64,000 nucleotides of DNA. It comes from Vicinamibacteria bacterium (GTDB taxonomy: Bacteria; Acidobacteriota; Vicinamibacteria; Marinacidobacterales; Marinacidobacteraceae). The position numbers and the translations under genes are program-made. The notes under the pieces are model-generated. The model was not told the DNA's origin. It worked only from the letters and a program-made list of their open reading frames with translations, and made no database searches. Below are positions 1 to 64,000 of this stretch, in pieces. Numbering within the stretch: position 1 is the first letter of the stretch; each line of letters starts with the position of its first letter. The DNA lies in contig CAXXLQ010000001.1 in the NCBI GenBank assembly GCA_963668695.2, forward strand, positions 32,001 to 96,000. The letters are read 5' to 3'.

Positions 1-2716
1 AACGCAGGAGGTACTGCTCTCTGAAGCCGCCCGGGCCTTGCGCGTCGCTGGCGTCGAGAAGAAGCTGCTGCCTGTCGGTGCGGCGGATCTCCAGGTTGTT
101 GAGAACGTCTTCATAGGATTCGAGTCGGACAATTTTGACAATGCGCGGACTGTGCGCTGTTTCCTCTGGCGTCGCTAGGCGCCCCAGGTTGCCGTCCTTC
201 CACTCTGGCGCGAAGGTGACCTTCTTGATCCGCGGCAACAGCACCGTGTCGAAGTAGTCACCCATCTCAGCCAGAATGAACTTGCGCCGTCGGCGTTCCT
301 CCCGGTTGAGATTTATGACCGCATGGCCCGTCGTTCCGGAGCCCGCGAAAAAGTCTAGAACATAGGCCCCAGCGGCCAGGTCGACCGCAAAAATGGCATC
401 CTCGACCGTGTGCACCGACTTCGGATACGAGAACGGATTCTGCGTTCCGATGATGTCCCGCAGTAGATTGGAGCCAAATGTGCCAGCGTTGTAGCGCCGG
501 TCGATCCAGTTGCTGAACAAGGCCGCTTTGCGTTCTCGCGCTTGAATCAACTGATAGATCGTGTTGCCTTCCGTACAGCTTAGTTTGCCCTGGGCTACCA
601 GTTGCTGGCAAGATTCGTATGAACGTCGCCAAACGCGCTCATTCCCGTTAGCGCCTATCGGATAGATCCTAAGTTGCCCTTCGGCGGTTGGCCCTGTCGG
701 ATAATCGTTCTGTACCAAAGGTGGCGGAGCCTCGATTCCCACCACCTTTCGCGATCGTGGATCGATCAAGATCGCATAGAAGCTATTCGGCCGACCGTAG
801 CGGAAATTGCTTCTTGCCGTTCCGCTTCGCTTGAATGGTCGGAACTCAACATCGGCATCGACCATCCTTCCAGCGAGAGTGCGGTCGGAAGAAGCGGCGA
901 AACACGCGACCATATACTCATGGGTGTGCGATAGCGTCTTCGCCTTTCCACCCTGCGGGTGGTGGTTGACGATAATCATCTCACGACGCAACGATGAGTG
1001 TTCGCTATCGACAAGCTTAGCTAAATTCGCCATCTCGAAGTCGTCGATCGCTATGAATAAAACAGGATCAGCCGCCAATATCTTGGGTACCAACGCCAGC
1101 CGACTGGCCATTAGTGTTAGCCATGATGATCGAAGATAGTTGTTCTTGTATGGAATCTCGGAATCACCGGTGTTGTAGGGGGGATCGATATAGACACACT
1201 CCACTCGGCCTTGATATCGGCGTTGCATGAGAACTAAGGACTGGAAGTTGTCGCCGTGAAAGAGAATGCCGTCGGTCGGGTCGTCCAGGTTGTCGAAGGT
1301 GGCAAGAAGCTCTGCGACAAAGGTCGGATGAAAGTGCCGCGTATCCAAGACTAATGTAGGGTGGGCTCTTAAGAACGCGGCGGTGATGTGTCCGCTGTAG
1401 CCGGGCGTGGTCAGATCGGGCTTGATGCTGGTAATCCCAAAGAGCTCTACCCACTCCTTGTGCTGCGCTTCATTGGAGGCAATGTCAGGGTAGAACCCCT
1501 CGGGGATGATGCCGATTGCTATGCAGTAGTGCGTTGCGACCACGAACTTCTTCTTCAACCAAAGTTTTTTCTGGAAGTTTTCGAGCTGCGCAAGGAAATC
1601 GATAATCTTCCCCGCTATCTTGCGGATGACCTGGATCTTGGATAGGTACTCTTCGACGCGCGCCACCGACTCGTTCTCTACATCGTCCAGATGCATAACT
1701 TCGTTCTTGATGTAGAAGTCCAATTCGCGACGTAGGAAGGTCCCGAGATCCTTGTGGATGAAGAAATCGAAGGTGTTGCGGGCGGTGTAGCGGCGCAAGT
1801 GCGCCTCGAGTCGCGTGTAGTCCGCGCGCCTGCCGCCCGCCATTTCGTGCGGCTTGCAGAGTTCGCTGATCCACTCGTCGAGTCTGGTGCCGGTTGTGGT
1901 CAGCACGCGCCGGGAGGCAAGTGCGCTCAGGTACTTCTGGGCGGGGGGCTTTTTCTTGGCATCGCGGTCGACATCAGACCAATCGGCGAGCGTCGGCGGG
2001 CGGTACTCGAACCGAATGACGAGTTCTCTGCCCTGGTCGCCGATTTCGTCGGTGAGGAAGTCATGGCCAGAGACGCCGGGGGGTGAGAGGACGAACATGC
2101 GGTCCTTGCCCTGGGCAACCTGGACGTTGCCGTGTTCGTCCTCAACCGCATCCGTGAGGCGGAAGTGCACCCGCATCGGGTTCGTCGCATCTTCCGGCGT
2201 GAGACAAAATGAGTAGTCGCGCAGGTACTGGCTCGTCTTGATGTAGTGCTGGTCCTTGTTGGCCCAGTGCAGCGTCACTTCCTGGCCCTCGTAGGGGATC
2301 GCGTAGACGCCTGCCTTGTACACGGGCTTCGCGAGGAAATCACCGTCGGAGTAGTAGCGACTGAAGAAGCGAAACAGGTGGTCGTACACGTCGCTCTCCA
2401 GCGCGCCGATGTCCACCGCGTCGCTCGTGAGCCGTGTACGAAGGCCTTTGACTTTTCGCGATGTCTCCGGGTCCACGCCGAGATCCTCCGCCTGACCGAT
2501 GGCGGTGACCAAGTCCTTCTCGATCGCGGCCTTGTCGGCAGTCTTGTATCGACGGAAGGCATCCCGCACTTGAGACAGGAGATCCTCTTCGAGGAACTGC
2601 GACACTTCGACACTCTTGGCGTGCATCACGCGGTAGAGACCGAAGTCCAAGTCGGGCTGGTCGAGCTGGAACAGCTCCTTCAGCTTGTCCCTCAGCTTCT
2701 CGTACTTGTGACTCAT
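1..2716 (-). CDS. mod: Type III restriction-modification N6-adenine DNA methyltransferase (Mod), 3' end beyond left edge
   Basis: Absent from the ORF track, probably because it runs off the window. ATG at 2716 with AGGA upstream; N-terminus [34 protein letters not shown]. In the same frame are motif IV '[11 protein letters not shown]' (D codon at 1186) and motif I '[15 protein letters not shown]' (D codon at 355). DPPY before FxGxG is the beta-class order typical of Type III Mod. I did not check every codon between the motifs. Confidence 0.88.
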
Positions 2717-2848
2717 GTGGACTCTTTTTCCTTGTTCAGGGTCTTCCGGCGCGGCCCGCCTCGAATTACCGGATGGCAGCCTCGCCTTCTCTTCGCGTGA
2801 CCTCGCCGACTGGGGACGGGCGTGCCGGACGCCCGTTTCGGGACTTTG

Positions 2849-5800
2849 TCAAGCGGCCGGACTTCTCCAAAGTTCTCGGACTCGGCCGGCCTGCGCGTAG
2901 CCCGGCCGTGAGTGAACCCGTGCGGTATACGCCCCCCATGCCTGCCGCTCCCCGCTCAGTTGCCACACCCGGCGCGCCCGCGCCGCCAGATCGTCGAGCA
3001 GGGTGTAGAAGAAGGGCAGGATGACTAGCGTGAGGACGGTGGAGGCGGCGAGTCCGCCGATCACCGCCCGCGCCAGCGGGAAGTAGTAGAGACCGTCGAG
3101 CCCGGTCCGTCCGACCGCCATCGGGAAGAGGGCGAGCATGGTGGCGCCGGCGGTCATCAGGATCGGCCGCAGCCGGTCGCGTCCGCCGACGAGCAGCGCC
3201 TCGCTGCGGTCCATGCCTTCGCGGCGCAGCTTGTTCACGTGGTCGATCAGCACGATCCCGTTCTTGACCACGATCCCCATCAGGATGAGCATCCCGATCT
3301 GAGCCATGAGGTTGAAGGGGCTGTCCGTGAAGAGCAGCGTCCAGCTCGCGCCCCAGAGCGCGTACGGGATCGAAATCAGGATCGCGAGGGGGTGGATCAG
3401 CGATTCGAACTGGGCGGCCATCACGATGTAGATCAGGAGCAGCGCGAGCAGGTAGTTCACCGCCATGGTCTGGAGATCGGTGTCCTGCCGGGTGATCCGG
3501 TCCCCGAAGGACCACGAATAGCCCGCGGGGAGGGCCATGGCGTCCAGTTCCTCCTCGATCGCGGCGCGGGCGTCGTCCCACTCCTCGCCCTCGTAGGCGG
3601 CGCGGAGCGTCGCCACCGCCTTCCGGTCCACCCGCCGGATCGCCCGGCTGCGTTCCACGATCTCGAAGTCGGCCAGATCGCCGAGCAGGATCGGGACGCC
3701 GCCGTCGGACATCAGCGTGAAGTTTTCAAGGTCCTCCACCCGGGAGACGTCCTTTTGGGACATCGTGAGGAGCACCTCGGCCTCCCGGTCCTCGGTCTGG
3801 AAACGCCGGAGCGGCCGCCCCCCGAGCGTGAAGCCGAAGATCTCGGCGAGGTCCTGCGGGGTGATGCCGAGGCGGGCGGCCTCCTCGACCCGCGGCCGCA
3901 CCACGACTTCCTTCCGGGGAGTGTCCTCGGTGCTCCGGATATCGGCGACGCCCCCGACGCCCGCTATCCGCGTCTCGGCGCGCTTCGCGAACTCAGCGAG
4001 CCTTTCGGAGTCCTCCCCGTAGAACCGGACCCGGAAGAACATGCTGTCCCCGCCGGTTTCCTGATCGTCGTCGCCGAACACGATCCGGGTGCCGGGAAGG
4101 ACGGGGAGGGCCTCCTTGACCCGTTCCTTCATTTTCTTCCCCTCGGCGTCCGAGATGTGCTCCTTCCCGAACGAGATCACGGTCTGCGCCTCGTTCTCGG
4201 CGAAGAAGCTGTACACCGACTCGATCCCGAGCTCCTCCCGGAGTCCGGCGAGTTCGCGTTCGACGGCCAACACCGCGATCCGGGAGTCCTCTTTGTAGTG
4301 GAAGTCCGAGAACTCGTAGGCGAGGAAGATCCGGTTCCGGTTGAGCCCGGAGAACATCGCGGTGGAGAGGCCGAGGAAGAAGGGCAGGATCGCGGTGGCC
4401 AGGAAGGCGACCGCGATTCCCGCGGTGACCCAGCGGCGGCGCAGGGTGAACCGCAGGACTCGCTGGTAGAGATCGCCGAGGCGCTCCGTCCAGCGCGGCG
4501 CCACCGACGGCTTCCGGGCGAGGAGACGCGAGCTCACCAGCGGAATCAGGGTGAGCGAGATGAACAGGGAGCAGAAGATGGTCAGCGAGATGGCGAGGCC
4601 GATCTCACCGAGCCAGATGGACATCTGGTTCTTCGATCCCACCACCGCGGGGAGGAACACCACCGCGGTGGTGACCGTAGAGGCGATCACCGCCCCGGAG
4701 ACCGCCTGGGCGCCCGAGATGGCCGCCAGCTTCGCCGGGATGCCCCGGCCGTGCTCCCGGACCACGGACTCGAGGACCACGATGGCGTCGTCCACCAGGA
4801 GACCGATGCCCAGCATCATTCCCATCATCGAGAGCACGTTCAGCGAACGGCCGGCGAAGTAGAGGACGATCGCGGTCGCGATGATGGACATCGGGATCGT
4901 CAGGCTGACGATCGAGGTGGTGTCCACCCGCCGGAGGAACAAGAACAGGACCAAAACTGCGAGGAGCGCGCCGAGCAGTCCCTCGGTCCGGATGCCCGAC
5001 AGTCCCGAAGTGATCTCCTCCGCCTGGTCCTCCCAGACGAAGAGGTTGATGCCGTTGAGCGCCGGATCGGCGGCGATCTCCGCCTCGATCAGCTCGGTGA
5101 CCGCAGTGGCCACCTCGACCGTGTTCGCCTCGGCGCTCTTGTAGACGGTCAACCCGATCGCGATCTCGTCATCCAGATGCCGTCCGAAGGGAATCGGCGG
5201 CTCCTGGTAGGTCACCTCGGCGACGTCGGCAACGGTGAGACCCCGGTCGTTCAGCGGCAGGCCGCCGATCTCGTCGATCGCGGACAGCGCACCGAATCCG
5301 CGCACCGGCGTCACCACGCCGTCCGCCCGGATGCGTCCGAGCGACACGTTGCGGTTCATTCCGGAAACGCGCTCGGTGACCTCGCCGAGGTCCACCCGGT
5401 GGGCCGCGAGCCGGTCGAGGCGCAGGTTGATCCGCACCTCCCGCGGCTCGACGCCGTCAAGGTCCACGCGGGCCACCCCCGGAACCCGGCGGATGGGGTC
5501 GGCGATCCGCCGTTCCAGGCGGTCGTAGTTCGCGGACAGGTCCATTCCGGGCGCCGAGATGCGGGCCTCGACGATCGGGATCTGCGTCGTCGAGAAGGTG
5601 TTGACGTAGATCTCCTTCACGTCGGAAGGAAGATCCCGGCGCGCGTCTTCGACGGCCTCGAAGACCTTGGCGCGGGCCACGTCCACCGTTTCGCCCCAGG
5701 TGAACTCAAGTTGGAGGTCGGCGCGGTCGGCGGTGGCGGTCGAGTTGATTCGGCGGGCGCCGGGGATGGTGGCGAGCGCCTCCTCGAGCGGCTGGACGAT

Positions 5801-6022
5801 CTCCCGTTCGATCTGCCGGGGGCTCGCGTTCGGATACGGAACGGTTACGAAGACGCCGGGGAAGTCCACGTCCGGCAGATAGGTGAGCGGGATGCGGGTA
5901 AACGAGATGCCGCCGAGCACCAATAGGCTCAGCAGCACCATCGCGGTGGTGACGGGCCGGTTGACGGCCAGGCGGGGAAGGCTCATTCCGTCAAGAAAGA
6001 AGCGCCGGTCTCCGACCGGCAT
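2849..6022 (-). CDS. AcrB/AcrD/AcrF-family RND efflux permease (second subunit)
   Basis: 1057 aa; 'RPVTTAM' N-terminus, 'LVDDAIVVLE', 'KNGIVLID', 'RLRPILMT'. The true start may be ATG 5986. Confidence 0.95.
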   Translation of the reverse strand: MPVGDRRFFLDGMSLPRLAVNRPVTTAMVLLSLLVLGGISFTRIPLTYLPDVDFPGVFVTVPYPNASPRQIEREIVQPLEEALATIPGARRINSTATADRADLQLEFTWGETVDVARAKVFEAVEDARRDLPSDVKEIYVNTFSTTQIPIVEARISAPGMDLSANYDRLERRIADPIRRVPGVARVDLDGVEPREVRINLRLDRLAAHRVDLGEVTERVSGMNRNVSLGRIRADGVVTPVRGFGALSAIDEIGGLPLNDRGLTVADVAEVTYQEPPIPFGRHLDDEIAIGLTVYKSAEANTVEVATAVTELIEAEIAADPALNGINLFVWEDQAEEITSGLSGIRTEGLLGALLAVLVLFLFLRRVDTTSIVSLTIPMSIIATAIVLYFAGRSLNVLSMMGMMLGIGLLVDDAIVVLESVVREHGRGIPAKLAAISGAQAVSGAVIASTVTTAVVFLPAVVGSKNQMSIWLGEIGLAISLTIFCSLFISLTLIPLVSSRLLARKPSVAPRWTERLGDLYQRVLRFTLRRRWVTAGIAVAFLATAILPFFLGLSTAMFSGLNRNRIFLAYEFSDFHYKEDSRIAVLAVERELAGLREELGIESVYSFFAENEAQTVISFGKEHISDAEGKKMKERVKEALPVLPGTRIVFGDDDQETGGDSMFFRVRFYGEDSERLAEFAKRAETRIAGVGGVADIRSTEDTPRKEVVVRPRVEEAARLGITPQDLAEIFGFTLGGRPLRRFQTEDREAEVLLTMSQKDVSRVEDLENFTLMSDGGVPILLGDLADFEIVERSRAIRRVDRKAVATLRAAYEGEEWDDARAAIEEELDAMALPAGYSWSFGDRITRQDTDLQTMAVNYLLALLLIYIVMAAQFESLIHPLAILISIPYALWGASWTLLFTDSPFNLMAQIGMLILMGIVVKNGIVLIDHVNKLRREGMDRSEALLVGGRDRLRPILMTAGATMLALFPMAVGRTGLDGLYYFPLARAVIGGLAASTVLTLVILPFFYTLLDDLAARARRVWQLSGERQAWGAYTARVHSRPGYAQAGRVRELWRSPAA

Positions 6023-6076
6023 CGCTGCCCGGCAGGGCAGCGAAACTCCCGCTTCTCCATCGCTGCAAGACGCGAC

Positions 6077-9000
6077 TCACTCCGCAAACCTCTTCCGGTC
6101 GAACACCGCGTACGCCGTCGGAATCACCACCAGCGTCAGCAGGGTCGAGACCGCCAGTCCGCCGATGACCGTGATCGCCATCGGGCCCCGGATCTCGGCT
6201 CCTTCGCCGAGTCCGAGCGCCATCGGGGCCAGCGCCAGGATCGTCGTGAGGGTGGTCATCAGGATCGGCCGCAGCCGGATCTCCCCGGCGGCGACGATGG
6301 CCTCCGCCTTCGCCATCCCGTCCCGCCGCAGCCGGTTGATGCAGTCCACCAGCACGATGGCGTTTTTGACCACGATGCCGGCCAGCATGACCACCCCGAT
6401 GAGCACGATCACGCTGATCGTGGATCCCGAGAGCAGGAGCGCCCAGACCACCCCGATCGCCCCGAGCGGGATCGTGAAGAGGATCAGGAACGGATGCAGC
6501 AGCGACTCGAACTGGCTCGCCATCACGAAGTAGACGAGAAAGATGGCGAGGCCGATGGCGAGCGCCAGGCTCGCGAAGGAACGCTCCATCTCCTCGCTCT
6601 GTCCCCCGAAGCGGGTGGAGACCCCCGGGGCGAGCCCCAGCCCGGCGACGGCGGTCTCGATGGCCTCGGTGGCGCTGGCCAGGTCCACCCCGTCGAGGTT
6701 GCCCGAGACCACCACCGCGGGGCGCTGGCCGACCCGGCGGAGTTCGGCCGGTCCCTCGCTGAGCTCGGCGTTCCCGAGCGCGCGGAGCGGCACCGGGCGC
6801 GCTCCCTCGGAGTACACGATGAGTTCGGGCACCGCGGCGGTGTGCGAGCGGAGGTTCTCGCTGCCCCGCACCACGATGTCGATCCGCCGGTCGCCCTCGT
6901 CGAGCCGGGTGGCGACCTCGCCGCGGAGCTTGGAGCGAAGCCCTTCGGACGCCTGGTCCACCGTGAGTCCGAGGCTCGCCAGGCGATCGGCGGCGAATCG
7001 GACCCGGATCTCCGGACTCCCCGCCTCGGCGGTCGAACGCACGTCGGCGAGCCCGGGGACCCCGGCGACGGCCGCCTGCACCCGGCGGGCGCTCGGCACC
7101 AGCAGCGAGCGGTCCTCGGAAAAGACCTCGACCTCGACGGGCTGGCGGACGCTGAAGTAGGACGGCCGGCCGAACTCGTAGCGGATCCCCGGCCGCTCCG
7201 CGAGACCGGCCCGGACCCTCTCGATCGCGGCCGCCTCGGCCTCCTTGTCACCCCGGTCCGCCATGACGACCTGGACCCGGCCCTGGTGCTCGGCGCGTCC
7301 CGAGCCGCCCGCGAAGCCGCCTCCGGCGGCGGTGCCCGCTTCGGTGGTCACCCGGAGCACCCCCGGGAGGTCGAGCGCGGCGGTGCCCACACCGTCCACC
7401 ACCGCATCGGTCGCGGTCACTGCGGATCCCTCCGGGAGGTGGACGTCGAAGTGGAACTCGCCCTGGGAGAGCGCCGGAATGAGTTCGACGCCGATGGCGG
7501 TTCTTCCGACGGCGAGCGATCCGGCGAAGAGCCCGGTCGCCAGCGCGAAGACGGTCACCGGGTGGCGGAGGGCGGCGCGCAGCACCGGCGGATAGGCGCG
7601 CGTGACCGCGGTCTCGGCCGCTCTAAAGGCCCACAGCAGCGGCCGCAGCGGAAGGATGATTACGCGCCCGACCTTGCGAAAACCCGTGCGGACCGCGCCC
7701 AGCGCCCGGACGGTGATCGTCGCCTTGGCCTCCCCGGTGGAACCGGGAGCGGCTCCGCCCCGGCTGGCGAGGACCGGGATGAGCGCCAGCGAGAAGCCCA
7801 GCGAGGCGAGGATGGAGATGGAGACGGTGAGCGCCTGGTCGTGGAAGAGCTGTCCGGCGACTCCTTCCACGAAGACGATGGGCAGGAACACCGCGACGGT
7901 GGTCAGGGTCGAGGCGATCACCGGGCCCGCGACCTCCACCGTGCCGGCGATCGCCGCATCCCGCCAGTTCTCCCGGTGGGGGCCGGGCTCGCCCCCGTGG
8001 CGCCGGCGGTGGATCGCCTCCAGCACCACGATGGAGTCGTCGAGCAGCATGCCCACCCCGAGCGCGAGCCCGCCGAGCGACATGATGTTCAGCGAAAGCC
8101 CCATCTGCTGCATCACGAAGAAGGTGGCGATCACCGAGACGGGAATGGCCATCGCGACCACCGCCGTCGCCCGCCGTTCGCGGAGAAACAGCGCGATCAC
8201 CAGGATGGCGAGCAGGCCCCCCTCCCAGGCGTTGCGCACCACCTCCGAGATGGCGCCTTCGATGAACTGCGACTGGTCGAAGAGGACGGCCAGCGACACC
8301 CCGGCGGGAACCGAGTCCTCCACCGCTTCGAGCTGGGCCCGGATGCCTTCGGCCACCCGCACCGTGTTCGCGTCTCCCTCCTTGAAGATCCTGACCTCGA
8401 CGCCCTCGGCGCCGCCCTGCCGCAGGATCACTTCCTGATCCTTGAACCCGGAACGGACCTCCGCCACGTCGGCGAGCCTCACGAGGCGCCCGCTGGCGTC
8501 CTTCACGATCACGGCGTCAATGCGGTCCAGCGTGTCCAGCTCGTTCAGCGTCCGGACCAGATAACGGGCCTCGTCCTCGTACACGCTGCCGCTGGCCAGG
8601 TTCACGTTGTTGTCGGCCAGCGCCGTCCGGACCTCCGCGACGGTGATGTCGTAGGCGCCAAGCCGGCCCTCGTCCACATCCACCTGGATCTCCCGGACCA
8701 GGCCGCCCTCGATCCGGACCGCGGCGACCCCGTCCACCGCGTCGAGGTCCTTCTTGAGGTCCTCTTCCGTCCATTGCCGGATACCGGAGAGCGGCAGTCC
8801 CCCGGAGACGCCGATCCGGAAGATGGCGTCCGACGCGGGGTCGAAGCGCAGGAGCCGGGGCCGCTCGGCGTCTTCCGGAAGGAGGACGCCATCGAGCTTT
8901 TCCCGCACGTCGAGCCCGGCGAAGTCCATGTTCGTGTCCCAGACGAACTCCAGCGTGACCTCGGACACCCCGGCGCGGGAACGGGAAGTAACCCGGCGGA

Positions 9001-9232
9001 GCCCGGGAACGACCGAGGCCGCCTCCTCGATGGGGCGCGTGACCAGCGTTTCGACCTCGATGGGCGCCGCGCCCGCCATTCGGGTCTCGACCGTCAGGGT
9101 GGGATAGGAGATCTCCGGCAGCAGATTGACCGGCAGCCGGCCGAGGGCCACGAACCCGAACACGCAGGTGGCCACGGTGAACATGGCGACGGTCACCGGC
9201 CGCCGGATGCAGGAAGTGATCAGGGATTTCAC
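6077..9232 (-). CDS. AcrB/AcrD/AcrF-family RND efflux permease (first subunit)
   Basis: 1051 aa; 'RRPVTVAM', 'LLDDSIVVLE', 'KNAIVLVD', 'RLRPILMTTLTT'. Confidence 0.95.
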   Translation of the reverse strand: MKSLITSCIRRPVTVAMFTVATCVFGFVALGRLPVNLLPEISYPTLTVETRMAGAAPIEVETLVTRPIEEAASVVPGLRRVTSRSRAGVSEVTLEFVWDTNMDFAGLDVREKLDGVLLPEDAERPRLLRFDPASDAIFRIGVSGGLPLSGIRQWTEEDLKKDLDAVDGVAAVRIEGGLVREIQVDVDEGRLGAYDITVAEVRTALADNNVNLASGSVYEDEARYLVRTLNELDTLDRIDAVIVKDASGRLVRLADVAEVRSGFKDQEVILRQGGAEGVEVRIFKEGDANTVRVAEGIRAQLEAVEDSVPAGVSLAVLFDQSQFIEGAISEVVRNAWEGGLLAILVIALFLRERRATAVVAMAIPVSVIATFFVMQQMGLSLNIMSLGGLALGVGMLLDDSIVVLEAIHRRRHGGEPGPHRENWRDAAIAGTVEVAGPVIASTLTTVAVFLPIVFVEGVAGQLFHDQALTVSISILASLGFSLALIPVLASRGGAAPGSTGEAKATITVRALGAVRTGFRKVGRVIILPLRPLLWAFRAAETAVTRAYPPVLRAALRHPVTVFALATGLFAGSLAVGRTAIGVELIPALSQGEFHFDVHLPEGSAVTATDAVVDGVGTAALDLPGVLRVTTEAGTAAGGGFAGGSGRAEHQGRVQVVMADRGDKEAEAAAIERVRAGLAERPGIRYEFGRPSYFSVRQPVEVEVFSEDRSLLVPSARRVQAAVAGVPGLADVRSTAEAGSPEIRVRFAADRLASLGLTVDQASEGLRSKLRGEVATRLDEGDRRIDIVVRGSENLRSHTAAVPELIVYSEGARPVPLRALGNAELSEGPAELRRVGQRPAVVVSGNLDGVDLASATEAIETAVAGLGLAPGVSTRFGGQSEEMERSFASLALAIGLAIFLVYFVMASQFESLLHPFLILFTIPLGAIGVVWALLLSGSTISVIVLIGVVMLAGIVVKNAIVLVDCINRLRRDGMAKAEAIVAAGEIRLRPILMTTLTTILALAPMALGLGEGAEIRGPMAITVIGGLAVSTLLTLVVIPTAYAVFDRKRFAE

Positions 9233-9277
9233 GGGGCTGATTTCACGGGGTTGGCAGTCCGGAATCCGTCCGGTGAA

Positions 9278-10372
9278 TCAGTTGCCGTTCAGGATTTGGA
9301 CCAAGTCGCCCGGGGTCAGCGCGCCGTGGCCGGCAACCACCACGCGCGCTCCCGCCTCGAGCCCGTCCAGCAGTTCGATGAGCGCCCCCTCGGGGCTCTC
9401 CATCTCGATCCCTACGGTCACTTCGCGCCGCACCGCGCGGCCGTCCTCGACCACGAAGACGTGGGCGCCGCCCTCGCTCTGGATGATCGCCCGCTTCGGA
9501 ACCAGCACTGCGTTCTCACGCCGGCCGGTCTCGATGACCACGCGGGCGAAGGAGCCGGGACGGATGACCGCCCCCGCCGGGCGCGGAAGCGCGACGGTCA
9601 CCTTCACGGTGCCGGTGTTGCGGTCCACCACCGGGCTGACCTCCCGGACCCGTCCCACCAGGCCGCTCCCGCTCGCGTCCGACTCCCGCCGGACCACCGC
9701 CGGCAGACCCGGCGCCAGACCGATCACGTCCCGCTCCGGGACATAGAGCCGCGCCACCAGAGTGTCGAAGTCGGCCAGCGTCAGCAGGTGCTGCGCGGGC
9801 TCGAGCCGGCCGCCCTCGACCAGCAGGAGCTCGGTGACCTTGCCCGCGAAGGGAGCGCGGATCTCGGTCCGTTCCAGCTCCAGCCGAGCGGTTTCCAGTT
9901 CCGAGGCGGCGAGGTCGCGATCGAAGCGCGCCTTCTCGTAGTCCCACTCGGAGACCAGGTCCTGTTCGAACGCCCGCTTCTGCCTCGAGAGTTCCGCATC
10001 GGCCCGCGAGAGCCGGAGATCGGCCTGCTGGAACGCGAGCCGGCGCTCGCGGGCGTCCACCCGGGCCAGCACGTCACCGGCGGCGACCGAATCGCCCTCG
10101 CGGACCCGGATCTCGGTGAGGACTCCGGAGGTCTCGGAGAACACCTGCGCGGTGCGTTCGGCCTCGACCGCCGAGGTGGTCGCGAGATGGAGGGTGACCG
10201 GGCCGAGCCGGGCTTCGGCGACGCTCACCGGCGTCCGGGTGGTCTCTTCGGCGCCCCCGGTGATATCGCCCGCCTCGCTCGCTTCGGTCCCGGACAGCAG
10301 CAAGGGGACGACGAGGCCCGCGCCGCCCAGGACCGCGGCTGCCGCCAGCACGACAAACAGTGTTCGCTTCAT
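9278..10372 (-). CDS. RND efflux periplasmic adaptor (membrane fusion protein), copy 1
   Basis: 364 aa; N-terminal TM anchor, lipoyl half motifs 'VREGDSVAAGDVLA' and 'IRAPFAGKV', 'VSPVVDRNTGT'; first gene of the RND operon. Confidence 0.93.
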   Translation of the reverse strand: MKRTLFVVLAAAAVLGGAGLVVPLLLSGTEASEAGDITGGAEETTRTPVSVAEARLGPVTLHLATTSAVEAERTAQVFSETSGVLTEIRVREGDSVAAGDVLARVDARERRLAFQQADLRLSRADAELSRQKRAFEQDLVSEWDYEKARFDRDLAASELETARLELERTEIRAPFAGKVTELLLVEGGRLEPAQHLLTLADFDTLVARLYVPERDVIGLAPGLPAVVRRESDASGSGLVGRVREVSPVVDRNTGTVKVTVALPRPAGAVIRPGSFARVVIETGRRENAVLVPKRAIIQSEGGAHVFVVEDGRAVRREVTVGIEMESPEGALIELLDGLEAGARVVVAGHGALTPGDLVQILNGN

Positions 10373-10531
10373 GGCTTCTCCTAACGGATCACCCGGGCCG
10401 GTGGTTCCGGACTTCGGGCTTTCACTAGGGAACTACGCGGCCGCGCCCCAAACTCTTCATCGCCGAATCCGCCCGGAACCGGGCCGGACCGTATGGACCG
10501 CCATCCCGGTTACTGCGAGAATGCCGGGAAT

Positions 10532-10606
10532 GCGCGGTTAGCTCAGCGGGAGAGCGCCTGCCTTACACGCAGGTGGTCGCAGGTTCAAATCCTGCACCGC
10601 GCACCA
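10532..10606 (+). tRNA. tRNA-Val(TAC), copy 1, CCA encoded
   Basis: Cloverleaf GCGCGGT/ACCGCGC acceptor, GCTC/GAGC D-stem, CCTGC-CTTACAC-GCAGG anticodon arm, GCAGG-TTCAAAT-CCTGC T-arm, ACCA end. Confidence 0.97.
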
Positions 10607-10608
10607 CG

Positions 10609-10705
10609 CCGGCCCTGAGCGGGGTCGCCGTCCGGTTTCGTGCACGGTGCCACGGGGCTGATTTGGCAAGACCCCGCTCAGGGCCGGCCCGGCGCTTCGC
10701 GCCGG
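10609..10705 (+). other. Long hairpin plus CCGGCGCTTCGCGCCGG palindrome downstream of tRNA-Val copy 1
   Basis: CCGGCCCTGAGCGGGGTC ... GACCCCGCTCAGGGCCGG inverted repeat, then a 17-nt palindrome; the same architecture follows tRNA copy 2. Confidence 0.6.
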
Positions 10706-10994
10706 ACTTCCGAAGTGCGGCGGGAGCCGCACGGAGACCCCGGAGCAGGAGGGTTGGAGGTCGGGGAACCCGACTCCCAACCGCTCCTGGCTCGGGAATC
10801 GCAACTCCCTTGCGCGCCTGCGGCGCACTGCGGCGAGTTTCGATTTTGCGCTGTCAATTTGTGAAAGGGGGGTGCCCCCCTTTCACACTTTCCCCCCGGT
10901 CATGCGGGCGGCGAACCTCCGGTTCGCCGCCATTTCGTTTTTTCGCTTGCTTGGCGCTCCGCCACCGCTACTCCGCCAGCCGGAATATGGGAGA

Positions 10995-11020
10995 GGGAAC
11001 GCCGGTCTTCAGACCGGCAC
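10995..11020 (+). repeat. REP-like palindrome GGGAACGCCGGTCTTCAGACCGGCAC
   Basis: Related copies at 26543-26568 (rev), 31864-31889, 41871-41896 and 50186-50211 (rev), all intergenic. Confidence 0.7.
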
Positions 11021-11214
11021 CGCACGCCGCAGGCGTGCGAAACGCGTTCATCTGAGCATCCCTCAAGGCGCTCTACAGCGGGAACGCCTTCAAGAGACAC
11101 CGACTCTTACGTCTTTGGGAGAACCGCAGCCCACCAAACCCGGTGGAGGATCGCGCCGGCCCGGAAATGTCCACCCCCTCCGCTGACACCCCACAGGTGC
11201 GCCGCAGGCGTCTG

Positions 11215-11246
11215 ATATCTGATAAGATATGACATCATACATGATG
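11215..11246. promoter_or_regulatory. Putative TA operator: two inverted repeats overlapping the PIN gene start
   Basis: ATATCT-gata-AGATAT (11215-11230) and CATCAT-ac-ATGATG (11233-11246) in an AT-rich patch. Confidence 0.5.
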
Positions 11247-11666
11247 CGATATGTGCTTGACACCAACATCATCGTCGCCGGTCTGCGCAGTCCGAAAGGC
11301 GCGTCGGCGGCGTTGACGGATCGCGCCCTGAGTGGAGCGTTCGTGCTGCTGCTGTCCGTAGCGCTCGTGCTGGAATACGAGGCCGTGTGCCGCGATCCGG
11401 CGCAGAGGATCGTGTCCGGGCTGAGCGAGGTCGAGGTGGAAGCCATCGTGAAAGCGCTGTGCGCCGTTGCGGAGCCGGTTGAAACCGGGTACCTCTGGCG
11501 GCCGCAGCTACACGATCCTGCGGATGAGATGGTGCTGGACGCCGCCATCAACGGCGGGGCCGACGCGCTGGTCACTTTCAACCGTCAGGACTTCGGTCAG
11601 GCGCCCGGACGCTTTGGCACCGCCCTGCTCTCGCCGCAGGACGCCTTGAGGAGACTCCCGTCATGA
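11241..11666 (+). CDS. PIN-domain toxin (putative TA toxin, PIN_3-like)
   Basis: 'MRYVLDTNIIVAGLRS', 'LEYEAV', 'DPADEMVLDAAINGGADALVTFN'; ATGA overlap with the downstream antitoxin. Confidence 0.9.
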   Translation: MMRYVLDTNIIVAGLRSPKGASAALTDRALSGAFVLLLSVALVLEYEAVCRDPAQRIVSGLSEVEVEAIVKALCAVAEPVETGYLWRPQLHDPADEMVLDAAINGGADALVTFNRQDFGQAPGRFGTALLSPQDALRRLPS

Positions 11667-11914
11667 AGAAGCAACTCAGCACCTATCCCCTGCGCCTGCC
11701 GGCGTCGCTGAAGGCGGCCGTTGCCGAGGTGAGCCGGGCCGACGGCACGAGCATCAACCAGTTCGTGGCGACGGCGGTGGCGGAGAAGCTGTCCGTCATG
11801 AAGACCGCCGAGTTCTTCACCGACCGCGCGGCCGGAGCGGAGATCGAGGTCGCGCGCCGACTGCTGCGGCGCGACGGTGGGCAGCCTCCGGCGCCCGAGG
11901 ACCGTATTCCGTAG
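11663..11914 (+). CDS. RHH/HicB-like antitoxin
   Basis: 83 aa 'YPLRLPASLKAAVAEVSRADGTSINQFVATAVAEKLS'; translationally coupled to the PIN gene. Confidence 0.85.
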   Translation: MKKQLSTYPLRLPASLKAAVAEVSRADGTSINQFVATAVAEKLSVMKTAEFFTDRAAGAEIEVARRLLRRDGGQPPAPEDRIP

Positions 11915-12193
11915 GGGCAGTAGCGGTCCCGCTTCGGTTCGGCCGGTCCTGATCCAGCCGTTTCGCCAGGCAGGAGCTCGCTTACTTGAGCTGACTCTTG
12001 GGGTCAGCGACGAATCTGACGCCCGAGGACGCTGAGGGCAGCAGCAGCAGCCGTCTTGTGGTCCTTGCGCCACGGCGTTCCCGCCTCTCGGCCGAACCGG
12101 GCGATGAGCGAGGTGACCTCGGATACGTCGACCCCCATTGCCTCGGCCGCCAGTACCGCCGGGTCCGTCCGGCGCGGGTACCTCCGGACCTCC

Positions 12194-12245
12194 ATGCCGC
12201 GTTCGGATGCCGCGTTCGCATGCCGCGTTCGAATGCCGCGTTCGG
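12194..12245. repeat. 13-bp tandem repeat x4 (ATGCCGCGTTCGN)
   Basis: Four units, last base varying G/C/A/G, inside the interrupted gene. Confidence 0.9.
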
Positions 12246-12300
12246 CCGCCGCCTGGGCTAGGGACTCGCGGTACAGCATCCCGTCGGCGGCCAGGGTTAA

Positions 12301-12621
12301 CAGCCGGTGGTGAAACCCACGCGGCCCAGTTCTCCCGGTGGGGGCTCGGCCGGCGATCCATCCCGGCCAAACAGCCTGTGATGAAACCCACGCGGCCCAG
12401 TTCTCCCGGTGGGGCCTCGGCCGGCGATCCATCCCGGCTGACCGCGTCGCTTCGCGCCGCTCATCGTTGCGTTTCGGTCGAAATACACTCGGGCCAGTTC
12501 TCCCGGTGGGGGCTCCTCCCTCACGCGCCTTGTCAGCCGGACCCCCACCGGGAGAACTGGGCCTCGCCCCCACCGGGAGACTGGCCAGCCTCGGCGCTCA
12601 CGCGGGTTCCACCACAGGCTG
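12301..12621. mobile_element. MITE (non-autonomous TIR element) with TTAA target duplication
   Basis: TTAA|CAGCCGGTGGTGAAACCC ... GGGTTCCACCACAGGCTG|TTAA; no transposase; contains several GGCCCAGTTCTCCCGGTGGGG motifs. Confidence 0.88.
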
Positions 12622-13249
12622 TTAAAGGACGTGACCTCAGGACCTCCTCGAGCGAGTCGGGCAAGCTGTCATACGGACTCGCGGGCAGGATCAGCACCCG
12701 GGCCCGAAAGGTCGCGAGCATCGTCGAGATCGCCGCGCTCGCGTGTTCCGCTACCGATCGCCTCACCCGGTTCACGAGGTCGGTTGCCGCTCGGATGTCC
12801 AGCTCCAAGGCCTCGTGGTGGTAGGGCGCGCTCGGGAGACCCTTCGGGAGGCCCTTGTCGATCAGCTCGACGCGCCGGCGATCGAGGAAGACGGGAGCGG
12901 AGTCTGCTACCGCGAGGGTGACCAGCTCGGCCCGCGCGTAGTGGTCGGAGGCCCCGATGACGGGTTCGGCGACACTCACTGCTGACGACTGTAGCGGGGG
13001 CGGGTGGCAGGCGCTCCCTTGCTCGACAGCGCCTGCCGGAGGCGGGCGGGAGCCCGGGCGGGAGCTTGGTCCGGAACCCTCCGGAACGCGTTCGAAGCTA
13101 CCTAATTTTTCCGGTAATCTGTAGGGCGGTTTCCGAATTCCAAGTCGCCGGTCTGCGCAGTCCGAAAGGAACACCGGCACGGCAACCAGGGCCCAAGGAA
13201 CCAGGCGGCATGACCAACAACCCGAACCTTAACTCAATTGAAAGGAAGA

Positions 13250-15664
13250 ATGACAATGAGAATCACAACAGGAATAACACTAGCGCTGTTGATGTCCACA
13301 GCAGGGTGCGGGGGTGACGGCGAGGACGGTGGGGTCCTGTCTCCAACAGGACCCTCAGCAGTGAGTTCGCCAGCGACACGCATGTCGTCGAGCCCAATGG
13401 GGACGACGAACGCACAGGCGCACGGCGGGTTGGCAACCGCCCAACTCAACAACATGAAGTCAGCAAAGCCAGACACCCGGACGGTCGACTTCTCTAGTGT
13501 GAAGTGGGCGTGGAACGCCGCGAGAACACACCTGGAACCGGACAGCTTCCCGGACGCCAGGGTGCGGTCAGGATCCAATGTCTGGCGCCGGGACAGTGGC
13601 ACGGGGCTCATCCGCATCTTGAGCGACACTGACCTCAGTGGGATGAGCTTCAGCACCTCAGGGTCAAGCTGGCCTCTGAGCATGAGGCGGGCCGGGCTGT
13701 ATGTGTCTGATATCAGCGGCGACGACGTTGAGAGGATCCGAGCCGGCGGTGGCATCGGGGGCAGGGCCGACGAGCCCACAGCTATAAACTGCTGGGCCTC
13801 GGAGGCCGGTAAAGAGGTCACAGTCGACGCAGTCGGCGCCAGCATCGAGACGCCCGTCGAGGTCACGTGCAACAGGAGCATAGACCTACCCGACGACGAG
13901 GCCGTCGTAAAAACCGCCGCGGTGCCTTCGGCTAGCCCCGATTGGATCGATCTCATTCATAACCGATACGCCCTGAGGGTTCCTGCCGGACGTTCGGTTT
14001 ATGTCGATGTGATTCTTTACCCCGATGATAACGGAACGTCCGCGCGGGTCGGGAATGTGGTCTGGCCGCCGGTACCGCCGGGTGAGATGGCGTCCTTGAG
14101 CGCGCTCGTGGTACATCAACCTGGCAGAACCGTCGGTTCTGCCAATCCACCCATCATTCTGATCTGCCTCGAACCGAGTTCGTCTTTGCCGAAACGTCCA
14201 GGCCCGTGCCCTGACCGCGTAGAGGTTGGCAGTACCGTGAGCCTCAGAGCCATCGTGCTTCCGCTGCCCTCCGGCTATGTTACGGCAGAAGTGAATGGCA
14301 GCCTAAACGGCAAGATCGAATGTAGTGTCGGTAGGACAGCGAGAACCTGCGGTTGGCGTATATCGCAGCTGTCTGGATCTGGTACTCCAGGACGCTTCGT
14401 GAACGGCGATAGTGAGATCCTCACGTGGAAGGCTCCGTCTTCTCCAGGCAGCGTGACGATCGGGGCCAGATATCAGATCTATGTGCAGGGGGTTGGCGGT
14501 TTCTTCCCGATACCAGAACATTGGAGCGACAATAAGGGAGACGCCGCTGGTTCAAACACACTCACCTTCGACGTGATCGAACCCACTCCCCCACCGGACC
14601 TGCGTCCGCATCTTTCGTGCGACAACGGGGAGCCGCTCCCCACGGACAGCTCGCCCCGTCCGAACGACCCCCCCCGGATGGGATCTTGTGATTCGATTGA
14701 CGGCGCGGACGTCGAGGTCACCTTGACGGTCACAAGACCTAACGGGACCACGGTTTCCTCACTGCTCTACACTGTCGAGTGGGATGTGAGGGGTGGAGAG
14801 CACGCCATCAGCTCCTCACATCCAACCTCTACCACAAGCAGAGCGAACCATCTTCTGACCTGGTCGAGCACGGGACTCACGACTGGTGATCAAGGAGTCG
14901 TGACCGCCGCTGCGCGACCCAATGGCTACGACTACGCCTTCAACTCCACCCAGGTCACCATCATCGTGAAGGAGAGGGATCTGCCGCCGGTGGTGAGCGA
15001 GATCGCCTGCACTCCCAGGGTGACACCGCAGGGAGACAACCCCGCCGTCTGCACAGCAACGCTCGACGCTCCGGGCGGACAGGGGCACCTTGTCGATCTC
15101 AGTATCGACGCATCCGATCCCAACGATGATCCGCTGACGTACATCTGGAGGGCAGCCAACGGTAGCTTCAACGGCGGTGTACGCACTAACCAGACTACCT
15201 GGGACGCCGCTGGGCTCTCGCCGGGCCAGTACACCGTGACCGTGACTGTCGCTGAACGCATCACCGGTGGTCAGGAGCGGACCGTGAACGTGAATGTGGC
15301 GAGATACGCACCTCCTATCGCCTATGTCTGCACCCCCGACAGTGGGTGGGAGAACGGGACGCTGTTCCCGATGATCGGGGATCCGTACTGCGGTCAGTTC
15401 CACGACACCCATATCAGCAACTTCCGATGGTTCACGACGGAAGTCGGCGCACGTGGCGCTTCGGAGGTGACCTTGGTGGGAGGCGGGAACAGCATTTGCG
15501 GCGTGGCAGCGGGTGTGTGCAAGGAGAGAGAGGATCCGTGGAATTCGAGCTACGATCCAGACGATCCCAAGTACGACCCCAACGACGAGGCCTACAGCCC
15601 GAACTACGACGACGGGAACGGCAACGTCTACCAGTGGGTCAACGTATACCCGATAAATCCATAG
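13250..15664 (+). CDS. Large secreted lipoprotein with Ig-like/PKD-like domains
   Basis: AGGAAG RBS then ATG 13250; lipobox 'LLMSTAG|C'; 'IDASDPNDDPLTYIW...PGQYTVTVTV' PKD/Ig-like signature; many Cys; acidic C-terminal tail; lower GC than the flanks. Confidence 0.75.
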   Translation: MTMRITTGITLALLMSTAGCGGDGEDGGVLSPTGPSAVSSPATRMSSSPMGTTNAQAHGGLATAQLNNMKSAKPDTRTVDFSSVKWAWNAARTHLEPDSFPDARVRSGSNVWRRDSGTGLIRILSDTDLSGMSFSTSGSSWPLSMRRAGLYVSDISGDDVERIRAGGGIGGRADEPTAINCWASEAGKEVTVDAVGASIETPVEVTCNRSIDLPDDEAVVKTAAVPSASPDWIDLIHNRYALRVPAGRSVYVDVILYPDDNGTSARVGNVVWPPVPPGEMASLSALVVHQPGRTVGSANPPIILICLEPSSSLPKRPGPCPDRVEVGSTVSLRAIVLPLPSGYVTAEVNGSLNGKIECSVGRTARTCGWRISQLSGSGTPGRFVNGDSEILTWKAPSSPGSVTIGARYQIYVQGVGGFFPIPEHWSDNKGDAAGSNTLTFDVIEPTPPPDLRPHLSCDNGEPLPTDSSPRPNDPPRMGSCDSIDGADVEVTLTVTRPNGTTVSSLLYTVEWDVRGGEHAISSSHPTSTTSRANHLLTWSSTGLTTGDQGVVTAAARPNGYDYAFNSTQVTIIVKERDLPPVVSEIACTPRVTPQGDNPAVCTATLDAPGGQGHLVDLSIDASDPNDDPLTYIWRAANGSFNGGVRTNQTTWDAAGLSPGQYTVTVTVAERITGGQERTVNVNVARYAPPIAYVCTPDSGWENGTLFPMIGDPYCGQFHDTHISNFRWFTTEVGARGASEVTLVGGGNSICGVAAGVCKEREDPWNSSYDPDDPKYDPNDEAYSPNYDDGNGNVYQWVNVYPINP

Positions 15665-15844
15665 TAGAACCCTCGGCCGCCGGTAGCATTGTGCTCCCGG
15701 CGGCCATTCACGCGCCAACTGCATCGCGTGTCTGGTCGCGACCGAAACCAACATCCCGATTCATGTCGACAACACGCCGCGCGGTTCTCGATGCCGTCAC
15801 TGCGACCCGGCACCTTCGTGCTGCTCGGCCGTCGTTCCCCGGGG

Positions 15845-17184
15845 TTACAGGACCGTCACTGGTTCCGTCGCCGGCGCCGCACGGACCGTGTTCTCCCCGC
15901 TCAGTTGCCACACCCGGCGCGCCCGCGCCGCCAGATCGTCGAGCAGGGTGTAGAAGAACGGGAGGATCACCAGGGTGAGGACGGTGGAGGCGGCGAGTCC
16001 GCCGATCACCGCCCGCGCCAGCGGGAAGTAGTAGAGACCGTCGAGCCCGGTCCGTCCGACCGCCATCGGGAAGAGGGCGAGCATGGTGGCGCCGGCGGTC
16101 ATCAGGATCGGCCGCAGCCGGTCGCGTCCGCCGACGAGCAGCGCCTCGCTGCGGTCCATGCCTTCGCGGCGCAGCTTGTTCACGTGGTCGATCAGCACGA
16201 TCCCGTTCTTGACCACGATCCCCATCAGGATGAGCATCCCGATCTGAGCCATGAGGTTGAAGGGGCTGTCCGTGAAGAGCAGCGTCCAGCTCGCGCCCCA
16301 GAGCGCGTACGGGATCGAAATCAGGATCGCGAGGGGGTGGATCAGCGATTCGAACTGGGCGGCCATCACGATGTAGATCAGGAGCAGCGCGAGCAGGTAG
16401 TTCACCGCCATGGTCTGGAGATCGGTGTCCTGCCGGGTGATCCGGTCCCCGAAGGACCACGAATAGCCCGCGGGGAGGGCCATGGCGTCCAGTTCCTCCT
16501 CGATCGCGGCGCGGGCGTCGTCCCACTCCTCGCCCTCGTAGGCGGCGCGGAGCGTCGCCACCGCCTTCCGGTCCACCCGCCGGATCGCCCGGCTGCGTTC
16601 CACGATCTCGAAGTCGGCCAGATCGCCGAGCAGGATCGGGACGCCGCCGTCGGACATCAGCGTGAAGTTTTCAAGGTCCTCCACCCGGGAGACGTCCTTT
16701 TGGGACATCGTGAGGAGCACCTCGGCCTCCCGGTCCTCGGTCTGGAAACGCCGGAGCGGCCGCCCCCCGAGCGTGAAGCCGAAGATCTCGGCGAGGTCCT
16801 GCGGGGTGATGCCGAGGCGGGCGGCCTCCTCGACCCGCGGCCGCACCACGACTTCCTTCCGGGGAGTGTCCTCGGTGCTCCGGATATCGGCGACGCCCCC
16901 GACGCCCGCTATCCGCGTCTCGGCGCGCTTCGCGAACTCAGCGAGCCTTTCGGAGTCCTCCCCGTAGAACCGGCCTCCTCGATGGGGCGCGTGACCAGCG
17001 TTTCGACCTCGATGGGCGCCGCGCCCGCCATTCGGGTCTCGACCGTCAGGGTGGGATAGGAGATCTCCGGCAGCAGATTGACCGGCAGCCGGCCGAGGGC
17101 CACGAACCCGAACACGCAGGTGGCCACGGTGAACATGGCGACGGTCACCGGCCGCCGGATGCAGGAAGTGATCAGGGATTTCAC
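15845..17184 (-). pseudogene. Out-of-frame fusion of the two RND permease genes (~5.0 kb deletion)
   Basis: The 5' ~70 codons of 6077-9232 are joined at 16973 to the 3' third of 2849-6022, giving a 91-aa frameshifted ORF and an orphan 334-aa C-terminal ORF. Confidence 0.9.
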
Positions 17185-18191
17185 GGGGCTGATTTCACGG
17201 GGTTGGCAGTCCGGAATCCGTCCGGTGAATCAGTTGCCGTTCAGGATTTGGACCAAGTCGCCCGGGGTCAGCGCGCCGTGGCCGGCAACCACCACGCGCG
17301 CTCCCGCCTCGAGCCCGTCCAGCAGTTCGATGAGCGCCCCCTCGGGGCTCTCCATCTCGATCCCTACGGTCACTTCGCGCCGCACCGCGCGGCCGTCCTC
17401 GACCACGAAGACGTGGGCGCCGCCCTCGCTCTGGATGATCGCCCGCTTCGGAACCAGCACTGCGTTCTCACGCCGGCCGGTCTCGATGACCACGCGGGCG
17501 AAGGAGCCGGGACGGATGACCGCCCCCGCCGGGCGCGGAAGCGCGACGGTCACCTTCACGGTGCCGGTGTTGCGGTCCACCACCGGGCTGACCTCCCGGA
17601 CCCGTCCCACCAGGCCGCTCCCGCTCGCGTCCGACTCCCGCCGGACCACCGCCGGCAGACCCGGCGCCAGACCGATCACGTCCCGCTCCGGGACATAGAG
17701 CCGCGCCACCAGAGTGTCGAAGTCGGCCAGCGTCAGCAGGTGCTGCGCGGGCTCGAGCCGGCCGCCCTCGACCAGCAGGAGCTCGGTGACCTTGCCCGCG
17801 AAGGGAGCGCGGATCTCGGTCCGTTCCAGCTCCAGCCGAGCGGTTTCCAGTTCCGAGGCGGCGAGGTCGCGATCGAAGCGCGCCTTCTCGTAGTCCCACT
17901 CGGAGACCAGGTCCTGTTCGAACGCCCGCTTCTGCCTCGAGAGTTCCGCATCGGCCCGCGAGAGCCGGAGATCGGCCTGCTGGAACGCGAGCCGGCGCTC
18001 GCGGGCGTCCACCCGGGCCAGCACGTCACCGGCGGCGACCGAATCGCCCTCGCGGACCCGGATCTCGGTGAGGACTCCGGAGGTCTCGGAGAACACCTGC
18101 GCGGTGCGTTCGGCCTCGACCGCCGAGGTGGTGGCGAGATGGAGGGTCACCGGGCCGAGCCGGGCTTCGGCGACGCTCACCGGCGTCCGGG
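15893..18191. repeat. Direct duplication of RND operon segments 2948-4028 and 9021-10239
   Basis: The core is identical to copy 1 by eye; synonymous differences occur only near both ends; junction at 16973. Confidence 0.93.
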
Positions 18192-18333
18192 CCGCTTCTT
18201 CAGCGGCGGTATCGATCTCGCGGGCCTCGCTGACCTCGGTCAGGGACGGGAGGACGAAGGCACCCAGCCCGGCTATTCCAAGGACGGTGGCGCCGACCAG
18301 CCAAATCAGGGACTTGCGCTTCATGTCCCTCAC
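17230..18333 (-). CDS. RND efflux periplasmic adaptor (MFP), copy 2
   Basis: Identical protein to 9278-10372 from 'RTPVSV' onward, with a different but homologous N-terminal anchor. Confidence 0.9.
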   Translation of the reverse strand: MRDMKRKSLIWLVGATVLGIAGLGAFVLPSLTEVSEAREIDTAAEEAARTPVSVAEARLGPVTLHLATTSAVEAERTAQVFSETSGVLTEIRVREGDSVAAGDVLARVDARERRLAFQQADLRLSRADAELSRQKRAFEQDLVSEWDYEKARFDRDLAASELETARLELERTEIRAPFAGKVTELLLVEGGRLEPAQHLLTLADFDTLVARLYVPERDVIGLAPGLPAVVRRESDASGSGLVGRVREVSPVVDRNTGTVKVTVALPRPAGAVIRPGSFARVVIETGRRENAVLVPKRAIIQSEGGAHVFVVEDGRAVRREVTVGIEMESPEGALIELLDGLEAGARVVVAGHGALTPGDLVQILNGN

Positions 18334-18397
18334 TAACGGATATTGCGGCTCCGAGGTTCCGGCTTACTGCGACAATGTCGGGCGCCCGTTCGGACAT

Positions 18398-18469
18398 GCG
18401 CGGTTAGCTCAGTGGGAGAGCGCCTGCCTTACACGCAGGTGGTCGCAGGTTCAAATCCTGCACCGCGCA
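18398..18469 (+). tRNA. tRNA-Val(TAC), copy 2, CCA not encoded
   Basis: Same cloverleaf as copy 1 with one D-loop change (AGTGGGA vs AGCGGGA); ends ...GCGCA-CT. Confidence 0.95.
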
Positions 18470-18592
18470 CTGAGCGGTCCGGAAAGGGGGCGCGTAGATC
18501 GGTTTCTCGTAGCGAGGTGAAGAGAGACTCGATCGGAGCGCCCCCTTTCCGGACCGCCCGGCGCTTCGCGCCGGTCCGCTGTGACAGCATCC

Positions 18593-18605
18593 TAAACCGT
18601 TGATT
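18593..18605 (-). promoter_or_regulatory. IHF-type binding site
   Basis: Minus strand AATCAACGGTTTA matches WATCAANNNNTTR exactly, in an AT-rich patch ~125 bp from the tRNA. Confidence 0.5.
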
Positions 18606-18899
18606 TATCTTGCGATTACAAGTTATCTCGAAAACCGAATATCACGTCTGGCATCACAGCCGCGATGGGCGGGCGCGTCTGGGTCGAAGGGAGTAGCCGC
18701 AGGAACGCAGATCACCTTCGAAAGGCTGCCCGACAGGGCCGCGAAGGCGCTTCTGGCCGACTGGGAACACCCGAAGGGCTTCCAACGCGAACCCCGGGTC
18801 GGCGTCTTCCAGAGACAGAAGACGAAGTGGACCAATCGGCCAAGGCGGGACGGAAACGAGGGACTACTTTGGATCCGCCGTGTGAGTTGAAACCGACCC

Positions 18900-19700
18900 T
18901 TAACCCACTGCTGATCGGGGTACCCAGATCGCGTCGTTGGGCAGTTGCCCAAGCGCCTCACGCTCATCTCTAGCAAGACTCGCGACCCACGCGCTCAGGA
19001 AGGCATCCAGTTTGTCATGGCTGGAGCCGTAACCCTGTTTCTGGAGACGGTGCTTTAGATCATCGGTGGATTCCCACCCTGTCAACCGACACACGGCATT
19101 CAATCGACTCTGGAAGCCAGCTGCCGAAGATTTCTTGGGCTTAGCTGCTTTGAGCCGAACAGAAATGGCATGTGGATGCGTCTCAAGAAACTCGGTCTCA
19201 GCGAAGGCAGCCGTCAGTGCTCGCCAGATCTGAAATCCCGCGAGCATCCAGAGTCGGTTCGCACTAGGCAGATAGCTCGTTTCTCCTCCTTTACACAGAT
19301 GCTCCCTGGCTCTCCGTCGGATCTCTTTGAACTCAGTGCGAGAGGGCGTAACGAAGAAAGCAATGCCGTGCTTACGTAGTTCTTCCTCCGACTCCCTCAG
19401 CCCGCGATCCTCCGACCGATAATCCCGCGGTGCATCAATCGCGATTCGAACGATTTCAAGCTTCCGGCACTGCGCAACCTCCGCAAGGAATTCTGCCGTC
19501 TGCTTGGCAAATTGGGCCGTTTCTTTCTCCCACAGGATCGCGGCGTTACCAGGGCCGAGTGGTGATTTCAGGTCTCGAAGCTCTAGCGGAACTAGGCGGT
19601 TGTGCTCACGAACGCATGCCGACACCGGTACGCGTTTGTTCCGGGATACCGACACATCAATCCCAACATACGCCTCCCGGACGGACGATCCAATGTGCAA
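18900..19700 (-). CDS. DUF429-like predicted RNase H-fold nuclease
   Basis: 'YVGID', 'IAIDAP', 'LETHPH', 'HDKLDAFLSAW' motifs; start uncertain (TTG 19700; ORF open to 19865). Confidence 0.7.
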   Translation of the reverse strand: MHIGSSVREAYVGIDVSVSRNKRVPVSACVREHNRLVPLELRDLKSPLGPGNAAILWEKETAQFAKQTAEFLAEVAQCRKLEIVRIAIDAPRDYRSEDRGLRESEEELRKHGIAFFVTPSRTEFKEIRRRAREHLCKGGETSYLPSANRLWMLAGFQIWRALTAAFAETEFLETHPHAISVRLKAAKPKKSSAAGFQSRLNAVCRLTGWESTDDLKHRLQKQGYGSSHDKLDAFLSAWVASLARDEREALGQLPNDAIWVPRSAVG

Positions 19701-19884
19701 AGAACGCGCACGAAACGGCACACCGGGAGTATGGAATGGGTCGAACGGTCTGTCCACCACCGGCTGGTCCGCCCGCGTGACGCGGCAGGCGACCACAACG
19801 GTGCTGGTGTCCCGCGCGGCAATGAAGGGGCTGCCGGCAGGACCGAACCGGCGAACGCGGTACACTCGATTGCATCAGCAACCG

Positions 19885-21030
19885 GTGACCGCATGGGCTC
19901 GCACCGCCGCCGTCCTTCTGCTAGCGGGCTGCGGCACAGGGACAGACGGCGCGCCCGTCACACCTCCAGCTACGCCCACTGCTCCCTCCCCCGAGCCCGT
20001 CGCACCACCGGCGCCTGTCCTCCAAGCCTGGGTGTCGGTCTACTCGGTCCCAAGCCCCTATTCAGGCAACTACACCGAGGGCATGTGGATTCGGCTGATT
20101 GCGGAGTTCGAGGAACCGGTCAGGGTGAACGGCTCGCCCCGGCTGGCAATCAAGATCGGGGAGGCGATTCGCCATGCCGACTTCTCACCGTACGAACTGG
20201 GACATCGCTACTCCACTCCCGAACACCGTGTTCGGGGAGACTACCTGCCACGGTTCGATTATCTAGTTCGTGCGGATGACATTGACAACGACGGGTTCAG
20301 CATCGGGGTGGACGCCTTTGACTTCACCGGAGGGGCTCTTCTGAACGAGGCAGGCGTGGAGGTCGAGGTCGAGATCTACTCCGTCACACCCACCGAATCC
20401 GATGATGGGTTTGCCGAGCCTGGGTTGGATCTCGGTTCTCACCCGGTGGACGGGATGCCACGCCTGAGGAGATGCACGGACGAACTGGAACGCGCCCGAG
20501 GTGGCCAAGCCATTTTGATCGAAGAGTGGGACGGTACCCCGTTCCTCTTCTATTTCAGCCTTGTGGGGCTGCCCGAGGCTGAGCGGGCGGATGCAGAGCG
20601 TGTATTGGAAGCGGCGGAACGGCTATCGGACCGGATCAAAGACCAGATCGGCTATTCGATCCTTGAAGTCGGAGGCTGGTCCACCGATCCGTTGGTTGAC
20701 TTCAATAGCGACTGTGACTGGCGCCAGCCGAGAAAGATCTTCGCGATGGTGGTGCCTGGCCCGGAGGGACCAGCGCGTGCGAAGCGAAGATGTGGCATTT
20801 GGGCGAGCGAGGGCACTGACTTGGATTTCGGCGCGGGAACCGTCTCGCACGAACTCTTCCACCTTTTCGGTTTCGAGCATCACCCAGAAAACTGGCGATC
20901 CCCGGGGCAATACGACTCTGGCGTGTTCATGTCCAACCGTCTCAGTGGCGTGTACGTGGACGAGGAGGATGTTGGCGTCAGCTTTGAGGACGTGGATGCG
21001 CTACGGTGCATCTTTCCCAAGGCGGGATAA
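19885..21030 (+). CDS. Lipoprotein with C-terminal metzincin-type zinc metallopeptidase motif
   Basis: GTG 19885 'MTAWARTAAVLLLAG|C' lipobox, Pro-rich linker, HELFHLFGFEH (HExxHxxGxxH) and downstream 'VFMS' Met-turn candidate. Confidence 0.75.
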   Translation: MTAWARTAAVLLLAGCGTGTDGAPVTPPATPTAPSPEPVAPPAPVLQAWVSVYSVPSPYSGNYTEGMWIRLIAEFEEPVRVNGSPRLAIKIGEAIRHADFSPYELGHRYSTPEHRVRGDYLPRFDYLVRADDIDNDGFSIGVDAFDFTGGALLNEAGVEVEVEIYSVTPTESDDGFAEPGLDLGSHPVDGMPRLRRCTDELERARGGQAILIEEWDGTPFLFYFSLVGLPEAERADAERVLEAAERLSDRIKDQIGYSILEVGGWSTDPLVDFNSDCDWRQPRKIFAMVVPGPEGPARAKRRCGIWASEGTDLDFGAGTVSHELFHLFGFEHHPENWRSPGQYDSGVFMSNRLSGVYVDEEDVGVSFEDVDALRCIFPKAG

Positions 21031-21326
21031 GGAATAGCCCGTCTCTCCCGAGGGCCTGAGGGCACTCGGGCGGTTTCAGGGCGCGGCCGATTTCATAGTG
21101 CCGCACCCGCCATCGTGGAGTCCGGCCAGGACGGGTTCGAGTCCGGAGAGTGGTCGTTCGCGGTGCTACCGGATTCCGCTTTGCCGGAGAACCGCCGACG
21201 GATCTGGTTCACGGCCCGCCCTGTCAATTGGACGACCGAACCTGTCCGCTCCCAGAGGCGCACTCCACACAGTGTGAAGTCGCACTGGTCATCTTTGACC
21301 AGGTGACCTCACCGCCGGCTGGCGGT

Positions 21327-21584
21327 TCAGTCTTCTTCGGGCACTTCTCCCTCTTCGGGGGCGCCGGCGAAATCGAGTTCGACCAAGACCCCATTGCCCT
21401 CCGAGATTTCCTTGAAATGGGCTACGACAGCTTGGAAGAGATCACCCATGAGAGGATGGTTTTTGTCTAGATCGGCCGCATCACACGTGGCCGCCCAGAA
21501 ATCTCCCGTCTGCCGCCACACGTGCACCGTGAAGCGCAGCGTCAAAGCACCGGGGCAACGGCTCTGAGTATCTGGATGGGTCAT
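21327..21584 (-). CDS. Small hypothetical protein (weak HicB-like N-terminal pattern)
   Basis: 85 aa, GGAGG upstream of the ATG; 'FTVHVWRQTGDFWAATC'. Confidence 0.4.
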   Translation of the reverse strand: MTHPDTQSRCPGALTLRFTVHVWRQTGDFWAATCDAADLDKNHPLMGDLFQAVVAHFKEISEGNGVLVELDFAGAPEEGEVPEED

Positions 21585-22359
21585 GGGGCCTCCGAGGGGA
21601 AGGTGGGCTATGGCTACAGCCCAAGTGGCAGGAATCCTACCTGCGGAATCGAAATCGTGGCCCGGTTCCCGCGGGCCCTTTGACTAGTCCTACCGCCCCT
21701 AATCGTCCGTGGTTCGCCTGCGCGCCCCAACGCGCTGAAGAGCGGTACGCTGGACTTCCTAGGTCCGCTACGAGTGCGCCGCGTCTGTCGCGTCGGCTCC
21801 CGCCAGGAATCCGTCCTCCGTGGGGCCACCCTCGGGGCCAATATTGCAGTAGCGGAAGTCAACACCCCCTTCCGCTACTACTTTCGCTACCCCGTTCTCG
21901 CTACCGTGTTTCACGAATCCCGTTGGCAGCACTACGTTCGCTCGCATCCTCCCAAACCGGACTCTCCGCTTTTGCGCGGAGAGTGGGGCTGGGAGCGACC
22001 CCCCTCCGATCGTACGATCTACAGCCCCGGAGTCCGGACTTATGCAAGCCCTTCTGCTACGGGTCCGGGGTCGCTCCCAGCCCGCGCCTGCGGCGCGATC
22101 GATCCCTGCGGGAAGGCTACGAACCCGCCTGCGCGGCGGGTGAAGGAGGCGGCCGGCGACGTCTCCGGCCGCCGCGTGGTCCTCGCTGCCGACACAGGCA
22201 TCGAGCCACCGCTCACCGAGGCGCTCAGGACCTCGTGGCCCGGCTCCAAGGCATTTTGGAGCCAGTGGGCCTGCGCCTCGCCGAAGGCGTCCTGGTCCGC
22301 CCGCGTGATGCGGGCGCCGACCACAACGGTGCGCCGCTCCGCCAGGAGCGCACCGGTGC

Positions 22360-22487
22360 GGGGGTCCGGGGGCAGAGCCCCCGTCCGTCCGTTGCTCCGG
22401 CAGCGGCGCGAGAGGCCGGGGGTTCGAAGGGGGGCGCAGCATCCCCTCGCCAGAGCACAGTGTGGACACACTGTGTAGGCTGGCTTA
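22360..22487 (+). other. Putative origin of conjugative transfer (ColE1/MOB-HEN-like nic)
   Basis: Perfect IR CACAGTGTG-GA-CACACTGTG (22456-22475) running into GTGTAGGCTGG^CTTA (ColE1 nic: GTGTATACTGG^CTTA); G-rich hairpins GGGGGCAGAGCCCCC upstream. Confidence 0.6.
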
Positions 22488-22549
22488 CGCTCAAGTGGCC
22501 TGCCGGCTCTGATGCTCCGGTGATCGTCTTCGGTGGTATTGGTCGAGAG

Positions 22550-22765
22550 TTATGCAGAACATTCCTTTGCGGCTGGCGGTGCCGGGGGCCCGCCCGGATG
22601 CTTGCGGCGGTGCTCTTCGGCCTCTCGGCACAGGTCTCGCGCTACGCGTTCCGCCGCGTCAGGCGTAAGAAGGGTGCTGTAGCGCAAGCCTGATTTGGTG
22701 CTCTTGAGTTCGAGCCATACTCCCTCCGGTCGGTAGTGAGCGCCGGGGCATTTTGGAACGGGCAT
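22550..22765 (-). CDS. Small hypothetical protein
   Basis: 71-aa ATG ORF with plausible composition, co-oriented with neighbours; no family recognised. Confidence 0.3.
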   Translation of the reverse strand: MPVPKCPGAHYRPEGVWLELKSTKSGLRYSTLLTPDAAERVARDLCREAEEHRRKHPGGPPAPPAAKECSA

Positions 22766-22807
22766 GTGCGAAATCGGAACCTCGGCGGCGGAGTCTACAA
22801 TCGCTCC

Positions 22808-23830
22808 TTAGGGCAACGCCTCGCCACACGAGCGGCAGGCCAGCGACTGGCCCCCTGAATAAGCCCCACAGGAGGGGCACGCCTCCGCTTTCAAACTCAG
22901 CGCGTGGACCAGCGCTAGCGGGAATGGCACCAAGGCCGCGTAAGAAGAGATCAGCGACATTCCGAGCGGCAATAGGCCACCGTAAGCCCACCAAGCCCAG
23001 AAGGATCTCCCCTTTTTCCGGGCAATCCTGCCCGGAATGATGCCTAACACGGGGCAGAGGAGCAGGCCCACCAGAAGCACGAGCGCCATCGTTTCGCGCC
23101 TTTCGCGCCGGACAATTGCGGGATCTAGCGGAGCGGCAAGTTGCTCGGTGCGCGCCTGAAGAGCGGCCCACGCTTCCGGTGCCGCCTGCTCCAACTTCGC
23201 CGCCGCCGCGTCCGCCGCGTCCGAAGCCGCGATGGACGCCAGCATCGCTGGCGAGAGCGATGCCGTAAAGGCCTCCTCAGTTGCGCTGACCAAGACGTCA
23301 AATTCGGCCTGCGCGGCAGCGGTCACTCTGTCGGCATCGGCATCGGCCGCCTCGAACTCCCTGCGAGTCCTGTTCGCAGCCGCCTCGGCCTCCCGGATTA
23401 CGAATCGGGCGGCGTTCCCAACCCCGATCCCATGTCCGGAGCGTTCGAACCGAAGATCGTCCTTCCTCTCATTCCAGGTGTGAACGTAGTTTTGCTGCGC
23501 CGCCTGTGCCACTTGGAGTTTCTCGTTCCGGAGTTCTACTGCAGCCTGAATTCGCGCGTTCAGTTCGTCTTCGGCCTCGGCCATCTCCCTCTCGAGTGCG
23601 TCGGCCCCCTGCCGTGCCAAGAACCGCTCCTTGTCAGGCACAGCCTGGGAGGCGATTTCCAGTGCCTCGTTCGCCGCCTTCCAGGCCGCGTATTCCAATG
23701 GCGCTGCTGTCTCCAGCACGCGCTCCGCGGCTCGCAACTCCGAGCCTCCACAGCCGGAAAGCGCGAGTGGGAGCGCCAGCGCGAGCAACAGCCGTGCCCC
23801 GGCGGACGCGCGGAGGATTCTCGGAGTCAA
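22808..23830 (-). CDS. Lipoprotein with Ala-rich coiled coil, membrane segment and C-terminal zinc ribbon
   Basis: Lipobox 'LALSG|C'; helical region; 'IIPGRIARKKGRSFWAWWAYG' TM block; CPSC...CRSC. Confidence 0.7.
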   Translation of the reverse strand: MTPRILRASAGARLLLALALPLALSGCGGSELRAAERVLETAAPLEYAAWKAANEALEIASQAVPDKERFLARQGADALEREMAEAEDELNARIQAAVELRNEKLQVAQAAQQNYVHTWNERKDDLRFERSGHGIGVGNAARFVIREAEAAANRTRREFEAADADADRVTAAAQAEFDVLVSATEEAFTASLSPAMLASIAASDAADAAAAKLEQAAPEAWAALQARTEQLAAPLDPAIVRRERRETMALVLLVGLLLCPVLGIIPGRIARKKGRSFWAWWAYGGLLPLGMSLISSYAALVPFPLALVHALSLKAEACPSCGAYSGGQSLACRSCGEALP

Positions 23831-24050
23831 TTCGCCCTCCTGCCGGTCACTGACCGGGCGGGAGGGGCTATCAGCCCAGAAGGCGCACTAACCGCTTGAA
23901 CCGGGGCGACGGTCGCAGCCGAAAAAGGATCGCCTGGCCCGGAATCCTCCAGCGCGCGGAGCGCCGCCAGCGGGGCTCGGAACGCAGCGGCGGCCGCCCG
24001 CCGCGCTGCCGAGAGAGGGGCGCGGCAACCGCCAGACGTCGCCGATGAGA

Positions 24051-24926
24051 TTATCGAGACAACCAATGCTCTGCAGCCCCTACGCTCGCATAATGCCAGC
24101 TGCTTGCGGCGCTCAGTAGGCGTTCAAGAAGTAGTTTCTCGAATGCAGCGCGATCGGCTACGGTCCCTTCCGCTACAGCCTCCGTCCACCTTGAGCTGCG
24201 GTTCCAGATTCCGTTGAATTCGTCCGCACGCAGTGCGGGGTTCAGCATCGCATCCGCGTAGCGATCCAAGGCGTTGACAAAGTAGCCGTGGGTATTCCTC
24301 ACTTGCGCCGCCTCCGCCTCCCTCCGAGCCGCGCTTGCCATCGTCCTTGCCAGATCGTCGGCCGTCGCCTCCGCCTCCCTCCGAGCGGCGTTCGCCGTCT
24401 GTATCGCTATGTCAAGTGCCACCATTGCCGCATCAGCAACGCCAGTGGCGGAATCCAAACCGTCAATCGCTGACGAGCGGTCGGGACACCCGCTCGAAGA
24501 ATCCTGGGCGTCCGGCCGGGATTCGGCCACGGAGAAGATTGCCACGGCCGCCTCGGCCGCCTTCGAAACGGCCAACAAGGCGGCAATGAACGGGTCCCCG
24601 ACATTGCCGGTGCGAACCGCATCCGATAGGACCTCGTCCGTGATTTCGCGGTAGCCTGGACCGCTTCCGGCTCTTCCCGAATTTCCCCCCACTACTACCG
24701 ATATCGCGCGCCGGAATTCATCACAACTACTAACGGTCCTTTCCGCCGCAACGCGGTGTATTGCCTCTGTATAGACACCGACAGAGCGCACCATCGAAGC
24801 GGCAGCGACCAGCGCCCTTGTAGCCCGCACCTCGGCTTGCGCGGCGGCAACGGCGGGGTGATCTTGTGCCGCCGCGGGCACCGGCAACAGGGCAAGCGCA
24901 ACGAGAATCGAAACCGTTTGGACCAT
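24051..24926 (-). CDS. Secreted Ala-rich helical hypothetical protein
   Basis: ATG 24926 with GAAGGA upstream; signal 'MVQTVSILVALALLPVPAAA|QD'; internal AARREAEA repeat. Confidence 0.65.
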   Translation of the reverse strand: MVQTVSILVALALLPVPAAAQDHPAVAAAQAEVRATRALVAAASMVRSVGVYTEAIHRVAAERTVSSCDEFRRAISVVVGGNSGRAGSGPGYREITDEVLSDAVRTGNVGDPFIAALLAVSKAAEAAVAIFSVAESRPDAQDSSSGCPDRSSAIDGLDSATGVADAAMVALDIAIQTANAARREAEATADDLARTMASAARREAEAAQVRNTHGYFVNALDRYADAMLNPALRADEFNGIWNRSSRWTEAVAEGTVADRAAFEKLLLERLLSAASSWHYASVGAAEHWLSR

Positions 24927-25194
24927 GTGGGGTTTTCCTTCTGGTTGGCAGGACGGCGTCCGATCCCCGGAGCTGCGGTGGGGCCCCGGTGCGCCAGCCG
25001 CAGCGGGCGGCTCCGCGTCCCGCATAGGCTACCAAGGGTCTAGGGATCCGCTCGCGCATCACCTGTGCACCGTCCTTATCGGCGCGAGGTAATCCGCCTC
25101 AGCTGGCGGCTCGTCGTCGCCATCCTTCCGGGCTTTCTGGATCGTGCTCAGAAACGGTTCGGGTGGCCGGGATGGCGGAATCAGAAGCCCGTGC

Positions 25195-26107
25195 CTAATC
25201 CGCCAGAAACGCGCTCCACGCCTCCATGAGCGCCCGTCGCCGCTCGAACAGGTCCGAGCGCCGGTAGGCGGCCTCCACGCGGTCCCGGTTCACGTGCGCC
25301 AGTGCCAGCTCGCAGACCTCCCTGGGCGTCTCGGTGCACTCCGCCGCCCAGTCCCGGAAGCTCGACCGGAACCCGTGCGGCACCGCTTGGATCCCGAGGT
25401 CCCGGACCATCTTCGTGATCGTCGCATCAGAGAGCCGCCGGCCCCGGGGCGAGGGGAACACCAGCCCCGTGCCGTCCGCGAGCGCCTGCGCCTCCCTCAG
25501 CACCGCCAGCGCCCCCTCGGAGAGGGGAACCCGGTGCTCGCGGCCCATCTTCATCCGTTCCGCCGGAATGCGCCACTCCCGCGCCTCGATGTCGATCTCC
25601 TTCCACCGCGCGCCGCGCATCTCGCTGCCTCGGCACGCCGTCAGCACCAGGAACTCGAACGCCAGCACGGTCGCGGGATAAGCCCCGGACCCGCGCACCG
25701 TAGCGATGGCCCCGGCAACCTCCGCATAGGGAAGCGCCCGGTGATGCTGCGGCCGGACCTCGTTCCGGGGCCGCGCCGCGCCGATGGCCTCCCCGGCCGG
25801 GTTGTCCTCCCGGTAGCCCTGCGCCACCGCCCACCGCATCACCGCGGCGATCCGGTGCCGCACCTGCCGGGCCGTGGCCCGCTTCTCGTTCCAGATGGGA
25901 AGCAATACCGCCATCACGTCCGCCGTGTGGATCCGGTCCACCGGTCTCCCGCGCAACCTCGGCATCGCGTGGTCTCGCAGCGTCGCCCGCCACAACTTCT
26001 CGGAGCGTCCGCCGTCCTTCCATCCGGTCCGGTGCATCGCGATGACCTTCTCGGCGGCTTGGTCGAAGGTGGGGACTGTGCGCTTGCCTCCGGTGACCAG
26101 CTCCCCG
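25195..26107 (-). pseudogene. P4-like tyrosine integrase, N-terminal arm-binding domain deleted
   Basis: Catalytic R ('LTACRGSE'), HxxR ('PHGFRSSFRDW'), 'LAH' and Y ('AAYRRS'). The frame extends upstream through 'KRTVPTF' then meets the antitoxin remnant at 26108. Confidence 0.85.
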
Positions 26108-26324
26108 GCCGGCGTCGCTGAAGGCGGCCGTTGCCGAGGTGAGCCGGGCCGACGGCACGAGCATCAACCAGTTTGTGACGACGGCGGTGGCGGAGAAACT
26201 CTCCGCCCTGAAGACCGCCGAGTTCTTCAACGACCGCGCGACCGGGGCGGACATCGAGGCGGCGCGCCGGCTGCTGCAGCGCGACGGCGGGCAGCCTCCG
26301 GCGCCCGAGGACCGGATTGCGTAG
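26108..26324 (+). pseudogene. 5'-truncated copy of the antitoxin at 11663-11914
   Basis: About 90% identical to 11698-11914 by eye; lacks the first ~12 codons (RHH beta-strand) and the toxin gene. Confidence 0.85.
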
Positions 26325-26618
26325 GGGCGACGCCGTTTCGGTTCGAATACGAACGACGCACCACTGATTGTCCTGCCGACTCCGTCCGTCGTGACCGAGC
26401 CGCGGCACCAACTCGGCGCGGCCTAGCGTCATCAGCGCTGATTTCGCGCTCCCGCGCGATGCCGGCCAGAGGCCGGCGCTCCAAGCCGTCCCCGCGATCC
26501 TGAGTCAGCAGCTCTGCGCGATTCGCGGCGCTCCGCGCCGCGGTGCCGGTGTGAACACCGGCGCTCCCCGGCCGTCCCGGTCGCCGTGCCGACCGGAATT
26601 CCACCCCCGGTCGCGTTG

Positions 26619-26660
26619 GGAATGGACGGAACCTTCCCGGTACACTGCTCGTTCATCTTC
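26619..26660 (+). promoter_or_regulatory. Conserved promoter-like block upstream of array genes 1-3
   Basis: GGAA...CCGG-TAnnCT-G..CGTT..TCTTC at 26619-26660, 29242-29283 and 32240-32280. The hexamers TACACT/TAGTCT/TAAACT lie 48, 49 and 49 nt before the respective starts. Confidence 0.65.
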
Positions 26661-26688
26661 AATTCTGGAGACTGGGACGCTGGAGGTC

Positions 26689-29106
26689 ATGCACCGTCAT
26701 TCGCTGATCCACAAGGTGTTCTGGAGGACCGTCGAGGCGGCCGTTTTGTTGCTGGTCGGCGCGTTCCTGGGCGCCGGCAGCGCGACCGCCGCCCAGGACG
26801 GCTCGGCTACTCCACCCACGGACCGCCGGGTTCAGGATGATCAGGACGACCTCGGGCTGTCTTCCCGTGGTTCCGGCAGGCTCGCCGACAGCCAGCAGGC
26901 GCTTGACTCGACGATGGAAAGCCGCATTCTCGGGCCGCCCGCCCCCGCGGCGGGAGAAGCCGTCAGCCGTGACGCCGACGGCCGGGTAACCCTCCGCGCC
27001 TTCCGGCTCGCCGAGCCGCTCACCGTGGACGGGATCCTCGACGACCCGGTCTACGACCAGGTGCCCGCAGCCGAGGGGTTTGTCCAGCAAGAGCCCGACG
27101 AAGGTGCGGCCGCCTCGGAGGGCACCCGCATCTGGGTGCTCTACGACACGGACAGCCTCTACATCGCCGCCGAACTCGAAGAAGACCATCCGGAGCGCCT
27201 GATGGCCAACGAGATGCGCCGCGACGCGCGGAACATCGACTGGGGCGACAGCTTCTCGGTCATCATCGACACCTTCTACGACCGCCGGAACGGCGTCCTC
27301 TTCCACACGAACGTGCTGGGCGCCCTGTTCGACGCGCAGGTGACCGACGAACGAAACGTAAACGCCGACTGGAACACGGTCTGGTGGGTGAAGAGCCACC
27401 TTCTCGACGACAGGTACACCGTGGAGATCCGAATCCCGTTCCGCTCGCTGCGTTATGCGGCCGGCGGCGCCCAGCTCTGGGGGATCAACTTCCGCCGCCG
27501 CATCAAGCACCGAAACGAACAGGCCTTCTTCACCCCGACGCCCCAGGCCTACAGCCGCGACGGATTGACCCGTCTCTCCAACGCGGCGACGCTCGTTGGC
27601 CTCGAGGCGCCCCCCGGCTCGCGAAGAATGGAACTGAAGCCGTACGCGATCGGATCCCAGAGCCACGTTCCCCTGCGGGACATCGACAACGAGTGGTCCG
27701 GCGATATCGGCGCCGACTTCAAGTTCGGCGTCACCGACGGGCTTACCGCCGACATCACCTGGAATACCGACTTCGCGCAGGTCGAGGACGACGAGACCCA
27801 GATCAACCTGAGCCGCTTCAGTCTCTTCTTCCCGGAAAAGCGCGAGTTCTTCCTCGAGGGGCAGGGGGTCTTCGACTTCGGCGGCCGGCAAACCCGCGCC
27901 CGCGCCTTCGGAGGCGGCTCCAACGATGCTCCCATCCCGTTCTTCAGCCGGTCGATCGGCATCTCGGGCGGCAGCGCGGTGCCGATTCTCGGGGGCGCCC
28001 GCCTCCACGGCCGCGCCGGCGCCTACCAGATGGGGCTCATGAACATCCAGGCCGGCGACGTGCCCGGCCTCGACGTGGAGTCCACGAACTTCAGCGCCTT
28101 CCGGATGAAGCGGGACATCTTCTCGCGCTCCAACATCGGGGTGATCGCCACCCATCGGAGCCTGAACGCCGCCGGCACCGGTTCCAACTCGCTCTACGGC
28201 GTGGACGGAGTCTTCAACCCGACCGATCACATCCGGATCAACACCTTCTACATGGCGACCAGCGAGCCCGGGGTGGACACCGGCCATCAGGCTGCCAGCT
28301 ACCTGGGCCAGTTCCGCTACGACACCGACCTGATCGATGTCACCGCCGAACGCCTCTACCTCGGCGAGGACTTCAATCCCGGGATGGGTTTCCTCCGCCG
28401 GAGCGACTTCACGAAGAACGGCGCTTCGTTCCAGTTCTCGCCGCGCCCCCGCGGCATCAAGGCGATCCGCCAGTTCGAGTTCAAGGTGGACGCGAACAAC
28501 TACGACCGTCCCGACGGCGAGATGGAGACGCGGGAATACAAGTTCGAGGCGAGGGCCGTTCTGGAGAGCAGCGACCGCATCTTCCTCGACCACACCGTGA
28601 CCGAAGAGCGTCTGCTCGGGGGGTTCGACCTCTCCAGCGAGGTCGGAGTGCCCGCCGGCAACTACCGTTTCGCCCGCACCGGGGTACGGTTGAGAATGGG
28701 ATCCCACCGCCCGTTATCGGGCTTTTTGCGTTACGAGTTCGGCGATTTCTTCGGGGGGAGCCGGCAGGAAGTGAGTTACATGGGACGCGCCGAGCTCACC
28801 CAGCGCTTTTCCGTCGAGCCGAACGTCAGCCTGAACTGGATCACCGTCCCCCAGGGTGACGTGCGGGCGACCGTGAGCTATCTCCGCGCGACGTACACCG
28901 TCTCGCCCCGCAGCTTCCTGGGCGCGCTCGTCCAGTACAACTCGGCGGCGCAACTGATGTCCGCGAACGTCCGTTTCCGCTGGGAATACTCGCCCGGTAG
29001 CGACCTGTTCGTGGTCTTCAGCACGAACCGCGACGGGGATGACGGGCTCTCCGGGCTCAGCGACCGGACGCTCGTCGTCAAGTTCACCCGCCTGTTCCGC
29101 TTCTGA
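26689..29106 (+). CDS. CBM9-like/DUF5916-type outer-membrane protein, paralog 1 (subfamily A)
   Basis: GGAGG + ATG 26689; signal peptide; 'VDGILDD', 'IRIPFRSLRY', 'WGINF', 'NTDFAQVE', 'FFPEKREFFLEG'; ends VKFTRLFRF (terminal Phe typical of beta-barrels). Confidence 0.85.
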   Translation: MHRHSLIHKVFWRTVEAAVLLLVGAFLGAGSATAAQDGSATPPTDRRVQDDQDDLGLSSRGSGRLADSQQALDSTMESRILGPPAPAAGEAVSRDADGRVTLRAFRLAEPLTVDGILDDPVYDQVPAAEGFVQQEPDEGAAASEGTRIWVLYDTDSLYIAAELEEDHPERLMANEMRRDARNIDWGDSFSVIIDTFYDRRNGVLFHTNVLGALFDAQVTDERNVNADWNTVWWVKSHLLDDRYTVEIRIPFRSLRYAAGGAQLWGINFRRRIKHRNEQAFFTPTPQAYSRDGLTRLSNAATLVGLEAPPGSRRMELKPYAIGSQSHVPLRDIDNEWSGDIGADFKFGVTDGLTADITWNTDFAQVEDDETQINLSRFSLFFPEKREFFLEGQGVFDFGGRQTRARAFGGGSNDAPIPFFSRSIGISGGSAVPILGGARLHGRAGAYQMGLMNIQAGDVPGLDVESTNFSAFRMKRDIFSRSNIGVIATHRSLNAAGTGSNSLYGVDGVFNPTDHIRINTFYMATSEPGVDTGHQAASYLGQFRYDTDLIDVTAERLYLGEDFNPGMGFLRRSDFTKNGASFQFSPRPRGIKAIRQFEFKVDANNYDRPDGEMETREYKFEARAVLESSDRIFLDHTVTEERLLGGFDLSSEVGVPAGNYRFARTGVRLRMGSHRPLSGFLRYEFGDFFGGSRQEVSYMGRAELTQRFSVEPNVSLNWITVPQGDVRATVSYLRATYTVSPRSFLGALVQYNSAAQLMSANVRFRWEYSPGSDLFVVFSTNRDGDDGLSGLSDRTLVVKFTRLFRF

Positions 29107-29312
29107 AAGGGACTTCGGACCGGCTCCCGGGTTCCGCCGCCCCTCCCCCACGTCTCTCCCCGGTTCCGCGTCACGCCTCGTTCGGGAGAAGGGCTCGTTT
29201 TGCGGCGAGCCCAGGATCTCCGCTACCCCCGGAGGACGCTCGGAATGGACGGAACCTTTCCGGTAGTCTGTTCGTTGGTCTTCGAATTCCAATTGTCTGA
29301 TCGTCGGCTCCC

Positions 29313-31754
29313 GTGATTCGCTTTTCCTCGAGTGCCCGCAAGGCGTGGCGAGCCTCCGCTGCGGGGTTTTTCTTCCTGCTGGCTGGCGGTTCACTCGTTG
29401 CCGCGGGCGCCGAACGCACGCCGGCGGAACCCGCCCCGCACCCCTCGGACCGGCGGGTCCAGAACACTCAGGACACGCAGGACGATCAGGACGATCAGGA
29501 TGACCTTGCCCTTTCGCCCCGCGGCGCGGGTCGGCTCGCCGAACCGCAGCAGGCGCCCGTCAGCTCGGCGATGGCCGAGCGGATCCTCGGCCCGCCCGCT
29601 CCCGCGGCGGGAGAAGCGGTTAGCCGCGACGCCGGCGGCCGGGTAACGCTCCGCGCGTTCCGGCTCGCCGAGCCGCTCACCGTGGACGGGGTGCTCGATG
29701 ACCCGGTGTACGACCAGGTCCCGGCGGCAGAAGGATTCCTGCAGCAGGAACCCGACGAGGGTGCTCCGGTGTCGGAGTCCACGCGCGTCTGGGTGCTCTA
29801 CGACGCGGACAGCCTCTACATCGCCGCCGAGCTGGAAGAGGACCACCCGGAGCGGCTGACGGCCGGCGAGATGCGTCGGGACCACCGAAACGTCGGCTGG
29901 AACGACAGCTTCTCGGTCATCCTCGACACCTTCTATGACCGGCGGAACGGCTTCTTGTTCCACACGAACTCCCTCGGCGCCCTGTTCGATGGCCAGGTGA
30001 CCGACGAGCGGAACACGAACAGCGATTGGAACACCGTGTGGTGGGTGAAGACTCGCCAGCTGGAGGACGGGTGGACGGTGGAGATCCGGATCCCGTTCCG
30101 CTCGCTCCGCTACGCGGCCGGCGGACCCCAGCTCTGGGGGATCAACTTCCGCCGCCTCATCAAGCACCGCAACGAACAGGTGTTCTTTACTCCGACGCCC
30201 CAGTCGTACAGCCGGAACGGACTGCTGCGGCTCTCCAACGCCGCGACGCTCGTCGGTCTCGAGGCGCCCGCCGGATCCAGGCGGATGGAACTGAAGCCGT
30301 ACGCGATCGGCTCGCAGAGCCACGTTCCCCTGAACGACGTGCTTAACGACTGGTCGGGCGACATCGGCGGCGACTTCAAGTTCGGCGTCACCGACGGGCT
30401 CACCGCCGACGTGACCTGGAACACCGACTTCGCGCAGGTCGAAGACGACGAGAGCCAGGTCAACCTGAGCCGCTTCAGCCTGTTCTACCCGGAAAAGCGC
30501 GAGTTCTTCCTCGAGGGCCAGGGGGTCTTCGACTTTGGCGGCCGGCAGTCGCGCGGCTTCGGAGGCGGCTCCGACGCTCCCATCCCGTTCTTCAGCCGGA
30601 CGATCGGCATCTCGGGCGGCAGCGCGGTTCCGATTCTCGGGGGCGGCCGGCTTCACGGCCGCACCGGCGCCTACACGATGGGCCTCATGAACATCCAGAC
30701 CGGGGAAGTGGGCGGCCTTGATGTGGAGAGCACGAACTTCAGCGCCGTCCGGGTGAAGCGGGACATCCTTTCGCGCTCCAACATCGGGGTGATCGCCACC
30801 CACCGGAACGTCGGCGCCGGCGGCTCCGGGGCGAATTCGCTCTACGGGGTGGACGGCAACTTCGCCCCGACCGACAACATCCGCATCAACACCTTCTACA
30901 TGGCGACGACCGAGCCCGGAGTCGAGAACGGGCACCAGGCCGCCACCTATATGGGCCAGTTCCGCTACGACACCGATCTGATCGATGTCACTGCCGAGCG
31001 TCTCTATCTCGGTGAGGACTTCAACCCGGGGATGGGCTTCGTCCGCCGCCGGGATTTCACGAAGAACGCCGGAAGCCTCCAGTTCTCGCCGCGCCCCCGC
31101 GGCATCAAGGCCATCCGCCAGTTCGAGTTCAAGGCCGGCGCGAAGAACTACGACCGCCCCGACGGTGAGATGGAGACCCGCGAGTACCAGGTCGACGCGC
31201 GAATCGTCTTCGAGAGCAGCGATCGCCTCATGTTCGACCACAGCGTGACCGAAGAGCGGCTCCTCGAGGGTTTCGACCTCTCGAGTGACGTTGGAATCCC
31301 CGCCGGCAACTATCGGTTCTCCCGGACCGGGGTAAGGGTGCGGATGGGATCCCATCGCTCCTTCTCGGGCATGTTCCGCTACGAGTTCGGTGACTTCTTC
31401 GGGGGCACCCGGCAACAGGTGAGTTATTGGGGACGCGCCGAGATGAACCAGCGCTTTTCCATCGAGCCGAACATCAGCCTCAACTGGATCGAGGTGCCCG
31501 GCGGCGAGGTACGGGCGCAGGTCAGCCGGCTCCGCGCCAGCTACACCGTCTCGCCCCGGAGTTTCCTGGGTGCGCTCGTCCAGTACAACTCGGCGGCGCA
31601 GCTACTTTCCGCGAACGTGCGTTTCCGCTGGGAGTATTCACCGGGCAGCGATCTCTTTGTCGTCTTCAGCACGAACCGCGACGGGGATGACGGGTTGGCG
31701 GGGCTCAGCGACCGGACGCTCGTCGTCAAGTTCACCCGTTTGTTCCGGTTTTAG
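29313..31754 (+). CDS. CBM9-like/DUF5916-type outer-membrane protein, paralog 2 (subfamily A)
   Basis: 813 aa, same motifs; QDT/QDD repeats in the N-terminal linker; a MITE starts right after the TAG stop. Confidence 0.85.
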   Translation: MIRFSSSARKAWRASAAGFFFLLAGGSLVAAGAERTPAEPAPHPSDRRVQNTQDTQDDQDDQDDLALSPRGAGRLAEPQQAPVSSAMAERILGPPAPAAGEAVSRDAGGRVTLRAFRLAEPLTVDGVLDDPVYDQVPAAEGFLQQEPDEGAPVSESTRVWVLYDADSLYIAAELEEDHPERLTAGEMRRDHRNVGWNDSFSVILDTFYDRRNGFLFHTNSLGALFDGQVTDERNTNSDWNTVWWVKTRQLEDGWTVEIRIPFRSLRYAAGGPQLWGINFRRLIKHRNEQVFFTPTPQSYSRNGLLRLSNAATLVGLEAPAGSRRMELKPYAIGSQSHVPLNDVLNDWSGDIGGDFKFGVTDGLTADVTWNTDFAQVEDDESQVNLSRFSLFYPEKREFFLEGQGVFDFGGRQSRGFGGGSDAPIPFFSRTIGISGGSAVPILGGGRLHGRTGAYTMGLMNIQTGEVGGLDVESTNFSAVRVKRDILSRSNIGVIATHRNVGAGGSGANSLYGVDGNFAPTDNIRINTFYMATTEPGVENGHQAATYMGQFRYDTDLIDVTAERLYLGEDFNPGMGFVRRRDFTKNAGSLQFSPRPRGIKAIRQFEFKAGAKNYDRPDGEMETREYQVDARIVFESSDRLMFDHSVTEERLLEGFDLSSDVGIPAGNYRFSRTGVRVRMGSHRSFSGMFRYEFGDFFGGTRQQVSYWGRAEMNQRFSIEPNISLNWIEVPGGEVRAQVSRLRASYTVSPRSFLGALVQYNSAAQLLSANVRFRWEYSPGSDLFVVFSTNRDGDDGLAGLSDRTLVVKFTRLFRF

Positions 31755-32183
31755 CAGCCCCTAGACAAGGTCGCGCGGCCCAGTTGCTGGGTAAACGCAG
31801 GTCCGACGTGCACCCACAATCTGGACGGCCGAGCCCTCGACAGAGCAGATGGCGCGCAGGCCCGGGAACGCCGGTGTTCACACCGGCACAGCGGCCCGCA
31901 GGGCCGCGGCGGTGCAGACCCCAACCGTCGGGATGGCTTCCTTCTCGGCGCGTGCCCCTCAAGGGCAGGATGGCGCGCGACAGCGGGCCCCCACCGGGAG
32001 AACTGGCCACCGGCCTCCGGCCGGCATCGCGCGGGAGCGCGAAACCTGCGGCGATGACGCCGGGCCCGGCCAACGTGAGTGCCACACCACCTTTCTCATG
32101 CGGGCGGGGTGAACGGGCGGACCCGATCATGGGGGTTTCTCCCGGTGGGGGCTCTTCGTTCGCGCGACCTTGTCTATGGGCTG
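31755..32183. mobile_element. MITE-like element between paralogs 2 and 3
   Basis: TTAG|CAGCCCCTAGACAAGGTCGCGCG ... CGCGCGACCTTGTCTATGGGCTG (23-bp near-perfect TIR); contains the REP palindrome and CCCCCACCGGGAGAACTGG. Confidence 0.75.
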
Positions 32184-32309
32184 CCGACCCGTTTTCGGAC
32201 GCCGCTCTCCGCCGTTGCGGCGCCCCCCGGAACGCGTTGGGAAGGGGGGACCAATTCCGGTAAACTGGCCGTTGGTCTTCGAGTCTCCTCGCGCCGAGTT
32301 CCGGGTGCC

Positions 32310-34796
32310 GTGCATCGCCTTTCACTGACTTCCCGCAACGTCTCGGGAGCTGCCGTCGGGTGGCTTTCCTTTCTGCTGGCGGGAGCTTCCCTGGGCGCCG
32401 CGGGGACACTCCCCGGGCCTGACGGACCCGCTCCTCCGCCCCCCCCAGATCCGGGGCCAAACCCGGGGCCAAACCCGGGGCCAAACCCGGAGTTTGACCG
32501 GCGCGTCCAGGATGATGAGGACGGCTTCGCCCGGGACGATTTCGGGATGCCGAGCCGGGGCGCGGGACGGCTCGCCGAAAACCAGCAGGCGTCCCTCAGT
32601 TCGGCCATGGCGGGCCGGATCCTCGGCCCCCCGGCGCCCGCGGCCGGGGAAGCCGTCAGCCGCGACGCCGACGGCCGGGTGACGCTGCGCGCGTTCCGGC
32701 TGGCCGAGCCGCTCACCGTGGACGGAGTGCTCGACGACCCGGTGTACGACCAGGTGCCGGCGGCGGGCGGGTTCCTGCAGCAGGAGCCCGACGAGGGTGC
32801 TCCGGCGTCGGAGTCCACGCGCGTTTGGGTGCTCTACGACGCGGACAACCTCTACATCGCCGCCGAGCTGGAAGAAGAACATCCGGAGCGCCTGATGGCC
32901 AGCGAGATGCGCCGCGACCACCGGAGCATCGGTTGGAACGACAGCTTCCAGATCGTTCTCGACACCTTCTACGATCGGCGGAACGGCTTCTTGTTCCACA
33001 CGAACGCGCTGGGCGCCCTCTTCGACGCCCAGGTAACGGACGAGCGGAACACCAACAGCGACTGGAACACCGTCTGGTGGGTGAAGAGCCAAGTGGTGGA
33101 AGAGGGGTGGACGGTGGAAATCCGGATCCCGTTCCGTTCACTCCGCTACGTCGCCGGCGGACCCCAGCTCTGGGGAATCAATTTCCAGCGCAACATCAAG
33201 CACAAGAACGAGAAGGTGTTCTTCACCCCGACGCCCCAGGCGTACAACCGGGACGGGCTGGTGCGGCTGTCGAACGCGGCGACGCTGGTGGGTCTCGAGG
33301 CCCCGGCCGGCTCGCGGCGGATGGAGCTGAAGCCCTATGCGATCGGCTCCCAGACGCACGCTCCCCTGAGGGACATCAACAACGAGTGGTCCGGCGACAT
33401 CGGCGGCGACTTCAAGTTCGGCGTCACCGACGGGCTCACCGCCGACCTCACCTGGAACACCGACTTCGCGCAGGTCGAAGACGACGAGAGCCAGGTCAAC
33501 CTGAGCCGCTTCAGCCTGTTCTACCCGGAAAAGCGCGAGTTCTTCCTTGAAGGGCAGGGGGTGTTCGACTTCGGAGGCCGGCAGACCCGGGCGTTCGGGG
33601 GTGGCGGGCCGTCCGACGCTCCCATCCCGTTCTTCAGCCGGGCGATCGGCATCTCGGGCGGCAGCTCGGTGCCGATTCTCGGGGGTGCGCGCCTCCACGG
33701 CCGCACCGGCGCCTACACGATGGGCCTCATGAACATCCAGACCGGGGAAACGGCCGGTCTGGACGTGGAGAGCACGAACTTCAGCGCCTTCCGAATGAAG
33801 CGCGACCTCTTTTCGCGCTCCAACATCGGGGTCATCGCCACCCACCGGAACATCAATGCTGACGGTTCGGGATCGAATTCGCTCTACGGGGTGGACGGCA
33901 ACTTCAACCCCAGCGACAACATCCGGATCAACTCCTTCTACATGGCGACGAGCGAGCCGGGAGTCGAAACCGGGCACCAGGCGGCCAGCTACATGGGCCA
34001 ATTCAATTACGACACCGACCTGATCGACCTGACCGCGGAGCGCCTCTACCTGGGTGAGGACTTCAATCCCGGCATGGGTTTTGTCCGCCGGCGGGATTTC
34101 ACGAAGAACGGCGCCAGCTTCCAGTTGTCCCCGCGTCCCCGCGGCATCGAGGCGATCCGGCAGTTCGAGTTGAAGTTCGACGCCAACAACTATGACCGTC
34201 CCGACGGCGAGATGGAGACGCGGAAGTACAAGTTCGAAGGAAAGGCCATCCTCGAGAGTAGCGACCGTCTCATGGTGGATCACACCATGACCGAAGAGCG
34301 CCTGCTCGACGGTTTCGACCTCTCCACCGAGGTCGCGGTTCCCGCCGGCAACTACCGCTTCAACCGTACCGGGCTCCGCCTCTGGCTGGGAACGCACCGT
34401 TCGTTCTCGGGGTACTTCCGTTACGAGTTTGGTGACTTCTTCGGCGGCACCCGCCGGGAGGTGAGCTACTGGGGACGCACCGAGGTGAGCCAGCGGCTGT
34501 CCATGGAGCCGAACATCAGCCTCAACTGGATCGAGGTGCCCGGAGGCGAGGTGCAGGCGCAGGTCAGCAGCCTCCGCGCCACCTACACGGTGTCTCCCCG
34601 CAGTTTCCTGGGCGCGCTCGTCCAGTACAACTCGGCGGCGCAACTGATGTCCGCGAACGTCCGTTTCCGCTGGGAATACTCGCCGGGCAGCGACGTGTTC
34701 GTGGTCTTCAGCACGAACCGCGACGGGGACGACGGTCTCGCCGGGCTGACCGACCGGGCGCTGGTCGTCAAGTTCACCCGGCTGTTCCGGTTCTGA
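32310..34796 (+). CDS. CBM9-like/DUF5916-type outer-membrane protein, paralog 3 (subfamily A)
   Basis: GTG 32310 chosen by homology to the paralog 1 start and by promoter spacing; (PGPN)x3 linker; same motifs. Confidence 0.85.
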   Translation: MHRLSLTSRNVSGAAVGWLSFLLAGASLGAAGTLPGPDGPAPPPPPDPGPNPGPNPGPNPEFDRRVQDDEDGFARDDFGMPSRGAGRLAENQQASLSSAMAGRILGPPAPAAGEAVSRDADGRVTLRAFRLAEPLTVDGVLDDPVYDQVPAAGGFLQQEPDEGAPASESTRVWVLYDADNLYIAAELEEEHPERLMASEMRRDHRSIGWNDSFQIVLDTFYDRRNGFLFHTNALGALFDAQVTDERNTNSDWNTVWWVKSQVVEEGWTVEIRIPFRSLRYVAGGPQLWGINFQRNIKHKNEKVFFTPTPQAYNRDGLVRLSNAATLVGLEAPAGSRRMELKPYAIGSQTHAPLRDINNEWSGDIGGDFKFGVTDGLTADLTWNTDFAQVEDDESQVNLSRFSLFYPEKREFFLEGQGVFDFGGRQTRAFGGGGPSDAPIPFFSRAIGISGGSSVPILGGARLHGRTGAYTMGLMNIQTGETAGLDVESTNFSAFRMKRDLFSRSNIGVIATHRNINADGSGSNSLYGVDGNFNPSDNIRINSFYMATSEPGVETGHQAASYMGQFNYDTDLIDLTAERLYLGEDFNPGMGFVRRRDFTKNGASFQLSPRPRGIEAIRQFELKFDANNYDRPDGEMETRKYKFEGKAILESSDRLMVDHTMTEERLLDGFDLSTEVAVPAGNYRFNRTGLRLWLGTHRSFSGYFRYEFGDFFGGTRREVSYWGRTEVSQRLSMEPNISLNWIEVPGGEVQAQVSSLRATYTVSPRSFLGALVQYNSAAQLMSANVRFRWEYSPGSDVFVVFSTNRDGDDGLAGLTDRALVVKFTRLFRF

Positions 34797-37102
34797 CGCG
34801 GGGCTCCGCACTGCCGTACGGGTGGCGTTTCGGCGCGCTCGCCGCCTGTCTGATCTGGGTCCCGGCCGCCGCTATGCCGGTGCCGGGGCAGCCCCCGCCG
34901 GCCCCCGTGATCCACGGTCCCGCGCCGCCGGACCCCCCGGCGATGATCCGGCGGGACGATCAGGGTGGCGCCACCATTCGGGCCGTCCGCCTCCAAGAGC
35001 CGCTCGACTTCGACGGCCGCCTCGATGAAGCCATCTACGAGCAGGTTCCCGGAATCAGCGATTTCATCCAGACCGAGCCGCTCGAAGGAGCACCGGCCAC
35101 CGAAAAGACCGAGGTCTGGGTCTTTTTCGACGACGAGGCGATCTACATCGCCGGACGCTGCTGGGACACCCAACCCCACCGGATCGTGGCCACCGAACTC
35201 CGGCGCGACCACGGGAGCATCTGGCTCAACCAGCACCTGGCCGTCACCTTCGACACCTTCTACGACCGCCGGAACGCCTTCATCTTTTACCTGAACCCCC
35301 TGGGCGGGTTCTTCGACGGCCTCATCACGGACGAACGGAACTTCAACCGCGACTGGACCGCGGTATGGGATTCTCGGACCGCGCGTTTCGAGGGCGGTTG
35401 GACGACCGAACTGCGGTTCCCGTTCAAGACCCTCCGCTACCCCGCCGCGGGCCCACAGGTCTGGGGCATCAACTTCCGCCGGGTCGTCCGCTGGAAGAAC
35501 GAAATCTCCTACCTGACCCGGCTCCCGGCCGCCCTCGGGATCTGGTCGATCACCAAGGTGAGTTCCTATGCGACCCTGGTCGGCCTCGAGGCGCCGCCCA
35601 GCTCCCGGACCATAGAGGTGAAGCCGTACCTCACGGGTGACGCCGCCGGGGCCCAGGTCGAGAGCGGCGTCCTCGACCGGGACTTCGGGGGCGATTTCGG
35701 GGTGGACGCCAAGGTCGGGATCACCAGCGGGCTGACTGCCGATCTGACCTGGAACACCGACTTCGCGCAGGTCGAGGCGGACGCCCAACAGATCAACCTG
35801 ACCCGTTTCAGCCTGTTCTTCCCCGAAAAGCGCGAGTTCTTTCTCGAAGGGCAGGGGCTCTTCGCCTTCGGGACCTCGGAGCGCACCCCGCGCGCCTCGA
35901 GCCGCAGGTTCGGGGCGCCGAGCAGCGTCCCGCTCCTCTTCTTCAGCCGCCGGATCGGAATCGCCGGAAACCAGGTGGCGCCGATTCGTGGCGGCGCCCG
36001 GGTGACGGGAAAACTCGGCGACTTCGGCGTCGGTGCGCTCGCGATCCGTAGCGGCGAGAGCGTCGCCGCGGGCGTCCCGGAAACCGACTTCTCGGTATTC
36101 CGGCTGAAGCGGGACATCCTGAGCCGCAGCACCGTCGGGGTGATGGGCACCTACCGCTCGGGCACCGGAGACGGCCGGGGGAGCAACGCCGCCTACGGGA
36201 TGGACGCGCGTTTCGGGTTGTATGAGAACCTCGACATCCGCAGCTACGCGGCCTGGACGCAGAACGAACACGACGACCGGACCGGCATGAGCTACCGGGG
36301 CCAGCTCGACTACCAGGCCGACCGTTACGGACTCCAATTCGAGCGGCTGGTGGTCGGCGAGGGCTTCGATCCCGGGCTCGGCTTCCTGCCCCGCCGGGAC
36401 TTCCAGCGCAACTACGCGGAGGCGCGCTTCAGTCCCCGGCCGCGCTCGATCTCCTGGCTGCGGAAGATCGGTGGGACCGGCAGTCTCGACTACACCACGG
36501 ACAACGACGGGAATCTGGAAACCCGGATCTTCGCGCTCCGGTCCGACGTCGCGTTGGAGAACGGGGACAGCGCCCAGTTCCAGTTGGCCCGGAACCGGGA
36601 GGTGCTTCACGAGGAATTCCGGCTGGCCGGCGACCTTGCGGTGGCCGCCGGCGCCCACGACTTCGACTACGCCAGCCTCAGCTACCGGGCCGGGCCCCAG
36701 CGGCCGATCTCGGGGACCTTCGCCTATCAGCAGGGCGGGTTCTTCTCGGGGACCCGGCGCGAACTCGCCTGGCGCGGCCGGCTCGAGGTCGTTCCCCACC
36801 TCATCGTCGAGCCCATCATCTCTCTGAACTGGATCGCCCTTCCGGACGGCGATTACAACACCCGGCTGGTCGCTTCGCGAATCAACTACAACCTTTCTCC
36901 CCGGAGCTTTCTTGCCGCGTTCCTCCAGTACAACACCGCCGCGAACAGCCTTTCGACGAATATCAGGTTCCGCTGGGAGTATCAGCCGGGCAGCGACATC
37001 TATCTCGTCTACAACTCGGTCCGCGACACCCTGATGCCCGGCTATCCCGAACTCGACACGCAGGCGTTCATCGTCAAGTTCACGCGTCTCTTCCGCTTCT
37101 GA
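34793..37102 (+). CDS. CBM9-like/DUF5916-type outer-membrane protein, paralog 4 (subfamily B)
   Basis: The ORF-track start 34874 lacks a signal peptide. A signal-like stretch 'WRFGALAACLIWVPAAA' is in frame upstream, reachable from CTG 34793 or 34811. Start uncertain. Confidence 0.8.
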   Translation: MTRGSALPYGWRFGALAACLIWVPAAAMPVPGQPPPAPVIHGPAPPDPPAMIRRDDQGGATIRAVRLQEPLDFDGRLDEAIYEQVPGISDFIQTEPLEGAPATEKTEVWVFFDDEAIYIAGRCWDTQPHRIVATELRRDHGSIWLNQHLAVTFDTFYDRRNAFIFYLNPLGGFFDGLITDERNFNRDWTAVWDSRTARFEGGWTTELRFPFKTLRYPAAGPQVWGINFRRVVRWKNEISYLTRLPAALGIWSITKVSSYATLVGLEAPPSSRTIEVKPYLTGDAAGAQVESGVLDRDFGGDFGVDAKVGITSGLTADLTWNTDFAQVEADAQQINLTRFSLFFPEKREFFLEGQGLFAFGTSERTPRASSRRFGAPSSVPLLFFSRRIGIAGNQVAPIRGGARVTGKLGDFGVGALAIRSGESVAAGVPETDFSVFRLKRDILSRSTVGVMGTYRSGTGDGRGSNAAYGMDARFGLYENLDIRSYAAWTQNEHDDRTGMSYRGQLDYQADRYGLQFERLVVGEGFDPGLGFLPRRDFQRNYAEARFSPRPRSISWLRKIGGTGSLDYTTDNDGNLETRIFALRSDVALENGDSAQFQLARNREVLHEEFRLAGDLAVAAGAHDFDYASLSYRAGPQRPISGTFAYQQGGFFSGTRRELAWRGRLEVVPHLIVEPIISLNWIALPDGDYNTRLVASRINYNLSPRSFLAAFLQYNTAANSLSTNIRFRWEYQPGSDIYLVYNSVRDTLMPGYPELDTQAFIVKFTRLFRF

Positions 37103-37124
37103 CGTTCGCCATAGAGCTCCCGGT

Positions 37125-39458
37125 TTGGCCCGCTCCGCATTCGTTTTTCTCGTCGCGGGCGCCGTCCTGATCGCGCCGGACTTGCTGTGGGGGCAATCCG
37201 GAGACCCCGGGGAGCGCCAGGACGGGCAGCGCTCGGCGCCGGCGCCCACCTTCGCGGTGCGCGGACCCGCTCCCCCCGACCTCCCCGAGATGGTCCGCCG
37301 CGACGAGGCCGGCGGGGCCACCATGCGCGCCACCCGTCTCACCGAGCCGTTCGAACTGGACGGCCGCCTTGACGACGCCATCTACGACCGGGTGCCCGGG
37401 GTGGGCGGTTTCATCCAGGCGCTGCCCCTCGAAGGCGAACCGGCCACCGAGCCGACCGACGTCTGGGTCTTCTACGACGACGAAGCGGTGTACATCGCCG
37501 GCAGGTGCTGGGACAGCCAGCCCCACCGCATGGTGGCGACCGAGATGCGCCGGGACAACTTCGGCATCTTCAACAACGAGAATCTCGCGGTCATCCTGGA
37601 CACCTTCTACGACCGCCGGAACGCCTTCTTCTTCTACATGAACCCGATCGGCGGGTTCTTCGACGGCCTCATCGCGGACGAGAACCCCCCCAACCGGGAC
37701 TGGACCGCGGTCTGGGACTCCCGGGCGGCCCGGTTCGAAAACGGCTGGACCATGGAGATGCGGATCCCGTTCAAGACGTTGCGCTACGCGAGCGGCGGCC
37801 CCCAGGTCTGGGGGATCAACTTCCGCCGCATCGTGCGCTGGAAGAACGAGCTTTCCTTCCTCACCCGGGTCCCCGCGGCCCTCGGACCCCGTGCCATCAC
37901 CAAGATCAGTTCGGCGGGAACGCTCGTCGGCCTGGAGGCGCCCACCAGTTCCCGGACCGTCGAGGTGAAGCCCTACCTCATCGGGGACGCCGCCGGAATC
38001 CGCGCCGACGCCAGCGGGCTGGAACGGGACTACGGCGGCGACTTCGGGGTGGACGCCAAGGTCGGGATCACCAGCGGCCTCATCGCCGACCTCACCTGGA
38101 ACACCGACTTCGCCCAGGTGGAGGCCGATGCCCAGCAGATCAACCTTACCCGCTTCAGCCTCTTCTTTCCCGAGAAGCGGGAGTTCTTCCTCGAAGGGCA
38201 GGGGACCTTCAGCTTCGGCACTTCGAGCCGCAGCCCTCCCGCGGGATCGACGCGCAGCTTCGGCCCGCCCAGCAGCACCCCGGTGCTCTTCTTCAGCCGC
38301 CAGATCGGGATCGCCGGCGGTCAGGTGGTGCCCGTCCTCGGCGGGGGACGGGTGACCGGCAAGCTCGGCGACTTCGGGGTCGGGGCGCTCGCCATCCGCA
38401 CCGGAGGGAACAACGCTGCGGGTGCCCCGGAGACCGACTTCTCGGTCCTGCGGCTGAAGCGGGACATCCTGAACCGCAGCACCGTGGGCGTCATGGGCAC
38501 CTACCGCTCCCACACCGCCAGCGGGCTGGGACGGAACTTCGCCTATGGGATGGACGCCCGCTTCGGGTTCTTCGAAAACCTCACCATCCAGTCCTACGCC
38601 GCCTGGACCCAGAACGAACTCGAGGACGGGACCGGGATGAGCTACCTGGGTCAGCTCGAATACAACGGCGACCGGTACGGGCTGAAGACGGAACGGCTCG
38701 TGGTCGGAGACGGCTTCGATCCCGGCATCGGGTTCCTGCGCCGCCGGGATTTCCAGCGCAACTACGCCGAGGCGCGCTTCAGCCCCCGGCCGCATTCGAT
38801 CTCCTGGCTGCGCCAGATCGGCTGGACCGGCAGTATCGACTACACCACCGACAACGAGGCGGTCCTCGAGACCCGGATCCTCCAACTTCGAACGGAGGTC
38901 GAACTCGAAAACGGGGACCGGCTGAACGTGGACGCCGCCCGGAACCACGAGGTTCTCAGCGAAGAGTTCGTCCTGGACGCTGACGAAGGGATCGGCGTGG
39001 GGGTGGGTCCTTACGACTTCGACCACCTCAGGGTCGCCTACCAGGCGGGGCCGCAGCGTCCCATCTCGGGCAACTTCGCCTACCAGCAGGGGGGCTTCTT
39101 CTCCGGGACGCGCCGCGAGGCAGTGTGGCGCGGACGGGTCGAGGTGACGACGCGCTTCTCCCTCGAGCCCACCCTTTCGATGAACTGGATTGACCTCCCG
39201 ACCGGCGAGTACGACACCAACCTGATCGCGTCCCGGATCAACTACACGCTCTCGCCGCGCAGCTTTCTCGCAGCGTTCCTCCAGTACAACACCGCCGCGA
39301 ACAACCTCTCGACGAACGTCCGCTTCCGTTGGGAGTACGAACCGGGCAGCGACCTCTACGTCGCCTACAACTCGCTGCGGGACACCCTGGCGCCGGGCTA
39401 CCCCGAACTGAACACCCAGTCGTTCATCGTCAAGTTCACGCGTCTCTTCCGGTTCTGA
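37125..39458 (+). CDS. CBM9-like/DUF5916-type outer-membrane protein, paralog 5 (subfamily B)
   Basis: 777 aa, TTG start, signal peptide, same motifs, ends FTRLFRF. Confidence 0.85.
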   Translation: MARSAFVFLVAGAVLIAPDLLWGQSGDPGERQDGQRSAPAPTFAVRGPAPPDLPEMVRRDEAGGATMRATRLTEPFELDGRLDDAIYDRVPGVGGFIQALPLEGEPATEPTDVWVFYDDEAVYIAGRCWDSQPHRMVATEMRRDNFGIFNNENLAVILDTFYDRRNAFFFYMNPIGGFFDGLIADENPPNRDWTAVWDSRAARFENGWTMEMRIPFKTLRYASGGPQVWGINFRRIVRWKNELSFLTRVPAALGPRAITKISSAGTLVGLEAPTSSRTVEVKPYLIGDAAGIRADASGLERDYGGDFGVDAKVGITSGLIADLTWNTDFAQVEADAQQINLTRFSLFFPEKREFFLEGQGTFSFGTSSRSPPAGSTRSFGPPSSTPVLFFSRQIGIAGGQVVPVLGGGRVTGKLGDFGVGALAIRTGGNNAAGAPETDFSVLRLKRDILNRSTVGVMGTYRSHTASGLGRNFAYGMDARFGFFENLTIQSYAAWTQNELEDGTGMSYLGQLEYNGDRYGLKTERLVVGDGFDPGIGFLRRRDFQRNYAEARFSPRPHSISWLRQIGWTGSIDYTTDNEAVLETRILQLRTEVELENGDRLNVDAARNHEVLSEEFVLDADEGIGVGVGPYDFDHLRVAYQAGPQRPISGNFAYQQGGFFSGTRREAVWRGRVEVTTRFSLEPTLSMNWIDLPTGEYDTNLIASRINYTLSPRSFLAAFLQYNTAANNLSTNVRFRWEYEPGSDLYVAYNSLRDTLAPGYPELNTQSFIVKFTRLFRF

Positions 39459-39487
39459 CAAGCTGTCACTCGCCCGAGTTCTTTCTC

Positions 39488-41818
39488 TTGTTCCGCCCCG
39501 CATTCCGCTCTGTCCTCGCCGGCGCGGCCCTGATCGTTCCGGCCGTCGGTTGGACGCAGTCCGAGGAACTCGCTGACCGGCAGGACGCCCAGGGGTCGGA
39601 GCCGGCGCCCGCCTCCGTGGTGCGCGGCCCCGCGCCGCCCGACCTCCCCGAAATGGTCCGGCGCGACGAGGCCGGCGGCGCCACCATGCGCGCCACCCGC
39701 CTCGAGGGGCCCTTCGATCTCGACGGCCGTCTCGACGACGCCATCTACGACCGCGTGCCCGGCGTGGGCGGGTTCATCCAGGCCGTGCCCCTCGAAGGCG
39801 AGCCGGCGAGCGAGGCGACGGAAGTCTGGGTCTTCTACGACGACGACACCCTCTACGTCGCCGGCCGCTGCTGGGACAGCCAGCCGGACCGGATGGTGGC
39901 GAACGAGATGCGCCGGGACCACTTCGGCATCCACAACAACGAGAACCTGGCGGTCATCCTGGACACCTTCTACGACCGCCGGAACGCGTTCTTCTTCTAC
40001 CTGAATCCGATCGGCGGGTTCTTCGACGGCCTCATCACGAACGAGTTGAACGTGAACCGCGACTGGACCGCGGTCTGGGACTCGCGGGCGGCCCGGTTCG
40101 AAAACGGCTGGACGATGGAGATGGCGATCCCGTTCAAGACCCTGCGCTACGCCGGCGGCGGTCCCCAAGTCTGGGGGATCAACTTCCGCCGCATCGTGCG
40201 CTGGAAGAACGAGATGTCCTATCTGACCGGGGTTCCCGCCGCCCTCGGGCCCCGGGCGATCACCAAGATCAGCTCGGCGGGAACCCTGGTGGGGGTCGAA
40301 GCGCCGGCCAGTTCCCGTACTGTGGAAGTCAAGCCGTACCTTATCGGTGACGGCGCCGGTTCCCGCACCGGCAGCGGCTCGCTCGAAAGGGAGTACGGCG
40401 GCGACTACGGGGTGGATGCCAAGGTCGGGATCACCAGCGGGCTCACCGCCGACCTCACCTGGAACACCGATTTCGCCCAGGTGGAGGCGGATGCCCAGCA
40501 AATCAACCTCACCCGTTTCAGCCTCTTCTTCCCCGAAAAGCGGGAGTTCTTTCTGGAGGGGCAGGGGATCTTCAGCTTCGGCACCGCGTCGCGGGCGCCG
40601 CCGTCCGGATCCACGCGCTTCGGCCAGCCAAGCAGCACTCCGGTGCTCTTCTTCAGCCGTCAGGTCGGGATTGCCGGCGGCCAAGCAGTGCCGATCCTGG
40701 GTGGCGGGCGGGTGACCGGAAAGCTCGGCGACTACAGCGTCGGAGCGCTCGCGATCCGCAGCGGCGCGAGCAGCGTCGCGGGCGCCCCGGAGACCGATTT
40801 CTCGGTCCTGCGGCTGACGCGCGACATCCTGAACCGCAGCACGGTGGGCGTGATCGGGACCTACCGCTCAAACACCGCCAGCGGGCTGGGGCGGAACCTT
40901 GCCTGGGGGATGGACGCCCGGTTCGGATTCTTTGAGAATCTCGACATCCAGACCTACGCCGCCTGGACACAGAACGAACTCGAAGACAAGACCGGAATCA
41001 GCTATCTGGGCCAGCTCGACTACAACGGTGACCGGTACGGGCTCAAGGCCGAACGGCTCGCGGTCGGGGACGGATTCGATCCCGGGATCGGGTTCCTGCG
41101 CCGCCGGGACTTCCGGCGCAACTACGCCGAGGCCCGCTTCAGCCCCCGGCCGCACTCGATCTCCTGGCTCCGCAAGATCGGCTGGACCGGCAGCATCGAC
41201 TACACCACCGATAACGTAGGGAATCTCGAGACCCGGATCTTCTCGTTGCGCACCAACGTCGAACTCGAAAACGGGGACCGGTTGAATCTGAACGCCGCCC
41301 GGAACCGGGAGGTCCTGAGCGAAGAGTTCCTGCTGGATGCGGACGAAGGGATCGGCGTGGGGGTGGGCGCCTACGACTTCGACCACGTCCGCGTCAGCTA
41401 CCAGGCGGGGCCGCAGCGCCGGATCTCGGGGAACTTCGCCTATCAGCAGGGGGGCTTCTTCTCCGGGACCCGCCGGGAGGCGGCGTGGCGCGGACGCGTG
41501 GAACTCACGACGCGCTTCTCCCTCGAGCCCGCCGTTTCGCTGAACCGGATCGCGCTCCCGACGGGCGACTACAACACCGGCCTGCTCGCGTCCCGGATCA
41601 ACTACACGCTCTCGCCCCGCAGCTTCCTCGCGGCTTATTTCCAGTACAACACCGCCGCGAACAGCCTCTCGACGAACATCCGTTTCCGCTGGGAGTACGA
41701 GCCGGGGAGCGACTTCTTCGTCGTCTACAACTCGCTGCGGGACACGCTCGTGCCCGGGTATCCCGAGTTGAACACGCAGTCACTCATCGCCAAGTTCACG
41801 CGGCTCTTCCGGTTCTGA
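39488..41818 (+). CDS. CBM9-like/DUF5916-type outer-membrane protein, paralog 6 (subfamily B)
   Basis: TTG 39488 is homologous to the TTG starts of paralogs 5 and 7; same motifs. Confidence 0.85.
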   Translation: MFRPAFRSVLAGAALIVPAVGWTQSEELADRQDAQGSEPAPASVVRGPAPPDLPEMVRRDEAGGATMRATRLEGPFDLDGRLDDAIYDRVPGVGGFIQAVPLEGEPASEATEVWVFYDDDTLYVAGRCWDSQPDRMVANEMRRDHFGIHNNENLAVILDTFYDRRNAFFFYLNPIGGFFDGLITNELNVNRDWTAVWDSRAARFENGWTMEMAIPFKTLRYAGGGPQVWGINFRRIVRWKNEMSYLTGVPAALGPRAITKISSAGTLVGVEAPASSRTVEVKPYLIGDGAGSRTGSGSLEREYGGDYGVDAKVGITSGLTADLTWNTDFAQVEADAQQINLTRFSLFFPEKREFFLEGQGIFSFGTASRAPPSGSTRFGQPSSTPVLFFSRQVGIAGGQAVPILGGGRVTGKLGDYSVGALAIRSGASSVAGAPETDFSVLRLTRDILNRSTVGVIGTYRSNTASGLGRNLAWGMDARFGFFENLDIQTYAAWTQNELEDKTGISYLGQLDYNGDRYGLKAERLAVGDGFDPGIGFLRRRDFRRNYAEARFSPRPHSISWLRKIGWTGSIDYTTDNVGNLETRIFSLRTNVELENGDRLNLNAARNREVLSEEFLLDADEGIGVGVGAYDFDHVRVSYQAGPQRRISGNFAYQQGGFFSGTRREAAWRGRVELTTRFSLEPAVSLNRIALPTGDYNTGLLASRINYTLSPRSFLAAYFQYNTAANSLSTNIRFRWEYEPGSDFFVVYNSLRDTLVPGYPELNTQSLIAKFTRLFRF

Positions 41819-41870
41819 AGGGCGCCGCGAAACCGCGCGTCGCCGGTGGAGAGAAAGCGCGGGGACGGCC

Positions 41871-42081
41871 GGGAACGCCGGTCTTCAGACCGGCACAGCG
41901 GCCCCGAGGGCCGCGGCGGTGAGGAAGCCAACCGTTGAAGTGGTTCCCGTCTCGGCACGTACCCCCAACAGTTAAGACGACCTGGCAAGACGGCCTGGCA
42001 GGCACGGGAGCCCCCACCGGGAGGACTGGGCCGACCTCCGGCCGGTTCTCCCGGTGCTCACGCCACTTTGTCCACAGGCCG
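41871..42081. repeat. Degenerate relative of the 31755-32183 element
   Basis: REP palindrome + GCGGCCC..GGGCCGC hairpin + CCCCCACCGGGAGGACTGGG + right-end-like ACTTTGTCCACAGGCCG; left end not recognised. Confidence 0.55.
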
Positions 42082-42129
42082 CTGACGCGGATCCCGGCGT
42101 AGAGTTCCGCGACCTTCCGATTTCCCGTC

Positions 42130-44457
42130 TTGGCCCGCTACGCGTTCCGTCTTCTCCTCGCCGGCACTGCTCTGATCGTTCCGGCCTCGGGGTGGGGGCA
42201 GTCTGGAGAACTCGCGGAACGCCCGGACGGTCAGGGCTCGGCGCCGGAGCCGGCCTTCGTGGTGCGGGGTCCCGCGCCTCCCGACCTGCCCGAGATGGTG
42301 CGCCGCGACGACGCCGGCGGCGCCACCATGCGCGCCACCCGCCTGACGGAACCGCTCGAATTCGACGGCCGCCTCGACGATGCCATCTACGAACGCGTTC
42401 CGGGCGTCAGCGGCTTTATCCAGGCGCTCCCCCTTGAAGGCGAACCCGCCACCGAAGACACCGAGGTGTGGGTGTTTTTCGACGACGAAGCCGTTTACGT
42501 GGCCGGGAGGAACTGGGACAGCCAACCTGACCGGATGGTGGCCACCGAGATGCGGCGCGACAACTTCGGCATCTTCAACAACGAAAACCTCGCGGTCATT
42601 CTCGACACCTTCTACGATCGCCGGAACGCCTTCTTCTTCTACATGAATCCCATCGGGGGCTTCTTCGACGGCCTCATCGTGGACGAGCGGAGCGTGAACC
42701 GCGACTGGACCGCGGTCTGGGACTCGCGGGCGGCCCGGTTCGAAAACGGCTGGACGATGGAGATGCGAATCCCTTTCAAGACCCTGCGCTACGTCCGGGG
42801 CGGCCCGCAGGTCTGGGGCATCAACTTCCGCCGGGTGGTTCGCTGGAAGAACGAAATGTCGTACCTGACGCAGGTCCCGGCGGCGCTCGGGCCGCGCGGC
42901 ATCACCAAGATCAGCTCGGCGGGCACCCTGGTGGGACTCGAAGCGCCGGCGAGCTCCCGGACGATTGAGGTGAAGCCGTACCTCATTGGGGACGCCGCCG
43001 GCGCCCGGATCGAGAGCGGCGCCCTCGACCGGGATTTCGGGGGCGATTTCGGGTTGGACGCGAAGGTCGGCATCACCAGCGGGCTCACCGCGGATCTGAC
43101 CTACAACACCGACTTCGCCCAGGTCGAAGCCGACGCCCAGCAGATCAACCTCACCCGGTTCAGCCTTTTCTTCCCCGAAAAACGCGAGTTCTTCCTCGAA
43201 GGGCAGGGAATCTTCGATTTCGGCACCTCAAGCCGCGGTGCGCCGCCGGGGTCGACGCGCAGCTTCGGGCCGCCGAGCAGCACGCCGGTGCTGTTCTTCA
43301 GCCGCCGGATCGGCATCGAGGCCGGGCAGGCGGTGCCCATCACGGGCGGCGCCCGGGTCACCGGGAAGCTCGGCGACTACAACGTGGGGGCGATTGCCAT
43401 CCGCAGCGGCGAGAGCACCGCCGCCGGGTCTCCGGAAACTGATTTTTCGGTGTTCCGGTTGAAGCGGGACATCCTGAACCGCAGCACGGTCGGCGTGATG
43501 GGGACGTACCGCTCGCACACCGCGAGTGGCCTGGGACAGAACTTCGCCTACGGGATGGATGCCGGGTTTGGCTTCTTCGAACATCTGGACATCCGCAGCT
43601 ACGCGGCCTGGACGCAGAACGAACTCGAGGACGAGACCGGGCTGAGCTATCTCGGCCAGGTGGACTACAACGGCGACCGCTACGGGCTCCAGGCCGAGCG
43701 CCTGGTGGTCGGGGACGAATTCGATCCGGGGATCGGGTTCATACGCCGCCTGGACTTCCAGCGGAACTACGCCGAGGCCCGGTTCAGTCCCCGGCCGCAT
43801 TCGATCTCCTGGCTCCGCAAGGTGGGCTGGACCGGCAGCGTGGACTACACGACGGATAACGAGGGGGTGCTCGAGACCCGGATTTTCGGCTTCCGCTACG
43901 ACATGGAGTTCGAGAACGGGGACAACTTCAACCTGAATGCGACGCGGAACCGCGAGGTGCTGAGCGAATCGTTTTCCCTGAGCGACGACCTCGGCGTGGC
44001 GCCCGGGACCTACGACTTCGACTACGTGCGGCTCAGCTACCAGGCCGGCCCGCAGCGCCCCATCTCGGGCAACTTCGCCTACCAGCAGGGCGGATTCTTT
44101 TCCGGGACCCGCCGGGAGGCTGCCTGGCGCGGCCGGGTCGAAGTCATGCCTCGCGTGACGGTCGAGCCCTTGGTTTCCCTGAACTGGATCTCACTTCCCG
44201 AGGGGAACTACGACACCAACCTGCTCGCGTCCCGGATCAACTACACCCTCTCTCCCCGGAGCTTCCTCGCGGCGTTCCTCCAGTACAACACCGCCGCGAA
44301 CAGCCTTTCGACGAACGTTCGCTTCCGCTGGGAATACGAGCCGGGGAGTGACCTCTACGTCGTCTACAACTCGCTCCGCGACACCCTGGCGCCCGGCTAC
44401 CCGGAACTGAACGCCCAGTCGTTCATCGTCAAGTTCACCCGGCTATTCCGGTTCTGA
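42130..44457 (+). CDS. CBM9-like/DUF5916-type outer-membrane protein, paralog 7 (subfamily B)
   Basis: 775 aa, TTG start, same motifs. Confidence 0.85.
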   Translation: MARYAFRLLLAGTALIVPASGWGQSGELAERPDGQGSAPEPAFVVRGPAPPDLPEMVRRDDAGGATMRATRLTEPLEFDGRLDDAIYERVPGVSGFIQALPLEGEPATEDTEVWVFFDDEAVYVAGRNWDSQPDRMVATEMRRDNFGIFNNENLAVILDTFYDRRNAFFFYMNPIGGFFDGLIVDERSVNRDWTAVWDSRAARFENGWTMEMRIPFKTLRYVRGGPQVWGINFRRVVRWKNEMSYLTQVPAALGPRGITKISSAGTLVGLEAPASSRTIEVKPYLIGDAAGARIESGALDRDFGGDFGLDAKVGITSGLTADLTYNTDFAQVEADAQQINLTRFSLFFPEKREFFLEGQGIFDFGTSSRGAPPGSTRSFGPPSSTPVLFFSRRIGIEAGQAVPITGGARVTGKLGDYNVGAIAIRSGESTAAGSPETDFSVFRLKRDILNRSTVGVMGTYRSHTASGLGQNFAYGMDAGFGFFEHLDIRSYAAWTQNELEDETGLSYLGQVDYNGDRYGLQAERLVVGDEFDPGIGFIRRLDFQRNYAEARFSPRPHSISWLRKVGWTGSVDYTTDNEGVLETRIFGFRYDMEFENGDNFNLNATRNREVLSESFSLSDDLGVAPGTYDFDYVRLSYQAGPQRPISGNFAYQQGGFFSGTRREAAWRGRVEVMPRVTVEPLVSLNWISLPEGNYDTNLLASRINYTLSPRSFLAAFLQYNTAANSLSTNVRFRWEYEPGSDLYVVYNSLRDTLAPGYPELNAQSFIVKFTRLFRF

Positions 44458-44486
44458 CGCGGCTGGTCCGGTTCTGACGCGGCTGG
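44447..44486. repeat. Perfect 20-bp tandem duplication spanning the paralog 7 stop codon
   Basis: TCCGGTTCTGACGCGGCTGG x2. Confidence 0.9.
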
Positions 44487-44492
44487 CGCGGA

Positions 44493-44906
44493 TCAGGCGC
44501 CCGCGAACGGATTGACCACCCGGACGCCGTCGTAGTCCTGTCCGGGGTTCAGGTCCTCGGTGTACACCGTCCGGCACCCGGCAGCGCGCGCCGCTGCGAG
44601 GATGGCGGCATCCCAGTAGGCAACGCGAAACCGTTCCGTGAGATCGAGGGCGTCATGGATCACTCCCAGGGTGAGCGGCTGCACCGGGAAACGTTCGAGG
44701 CTTCGGACGAAGGCCACGGCTTCCTCGTGGCTGAGGTTCCACGGCCTCGTCGGGCGCGTTGCCTGCCAATAGAACTCCTGAAACACCTGGACCGAAAAGG
44801 CGAGATCGGTTGCATCGAGAAGCTCCAGCGCGCGCCTTTTCTTTCCCGTTTCTTCAGCGACGGGGCTGATTGCGTAGAGCAGAATGTTCGTGTCAACGAA
44901 GCGCAT
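44493..44906 (-). CDS. vapC: VapC-like PIN-domain toxin
   Basis: 'MRFVDTNILLY', 'QVFQEF', 'YWDAAILAAA', 'YTEDL', 'VVNPF'. Confidence 0.9.
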   Translation of the reverse strand: MRFVDTNILLYAISPVAEETGKKRRALELLDATDLAFSVQVFQEFYWQATRPTRPWNLSHEEAVAFVRSLERFPVQPLTLGVIHDALDLTERFRVAYWDAAILAAARAAGCRTVYTEDLNPGQDYDGVRVVNPFAGA

Positions 44907-45195
44907 CGCGCCTCAGGTGTTCTTTGTGCTCCCGACGAAGGGCGTCTCGGTCGTAGAGGGCTTCCCGAGGGAGCCTGTCGGCGGGCTTCAGCCCGCCACC
45001 GCGCGCGCGTATGGCCTCCAGCACTTCGTCCTGAAGCCGCCGCAAACGCTGGAAGCGCTCCTCGGAAGTCCGTGATTGGGCAATGATCTTCAAACACTCC
45101 CGCGTCAGAGCGGAGACCGAGGTTCCCGCCTCTGCCGCCCGGATGCGCGCCATCCGGTGGGTCTCCTCGTCCACGGATACAGTGATGTTCCTCAT
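44893..45195 (-). CDS. RHH-type antitoxin (VapB-like)
   Basis: 'MRNITVSVDEETHRMARIRAAEAGTSVSAL'; overlaps the toxin start. Confidence 0.85.
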   Translation of the reverse strand: MRNITVSVDEETHRMARIRAAEAGTSVSALTRECLKIIAQSRTSEERFQRLRRLQDEVLEAIRARGGGLKPADRLPREALYDRDALRREHKEHLRRDALR

Positions 45196-45199
45196 GGGC

Positions 45200-45231
45200 A
45201 CAGTCTAACAGTTTCACAGTCTCACAGTCCC
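45200..45231 (-). promoter_or_regulatory. TA promoter/operator with four 8-bp direct repeats
   Basis: Minus strand GGGACTGT GAGACTGT GAAACTGT TAGACTGT; the last unit contains the -10-like TAGACT just before the start. Confidence 0.6.
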
Positions 45232-45277
45232 CACCAGGATCCGGTGCGGGAGGGGGCGCGGCCGCGCGGCCGGCGGT

Positions 45278-45835
45278 TTACCAGACGGAAACGTCCACCC
45301 GCGTATCTCCGTCCCGGACCTCGATTTCGGTACCGCGCAGCACCGGGATCAGCGAGCGCGCAATCCGGCCAGGGCTGCAACGGAACGAGGTCTCTCGTTC
45401 CTCGCAGGCGTCGTGAACCGCCTCGGAAAGCGCGCGGAGCGGCGTCCTGACGAAGATGCGGACGCCGTCACCTTCCCGCACCCGGATCACGAGGTCTCCG
45501 CCCTCCTTGGCGATGAACACCTCGTTGTCCGGCTCGGTGACTCTCACGAGCACGGCGTCCTCGGCCTCCTCGAGGGCTCCAAGGAACCCACCGAGGGCGG
45601 AGAGCGCCGGACCGCCGAACTCGTCCATTTCTTCGTGCATCGCATCGTCCATCAGGTGGTCCGGCACGAAATGGAGCGCGGCGAGCGGGAGCATCAGCGG
45701 CACCGGCACCACGAAGTTCGGCCCTCCCTCGGCGACTACCGACACGACAGCGACGCCGCAGGCGGAAATGCAGGCGCCGAACAGCAGCGCGGAGATCAGC
45801 GCCGCCGCCAGCAGGATCCCAAGCAGTCGGAACAT
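45278..45835 (-). CDS. Hypothetical membrane-anchored protein
   Basis: 185 aa, hydrophobic N-terminus; co-oriented 6 bp after 45842-46414. Confidence 0.65.
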   Translation of the reverse strand: MFRLLGILLAAALISALLFGACISACGVAVVSVVAEGGPNFVVPVPLMLPLAALHFVPDHLMDDAMHEEMDEFGGPALSALGGFLGALEEAEDAVLVRVTEPDNEVFIAKEGGDLVIRVREGDGVRIFVRTPLRALSEAVHDACEERETSFRCSPGRIARSLIPVLRGTEIEVRDGDTRVDVSVW

Positions 45836-45841
45836 GGCCGG

Positions 45842-46414
45842 TTACCGGGGTTCGATCCAGACGCGGACCTTGCCGTCGTCGCCGTCCACGGAGATGAGGA
45901 CATCCTCATGGTTCGCGAGACTGCGGATCGCCGCTCCGAGGTCGGGTTTCTCCCCGCCTTCGCCAAAGAGCGCGTCTCCGAACGCGACCGGAAAGCGGAT
46001 GTCGAGGGATCCATCGTCGCCCGAGCCCTCGATCCGGATTTCCTTGCCGTCCATCCGCGCGCGCAGGTTGCTCCCGTCCTCTTCATCGATGCTCACCCAG
46101 GCCCCCGGGTTCTCCCGAAGCGAGTTCCAAAACGCCCGGAGGTCTTCCGGGGCGATGTCGTTCCCCGCTTCGTGTTCCCACTCCTCGGCCATCTCATTGA
46201 GGAGGTGTTCGCCGAGGGAACCGCCCAGGGCCTCGATGGCGGCGAGCGGCAGGTTCACCTCGACCTTGGTGCCGTCGTCATCGCCCTCCACCTGGACGTG
46301 AAGCCAGGGTTTCTCCTGCCCCAGCGCGGGCAAAGCGGCAAGGGTGAGGATCAGCGCCAGCGGGATCGCCGCGGCGGCACGGGAAAGGGGTGGGATGTCT
46401 CGCAGTCTCATCAT
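45842..46414 (-). CDS. Hypothetical secreted protein
   Basis: Signal peptide '...LALILTLAALPALG|QE'; 'WLHVQV...KVEVNLPL', ends 'KVRVWIE'. Confidence 0.7.
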   Translation of the reverse strand: MMRLRDIPPLSRAAAAIPLALILTLAALPALGQEKPWLHVQVEGDDDGTKVEVNLPLAAIEALGGSLGEHLLNEMAEEWEHEAGNDIAPEDLRAFWNSLRENPGAWVSIDEEDGSNLRARMDGKEIRIEGSGDDGSLDIRFPVAFGDALFGEGGEKPDLGAAIRSLANHEDVLISVDGDDGKVRVWIEPR

Positions 46415-46477
46415 GTCCACCCAAACGAAGACGACGGGCCATCGGTTCCTGCCAAAGAGGATGGAATACTCGCGATC

Positions 46478-47308
46478 ATGACGCCCGCGAACCCGCGCCG
46501 CCGCTCGCTCCTCTACGTCCCCGGTTCCAGCGAGCGGATGATCGCGAAGGCCGCCACCCGCGGCGCCGACATTCTCATACTCGACCTCGAGGACGGCGTC
46601 CACCTGTCCCAAAAGGACGCGGCGCGTGAGCGGCTCCGGGAGTCACGGGCCGCGGCGGCGGCCGCCGGCGCGCTGGTCGCTCTCCGGATCAACCCCCCGG
46701 CCGGCGCCTTCGGACCCGCCGATCTCGAAGCCGCCGCGGACGTCGGCTTCGACGCCGTGCTCCTCCCCAAAGCGGAGACGGCCGAAGCCGCCTCCGAAGC
46801 GCGCCGAGTTCTCGGAGAAGCGGTGCCGCTCTGGCTCATGATCGAGACTGCCATCGGCGCCGCGGCGGTTTTCGAACTCGCCCGGCTACCCGGGGTGGAT
46901 GGACTGGTGTTCGGGTCGGCCGACTACCGGCTGAGCATGGGGGCCCGCATGCGGCACGATGAATCGGAACTCGATTTCGTCCGTCAGCGGATCCTGCTCG
47001 CCGCCCGGGCCGCAGGGGTCTGCGCTTGGGACGCTCCCTGGTTCGCCTTCCGCGACCTCGACGGGTTGTACCGGAGCGCTCGGCGCGCCGCGGAGTCAGG
47101 GTTCGACGGCAAATCCGCGGTCCACCCGCAACAAATCCCCGTTATCCACCAGGCCTTCGAGCCCACCCCGGCGGAGCGCGCCTGGGCGGAACGGGTCGTT
47201 CGGACCATGGAGGAAGCGGGAGCCCGCGGCGTCGCGGTCGTCGACCTCGACGGCGAACTGCTCGAGGAGCTCCACCTCCGCCAGGCGAGGCGCCTCCTCG
47301 CGCGGTAG
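46478..47308 (+). CDS. CitE-family CoA ester lyase (HpcH/HpaI aldolase/citrate lyase)
   Basis: 'RRSLLYVPG', 'ILDLEDGV', 'LLPK', 'MIET', 'GSAD', 'GFDGKSAVHPQQI'. Confidence 0.9.
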   Translation: MTPANPRRRSLLYVPGSSERMIAKAATRGADILILDLEDGVHLSQKDAARERLRESRAAAAAAGALVALRINPPAGAFGPADLEAAADVGFDAVLLPKAETAEAASEARRVLGEAVPLWLMIETAIGAAAVFELARLPGVDGLVFGSADYRLSMGARMRHDESELDFVRQRILLAARAAGVCAWDAPWFAFRDLDGLYRSARRAAESGFDGKSAVHPQQIPVIHQAFEPTPAERAWAERVVRTMEEAGARGVAVVDLDGELLEELHLRQARRLLAR

Positions 47309-47309
47309 T

Positions 47310-48560
47310 TCAGCGCGTCACCGCTGACGTTCCGGAGCCGGATGATTGCGGCATCGGTTTTTCGACCGCGAACGTGCAGCCTTCCCACCGCGCTACGACG
47401 GCTGGCGCGGCGCAGTGGCTCGCGACGTTCACGCTCGTCCGGATCGGATCAATCAGCGCGTCGATCCCGAGCAGGATGCCCAGTCCCTCCATTGGCAGGC
47501 CATGCCCCTCGAACACGGCCGCGAGGACCACGAAGTTGGCGCGCGGAACGCCCGCCACACCCTTGCTCGTCACCTTCAGCGTCAGCAGGATGACCGCCTG
47601 CTGCTCCCACGAGAGTTCGATCCCGGCCGCCTGCGCGATGAACAGGGTTGCCATCCCCAGGTGAATCGTGCTGCCGTTCAGATTCAGGCTCAGGCTCAGC
47701 GGCGTTACCACTCCGAGGATGCGTCGCGGCACCCCGAATCGCTGCAGGTTCTCGAGCGTCTGGGGCAAGGCGGCGGCGCTCGATGTAGTCGCGAAGCCCA
47801 CGAGGAACGGCTCGCGTGCGAAATGCGCGAACCTCCGCATCGGAATGCCGCACAGAAACAGCCCTGCCGCCAGCACTGCCCCGAGGAAGAATCCCTGCGC
47901 AAGCCAGGCGAGGGCCGCGAACTCGGCCAGGCCCTCCAGGGCGGCGGAACCGCCTCCGGAGACCGCGTTGGCGGCGGCTGCAAACACTGCCAGGGGCGCC
48001 AGGTACATGACGTAGTCGGTGTAGCGGAACGCGACTTCCGCAAGCGCGTCGGCGAAAGCCACTACCGGCCGAGCCCGGCTGCCGACGGAGAGGCACGCAA
48101 TCCCGAACACGAAGCAGAACACGACAATCTGCAGCACGTCGCCCCTTGCCAGGGCGTCCACGATGCTCGTCGGAACGGCGCTCTCAAGCGCTTCGACGAA
48201 GCCGGCGGTTTCCGGGAGTTCCATGCCGGGTGCCGCACCCAGGGACAGGCTGTCGCCCGGCCTGGCCAGCATCACACTGAACCAGCCGAGCAGCAGAGCG
48301 ATGGTCGTGGCGAATTCGAAGCAGACCACCGACTTCCAACCCAGCCGCCCCAGCGCGCCCATGGACCCGGCGCCGGCGATCGCCCGGATCAACACGCCCA
48401 CCAGCACGGGGGCGATGATCGACCGGATCAGCCGCAGGAACAGGGTGCTCAGGAACTCGATCCGCTCGGCCCAGTGCGGTGCCGAGAGGCCGAGGCACAC
48501 GCCCGCAACCATCCCGACGAGGATCCACCAGGCAAGCGAGACTCTGGGGAGGCGGGGCAC
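47310..48560 (-). CDS. Dicarboxylate/amino acid:cation symporter (DAACS; GltP/DctA family)
   Basis: 'FATTSSAAALP', 'SLNLNG', 'TSKGVAGVP', 'RTSVNV'. Confidence 0.92.
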   Translation of the reverse strand: MPRLPRVSLAWWILVGMVAGVCLGLSAPHWAERIEFLSTLFLRLIRSIIAPVLVGVLIRAIAGAGSMGALGRLGWKSVVCFEFATTIALLLGWFSVMLARPGDSLSLGAAPGMELPETAGFVEALESAVPTSIVDALARGDVLQIVVFCFVFGIACLSVGSRARPVVAFADALAEVAFRYTDYVMYLAPLAVFAAAANAVSGGGSAALEGLAEFAALAWLAQGFFLGAVLAAGLFLCGIPMRRFAHFAREPFLVGFATTSSAAALPQTLENLQRFGVPRRILGVVTPLSLSLNLNGSTIHLGMATLFIAQAAGIELSWEQQAVILLTLKVTSKGVAGVPRANFVVLAAVFEGHGLPMEGLGILLGIDALIDPIRTSVNVASHCAAPAVVARWEGCTFAVEKPMPQSSGSGTSAVTR

Positions 48561-48613
48561 CGAAGCGAGACGGGCGTTCCAGCCTACCAGCGGTGACTCC
48601 CCGGTGGCCCTAG

Positions 48614-48847
48614 CAGCCTGTGGTGGAACCCGGGTGAGCGCCGAGGCCGGCCAGTCCTCCCGGTGGGGGCGAGGCCCAGTTCTCCCGGTGGGGCCAGTCC
48701 TCCCGGTGGGGGCCCGGCTGACAAGGCGCGTGAGGGAGGAGTACCGGGTGTATTTCGACCGAAACGCAATGCAGAACGAAGCGAAGCGGAGTGGTTCAGC
48801 CGGGATGCATCGCCGGGCGAACGCCGCCTGGGTTCCACCACAGGCTG
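48614..48847. mobile_element. MITE with perfect 18-bp TIR and CTAG target duplication
   Basis: CTAG|CAGCCTGTGGTGGAACCC ... GGGTTCCACCACAGGCTG|CTAG. Confidence 0.9.
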
Positions 48848-48862
48848 CTAGGCGCGTTTAGC

Positions 48863-50062
48863 TCAGCGGAGCGTCGCCACTACCTTTCCGAGGGCCGTCA
48901 GGGAGAGCTCCGACAGGTTCAGCTCGTCGCCGCCCACGTTCCGGAGCAGAATCACCGCGGCGTCGGTCCCGGGCTCGATCCAGGCAGCCCCCCGGTATCC
49001 GGCCACGCTGCCCCCGTGGCCATAGGCCGTGAAACTGTTGCCGTCGCTGTCGTCCGCGCGCCGCGCCATGAAGCCGAAGCCATAGCCACTCGAAAGATCT
49101 CCGGTCGCGAACGCCTTGGTCAGGTTGTCCTGCCGGACATCTGCGGGAATGACCCCGTCGAAAGGGGTCCCGGGGGCTCCGGTCAGGAACCGCAGGAACA
49201 CCCCCAGGTCCTCGACCGTCGAATAGAGGGCGCCGTTCGGCACCTTGTAGCCGCGCCCCGCGTGTTCCCTCGCCGGCGTTTCGGCGTCGAGGCTTCCGTC
49301 GTCCTCTACGGTGAGTCCTTCCGCGATGCGGTCCTCAAGACTCGGTGTGGGGAAAAAGGTGCTCGAGTCCATCCCGAGCGGAGCCAGGAGGTTCTCCGCC
49401 ACGTGCGCCATGAACGGCTCGCCGGCGGCCCGCTCCACGGCGGCGCCGAGCATCGCGTAGCCGATGTTCGAATACTGGTAGCGGGTACCGGGTTCGTACT
49501 CGAAGGAGGTCGCCTCGAGCGCCCGGAAGGCGGTATCGAGCCAATCTTCGGGGGCCCCCACCAGGTAGCGCGGGAGGTCCTGCGGTTCGCGGGCGAGCCC
49601 GCTGGTCATGGTTCCGAGCTGGAAAATGCTTGGTCCGGGGGTCCACGCATAGGGGTTGTCGACCTGCTCGAGTTCCGGCACCAGAATGGCGACCGGATCC
49701 CCCAGGCGCGCCTTCCCCTGGTGGACGAGCCGCAGCAGCGCCATGGCGGTGAACGGCTTCGTGATCGACCCGATGCGGAACAGGTGATCGGCCCGGGCAG
49801 GAATCTCGCCCTCGGTGTCCGCGAACCCGAATCCTTCCGCGAACAGCATTTCTCCGCCGACGAAGACCCCGAAGGCGGCGCCGCCGCGTCCGTCATCCTC
49901 GATGACGCGGCGGATCTGTTCGGCGGCCGCAGCGGCGGCCTCCGGCAGCGACTGCGCCACCTCCGGTTCGGATCCAGGCCCACAGGTGAGGGTGGCGATC
50001 CCGAGTAGCAGGGAAGCCGCCAGCGGGCGGCTCGTGAGCGGAAAACGAACGTGGTGACGCAT
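48863..50062 (-). CDS. Serine hydrolase, beta-lactamase/AmpC-like family, exported
   Basis: SxxK 'IGSITK', YxN 'YQYSNIGY', 'YGHGG'; N-terminal signal; start inferred at ATG 50062. Confidence 0.88.
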   Translation of the reverse strand: MRHHVRFPLTSRPLAASLLLGIATLTCGPGSEPEVAQSLPEAAAAAAEQIRRVIEDDGRGGAAFGVFVGGEMLFAEGFGFADTEGEIPARADHLFRIGSITKPFTAMALLRLVHQGKARLGDPVAILVPELEQVDNPYAWTPGPSIFQLGTMTSGLAREPQDLPRYLVGAPEDWLDTAFRALEATSFEYEPGTRYQYSNIGYAMLGAAVERAAGEPFMAHVAENLLAPLGMDSSTFFPTPSLEDRIAEGLTVEDDGSLDAETPAREHAGRGYKVPNGALYSTVEDLGVFLRFLTGAPGTPFDGVIPADVRQDNLTKAFATGDLSSGYGFGFMARRADDSDGNSFTAYGHGGSVAGYRGAAWIEPGTDAAVILLRNVGGDELNLSELSLTALGKVVATLR

Positions 50063-50259
50063 GTCGAAGGGAACGATACCCGGAGGCCGGGGACGGCGTA
50101 TTGGGCGTTTCGCCCCAGGTGGGCTCGGTTGACAACGGGTCATTCAGGGAGCGGCGAAGGGAGTTCGCTGCGCTGGCGCGCAGCGATGCCGGTCTGGAGA
50201 CCGGCGGTCCCTGAACCGCGTCCCGTCCGGCCGCAGGGCGTTCCCCGGCGCGCTGATAG

Positions 50260-51031
50260 CAGCCTGTAGTGAAACCCGCGCGGCCCAGTTCTCCCGGTGG
50301 GGGCTCGGCCGGCGATCCATCCCGGCCAAACAACCGGCAGTGAAACCCACGCGGCCCAGTTCTCCCGGTGGGGGCTCGGCCGGCGATCCATCCCGGCCAA
50401 ACAGCCGGTGATGAAACCCACGCGGCCCAGTTCTCCCGGTGGGGGCTCGGCCGGCGATCCATCCCGGCCAAACAGCCGGTGATGAAACCCGCGCGGCCCA
50501 GTTCTCCCGGTGGGGGCTCGGCCGGCGATCCATGACCGGCTGTTCACCGCGTCGCTACGCGCCGCTCATCGTTGCGTTTCGGTCGGAATACACTCGGTAT
50601 TCCTCCCTCACGCGCCTTGTCAGCCGGGCCCCCACCGGGAGGACTGGCCCCACCGGGAGAACTGGGCCTCGCCCCCACCGGGAGAACTGGCCAGCCTCGG
50701 CGCTCACGTGGGTTCCACCACCGGCTGTTCACCGCGTCGCTACGCGCCGCTCATCGTTGCGTTTCGGTCGGAATACACCCGGTATTCCTTCCTCACGCGC
50801 CTTGTCAGCCGGGCGCCTCGCCCCCACCGGGAGAACTGGGCCTCGCCCCCACCGGGAGAACTGGCCGGCCTCGGCGCTCACGTGGGTTCCACCACCGGCT
50901 GTTCACCGCGTCGCTACGCGCCGCTCATCGTTGCGTTTCGGTCGAAATACGCCAGGTATTCCTCCCTCACGCGCCTTGTCAGCCGGGCTCCTCGCCGGCC
51001 TCGGCGCTCACCCGGGCTCCACCACAGACTG
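50260..51031. mobile_element. Expanded MITE with tandemly reiterated left and right ends
   Basis: ATAG|CAGCCTGTAGTGAAACCC ... GGGCTCCACCACAGACTG|CTAG; four ~71-bp left units followed by three ~130-190-bp right units. Confidence 0.85.
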
Positions 51032-51046
51032 CTAGGATCGTCGCCG

Positions 51047-54000
51047 ATGCGTCGGCTTTCGCTCCCCTTGCTGTTGATGGGCGTCGCCGCCCTCGCCAGT
51101 GGGCAGGACACCGGGGAGCGGTTGGTTCGGGTGACCGAGGGCACGAACTTCGCCGTCGCGGCGTCCCCGGACGGCGAGCGGCTCGTCCTGGATCTGCAGG
51201 GCACGCTGTGGTTGCTGCCGGCGACCGGGGGTTCGGCTGCGGCGCTCACCGATGGCCTGGGAGACGACCGGTTGCCCGACTTCCACCCCGAAGGCGACCG
51301 GGTGGCCTACCAGTCGTTCCGGGGTGGAACCTGGGACATCTGGCAGTTGGCCCTCCCCGGAGGGGAGCCCGAGCAGCTCACCGATAGCGAGTTCGACGAC
51401 CGGGAACCCACCTGGTCTCCCGACGGTAGCCGGATCGCCTTTTCCTCGGACCGCTCGGGGAGCTACGACATCTGGATTCTGGATGTCGCAACGGGTGACA
51501 CGAGTCCGGTTACGAGCAGCCTCGGCAACGAATCGCAACCGGCATGGACCCCGGACGGCGACGGCGTCGTCTTCGTGGCCACTGCCGAGGGCGATGCGGA
51601 CAGCACCCTCCAGTGGCTCTCTCTCGCGCCGGACGGCGATTCCTCGGTGATTCCGGGGTCGGCGGGGAACATCGCGGCCCCGGCGGTCAACCCGGAGGGG
51701 ACTCAGGTCGTCTTTCGGCGTCTCCAGTACGAGGGACTCACCCAGATGGGTACCCGTTTCGACATCGGGACCGCGAGCGAGTGGGTGCTGGTGCCCCTTT
51801 CCGAAGAAACGGACGCCTCCGACGGAAGTGAAGGTGCGACCGCGCCGCGAGTCCTCGCGGGAGCGGGGGAGGATCTGTTCCCCTTCCGGCCCCAGTGGCT
51901 CGACGCCCGGACCCTGCTCTATACCGCCGACGGTGGACTCCGGCGACTCGACGTGGGGTCTTCGCCGAGCGATGCCGAAGCGGAGCCTGCCGCTTCCGCG
52001 GAGACGGCCGCCGAGGTCATACCCATGTCCGCCGAGTTGGGCGTTCGCCGGCCTCCCGAACGTCGCGGCCGGATCCGTACCGATTCGGAAGGGGCGCTCC
52101 CGGTGCGGGGCATCATCCGTCCGAGCGTCAGTCCGGACGGGACGCGGCTCCTCTACGCCGCGCTCGGCGACATCTGGACCGCCCCGCTTGACGGTTCGGA
52201 GGCCCCCCTGCCGGTAACCCGCGACACCTGGCTCGACACCGACCCGGTGTGGTTGCCCGATGGGGAGAGCGTCCTCTTCGCGAGCGACCGCGGCGGGACG
52301 ATGGACCTCTGGGAGAAACGGTTGGACTCGGGACCCGGCGCCGGGCTTGTCCAGCTCACCACCCGGCTCGGGGCCGAGGTGAGTCCGGCCGTGACCCGCG
52401 ATGGCTCCCGGATCGCCTGGCTGGACGAACGCGGAAACCTGCGGGTCACGAGCCGGGACCTTGATTCCGGTCCGGACTCCGAGCGGGAGGAGGAAACCGT
52501 CTATACGGCGCGGCGGGGCGCCGGCATGCCGAGTTGGTCCGCGGACGGCGAAACGGTCGCGCTCGCCAGCCTGGTGCCGTACTCCTCACGCTACCGGGAG
52601 GGGCGGAACCGGATCGCGCTGATCGCCGCGACAACCGGAGAAGCACGGCTCCTCGAAGAACCGGCGGGCAGCTTCGGGACGCGCGATTCGGATGGCCCGG
52701 TGTTCTCGCCGGACGGAGGACGGCTGGCGTTCGCGCTGGGGGGAGGACTCGCGATCCTGCGGCTCAGCGCCGACGGCGTCCCCGAGGGGCCACCCGAGAC
52801 CGTCTTCGAGGGGCCCGTGGACTTTCCCTCCTGGACTCCCGACGGGACGGCGATCGTCGCTCTTTCGGGTGCGTCGCTGCTGCGTATCGAGGCCGACGGC
52901 AGCGGTTCCGAGACCATCAGGTTGCGGCACGAGTTCCCGCTCGCGGCTCGTGCGGGAACGCTGCTCATTCATGACGTCGGAGTGCTCGATGTCGAAGCGG
53001 GCGAGGTTCTGGCAGGGCAGGATGTCCTGATCGAGGCCGGCCGCATCGTTTCGGTAACCCCGGTCGGCGAGCCGCCGCCCGAAGAGATGCGGGTCGTCAA
53101 CGGTGAAGGGGCAACCCTGATCCCCGGGCTCATCGAGATGCACACCCATCCGATGACTCCGGCCTTCGGCAACCGCTTCGGGCGCGCGCATCTCGCCTAC
53201 GGCGTGACGTCGGTCCGGATTCCCGCTGCCGCTACCTACCGGGTTCTGGAGGAGCGGGAGTCCATTCTGGCCGGACTCCGGGTAGGTCCCCGGATCTTCC
53301 TGACGGGCCTCACCCTCGACGGAAGCCGCATCTACTACCCCGGCGCCGCCGCGCTCTCGAGCGGGCAGGGAATGGACGCGGCGCTGCAGCTCGCGCGGGA
53401 ACTGGACTACGACGTCGTCAAGACGTATGTCCGGCTCGACGACGAGTCCCAGCGGCAGGCCATCCGCCGCGCCCAGCGTCTCGGCGCCTTCGTGACTTCC
53501 CACGAGTTGTATCCGGCGGTCCGGTATGGGGTGAACGGGCTGGAGCACGTCAAGGGCACCTCGCGCCGGGGCTTTTCGCCGAAGATGACGGACCTCGGCC
53601 GCTCTTACCAGGATGTCCGGACCCTGATTACCGAATCGGGAGTGTTCTTCACCCCGACCATGCTCATCTACGGCGGGTGGGAATTGGCGCTCGCCCGCGA
53701 ACCCGATCTCGTCTCGTCCGACCGCCGCATCCAGGCGTTCCCGGCGTGGCTCGCTTCCTCGCTTACCGCCCCGCGGGAACCGAGCGGGAACCGCGAGGCG
53801 CAGATTTCACGCAACCTCGCGCTGATGCGTCCCATGTGGGAGACCGTCAGTTCCATCGCGGCCGCCGGAGGCCGCGTCATCGCCGGAACCGATACGCCGA
53901 TCGTGCCTTACGGACTCGGCCTCATCGTGGAGATCGAACAGTTGGCAGAGGCGGGACTTGGCCCTGCCGGAGCTCTTCGGGCGGCCACCCTCACGGCCGC

Positions 54001-54169
54001 CGCAGCCCTCGGGCTGGAAGGGGAACTGGGCGTCATTGCGCCGGGGGCCCTCGCCGATCTGGTGCTGCTCGACGGCAATCCCCTCGATGACATCTCGAAC
54101 CTCCGCCGCGTGCGCGCCGTGCTCGCAAACGGGCGGTTGGCGACGCTGGATCAGCTTCTCAGCTTCTGA
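51047..54169 (+). CDS. Secreted TolB/PD40-repeat protein fused to an amidohydrolase domain
   Basis: Signal peptide at ATG 51047; repeated 'WSPDG/SPDG'; 'LIPGLIEMHTH', 'AGTD', 'ADLVLLDGNPL'. Confidence 0.88.
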   Translation: MRRLSLPLLLMGVAALASGQDTGERLVRVTEGTNFAVAASPDGERLVLDLQGTLWLLPATGGSAAALTDGLGDDRLPDFHPEGDRVAYQSFRGGTWDIWQLALPGGEPEQLTDSEFDDREPTWSPDGSRIAFSSDRSGSYDIWILDVATGDTSPVTSSLGNESQPAWTPDGDGVVFVATAEGDADSTLQWLSLAPDGDSSVIPGSAGNIAAPAVNPEGTQVVFRRLQYEGLTQMGTRFDIGTASEWVLVPLSEETDASDGSEGATAPRVLAGAGEDLFPFRPQWLDARTLLYTADGGLRRLDVGSSPSDAEAEPAASAETAAEVIPMSAELGVRRPPERRGRIRTDSEGALPVRGIIRPSVSPDGTRLLYAALGDIWTAPLDGSEAPLPVTRDTWLDTDPVWLPDGESVLFASDRGGTMDLWEKRLDSGPGAGLVQLTTRLGAEVSPAVTRDGSRIAWLDERGNLRVTSRDLDSGPDSEREEETVYTARRGAGMPSWSADGETVALASLVPYSSRYREGRNRIALIAATTGEARLLEEPAGSFGTRDSDGPVFSPDGGRLAFALGGGLAILRLSADGVPEGPPETVFEGPVDFPSWTPDGTAIVALSGASLLRIEADGSGSETIRLRHEFPLAARAGTLLIHDVGVLDVEAGEVLAGQDVLIEAGRIVSVTPVGEPPPEEMRVVNGEGATLIPGLIEMHTHPMTPAFGNRFGRAHLAYGVTSVRIPAAATYRVLEERESILAGLRVGPRIFLTGLTLDGSRIYYPGAAALSSGQGMDAALQLARELDYDVVKTYVRLDDESQRQAIRRAQRLGAFVTSHELYPAVRYGVNGLEHVKGTSRRGFSPKMTDLGRSYQDVRTLITESGVFFTPTMLIYGGWELALAREPDLVSSDRRIQAFPAWLASSLTAPREPSGNREAQISRNLALMRPMWETVSSIAAAGGRVIAGTDTPIVPYGLGLIVEIEQLAEAGLGPAGALRAATLTAAAALGLEGELGVIAPGALADLVLLDGNPLDDISNLRRVRAVLANGRLATLDQLLSF

Positions 54170-54325
54170 CCGTTAGCACAAGAAAGCCGTTGGGAGTGCA
54201 CATATTTTTGGGGTATCGCGTTGGATCCCTGTGATACATTGCCGTCCCTCGCGCACCGTGTTCTCCGGGACTTAGTGGCCCACCGCGCCACACCGCCTGG
54301 ACCAAAGAAAGGAATCAGATCGAGC

Positions 54326-54601
54326 ATGACCAAGGTGGAACTCGTAACGACATTGTCAGAGTTTGCTGGAATCAGTCGTCGCGAAACCGCCGCGGTTCTC
54401 GACGGACTGCGTGACCTGGCGATTGAGGAACTCAAGGCTGGCAACGGCTTCATGCTTCCGGGAATCGCCAAGTTTTCGGTTGCGCACCGGGAAGCGAGAA
54501 TGGGCCGCAACGTCCGCACGGGGGAAGCCATTGAGATCCCGGCGCGGAATGTGGTGAAATGTAAAGTTTCACGCCCCTTCCAATCCGACTCCTGCGACTA
54601 G
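54326..54601 (+). CDS. hup: HU family DNA-binding protein
   Basis: AAAGGA RBS; 'MTKVEL', 'LPGIAKF', 'ARMGRNVRTGEAIEIPA'. Confidence 0.92.
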   Translation: MTKVELVTTLSEFAGISRRETAAVLDGLRDLAIEELKAGNGFMLPGIAKFSVAHREARMGRNVRTGEAIEIPARNVVKCKVSRPFQSDSCD

Positions 54602-54779
54602 CAGCCCGTAGACAAAGTCGCGCGGCGTTCGACCGGCGATGCATCCCGGCTGAACCGCGCCGCTACGCGTCGCTCATCGTTGCGCTTGGTCGAAATACAC
54701 TCGGTATTCCTCCCTCGCGCGCCTTGTCAGCCGGGCGCCTCACCGCTCTCGGCGCTCGTGCCACTTTATCCACGAGCTG
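54602..54779. mobile_element. MITE inserted at the HU stop codon, CTAG duplication
   Basis: CTAG|CAGCCCGTAGACAAAGT ... ACTTTATCCACGAGCTG|CTAG; shares the internal CGCTCATCGTTGCG..GGTCGAAATACACTCGG module. Confidence 0.8.
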
Positions 54780-54928
54780 CTAGCCTCCCGTTCGGAGGCC
54801 CGCCGCCGCGGTGGACCCGGCGCCACTTTGCCGAGGTCCCGAAGCGCCCAATCCGAAGCGCCCAATCCGAAGCGCCCGGTTGCGCGGATTCCCCTGAAAC
54901 GGATATGCCTTAGCGGTTCACTTCATCT

Positions 54929-56566
54929 GTGGATTGCCAAAGGGAGGGCTTCGATTCGTTGACCACCGGCCGGGCTGAGCGCGTATCCGGGGCGTCGCCC
55001 CCGCTTTATCCGGCGACCGACCTTTCGGGGTATCGGGACGATGCGGCGCTCTGGCGCAGCGTGCCGATGGAGTTGGTGCGGCGCCACCGTTTCGTTCCGC
55101 TGGCTGAAGACGGCGAGCGGCTCTCCATCGTGGTGGTGCCTCCGGTAGTCGAATCCGAGGTGGACCGGCTCGAGTTGCTGCTCCGGCGTCCGGTCGTCGT
55201 ACATGTGGGGGATCCGGCACAGATCGATGCGATCATCGACCGGAACACCAACTCCAGCTTCCTGCTGGACCGGGCGTCCGAGGATCTGCGGATCGAGAGG
55301 CTCGAACGCGGCGACGGAGGTTCCGGCCCGCCGGTCATTTCACTCGACACGCTGGAAGACGGTCAGACCGGTAGCCCCGTGGTCCGACTGGTGGATTCGC
55401 TGCTCGTGAACGCCATCGAGCGGCGCGCCACCGACATCCACATCGAGACCAAGTCCGGGGAGGTCGTTCTGAAGTATCGGGTGGACGGCATTCTCTATCC
55501 GGCGATGGAGCCGGTGGACCGGGCGCACCATCAGACGATCGTGGCCCGGCTCAAGGTGATGGCGGAACTCGACGTCGCCGAGCGCCGGGTACCGCAGGAT
55601 GGACGGTTCCGGGCGGCGCTTTCCGGCGGAGGCGATCGCGATCCCCGCACCGTGGACTTCCGGGTTTCGGTCATGCCGAGCGTGCACGGTGAAGACGTCG
55701 TGATCCGGGTGCTCGACAAGCGCAGTCTCGGGAGCCGCTTCGAGGCGCTTTCGCTGGAAGCGCTCGGGTTTTCGGGCCGGGAGCTCGGGCTCCTCCGCGA
55801 ACACGCGCGTCGACCCTTCGGGATGCTGCTCGCCACGGGCCCCACCGGAAGCGGCAAGACGACGACCCTCTACGCCGTGCTCTCCGAGATCGCGACCCCG
55901 GAGGAAAAGATCGTGACCGTCGAGGATCCCGTCGAGTACGAGATCGCGGGAGTCACCCAGGTTCCGGTGAACGAGAAGAAGGGCCTCACTTTCGCTCGCG
56001 GCCTACGGTCCATCCTGCGGCACGACCCGGACACGATCATGGTGGGCGAGGTTCGCGATCCGGAGACGGCCTCGATCGCGGTCCAGGCAGCGCTGACCGG
56101 GCATCTGGTCCTCACCACGGTGCACGCCAACCACGCGCTCGACGTGGTGGGGCGCTTCCTGCACATGGGGGCGGACCCTCACAATTTCGTTTCCGCGCTG
56201 AACTGCATCGTCGCTCAGCGGCTGGTCCGAGTGCTGTGCCCGGCCTGCCGCCAGCCGGGGCAACCCGATGCGGCCGAGCGGGAGGCTCTGATGGATCTCG
56301 CATCGCGACCGGACCGGCTCTTCCGGCCGCGGGGCTGCCGGAAATGCGACGGAGCGGGGTACCGGGGACGAACGGTGGTAGCCGAGATTCTGTCGCTCAG
56401 CTCTCGGGTTCGGGAACTCATCCTGGCGCGGCAGGGAGGTCCCGCGATCCGGGCGCAGGCCGAAGGGGAAGGGATGGTTTCGCTGCGCCGGAATGCTCTC
56501 GAACTCGTAGCGCGCGGAGTGACGACTCTCTCCGAGGTCGATCGGGTAACGGCCCGTGAGACCTGA
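54929..56566 (+). CDS. GspE/PilB-family secretion/pilus assembly ATPase
   Basis: Walker A 'GPTGSGKTTT', 'TVEDPVE', 'LRHDPDTIMVGEVRD', His box 'TGHLVLTTVHAN', tetracysteine CPAC...CRKC. Confidence 0.93.
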   Translation: MDCQREGFDSLTTGRAERVSGASPPLYPATDLSGYRDDAALWRSVPMELVRRHRFVPLAEDGERLSIVVVPPVVESEVDRLELLLRRPVVVHVGDPAQIDAIIDRNTNSSFLLDRASEDLRIERLERGDGGSGPPVISLDTLEDGQTGSPVVRLVDSLLVNAIERRATDIHIETKSGEVVLKYRVDGILYPAMEPVDRAHHQTIVARLKVMAELDVAERRVPQDGRFRAALSGGGDRDPRTVDFRVSVMPSVHGEDVVIRVLDKRSLGSRFEALSLEALGFSGRELGLLREHARRPFGMLLATGPTGSGKTTTLYAVLSEIATPEEKIVTVEDPVEYEIAGVTQVPVNEKKGLTFARGLRSILRHDPDTIMVGEVRDPETASIAVQAALTGHLVLTTVHANHALDVVGRFLHMGADPHNFVSALNCIVAQRLVRVLCPACRQPGQPDAAEREALMDLASRPDRLFRPRGCRKCDGAGYRGRTVVAEILSLSSRVRELILARQGGPAIRAQAEGEGMVSLRRNALELVARGVTTLSEVDRVTARET

Positions 56567-56593
56567 CACGCCTGCCGGACCGGGAGGTCACGG

Positions 56594-57436
56594 GTGACCC
56601 TTTCCAGCGACTCCCTCGCCCGGCCGGACCCACCGCCGCGGGCGGATCTCGCCGCGCGGCTCCTGGCCCGGGACCAACTCTCTCCCGATGCCCAGCTGCT
56701 CCGCTTCGAAAGTGAGGCGCCGCTTCGGGCTCTGCCGGGCCAGTTCACGATGGTGCGGGTCGAAGGCGGAGGGCTGCTGCGGCGGCCCTATTCCTTCTGC
56801 GACCTGCTGGAGGACGGTGCGTTCACCCTGCTGGTCAAGGAAGTCGGGATCGGGACCCGCGCGCTCATGAAGATGCCGGTCGGCGGAGCCATATCCAGTC
56901 TGGGCCCGCTCGGGACCACGTTCGATCCGCCCCCTCCGGACCTGACGCCGGTCATCGTCGCCGGCGGGGTGGGAATCGCGCCCTTCGTGCTCTTTTGCCG
57001 CCGCCTGGCCGAAACCGGGCGCCGCGGGATTGTGCTGCTCGGGGGCCGGCGTCGTCCCGACCTCTATCTCCGGGACACCTTCGAGGGTTTCGGGATGGAC
57101 GTGCGGGTTGCGAGCGAGGACGGAAGCGCCGGCCACCATGGGCGCGTGACGGAGTTGCTCGACGCCGCCCTCGCGGACGCGGGTCGGCCGCAGCTCTACT
57201 CCTGTGGTCCGACCGGAATGCTGCTTCGCGTCGCGGAGGCCGGGGCCGACGCCGGCGTTCCTCATCAGGTCTCGATCGAGCGCCGGATGGGCTGCGGGAT
57301 GGGATGCTGTTTGGGCTGCGTCGTCTGGGCCCGGCCGCCTTCCGGCGGCCCGGAGGAATACCTTCGGAGTTGCACCGAAGGACCGGTGTTCGACGCCGGA
57401 ACAATCGCTTGGGACCAGGATCCCCACCCTCTCTAG
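56594..57436 (+). CDS. pyrK: Dihydroorotate dehydrogenase electron transfer subunit
   Basis: 'RRPYS', 'AGGVGIAP', 'CGP', 'ERRMGCGMGCCLGC...CTEGPVF'; upstream of pyrD. Confidence 0.92.
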   Translation: MTLSSDSLARPDPPPRADLAARLLARDQLSPDAQLLRFESEAPLRALPGQFTMVRVEGGGLLRRPYSFCDLLEDGAFTLLVKEVGIGTRALMKMPVGGAISSLGPLGTTFDPPPPDLTPVIVAGGVGIAPFVLFCRRLAETGRRGIVLLGGRRRPDLYLRDTFEGFGMDVRVASEDGSAGHHGRVTELLDAALADAGRPQLYSCGPTGMLLRVAEAGADAGVPHQVSIERRMGCGMGCCLGCVVWARPPSGGPEEYLRSCTEGPVFDAGTIAWDQDPHPL

Positions 57437-57533
57437 CAGCCCATGGAAGAAGCACCCCGGATGGCCGCCGCCGCGCGAGACGCGCGAAATCTACGGATTT
57501 CTCCGAATGCGGAGCGCTTTTCCCTCGGGCGAG

Positions 57534-58108
57534 CAGCCTGTGGACAAAGTCACGCGGCATTCCCGAGCCAAGAGGGATGGGAGCCGGGTATCCCCGTCCC
57601 CCATCCCTCTCGCTCCGGGGTCTCCGCGGTGCTGGCGCCCCGCTCCGGAAGCCCGAGCCAGAAGGGATGGGGGTCGGGTGGCCCCGCCCCCCGTCCCTTC
57701 CGCTCCGGGGTCTCCGCGGTGCTTGCGCCCCGCTCCGGAAGCCCGAGCCAGAAGGGATGGGGGTCGGGTGGCCCCGCCCCCCGTCCCTTCCGCTCCGGGG
57801 TCTCCGCGGTGCTGGCGCCCCGCTCCGGAAGCCCGAGCCAGAAGGGATGGGGGTCGGGTGGCCCCGCCCCCCGTCCCTTCCGCTCCGGGGTCTCCGCGGT
57901 GCTGGCGCCCCGCTCCGGAAGCGAGCGGCGATGCACCCCGACTGGCCCCCACCGGGAGAACTGGCCGCCCCGCTTCGCGTGGCTCATCGTTGCGCTTCGG
58001 TCGAAATACACTCGGGCCAGTTCTCCCGGTGGGGGCTCCTCCCTCGCGCGCCTTGTCAGCCGGGCGCCTCACCACTCTCGGTGCTCACGTCACTTTGTTT
58101 ACAGGCTG
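57534..58108. mobile_element. MITE-like element between pyrK and pyrD carrying a 90-bp tandem array
   Basis: CAGCCTGTGGACAAAGT ... ACTTTGTTTACAGGCTG TIR; internal family motifs at 57940-58070. Confidence 0.75.
57562..57921. repeat. 90-bp tandem repeat x4 (first unit degenerate), two hairpins per unit
   Basis: Units at 57562, 57652, 57742 and 57832; GAAGGGATGGGGG..CCCCCCGTCCCTTC and TCCGGGG..CTCCGGA stems; no unique spacers. Confidence 0.9.
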
Positions 58109-58239
58109 CCTGCGGCGCGAATCGCTACGCGATTCACACCACGGTTTTTCGTGGGCAGGGGAAACCCCTCCCTATACCCCGCCCCTGCGGCGCTCCGCGC
58201 CGCTGGTTCACGATGGGCGACTTTCGCCACCGGTCTTCG

Positions 58240-59190
58240 ATGACTCCCGTCGCCTTGCCGTCCGTCGATATGGGAGTGGAAATCGCTGGTCTGAAGTTGC
58301 CCACGCCCCTGATTGCCGCCAGTGGAACCTTCGGCTACGGCGACGAGTACCAGCAGGTGGCGGACTACGACTGCATCGGAGCGATCTCGGTCAAGGGGCT
58401 GTACCTCGAACCCCGAAAGGGATGTCCGCCTCCGCGAATCTGGGAGACGCCGTCCGGTATGCTGAACGCCATCGGACTTCAGGAGGTCGGAATCCGGCGT
58501 TTCCTGGCCGAGAAGCTTCCGGTCGTCCGGGCCCTCGGCAAGATCGTCATTGCCAACATCTGCGGCAGTTCGCTCGCCGAGTACGGCGAGTTGGCCAGGA
58601 TCCTCGACCAGGCGGAGGGGGTTGCCGGCATCGAAGTGAACATTTCGTGTCCCAACGTTGCCGAGGGAGGGATCGAGTTCGGATGTGACCCGGACATGGC
58701 GGCGCGCGCCACTGAGGTGGTGCGCCGGGGGACCCGACTGCCGGTGATTCCGAAACTCAGTCCCAGCGCCAGCGACCTGGCCGCGGTGGCTCGCCGGGTT
58801 GCGGAGGCAGGAGCCGATGCGGTGTCCCTCATCAACACCATCCCCGCGATGGCAGTGGATGTGGAGACGCGCCGGCCGCGGCTCGCCAACGTAGTGGGGG
58901 GGTTGTCGGGCCCTGCGATTCGTCCGATTGCAGTCCGCATGGTGTGGGAGGTGGCGCGGGGCAGCCGGCTGCCGGTGATCGGCATGGGCGGAATCGCGAA
59001 CGCCGAGGACGCCCTTGAATTCCTGCTCGTCGGGGCCGCGGCGGTGCAGATCGGCACCATGAACTTCGTGGACCCCGGGGTCTGGCGGCGCACTCTCGAC
59101 GGCCTTGCCGCGTACTGCCGGCGGCACGAGGTTCCGGCGGTGCGCACGCTGACCGGCGCGATGCTCCCGGCTGCGGGGTCTCGGGCGTGA
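58240..59190 (+). CDS. pyrD: Dihydroorotate dehydrogenase B catalytic subunit (class 1B)
   Basis: 'AASGTFGYG', 'MLNAIGL', 'EVNISCPNV', 'LINT', 'GGLSGPAIRP', 'IGMGGI'. Confidence 0.95.
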   Translation: MTPVALPSVDMGVEIAGLKLPTPLIAASGTFGYGDEYQQVADYDCIGAISVKGLYLEPRKGCPPPRIWETPSGMLNAIGLQEVGIRRFLAEKLPVVRALGKIVIANICGSSLAEYGELARILDQAEGVAGIEVNISCPNVAEGGIEFGCDPDMAARATEVVRRGTRLPVIPKLSPSASDLAAVARRVAEAGADAVSLINTIPAMAVDVETRRPRLANVVGGLSGPAIRPIAVRMVWEVARGSRLPVIGMGGIANAEDALEFLLVGAAAVQIGTMNFVDPGVWRRTLDGLAAYCRRHEVPAVRTLTGAMLPAAGSRA

Positions 59191-59948
59191 CGGTTTCTTC
59201 CGCCCCGGGCTCTGGCTCCGCCCCCCCCGCAATACCCGGATGGGTGGCTCCTCCCGGCGCCGGGGAGCTGGTGGTTGCCGTCGACACCGCGTCCCTCGAC
59301 GAGGCGATGCGTCTTCGGGACACCCTGGCGGGCGCCGCCTCGTTCTACAAGGTGGGGAAGGAACTCTTCACCGCGGCCGGACCGCGCGCGGTCTCCGAGT
59401 TTGCCTCGGCAGGGCGCGTGTTCCTGGACCTCAAGTTCCACGACATTCCGGCAACGGTCGCGGGCGCGGTGCGAGCGTCGGCGGGGTTGGGAGCCAGCAT
59501 CGTGGATGTCCATGCCTCCGGGGGAAGGCCGATGCTCGAGGCGGCTGTCCGAGCCGCCTGGTCCACCCCGGCGCCGCCCCTGCTGCTCGGAGTAACCGTG
59601 CTGACCCACTTCGACCGGGAGAGCGCCGCTGAGGTCTATCCCGGGATTTCCATTGCGGACCAGGTTCTGAATCTCGCCCGGCTCACCCGGGCGGCCGGGC
59701 TGGGGGGAGTGGTCGCGTCCGCCTCGGAGGCGGAAGAACTTCGCAGCACTTTCGGCGACGATTTCGTGCTGCTCGTGCCGGGAGTCCGTCCCCGCTGGGC
59801 GGCCGAAGCGCACGACCAGCGCCGGGTCGCCACCCCGGGCGAGGCAGCGCGGCGAGGGGCGAACTACATCGTCGTCGGCCGGGCCATCACCAGGCACGCC
59901 GACCCCCGGACGGCGGCGCTTCGGATCGTCGAAGAAATCCGCGGCTGA
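59187..59948 (+). CDS. pyrF: Orotidine-5'-phosphate decarboxylase
   Basis: 'FLDLKFHDIPATV', 'PGVR', 'DQRRVATP', 'VVGRAIT'; GTGA overlap with pyrD. Confidence 0.96.
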   Translation: MTVSSAPGSGSAPPAIPGWVAPPGAGELVVAVDTASLDEAMRLRDTLAGAASFYKVGKELFTAAGPRAVSEFASAGRVFLDLKFHDIPATVAGAVRASAGLGASIVDVHASGGRPMLEAAVRAAWSTPAPPLLLGVTVLTHFDRESAAEVYPGISIADQVLNLARLTRAAGLGGVVASASEAEELRSTFGDDFVLLVPGVRPRWAAEAHDQRRVATPGEAARRGANYIVVGRAITRHADPRTAALRIVEEIRG

Positions 59949-60075
59949 CAGGCGTCTGGTGCGATCCGAAATAGCCAGCGCGGACCGAAAATCGCAGGTC
60001 TAACGTTGACTCGCAGAGAGCGTTCCGATAGCCTCCCAAGTGGCTGTTATTTCGCTGTCCCCGGAGGTTTTCCTT

Positions 60076-60642
60076 GTGAGAAAAGCTATCGCCACCTTGC
60101 TGTTGCTCTCTCTCGCGACGGTTGCTCTTGGGTTCGCCTTGTCCGCGTGCTCCAAGGCGCCTCCGCCTCCGCCTCCGCCGCCGGAGGAGCCGCCTCCTCC
60201 GCCGCCTCCGCCACCGCCGCCTCCGCCACCGCCACCACCACCGCCGCCACCGCCGCCGACGGAGCGGGACATGTATCTGGACACCGACATGATGGAGCTC
60301 CAGAGGAACCTCTCGGACGTTCACTTCGCCTATGACGAGTCGGAGTTGACCGATGCCTCGCGAAGCGCGCTTCAAGCCAACTCGGCTTGGTTGCAGCAGC
60401 CCTATGTCTCGGCGCAGATCCAGATCGAGGGCCATTGCGACGAGCGCGGCACCGTGGAATACAACCAGGCGCTCGGTGAGCGGCGGGGGCGCGCAGCCTA
60501 CGACTACCTCGTTTCGCTGGGGGTGCCGGACAGCCGGATCGAGATGGTGAGCTACGGGAAGGAGCGCCCGCAGTGCACCGAGAGCGACGAAGACTGCTGG
60601 CAGCGGAACCGTCGCGCCCACTTCAAGATCACGACCAAGTAG
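60076..60642 (+). CDS. pal: Peptidoglycan-associated lipoprotein with poly-proline linker
   Basis: GGAGG + GTG; lipobox 'ALSA|C'; OmpA-C motifs 'HFAYD', 'EGHCDERGTVEYNQALGERR', 'SYGKERP', 'NRRA'. Confidence 0.93.
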   Translation: MRKAIATLLLLSLATVALGFALSACSKAPPPPPPPPEEPPPPPPPPPPPPPPPPPPPPPPPTERDMYLDTDMMELQRNLSDVHFAYDESELTDASRSALQANSAWLQQPYVSAQIQIEGHCDERGTVEYNQALGERRGRAAYDYLVSLGVPDSRIEMVSYGKERPQCTESDEDCWQRNRRAHFKITTK

Positions 60643-60657
60643 CGACTTCCGCTTCCG

Positions 60658-60697
60658 AAAGCGCTCCGGTCGAAAGACCGGGGCGCTTTCTTCTTTG
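60658..60697 (+). terminator. Rho-independent terminator after pal
   Basis: AAAGCGCTCCGGTC-GAAA-GACCGGGGCGCTTT followed by CTTCTTT. Confidence 0.8.
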
Positions 60698-60800
60698 TGC
60701 CCGGATTTGTGCCCGGACGCGGTCCGAAGCCTCTTCCGGGCCCGCGCCCGGCCACGACACGGCCCGCGAGAGGATCAGCCGGGCATCAACCCCGTTTGGG

Positions 60801-62237
60801 TTACGCGCTTCCGACCCGACGTCGCGCGGTTTCGGGTAGTTCGGGATCCCTCATGGGCTTTTGCAAAATCCCGTGACGTTTCATTTTTTCGTGGAGCGTC
60901 GTGGGGTTCATCTGCAGTGCCTGAGCGGCGCGTTTCTGGTTACCCCGGGTCCGCCGGAGCGCCCGCTCGATGAGCGTCTTCTCGATTTCGGCGATCACTT
61001 CCTTGAGAGGGCGGGAACCGATGTTCTCGGCGCGCGGCGCCGGCCCCTCCGGCGGCGAGCAGAGCGCTTCGGGCAGGACGGTGCCGGAGAACCGGGACAC
61101 CCGGGCGGTTGCCACCGCGCGCTCCACCCACATGCGGAGTTCCGCGGTGTTGCCGGGCCAGTGGTACCCGCCGTAAGCCTCGACCGTGGCTCCGGAGACC
61201 CCGAAAGGAGGCTCTCCGGAGGTCTTGCAAGCCTGCTTCAGGAAATGCAGGAGGAGGGCCGGGATGTCCTCCCGGCGCTGTCGTAGCGGGGGGATCCGGA
61301 TGGTGGCCGTCTCCAGACGTTTGAACAGTGTTCGCGAGAACGCGCCGGACTGCACTCTGGCTCGGAGGTCGGGGGTAGCGGAAACGAGCAGCCGGAATGG
61401 GGGCGGCCGGCGAACGGCGTCGTCGAGAGTGGCCTGATCTCCAGCGTGGAGGTGCTCCACGCCACTCAGATAGAGACTCCCCGGCCGGTAGAGACCCTCC
61501 GCCCGGGTCTGGAGACTCCTCGATCCGGATTCCCGGTCGTCTCGTCTCAGCCTCGCGAGGATCGTTCCCAGTCCTCCCGCCGGAAGGCTCGCCGCTTGAA
61601 GCGGGAGGAACGGCAGCGACGACTGGCGGCCGAGTCGATGAACGAGTTCAGCGGCCAGACGCCGGCCACTACCCGGTTCGCCGACGACCAGCACGGGCCC
61701 GTCCGAGAAGGCGGTCGTGGTGATGGCGCTGCGGATCTCCGCGGCCTCGTCCGAGCAGCCGATCCAGTCTTCAAGCCGGGTCGCGGAGCGGAGCTCGTCC
61801 CGCAGAATCCGGTTCTCTCGCAGCAGGCTCCGATATCCGAGTTCGGCCTCCAGGGAGGTGAGCAACGCTTCCCGGCGGACTGGAGCGGGCACGAGCCGCG
61901 GGCGTCCGGGTCCGAGTCCGGCGAAATCCGGCTTGGCCGTCTCAGCGTCGGCGAGCACGATGGTCGCCGCTTCGGGGCAGATCGCGTGCAAGCGATCCAG
62001 CGTTGCACGCACGGGCACCGGACTCGCCGTCGCGTCCACGACCACTACCGAGGCTCGATGGAGCCGCTCCTCCGCCGTTTCGTCCAGTACCGAAGGGTAC
62101 CGTTCCACCTGCCACGACTCCTCGGTAAGGAACTGGACGGCGTCGCGCGCTGGCCGGCTGTCCCCGACCACGACAGCGACGCGGTCGGTGGCGGCGATTG
62201 GCGCCTTCGGGATGAGAGCGGGCGCGGCGAGGGACAT
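60801..62237 (-). CDS. NtrC-like regulator (receiver-like + degenerate AAA+ + Fis HTH)
   Basis: 'GEPGSGRRLAAELVH', 'IPPLRQRREDI', 'YHWPGNTAEL', 'GNQKRAAQALQMNPTTLHEKMK'; ATG 62237. Confidence 0.85.
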   Translation of the reverse strand: MSLAAPALIPKAPIAATDRVAVVVGDSRPARDAVQFLTEESWQVERYPSVLDETAEERLHRASVVVVDATASPVPVRATLDRLHAICPEAATIVLADAETAKPDFAGLGPGRPRLVPAPVRREALLTSLEAELGYRSLLRENRILRDELRSATRLEDWIGCSDEAAEIRSAITTTAFSDGPVLVVGEPGSGRRLAAELVHRLGRQSSLPFLPLQAASLPAGGLGTILARLRRDDRESGSRSLQTRAEGLYRPGSLYLSGVEHLHAGDQATLDDAVRRPPPFRLLVSATPDLRARVQSGAFSRTLFKRLETATIRIPPLRQRREDIPALLLHFLKQACKTSGEPPFGVSGATVEAYGGYHWPGNTAELRMWVERAVATARVSRFSGTVLPEALCSPPEGPAPRAENIGSRPLKEVIAEIEKTLIERALRRTRGNQKRAAQALQMNPTTLHEKMKRHGILQKPMRDPELPETARRRVGSA

Positions 62238-62356
62238 GGATAGGCGAGGGGAGCCCGGGCCTCCTCCCTTCACGATTCCCTCGCCCGCTGGAATTCCGAA
62301 GCTCGGAGAGGTTCCGAACAAAGAGAACGATGTCAGCGGGGAATGGTTCCGCCTAA

Positions 62357-62510
62357 CAGCCGGTGGTGGAACCCGCGTGAGCGCCGAGGCCGGCCAGTTC
62401 TCCCGGTGGGGGCGAGGCCCAGTTCTCCCGGTGGGGGTCCGGCTGACAAGGCGCGTGAGGGAGGAGCCCCCACCGGGAGAACTGGGCCGTGTGGGTTCCA
62501 CTACCGGCTG
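62357..62510. mobile_element. Short MITE copy
   Basis: CTAA|CAGCCGGTGGTGGAACCC ... GGGTTCCACTACCGGCTG|TTGA. Confidence 0.8.
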
Positions 62511-62551
62511 TTGAGCTCCCCGATCCGGAGATTACCGGGGATTACCGGGGA

Positions 62552-63181
62552 TTACCGGGATTGCCGGATCTGGGCCGCAACTTCCAGGAAATAGGCATGG
62601 ATGCGCGTATCGGTCGTCAGTTCCGGATGAAAGGTTGTCGCAAGCACCCGCCCTTCCCGGACGAAAGCCGACTGCCCGCGCCATTTCGCGAGCACGTGCA
62701 CGTCCGCACCGGCGGCGCTGATGATTGGGGCGCGGATCATCACCAGAGGCAGGTCCGGCTCACCCAGCTCGGGACAGGGCGTCGCCCCGAGGTGGCTCTC
62801 CAACTGCCGGCCGTAACCGTTTCGCTGGATCTCGATGTCAAGCAGTGCAAGCGACTGCTGCGCCGGATTCTGGACGGCGCGGGCCAGGAGAATGGCTCCG
62901 GCGCAGGTCCCGTAGAGTGCGCCTCCCCGTTGATGGAAGGTTCTGAGGGGCTCGAAGAGTTCCTCCTCGAGGAGAAACTTCAGCATCGTCGAGCTTTCTC
63001 CGCCGGGGATGATGAGTCCATCGAGCCCGTCGAGGGCCGGAGTCCTGCGGACCTCTACCGCTTCGATGCCGAGTCGCTGCAGTATGGCCGTGTGCAGAGC
63101 GAAGCTCCCCTGAAGTGCGAGCACCCCGATGCGCGGCGAGGAAGGGGACCGGACAGGCTCCAACCGGGTCGGCGCTGTCAT
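62552..63181 (-). CDS. pdxT: Pyridoxal 5'-phosphate synthase glutaminase subunit
   Basis: 'IGVLALQG', 'PGGESS', 'GTCAG', 'RNGYGRQ', 'IRAP', 'FHPEL'. Confidence 0.96.
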   Translation of the reverse strand: MTAPTRLEPVRSPSSPRIGVLALQGSFALHTAILQRLGIEAVEVRRTPALDGLDGLIIPGGESSTMLKFLLEEELFEPLRTFHQRGGALYGTCAGAILLARAVQNPAQQSLALLDIEIQRNGYGRQLESHLGATPCPELGEPDLPLVMIRAPIISAAGADVHVLAKWRGQSAFVREGRVLATTFHPELTTDTRIHAYFLEVAAQIRQSR

Positions 63182-63327
63182 CTTTGGCGAATCTCTCCCA
63201 TCTTCACGTAAGCACGGCGTTTCGAGGCTCCGTCCTGCCGAACTGCGCCTGCGGCGGACGAACCTCCGGAAGCGGAACGCTGAGAAGCGTCACCACGGAC
63301 CCGGGACCCCACCCCGGCTAGTAGCGT

Positions 63328-64000
63328 TTAGTTGCCGCGCGTCTGCAGCAACTCCGCCTCTGGGATCGAGGCGATGTCCAGGCCTCGCATCGGTTCGCCG
63401 AGGCCCATGGAAACCTCGACCAGCATGGCCGGGTCGCGGTAGTGGGTCACCGCTTTCACGATGGCCTTGGCCCGCTGTGCCGGATCCGTCGACTTGAAGA
63501 TCCCGGACCCGACGAAAACCGATTCCGCCCCGAGTTGCATGCACAGCGCCGCGTCGGCCGGGGTTGCTACCCCTCCCGCCGCGAAGTTGGGTACGGGCAA
63601 GCGCCCGTCGCGCGCCACGATCCGCACCAGTTCGTAGGGGGCGCGGAGTTCCTTGGCGGCGGACATCAGTTCGTCATCGGTAAGGATCGTGAGGCGGCGG
63701 AGCGCGTTTCCGATATGGCGCAAGTGCCGGACAGCTTCCACGATGTTGCCGGAACCGGCTTCGCCCTTGGTACGAATGAGCGCCGCCCCTTCCCCAATCC
63801 GGCGGAGCGCCTCCCCGAGGTTGCGGCAGCCGCACACGAAAGGCACCTCGAAGGCGTGCTTGTCGATGTGGTTTTCTTCGTCGGCCGGTGTCAGCACTTC
63901 ACTCTCGTCAACGAAGTCCACCCCCATCTCCTGAAGAATCTGGGCCTCGACGAAGTGGCCGATGCGCACCTTGGCCATCACCGGGATGCTTACCGTTTCA
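63328..64000 (-). CDS. pdxS: Pyridoxal 5'-phosphate synthase lyase subunit, 5' end beyond right edge
   Basis: '[13 protein letters not shown]', '[10 protein letters not shown]', 'IRTKGEAG', '[14 protein letters not shown]', '[10 protein letters not shown]'. Confidence 0.96.

Follow-up and report, generated by a model that had tools for sequence, protein, structure and literature searches.

Why does a bacterium of the Vicinamibacteria keep seven related genes side by side, and what do their products do? The locus lies in a 64,000-nucleotide stretch of contig CAXXLQ010000001.1 (assembly GCA_963668695.2), the whole of which was analysed here and is referred to as the window. Seven co-oriented plus-strand open reading frames of 742–905 amino acids (longest-frame lengths) span positions 26551–44457; the array proper occupies 26689–44457 on the plus strand, and no gene other than the seven paralogs was found inside it (Table 1). 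A first-pass annotation, made from the sequence, had described seven full-length co-oriented paralogs in two subfamilies, all ending in KFTRLFRF, with no TonB, hydrolase or regulator gene among them, and open reading frames and alignment agree with this description. Subfamily A comprises genes 1–3 and subfamily B genes 4–7, identity to gene 1 being ~81% within and 45–46% between subfamilies. The strongly conserved core pointed out earlier is likewise present: NTDFAQVE and PEKREFFLEGQG are invariant across the seven paralogs, except for one Y/F position before PEK. Variation had been placed at a few sites, two of which were named, that is, the length-variable loop of the insert described below and the octamer following an RRD motif. 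The octamers quoted for genes 1–7 (ARNIDWGD, HRNVGWND, HRSIGWND, HGSIWLNQ, NFGIFNNE, HFGIHNNE and NFGIFNNE) match the alignment exactly. Signal peptides were judged by eye. Gene 4 appears truncated because its likely start is a CTG codon overlapping the gene 3 stop; 8 of the 9 genomes checked share this overlap and the open hydrophobic frame that goes with it. The start of gene 3 was assigned from likeness to gene 1 and from a putative -10 site lying 44 bases before it. Unless stated otherwise, residues are numbered on gene 7, counted from 42130; numbers in model 1 (see below) are these minus 23, and numbers in model 2 are gene 1 numbers minus 77.

Table 1. Features of the paralog array and its upstream sites (window coordinates).
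Feature	Position	Strand	Basis
Gene 1, subfamily A: signal peptide, CBM9-fold domain, predicted 24-strand barrel with loop-2 insert	26689..29106	+	ORFs, Pfam, alignment; core model
Gene 2, subfamily A	29313..31754	+	ORFs, Pfam, alignment
Gene 3, subfamily A; likely GTG start 32310 (ORF finder start 32079)	32310..34796	+	ORFs, Pfam
Gene 4, subfamily B; likely CTG start 34793 overlapping gene 3 stop (CTGA)	34793..37102	+	signal-peptide-like start results
Gene 5, subfamily B	37125..39458	+	ORFs, Pfam, alignment
Gene 6, subfamily B; likely TTG start 39488	39488..41818	+	start from likeness to genes 5 and 7
Gene 7, subfamily B	42130..44457	+	ORFs, Pfam; model 1
Gene 7 CBM9-fold domain, residues 57-272, predicted periplasmic	42298..42945	+	overlay on 1i82; topology
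Gene 7 post-RRD octamer, residues 145-152, paralog-diagnostic; F149 aligned to Trp71 of TmCBM9-2	42562..42585	+	
76-residue insert between strands 3 and 4 of the gene 7 barrel; conserved core DFAQVE..PEKREFFLEG, then a variable loop and FFSRRIG; predicted to plug the lumen	43111..43338	+	
Putative sigma-70-like -10 hexamer TACACT before gene 1	26641..26646	+	position conserved in relatives
Putative -10-like TAGTCT before gene 2	29264..29269	+	
Putative -10-like TAAACT before gene 3	32261..32266	+	
Putative -10-like TAGAGT before gene 7	42100..42105	+	

Concatenation of strain alleles during assembly, a caveat raised in the first-pass annotation, can be ruled out as the origin of the array by its presence in a second haplotype, by the arrays of relatives and by the divergence of the paralogs, which are pairwise 58–86% identical at the DNA level. 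The assembly consists of four contigs, and the contig of the window represents a second haplotype of part of a 3.9-Mb contig. Positions 26841–50326 of the window match the latter at 99.7%, and all seven genes are intact in both haplotypes. Within the array, the two haplotypes differ at scattered and mostly synonymous positions, the 5' end of gene 1 excepted, and no difference falls within the two named variable sites. In addition, short-read contigs of one run, which possibly corresponds to the source sample, span the gene 3/4 and 4/5 junctions. Loci of the same genus (12 of 15 genomes fetched) hold seven genes in eight cases, one of them with a split first gene, and six genes in another, while three are cut by a contig end. 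In other genera of the same family, 8 of 9 genomes carry arrays of 2, 2, 2, 2, 3, 3, 4 or 6 genes, in which both A and B are always represented. The comparison of copy number in relatives, which the first-pass annotation had proposed, thus yields two to seven array copies within one family. By itself, the array is an ordinary paralog expansion, real and old, in which a gene that works alone was multiplied locally.

To which family do the paralogs belong? All seven exceed the Pfam cut-off for DUF5916 (PF19313; 45–62 bits versus 22.6), the match being confined to profile positions 4–87 of 572, and ESM Atlas gives 0.99 to DUF5916 clusters. CBM9_1 (PF06452) matches weakly and is above the cut-off in one of the seven. 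Proteins combining DUF5916 with an N-terminal CBM9_1 domain share architecture, motifs and length with the paralogs, and the array differs from them only by tandem expansion; NCBI names such proteins ‘DUF5916 domain-containing protein’ or ‘carbohydrate binding family 9 domain-containing protein’. NCBIfam has no family for the paralogs, and a profile of all seven retrieved nothing significant from PDB sequences. The paralogs fall into a family that is catalogued but has no described function: papers mentioning DUF5916 or PF19313 were not found, in a search whose coverage mostly left out subscription journals, and neither a described function nor a solved structure came up among the papers listed in further literature searches or in PDB sequence searches, which agrees with the earlier statement that DUF5916 is functionally uncharacterised.

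The fold was predicted with AlphaFold for gene 7 (model 1; 81 sequences, pLDDT 82.7, pTM 0.82) and for the core of gene 1 (model 2; 122 sequences, pLDDT 93.1, pTM 0.91). In both models, a beta-sandwich is followed by a six-residue link, three strands, an insert of ~75 residues and 21 further strands, which together form a 24-strand barrel. The insert consists of coil and short helices in model 2, and its loop is the part of lowest confidence (pLDDT below 50 at residues 346–356 in model 1 and 329–331 in model 2). Most barrel strands have alternating polar and apolar faces. Turns after even strands comprise 2–5 residues with one exception among nine, and loops after odd strands reach 9–15 residues in the first two thirds of the barrel. 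In outer-membrane barrels, an even strand count and short periplasmic turns put both ends of the barrel in the periplasm. The sandwich is therefore predicted to be periplasmic, because the number of strands is even, because six residues connect it to strand 1, and because of the pattern of turns; the insert is predicted to be extracellular loop 2. A C-terminal phenylalanine is present in 82 of 122 family members. Signal peptide, predicted amphipathic even-stranded barrel, C-terminal aromatic residue and diderm hosts, i.e. the attributes of an outer-membrane barrel, are found together. The barrel overlays many large barrels at Z 14–18 and rmsd 4–8, with no close solved relative among the structures listed. 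The N-terminal domain matches CBM9 in Foldseek (E 9.7e-8), and VIA superimposes it on 1i82 with Z 18.4 for model 1 and 19.2 for model 2 over 178 aligned residues (rmsd 2.6 for the gene 7 domain). Thus, the CBM9-like domain and the beta-barrel of the first-pass annotation are both recovered, and a surface location of its receptors is not supported, as the binding domain is predicted to face the periplasm.

Could the sandwich bind a ligand in the manner of CBM9? The fold resembles CBM9-2 of Thermotoga maritima Xyn10A (1i82) as well as 7nwn and 4jpq (Z 18–21, rmsd 2.5–2.8). According to the published account, Trp71 and Trp175 form the sugar clamp of CBM9, and Gln96 and Asn172 bond the sugar (PMC8280721). 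A profile of 56 N-terminal domains aligns to 1i82 with E 0.0003, and in this alignment NSNPWEQDS lies opposite the post-RRD stretch and Trp71 opposite F149, that is, the Trp71 clamp loop of CBM9-2 corresponds to the variable post-RRD loop of the paralogs. Gln96 maps to residue 169 and Trp175 near 258–259, as counted from printed alignments; Trp175 was mapped by hand to within one residue, the profile comparison with canonical CBM9 covering the first 175 columns only. Unlike in CBM9-2, the Trp-Trp clamp is not kept: the Trp71 column reads D, G, G, W, F, H, F in genes 1–7, 18 of 56 diverse members have an aromatic residue there, and the Trp175 region reads I/L/T/V. Moreover, the Gln96 equivalent is hydrophobic (L, I, F), and the domain is fused to a barrel and predicted to be periplasmic. 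Across 122 members, the mapped clamp columns are highly variable and columns 151, 234 and 242 are conserved; as read from this alignment, the DUF5916 lid is a variable pocket on a fixed frame. Divergence between paralogs at five mapped cleft positions exceeds the domain average with p 0.006–0.007 in one register, which was picked after a covariation result, and with p 0.06–0.13 when shifted by one residue. Hence the aromatics after RRD, which had been proposed to mark a variable binding site, do map to the CBM9 ligand clamp in a paralog-specific manner. Judged from these residues, sugar binding by the paralogs is doubtful. Since the tryptophans of the clamp have not been retained, a plain cello- or xylo-oligosaccharide is an improbable cargo.

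The position of the insert relative to the barrel was read from overlays on TonB-dependent transporters (rmsd 4–5.6 Å), using the first aligned residue of each row as a guide to plug geometry. With model 2, 15 of 26 rows begin in the insert core, residues 283–290 lying on plug residues 35–72 in most and on 190 in one. Ten further rows begin in the N-terminal domain, all at 95–104 (the post-RRD loop) or 140–150 (the DER hairpin), and one begins in strand 3; some of these N-domain starts fall on far N-terminal plug residues, as seen for residue 104 on BtuB residue 4. Model 1 agrees, with 10 of 17 rows starting in the insert and seven at 122–127, 159–165 or 232–235. In both models, the N-domain starts (10 and 7) involve only the post-RRD loop, the DER hairpin or the helix at 250–260. 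Because overlay rows start in the insert or in those loops, we infer that the insert may fill the barrel lumen as a plug, and that the post-RRD loop, together with one or two variable loops beside it, would reach the periplasmic mouth. Within the insert core, 27 of 40 columns are at least 90% conserved (122 sequences; mean column identity 35%). In an MI-APC covariation analysis of 352 sequences (effective number 135), the phylogenetic signal prevailed and usable contacts between domains did not emerge.

How did the paralogs come to differ? A tree was built from 106 of 127 open reading frames, the other 21, including most from distant genomes, having been dropped by motif-based trimming. Genes 3, 4, 5, 6 and 7 each cluster by paralog across genomes, and genes 1 and 2 are spread over several smaller clades; the array is inherited vertically, largely gene for gene, in the genus. 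By pairwise counts, which underlie all selection figures given here, dN/dS relative to the gene of the window is 0.05–0.35 for each of the 67 ortholog pairs, out of 68, in which it is defined, and ortholog pN/pS is 0.02–0.25 across all nine regions, from 0.02 in the insert core to 0.25 in the outer barrel loops. The octamer is nearly fixed among orthologs (HFGIHNNE in 11 of 11, HGSIWLNQ in 13 of 14), gene 3 being more varied. Octamer difference amounts to 0.45/0.37 between paralog groups and 0.04/0.07 within them, as compared to 0.21/0.17 and 0.08/0.08 protein-wide, and column 149 is diagnostic of the paralog in both subfamilies. Between paralogs, pN/pS at the octamer is 1.42 (B) and 0.72 (A), a noisy ratio from eight codons, and ~0.27–0.30 in strands and N-terminal domain. 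When divergence between paralogs is ranked over 708 windows of eight residues, the post-RRD stretch takes rank 13 (B) and 29 (A) and the insert loop ranks 8 and 38. Both sites named in the first-pass annotation are thus true divergence peaks; its claim that variation concentrates at a few sites holds to that extent only, as peaks of equal height lie in barrel strands 14–16, around residues 587–620.

The first-pass annotation had also considered that the copies are variants evading phages or a host; positive selection or gene conversion would then keep them diverse. The outer loops are indeed the most variable part of the barrel among orthologs, which speaks for this idea. However, the low dN/dS values bespeak purifying selection among orthologs, the haplotype differences are largely synonymous and spare the two named sites, and identical runs of at least 90 bases occur in just 4 of 259 within-genome paralog pairs, i.e. 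gene conversion is rare. Neither positive selection nor frequent gene conversion among copies, the marks of an antigenic-variation or contingency locus, was found, and an evasion locus is largely refuted and highly improbable. Because the octamer is paralog-specific, fixed among orthologs and under purifying selection there, its pattern fits specificity-determining positions and old differences in specificity rather than an arms race.

The family reaches far beyond the array. Matches were found in 41 of 41 relatives, with 14–19 per near-complete genome of the genus, and eight copies outside the array bring this genome to 15, as compared to ~18 open reading frames resembling TonB-dependent receptors. 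PF19313 is present in 136 of 151 genomes of the phylum, a count that includes one unpublished genome (G064), and in 0 of 14 model genomes serving as control. It also occurs in Bacteroidota, Gemmatimonadota and marine Gammaproteobacteria and is common outside hosts. The family has at least 8000 members, all 8000 scored candidates matching; long fusions number two among 7999 candidates and are weak. Plasmid records with a match number 29, all from diderm genera, and phage records contain no family match. At 70 of 77 loci from many lineages, a single copy is present within 5 kb. No neighbour is common to the family: the commonest cluster occurs at 13 of the 77 loci and a TonB-type receptor at 7. 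Among ten annotated regions, two encode a solute-binding protein within one run of co-oriented genes with the family member (with an ABC transporter and GH88, respectively) and two adjoin glycoside hydrolases, GH20 and a sulfatase being among the contexts; an arsenic operon precedes one, an RND pump and an NRPS cluster accompany one each, and three or four are uninformative. Two small conserved genes downstream of the array have no family match.

Weighing these data, we consider it about an even chance that the seven old tandem duplicates encode plugged outer-membrane solute channels with a periplasmic CBM9 lid and a paralog-specific cargo pocket. The conserved second loop of the 24-strand barrel would serve as its plug, and on the periplasmic side the CBM9-fold lid, whose pocket would select the cargo, would close it. 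A solute would pass the barrel along the loop-2 insert and then meet the lid, uptake being the likelier direction, with gating by the insert and without a classical TonB plug; each paralog would be an independent channel for a different small cargo. We counted against such channels the many invariant Asp, Glu and Arg residues, which would also fit an enzyme, the equally strong paralog divergence in strands 14–16 and the lack of a family-wide neighbour. Alternatively, the lid may bind peptidoglycan or another envelope glycan or lipid, the barrel serving as outer-membrane anchor or, LptD-like, in export. A periplasmic domain directly preceding a large barrel, the broad distribution in the phylum, and the periplasmic CBM9-like domain of Shewanella PghK, which is proposed to sense peptidoglycan fragments (10.1101/2023.05.05.539549), provide arguments for this, and LptD chains are the top Foldseek barrel matches, yet with TM ~0.3 and rmsd ~20. 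One envelope ligand, however, needs no 15 paralogs per genome with divergent pockets, the pocket-bearing loops face the lumen in the overlays, and polysaccharide-synthesis genes are absent from the recurring neighbours identified, making an envelope role rather unlikely. An outer-membrane enzyme, with invariant acidic and basic residues of lid and insert as a buried active site and a substrate differing by paralog, is distinctly unlikely. There are 18 invariant and many near-invariant columns in lid and insert, rich in D, E and R; yet these residues would also fit calcium sites and salt bridges between lid and plug, and no hydrolase fold or family was matched in Pfam, PDB sequence, NCBIfam, Foldseek or VIA searches. 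‘Membrane associated hydrolase’ is presumably an old label for such proteins, but among the papers listed the phrase occurs in one, which concerns an archaeon.

Energization in trans would be another option, the paralogs being TonB-dependent transporters of a new architecture served by the TonB systems of the genome. These transporters (BtuB, Cir, Fiu, PirA) are likewise large plugged barrels (overlays Z 14–17, rmsd 4–5.6), the lumen of the paralogs is predicted to be plugged, the lid loops overlay the Ton box place in some rows, and the genome's own TonB-dependent-receptor-like frames would fit. TonB-dependent transporters have 22 strands. The paralogs have 24 in the models, the loop-2 insert takes the place of an N-terminal plug domain, the additional periplasmic lid would block access, no conserved motif precedes the lid, and neither Plug nor TonB-receptor families match in Pfam; we therefore regard this option as quite improbable. 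Very unlikely, too, are surface receptors or adhesins for glycans of a sponge host, which take up the receptor reading of the first-pass annotation: the CBM9 fold with paralog-specific clamp residues and the expansion in one lineage would suit them, but strand count, six-residue link and turn pattern place the domain in the periplasm, and the family is common outside hosts. As regards other large barrels, the ushers PapC and FimD and MtrB overlay the models at Z 15–18, and LptD is likewise a large barrel. Ushers have 24 strands. Their plug is inserted in the barrel sequence, as predicted for the paralogs. In contrast, the insert of the paralogs follows strand 3 and is coil and short helices in the model rather than a beta-sandwich, identity to ushers, MtrB and LptD is 7–11%, and no pilin, chaperone, cytochrome or Lpt genes are among the annotated neighbours; chaperone-binding domains and linked pilin or chaperone genes, which define chaperone-usher systems, are likewise lacking in the window.

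Returning to lidded solute channels, it is the family more than the array that would matter, given its spread in the phylum and its absence from the model genomes. Such channels would amount to a missing outer-membrane transport class in bacteria predominant in soils, seas and sponges. More tentatively, DUF5916 may possibly be an undescribed and very large class of outer-membrane transporter, about as abundant in this genome as TonB-dependent receptors, whose selectivity site is a built-in periplasmic CBM9-fold domain beneath a loop-plugged 24-strand pore, uniting channel and periplasmic binding protein in one chain. If so, the array would be a ready panel of specificity variants with pocket residues readable off the CBM9 clamp. 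Mapping paralog-specific residues onto the clamp offers a direct and cheap route to testing specificity.

Is the array a unit of its own? The first-pass annotation took it for the best candidate for an undescribed system, which is at odds with the eight further copies scattered in the genome, with the mostly solitary family members and with a promoter-like site before most paralogs. Contigs of two metatranscriptome runs from one study cover parts of the array, contigs as such being unable to show transcription, and in rows labelled sponge metagenome array words are nearly absent. A strict sigma-70 scan returned 0 sites. An ECF-sigma promoter of the form GGAAC-N17-CGTT was dropped: its five matches in the window exceed the 0.76 expected, yet there is no genome-wide excess (40 versus 39–70 at other spacings), and the part conserved in relatives is a TAnnnT hexamer. 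This hexamer, following three G/C bases at a fixed place, precedes 39 of 45 A-type genes (mean 16 and maximum 25 in 200 shuffles) and 25 of 57 B-type genes. Judged from these putative sites, the array likely comprises several transcription units instead of one operon.

The contig that carries the window (C1) is an alternative haplotype of C4:304184–421223, a stretch of the 3.9-Mb contig C4 in the same assembly (G000), with about 99.5% identity between the two. Parts of C4 are duplicated by contigs C2 and C3 as well, and such duplication in other contigs may account for the contamination figure of 9% for this assembly.

The two haplotypes differ upstream of the array (Table). Here, the window has two tRNA-Val genes together with a partially duplicated RND efflux pump, against a single copy in C4. 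In C4, 3.3 kb stand in place of the 8.6 kb that separate the second tRNA-Val gene from gene 1 in the window and include an integrase fragment; together with this swap, the 5' end of gene 1 differs between window and C4. The array spacers contain a dispersed repeat with 50 to >100 matches on C4.

Table. Features flanking and interspersing the DUF5916 array
Feature	Window position	Strand	Remark
GGAAC-N17-CGTT	10383–10408; 18335–18360	-	immediately upstream of both RND adaptor genes
tRNA-Val (two genes)	10532–10606; 18398–18470
Region differing between haplotypes	12623–26841		upstream of array; comparison with C4
Dispersed repeat	26425–26560; 31850–32150; 41840–42090		inserted in spacers
Two small proteins	45278–45835; 45842–46612	-	membrane-anchored in appearance; no family

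Every array seen within the taxonomic family contains at least one gene of subfamily A (genes 1–3) and at least one of subfamily B (genes 4–7). The genus-wide tree revealed that the gene-5 and gene-6 clades occur in swapped order between two genome groups. In relatives G001, G004, G006, G008, G016, G018 and G023 (L011–L041), unrelated genes have been inserted among the array members; as judged from their translations, these are antitoxin-like HTH, restriction-modification-like and ankyrin genes. Downstream, the two small genes recur in 15/24 and 17/24 compared regions, respectively.

An eight-gene DUF5916 array in G027 (L043–L044), a genome of another taxonomic family, probably represents an independent expansion, because its genes are 45–49% identical to A and to B alike; in the tree, this array is represented by only one member. 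On an Alteromonas plasmid (L152), a DUF5916 member adjoining an NRPS cluster is annotated as two genes, with the break near the border between the predicted periplasmic lid and the barrel.
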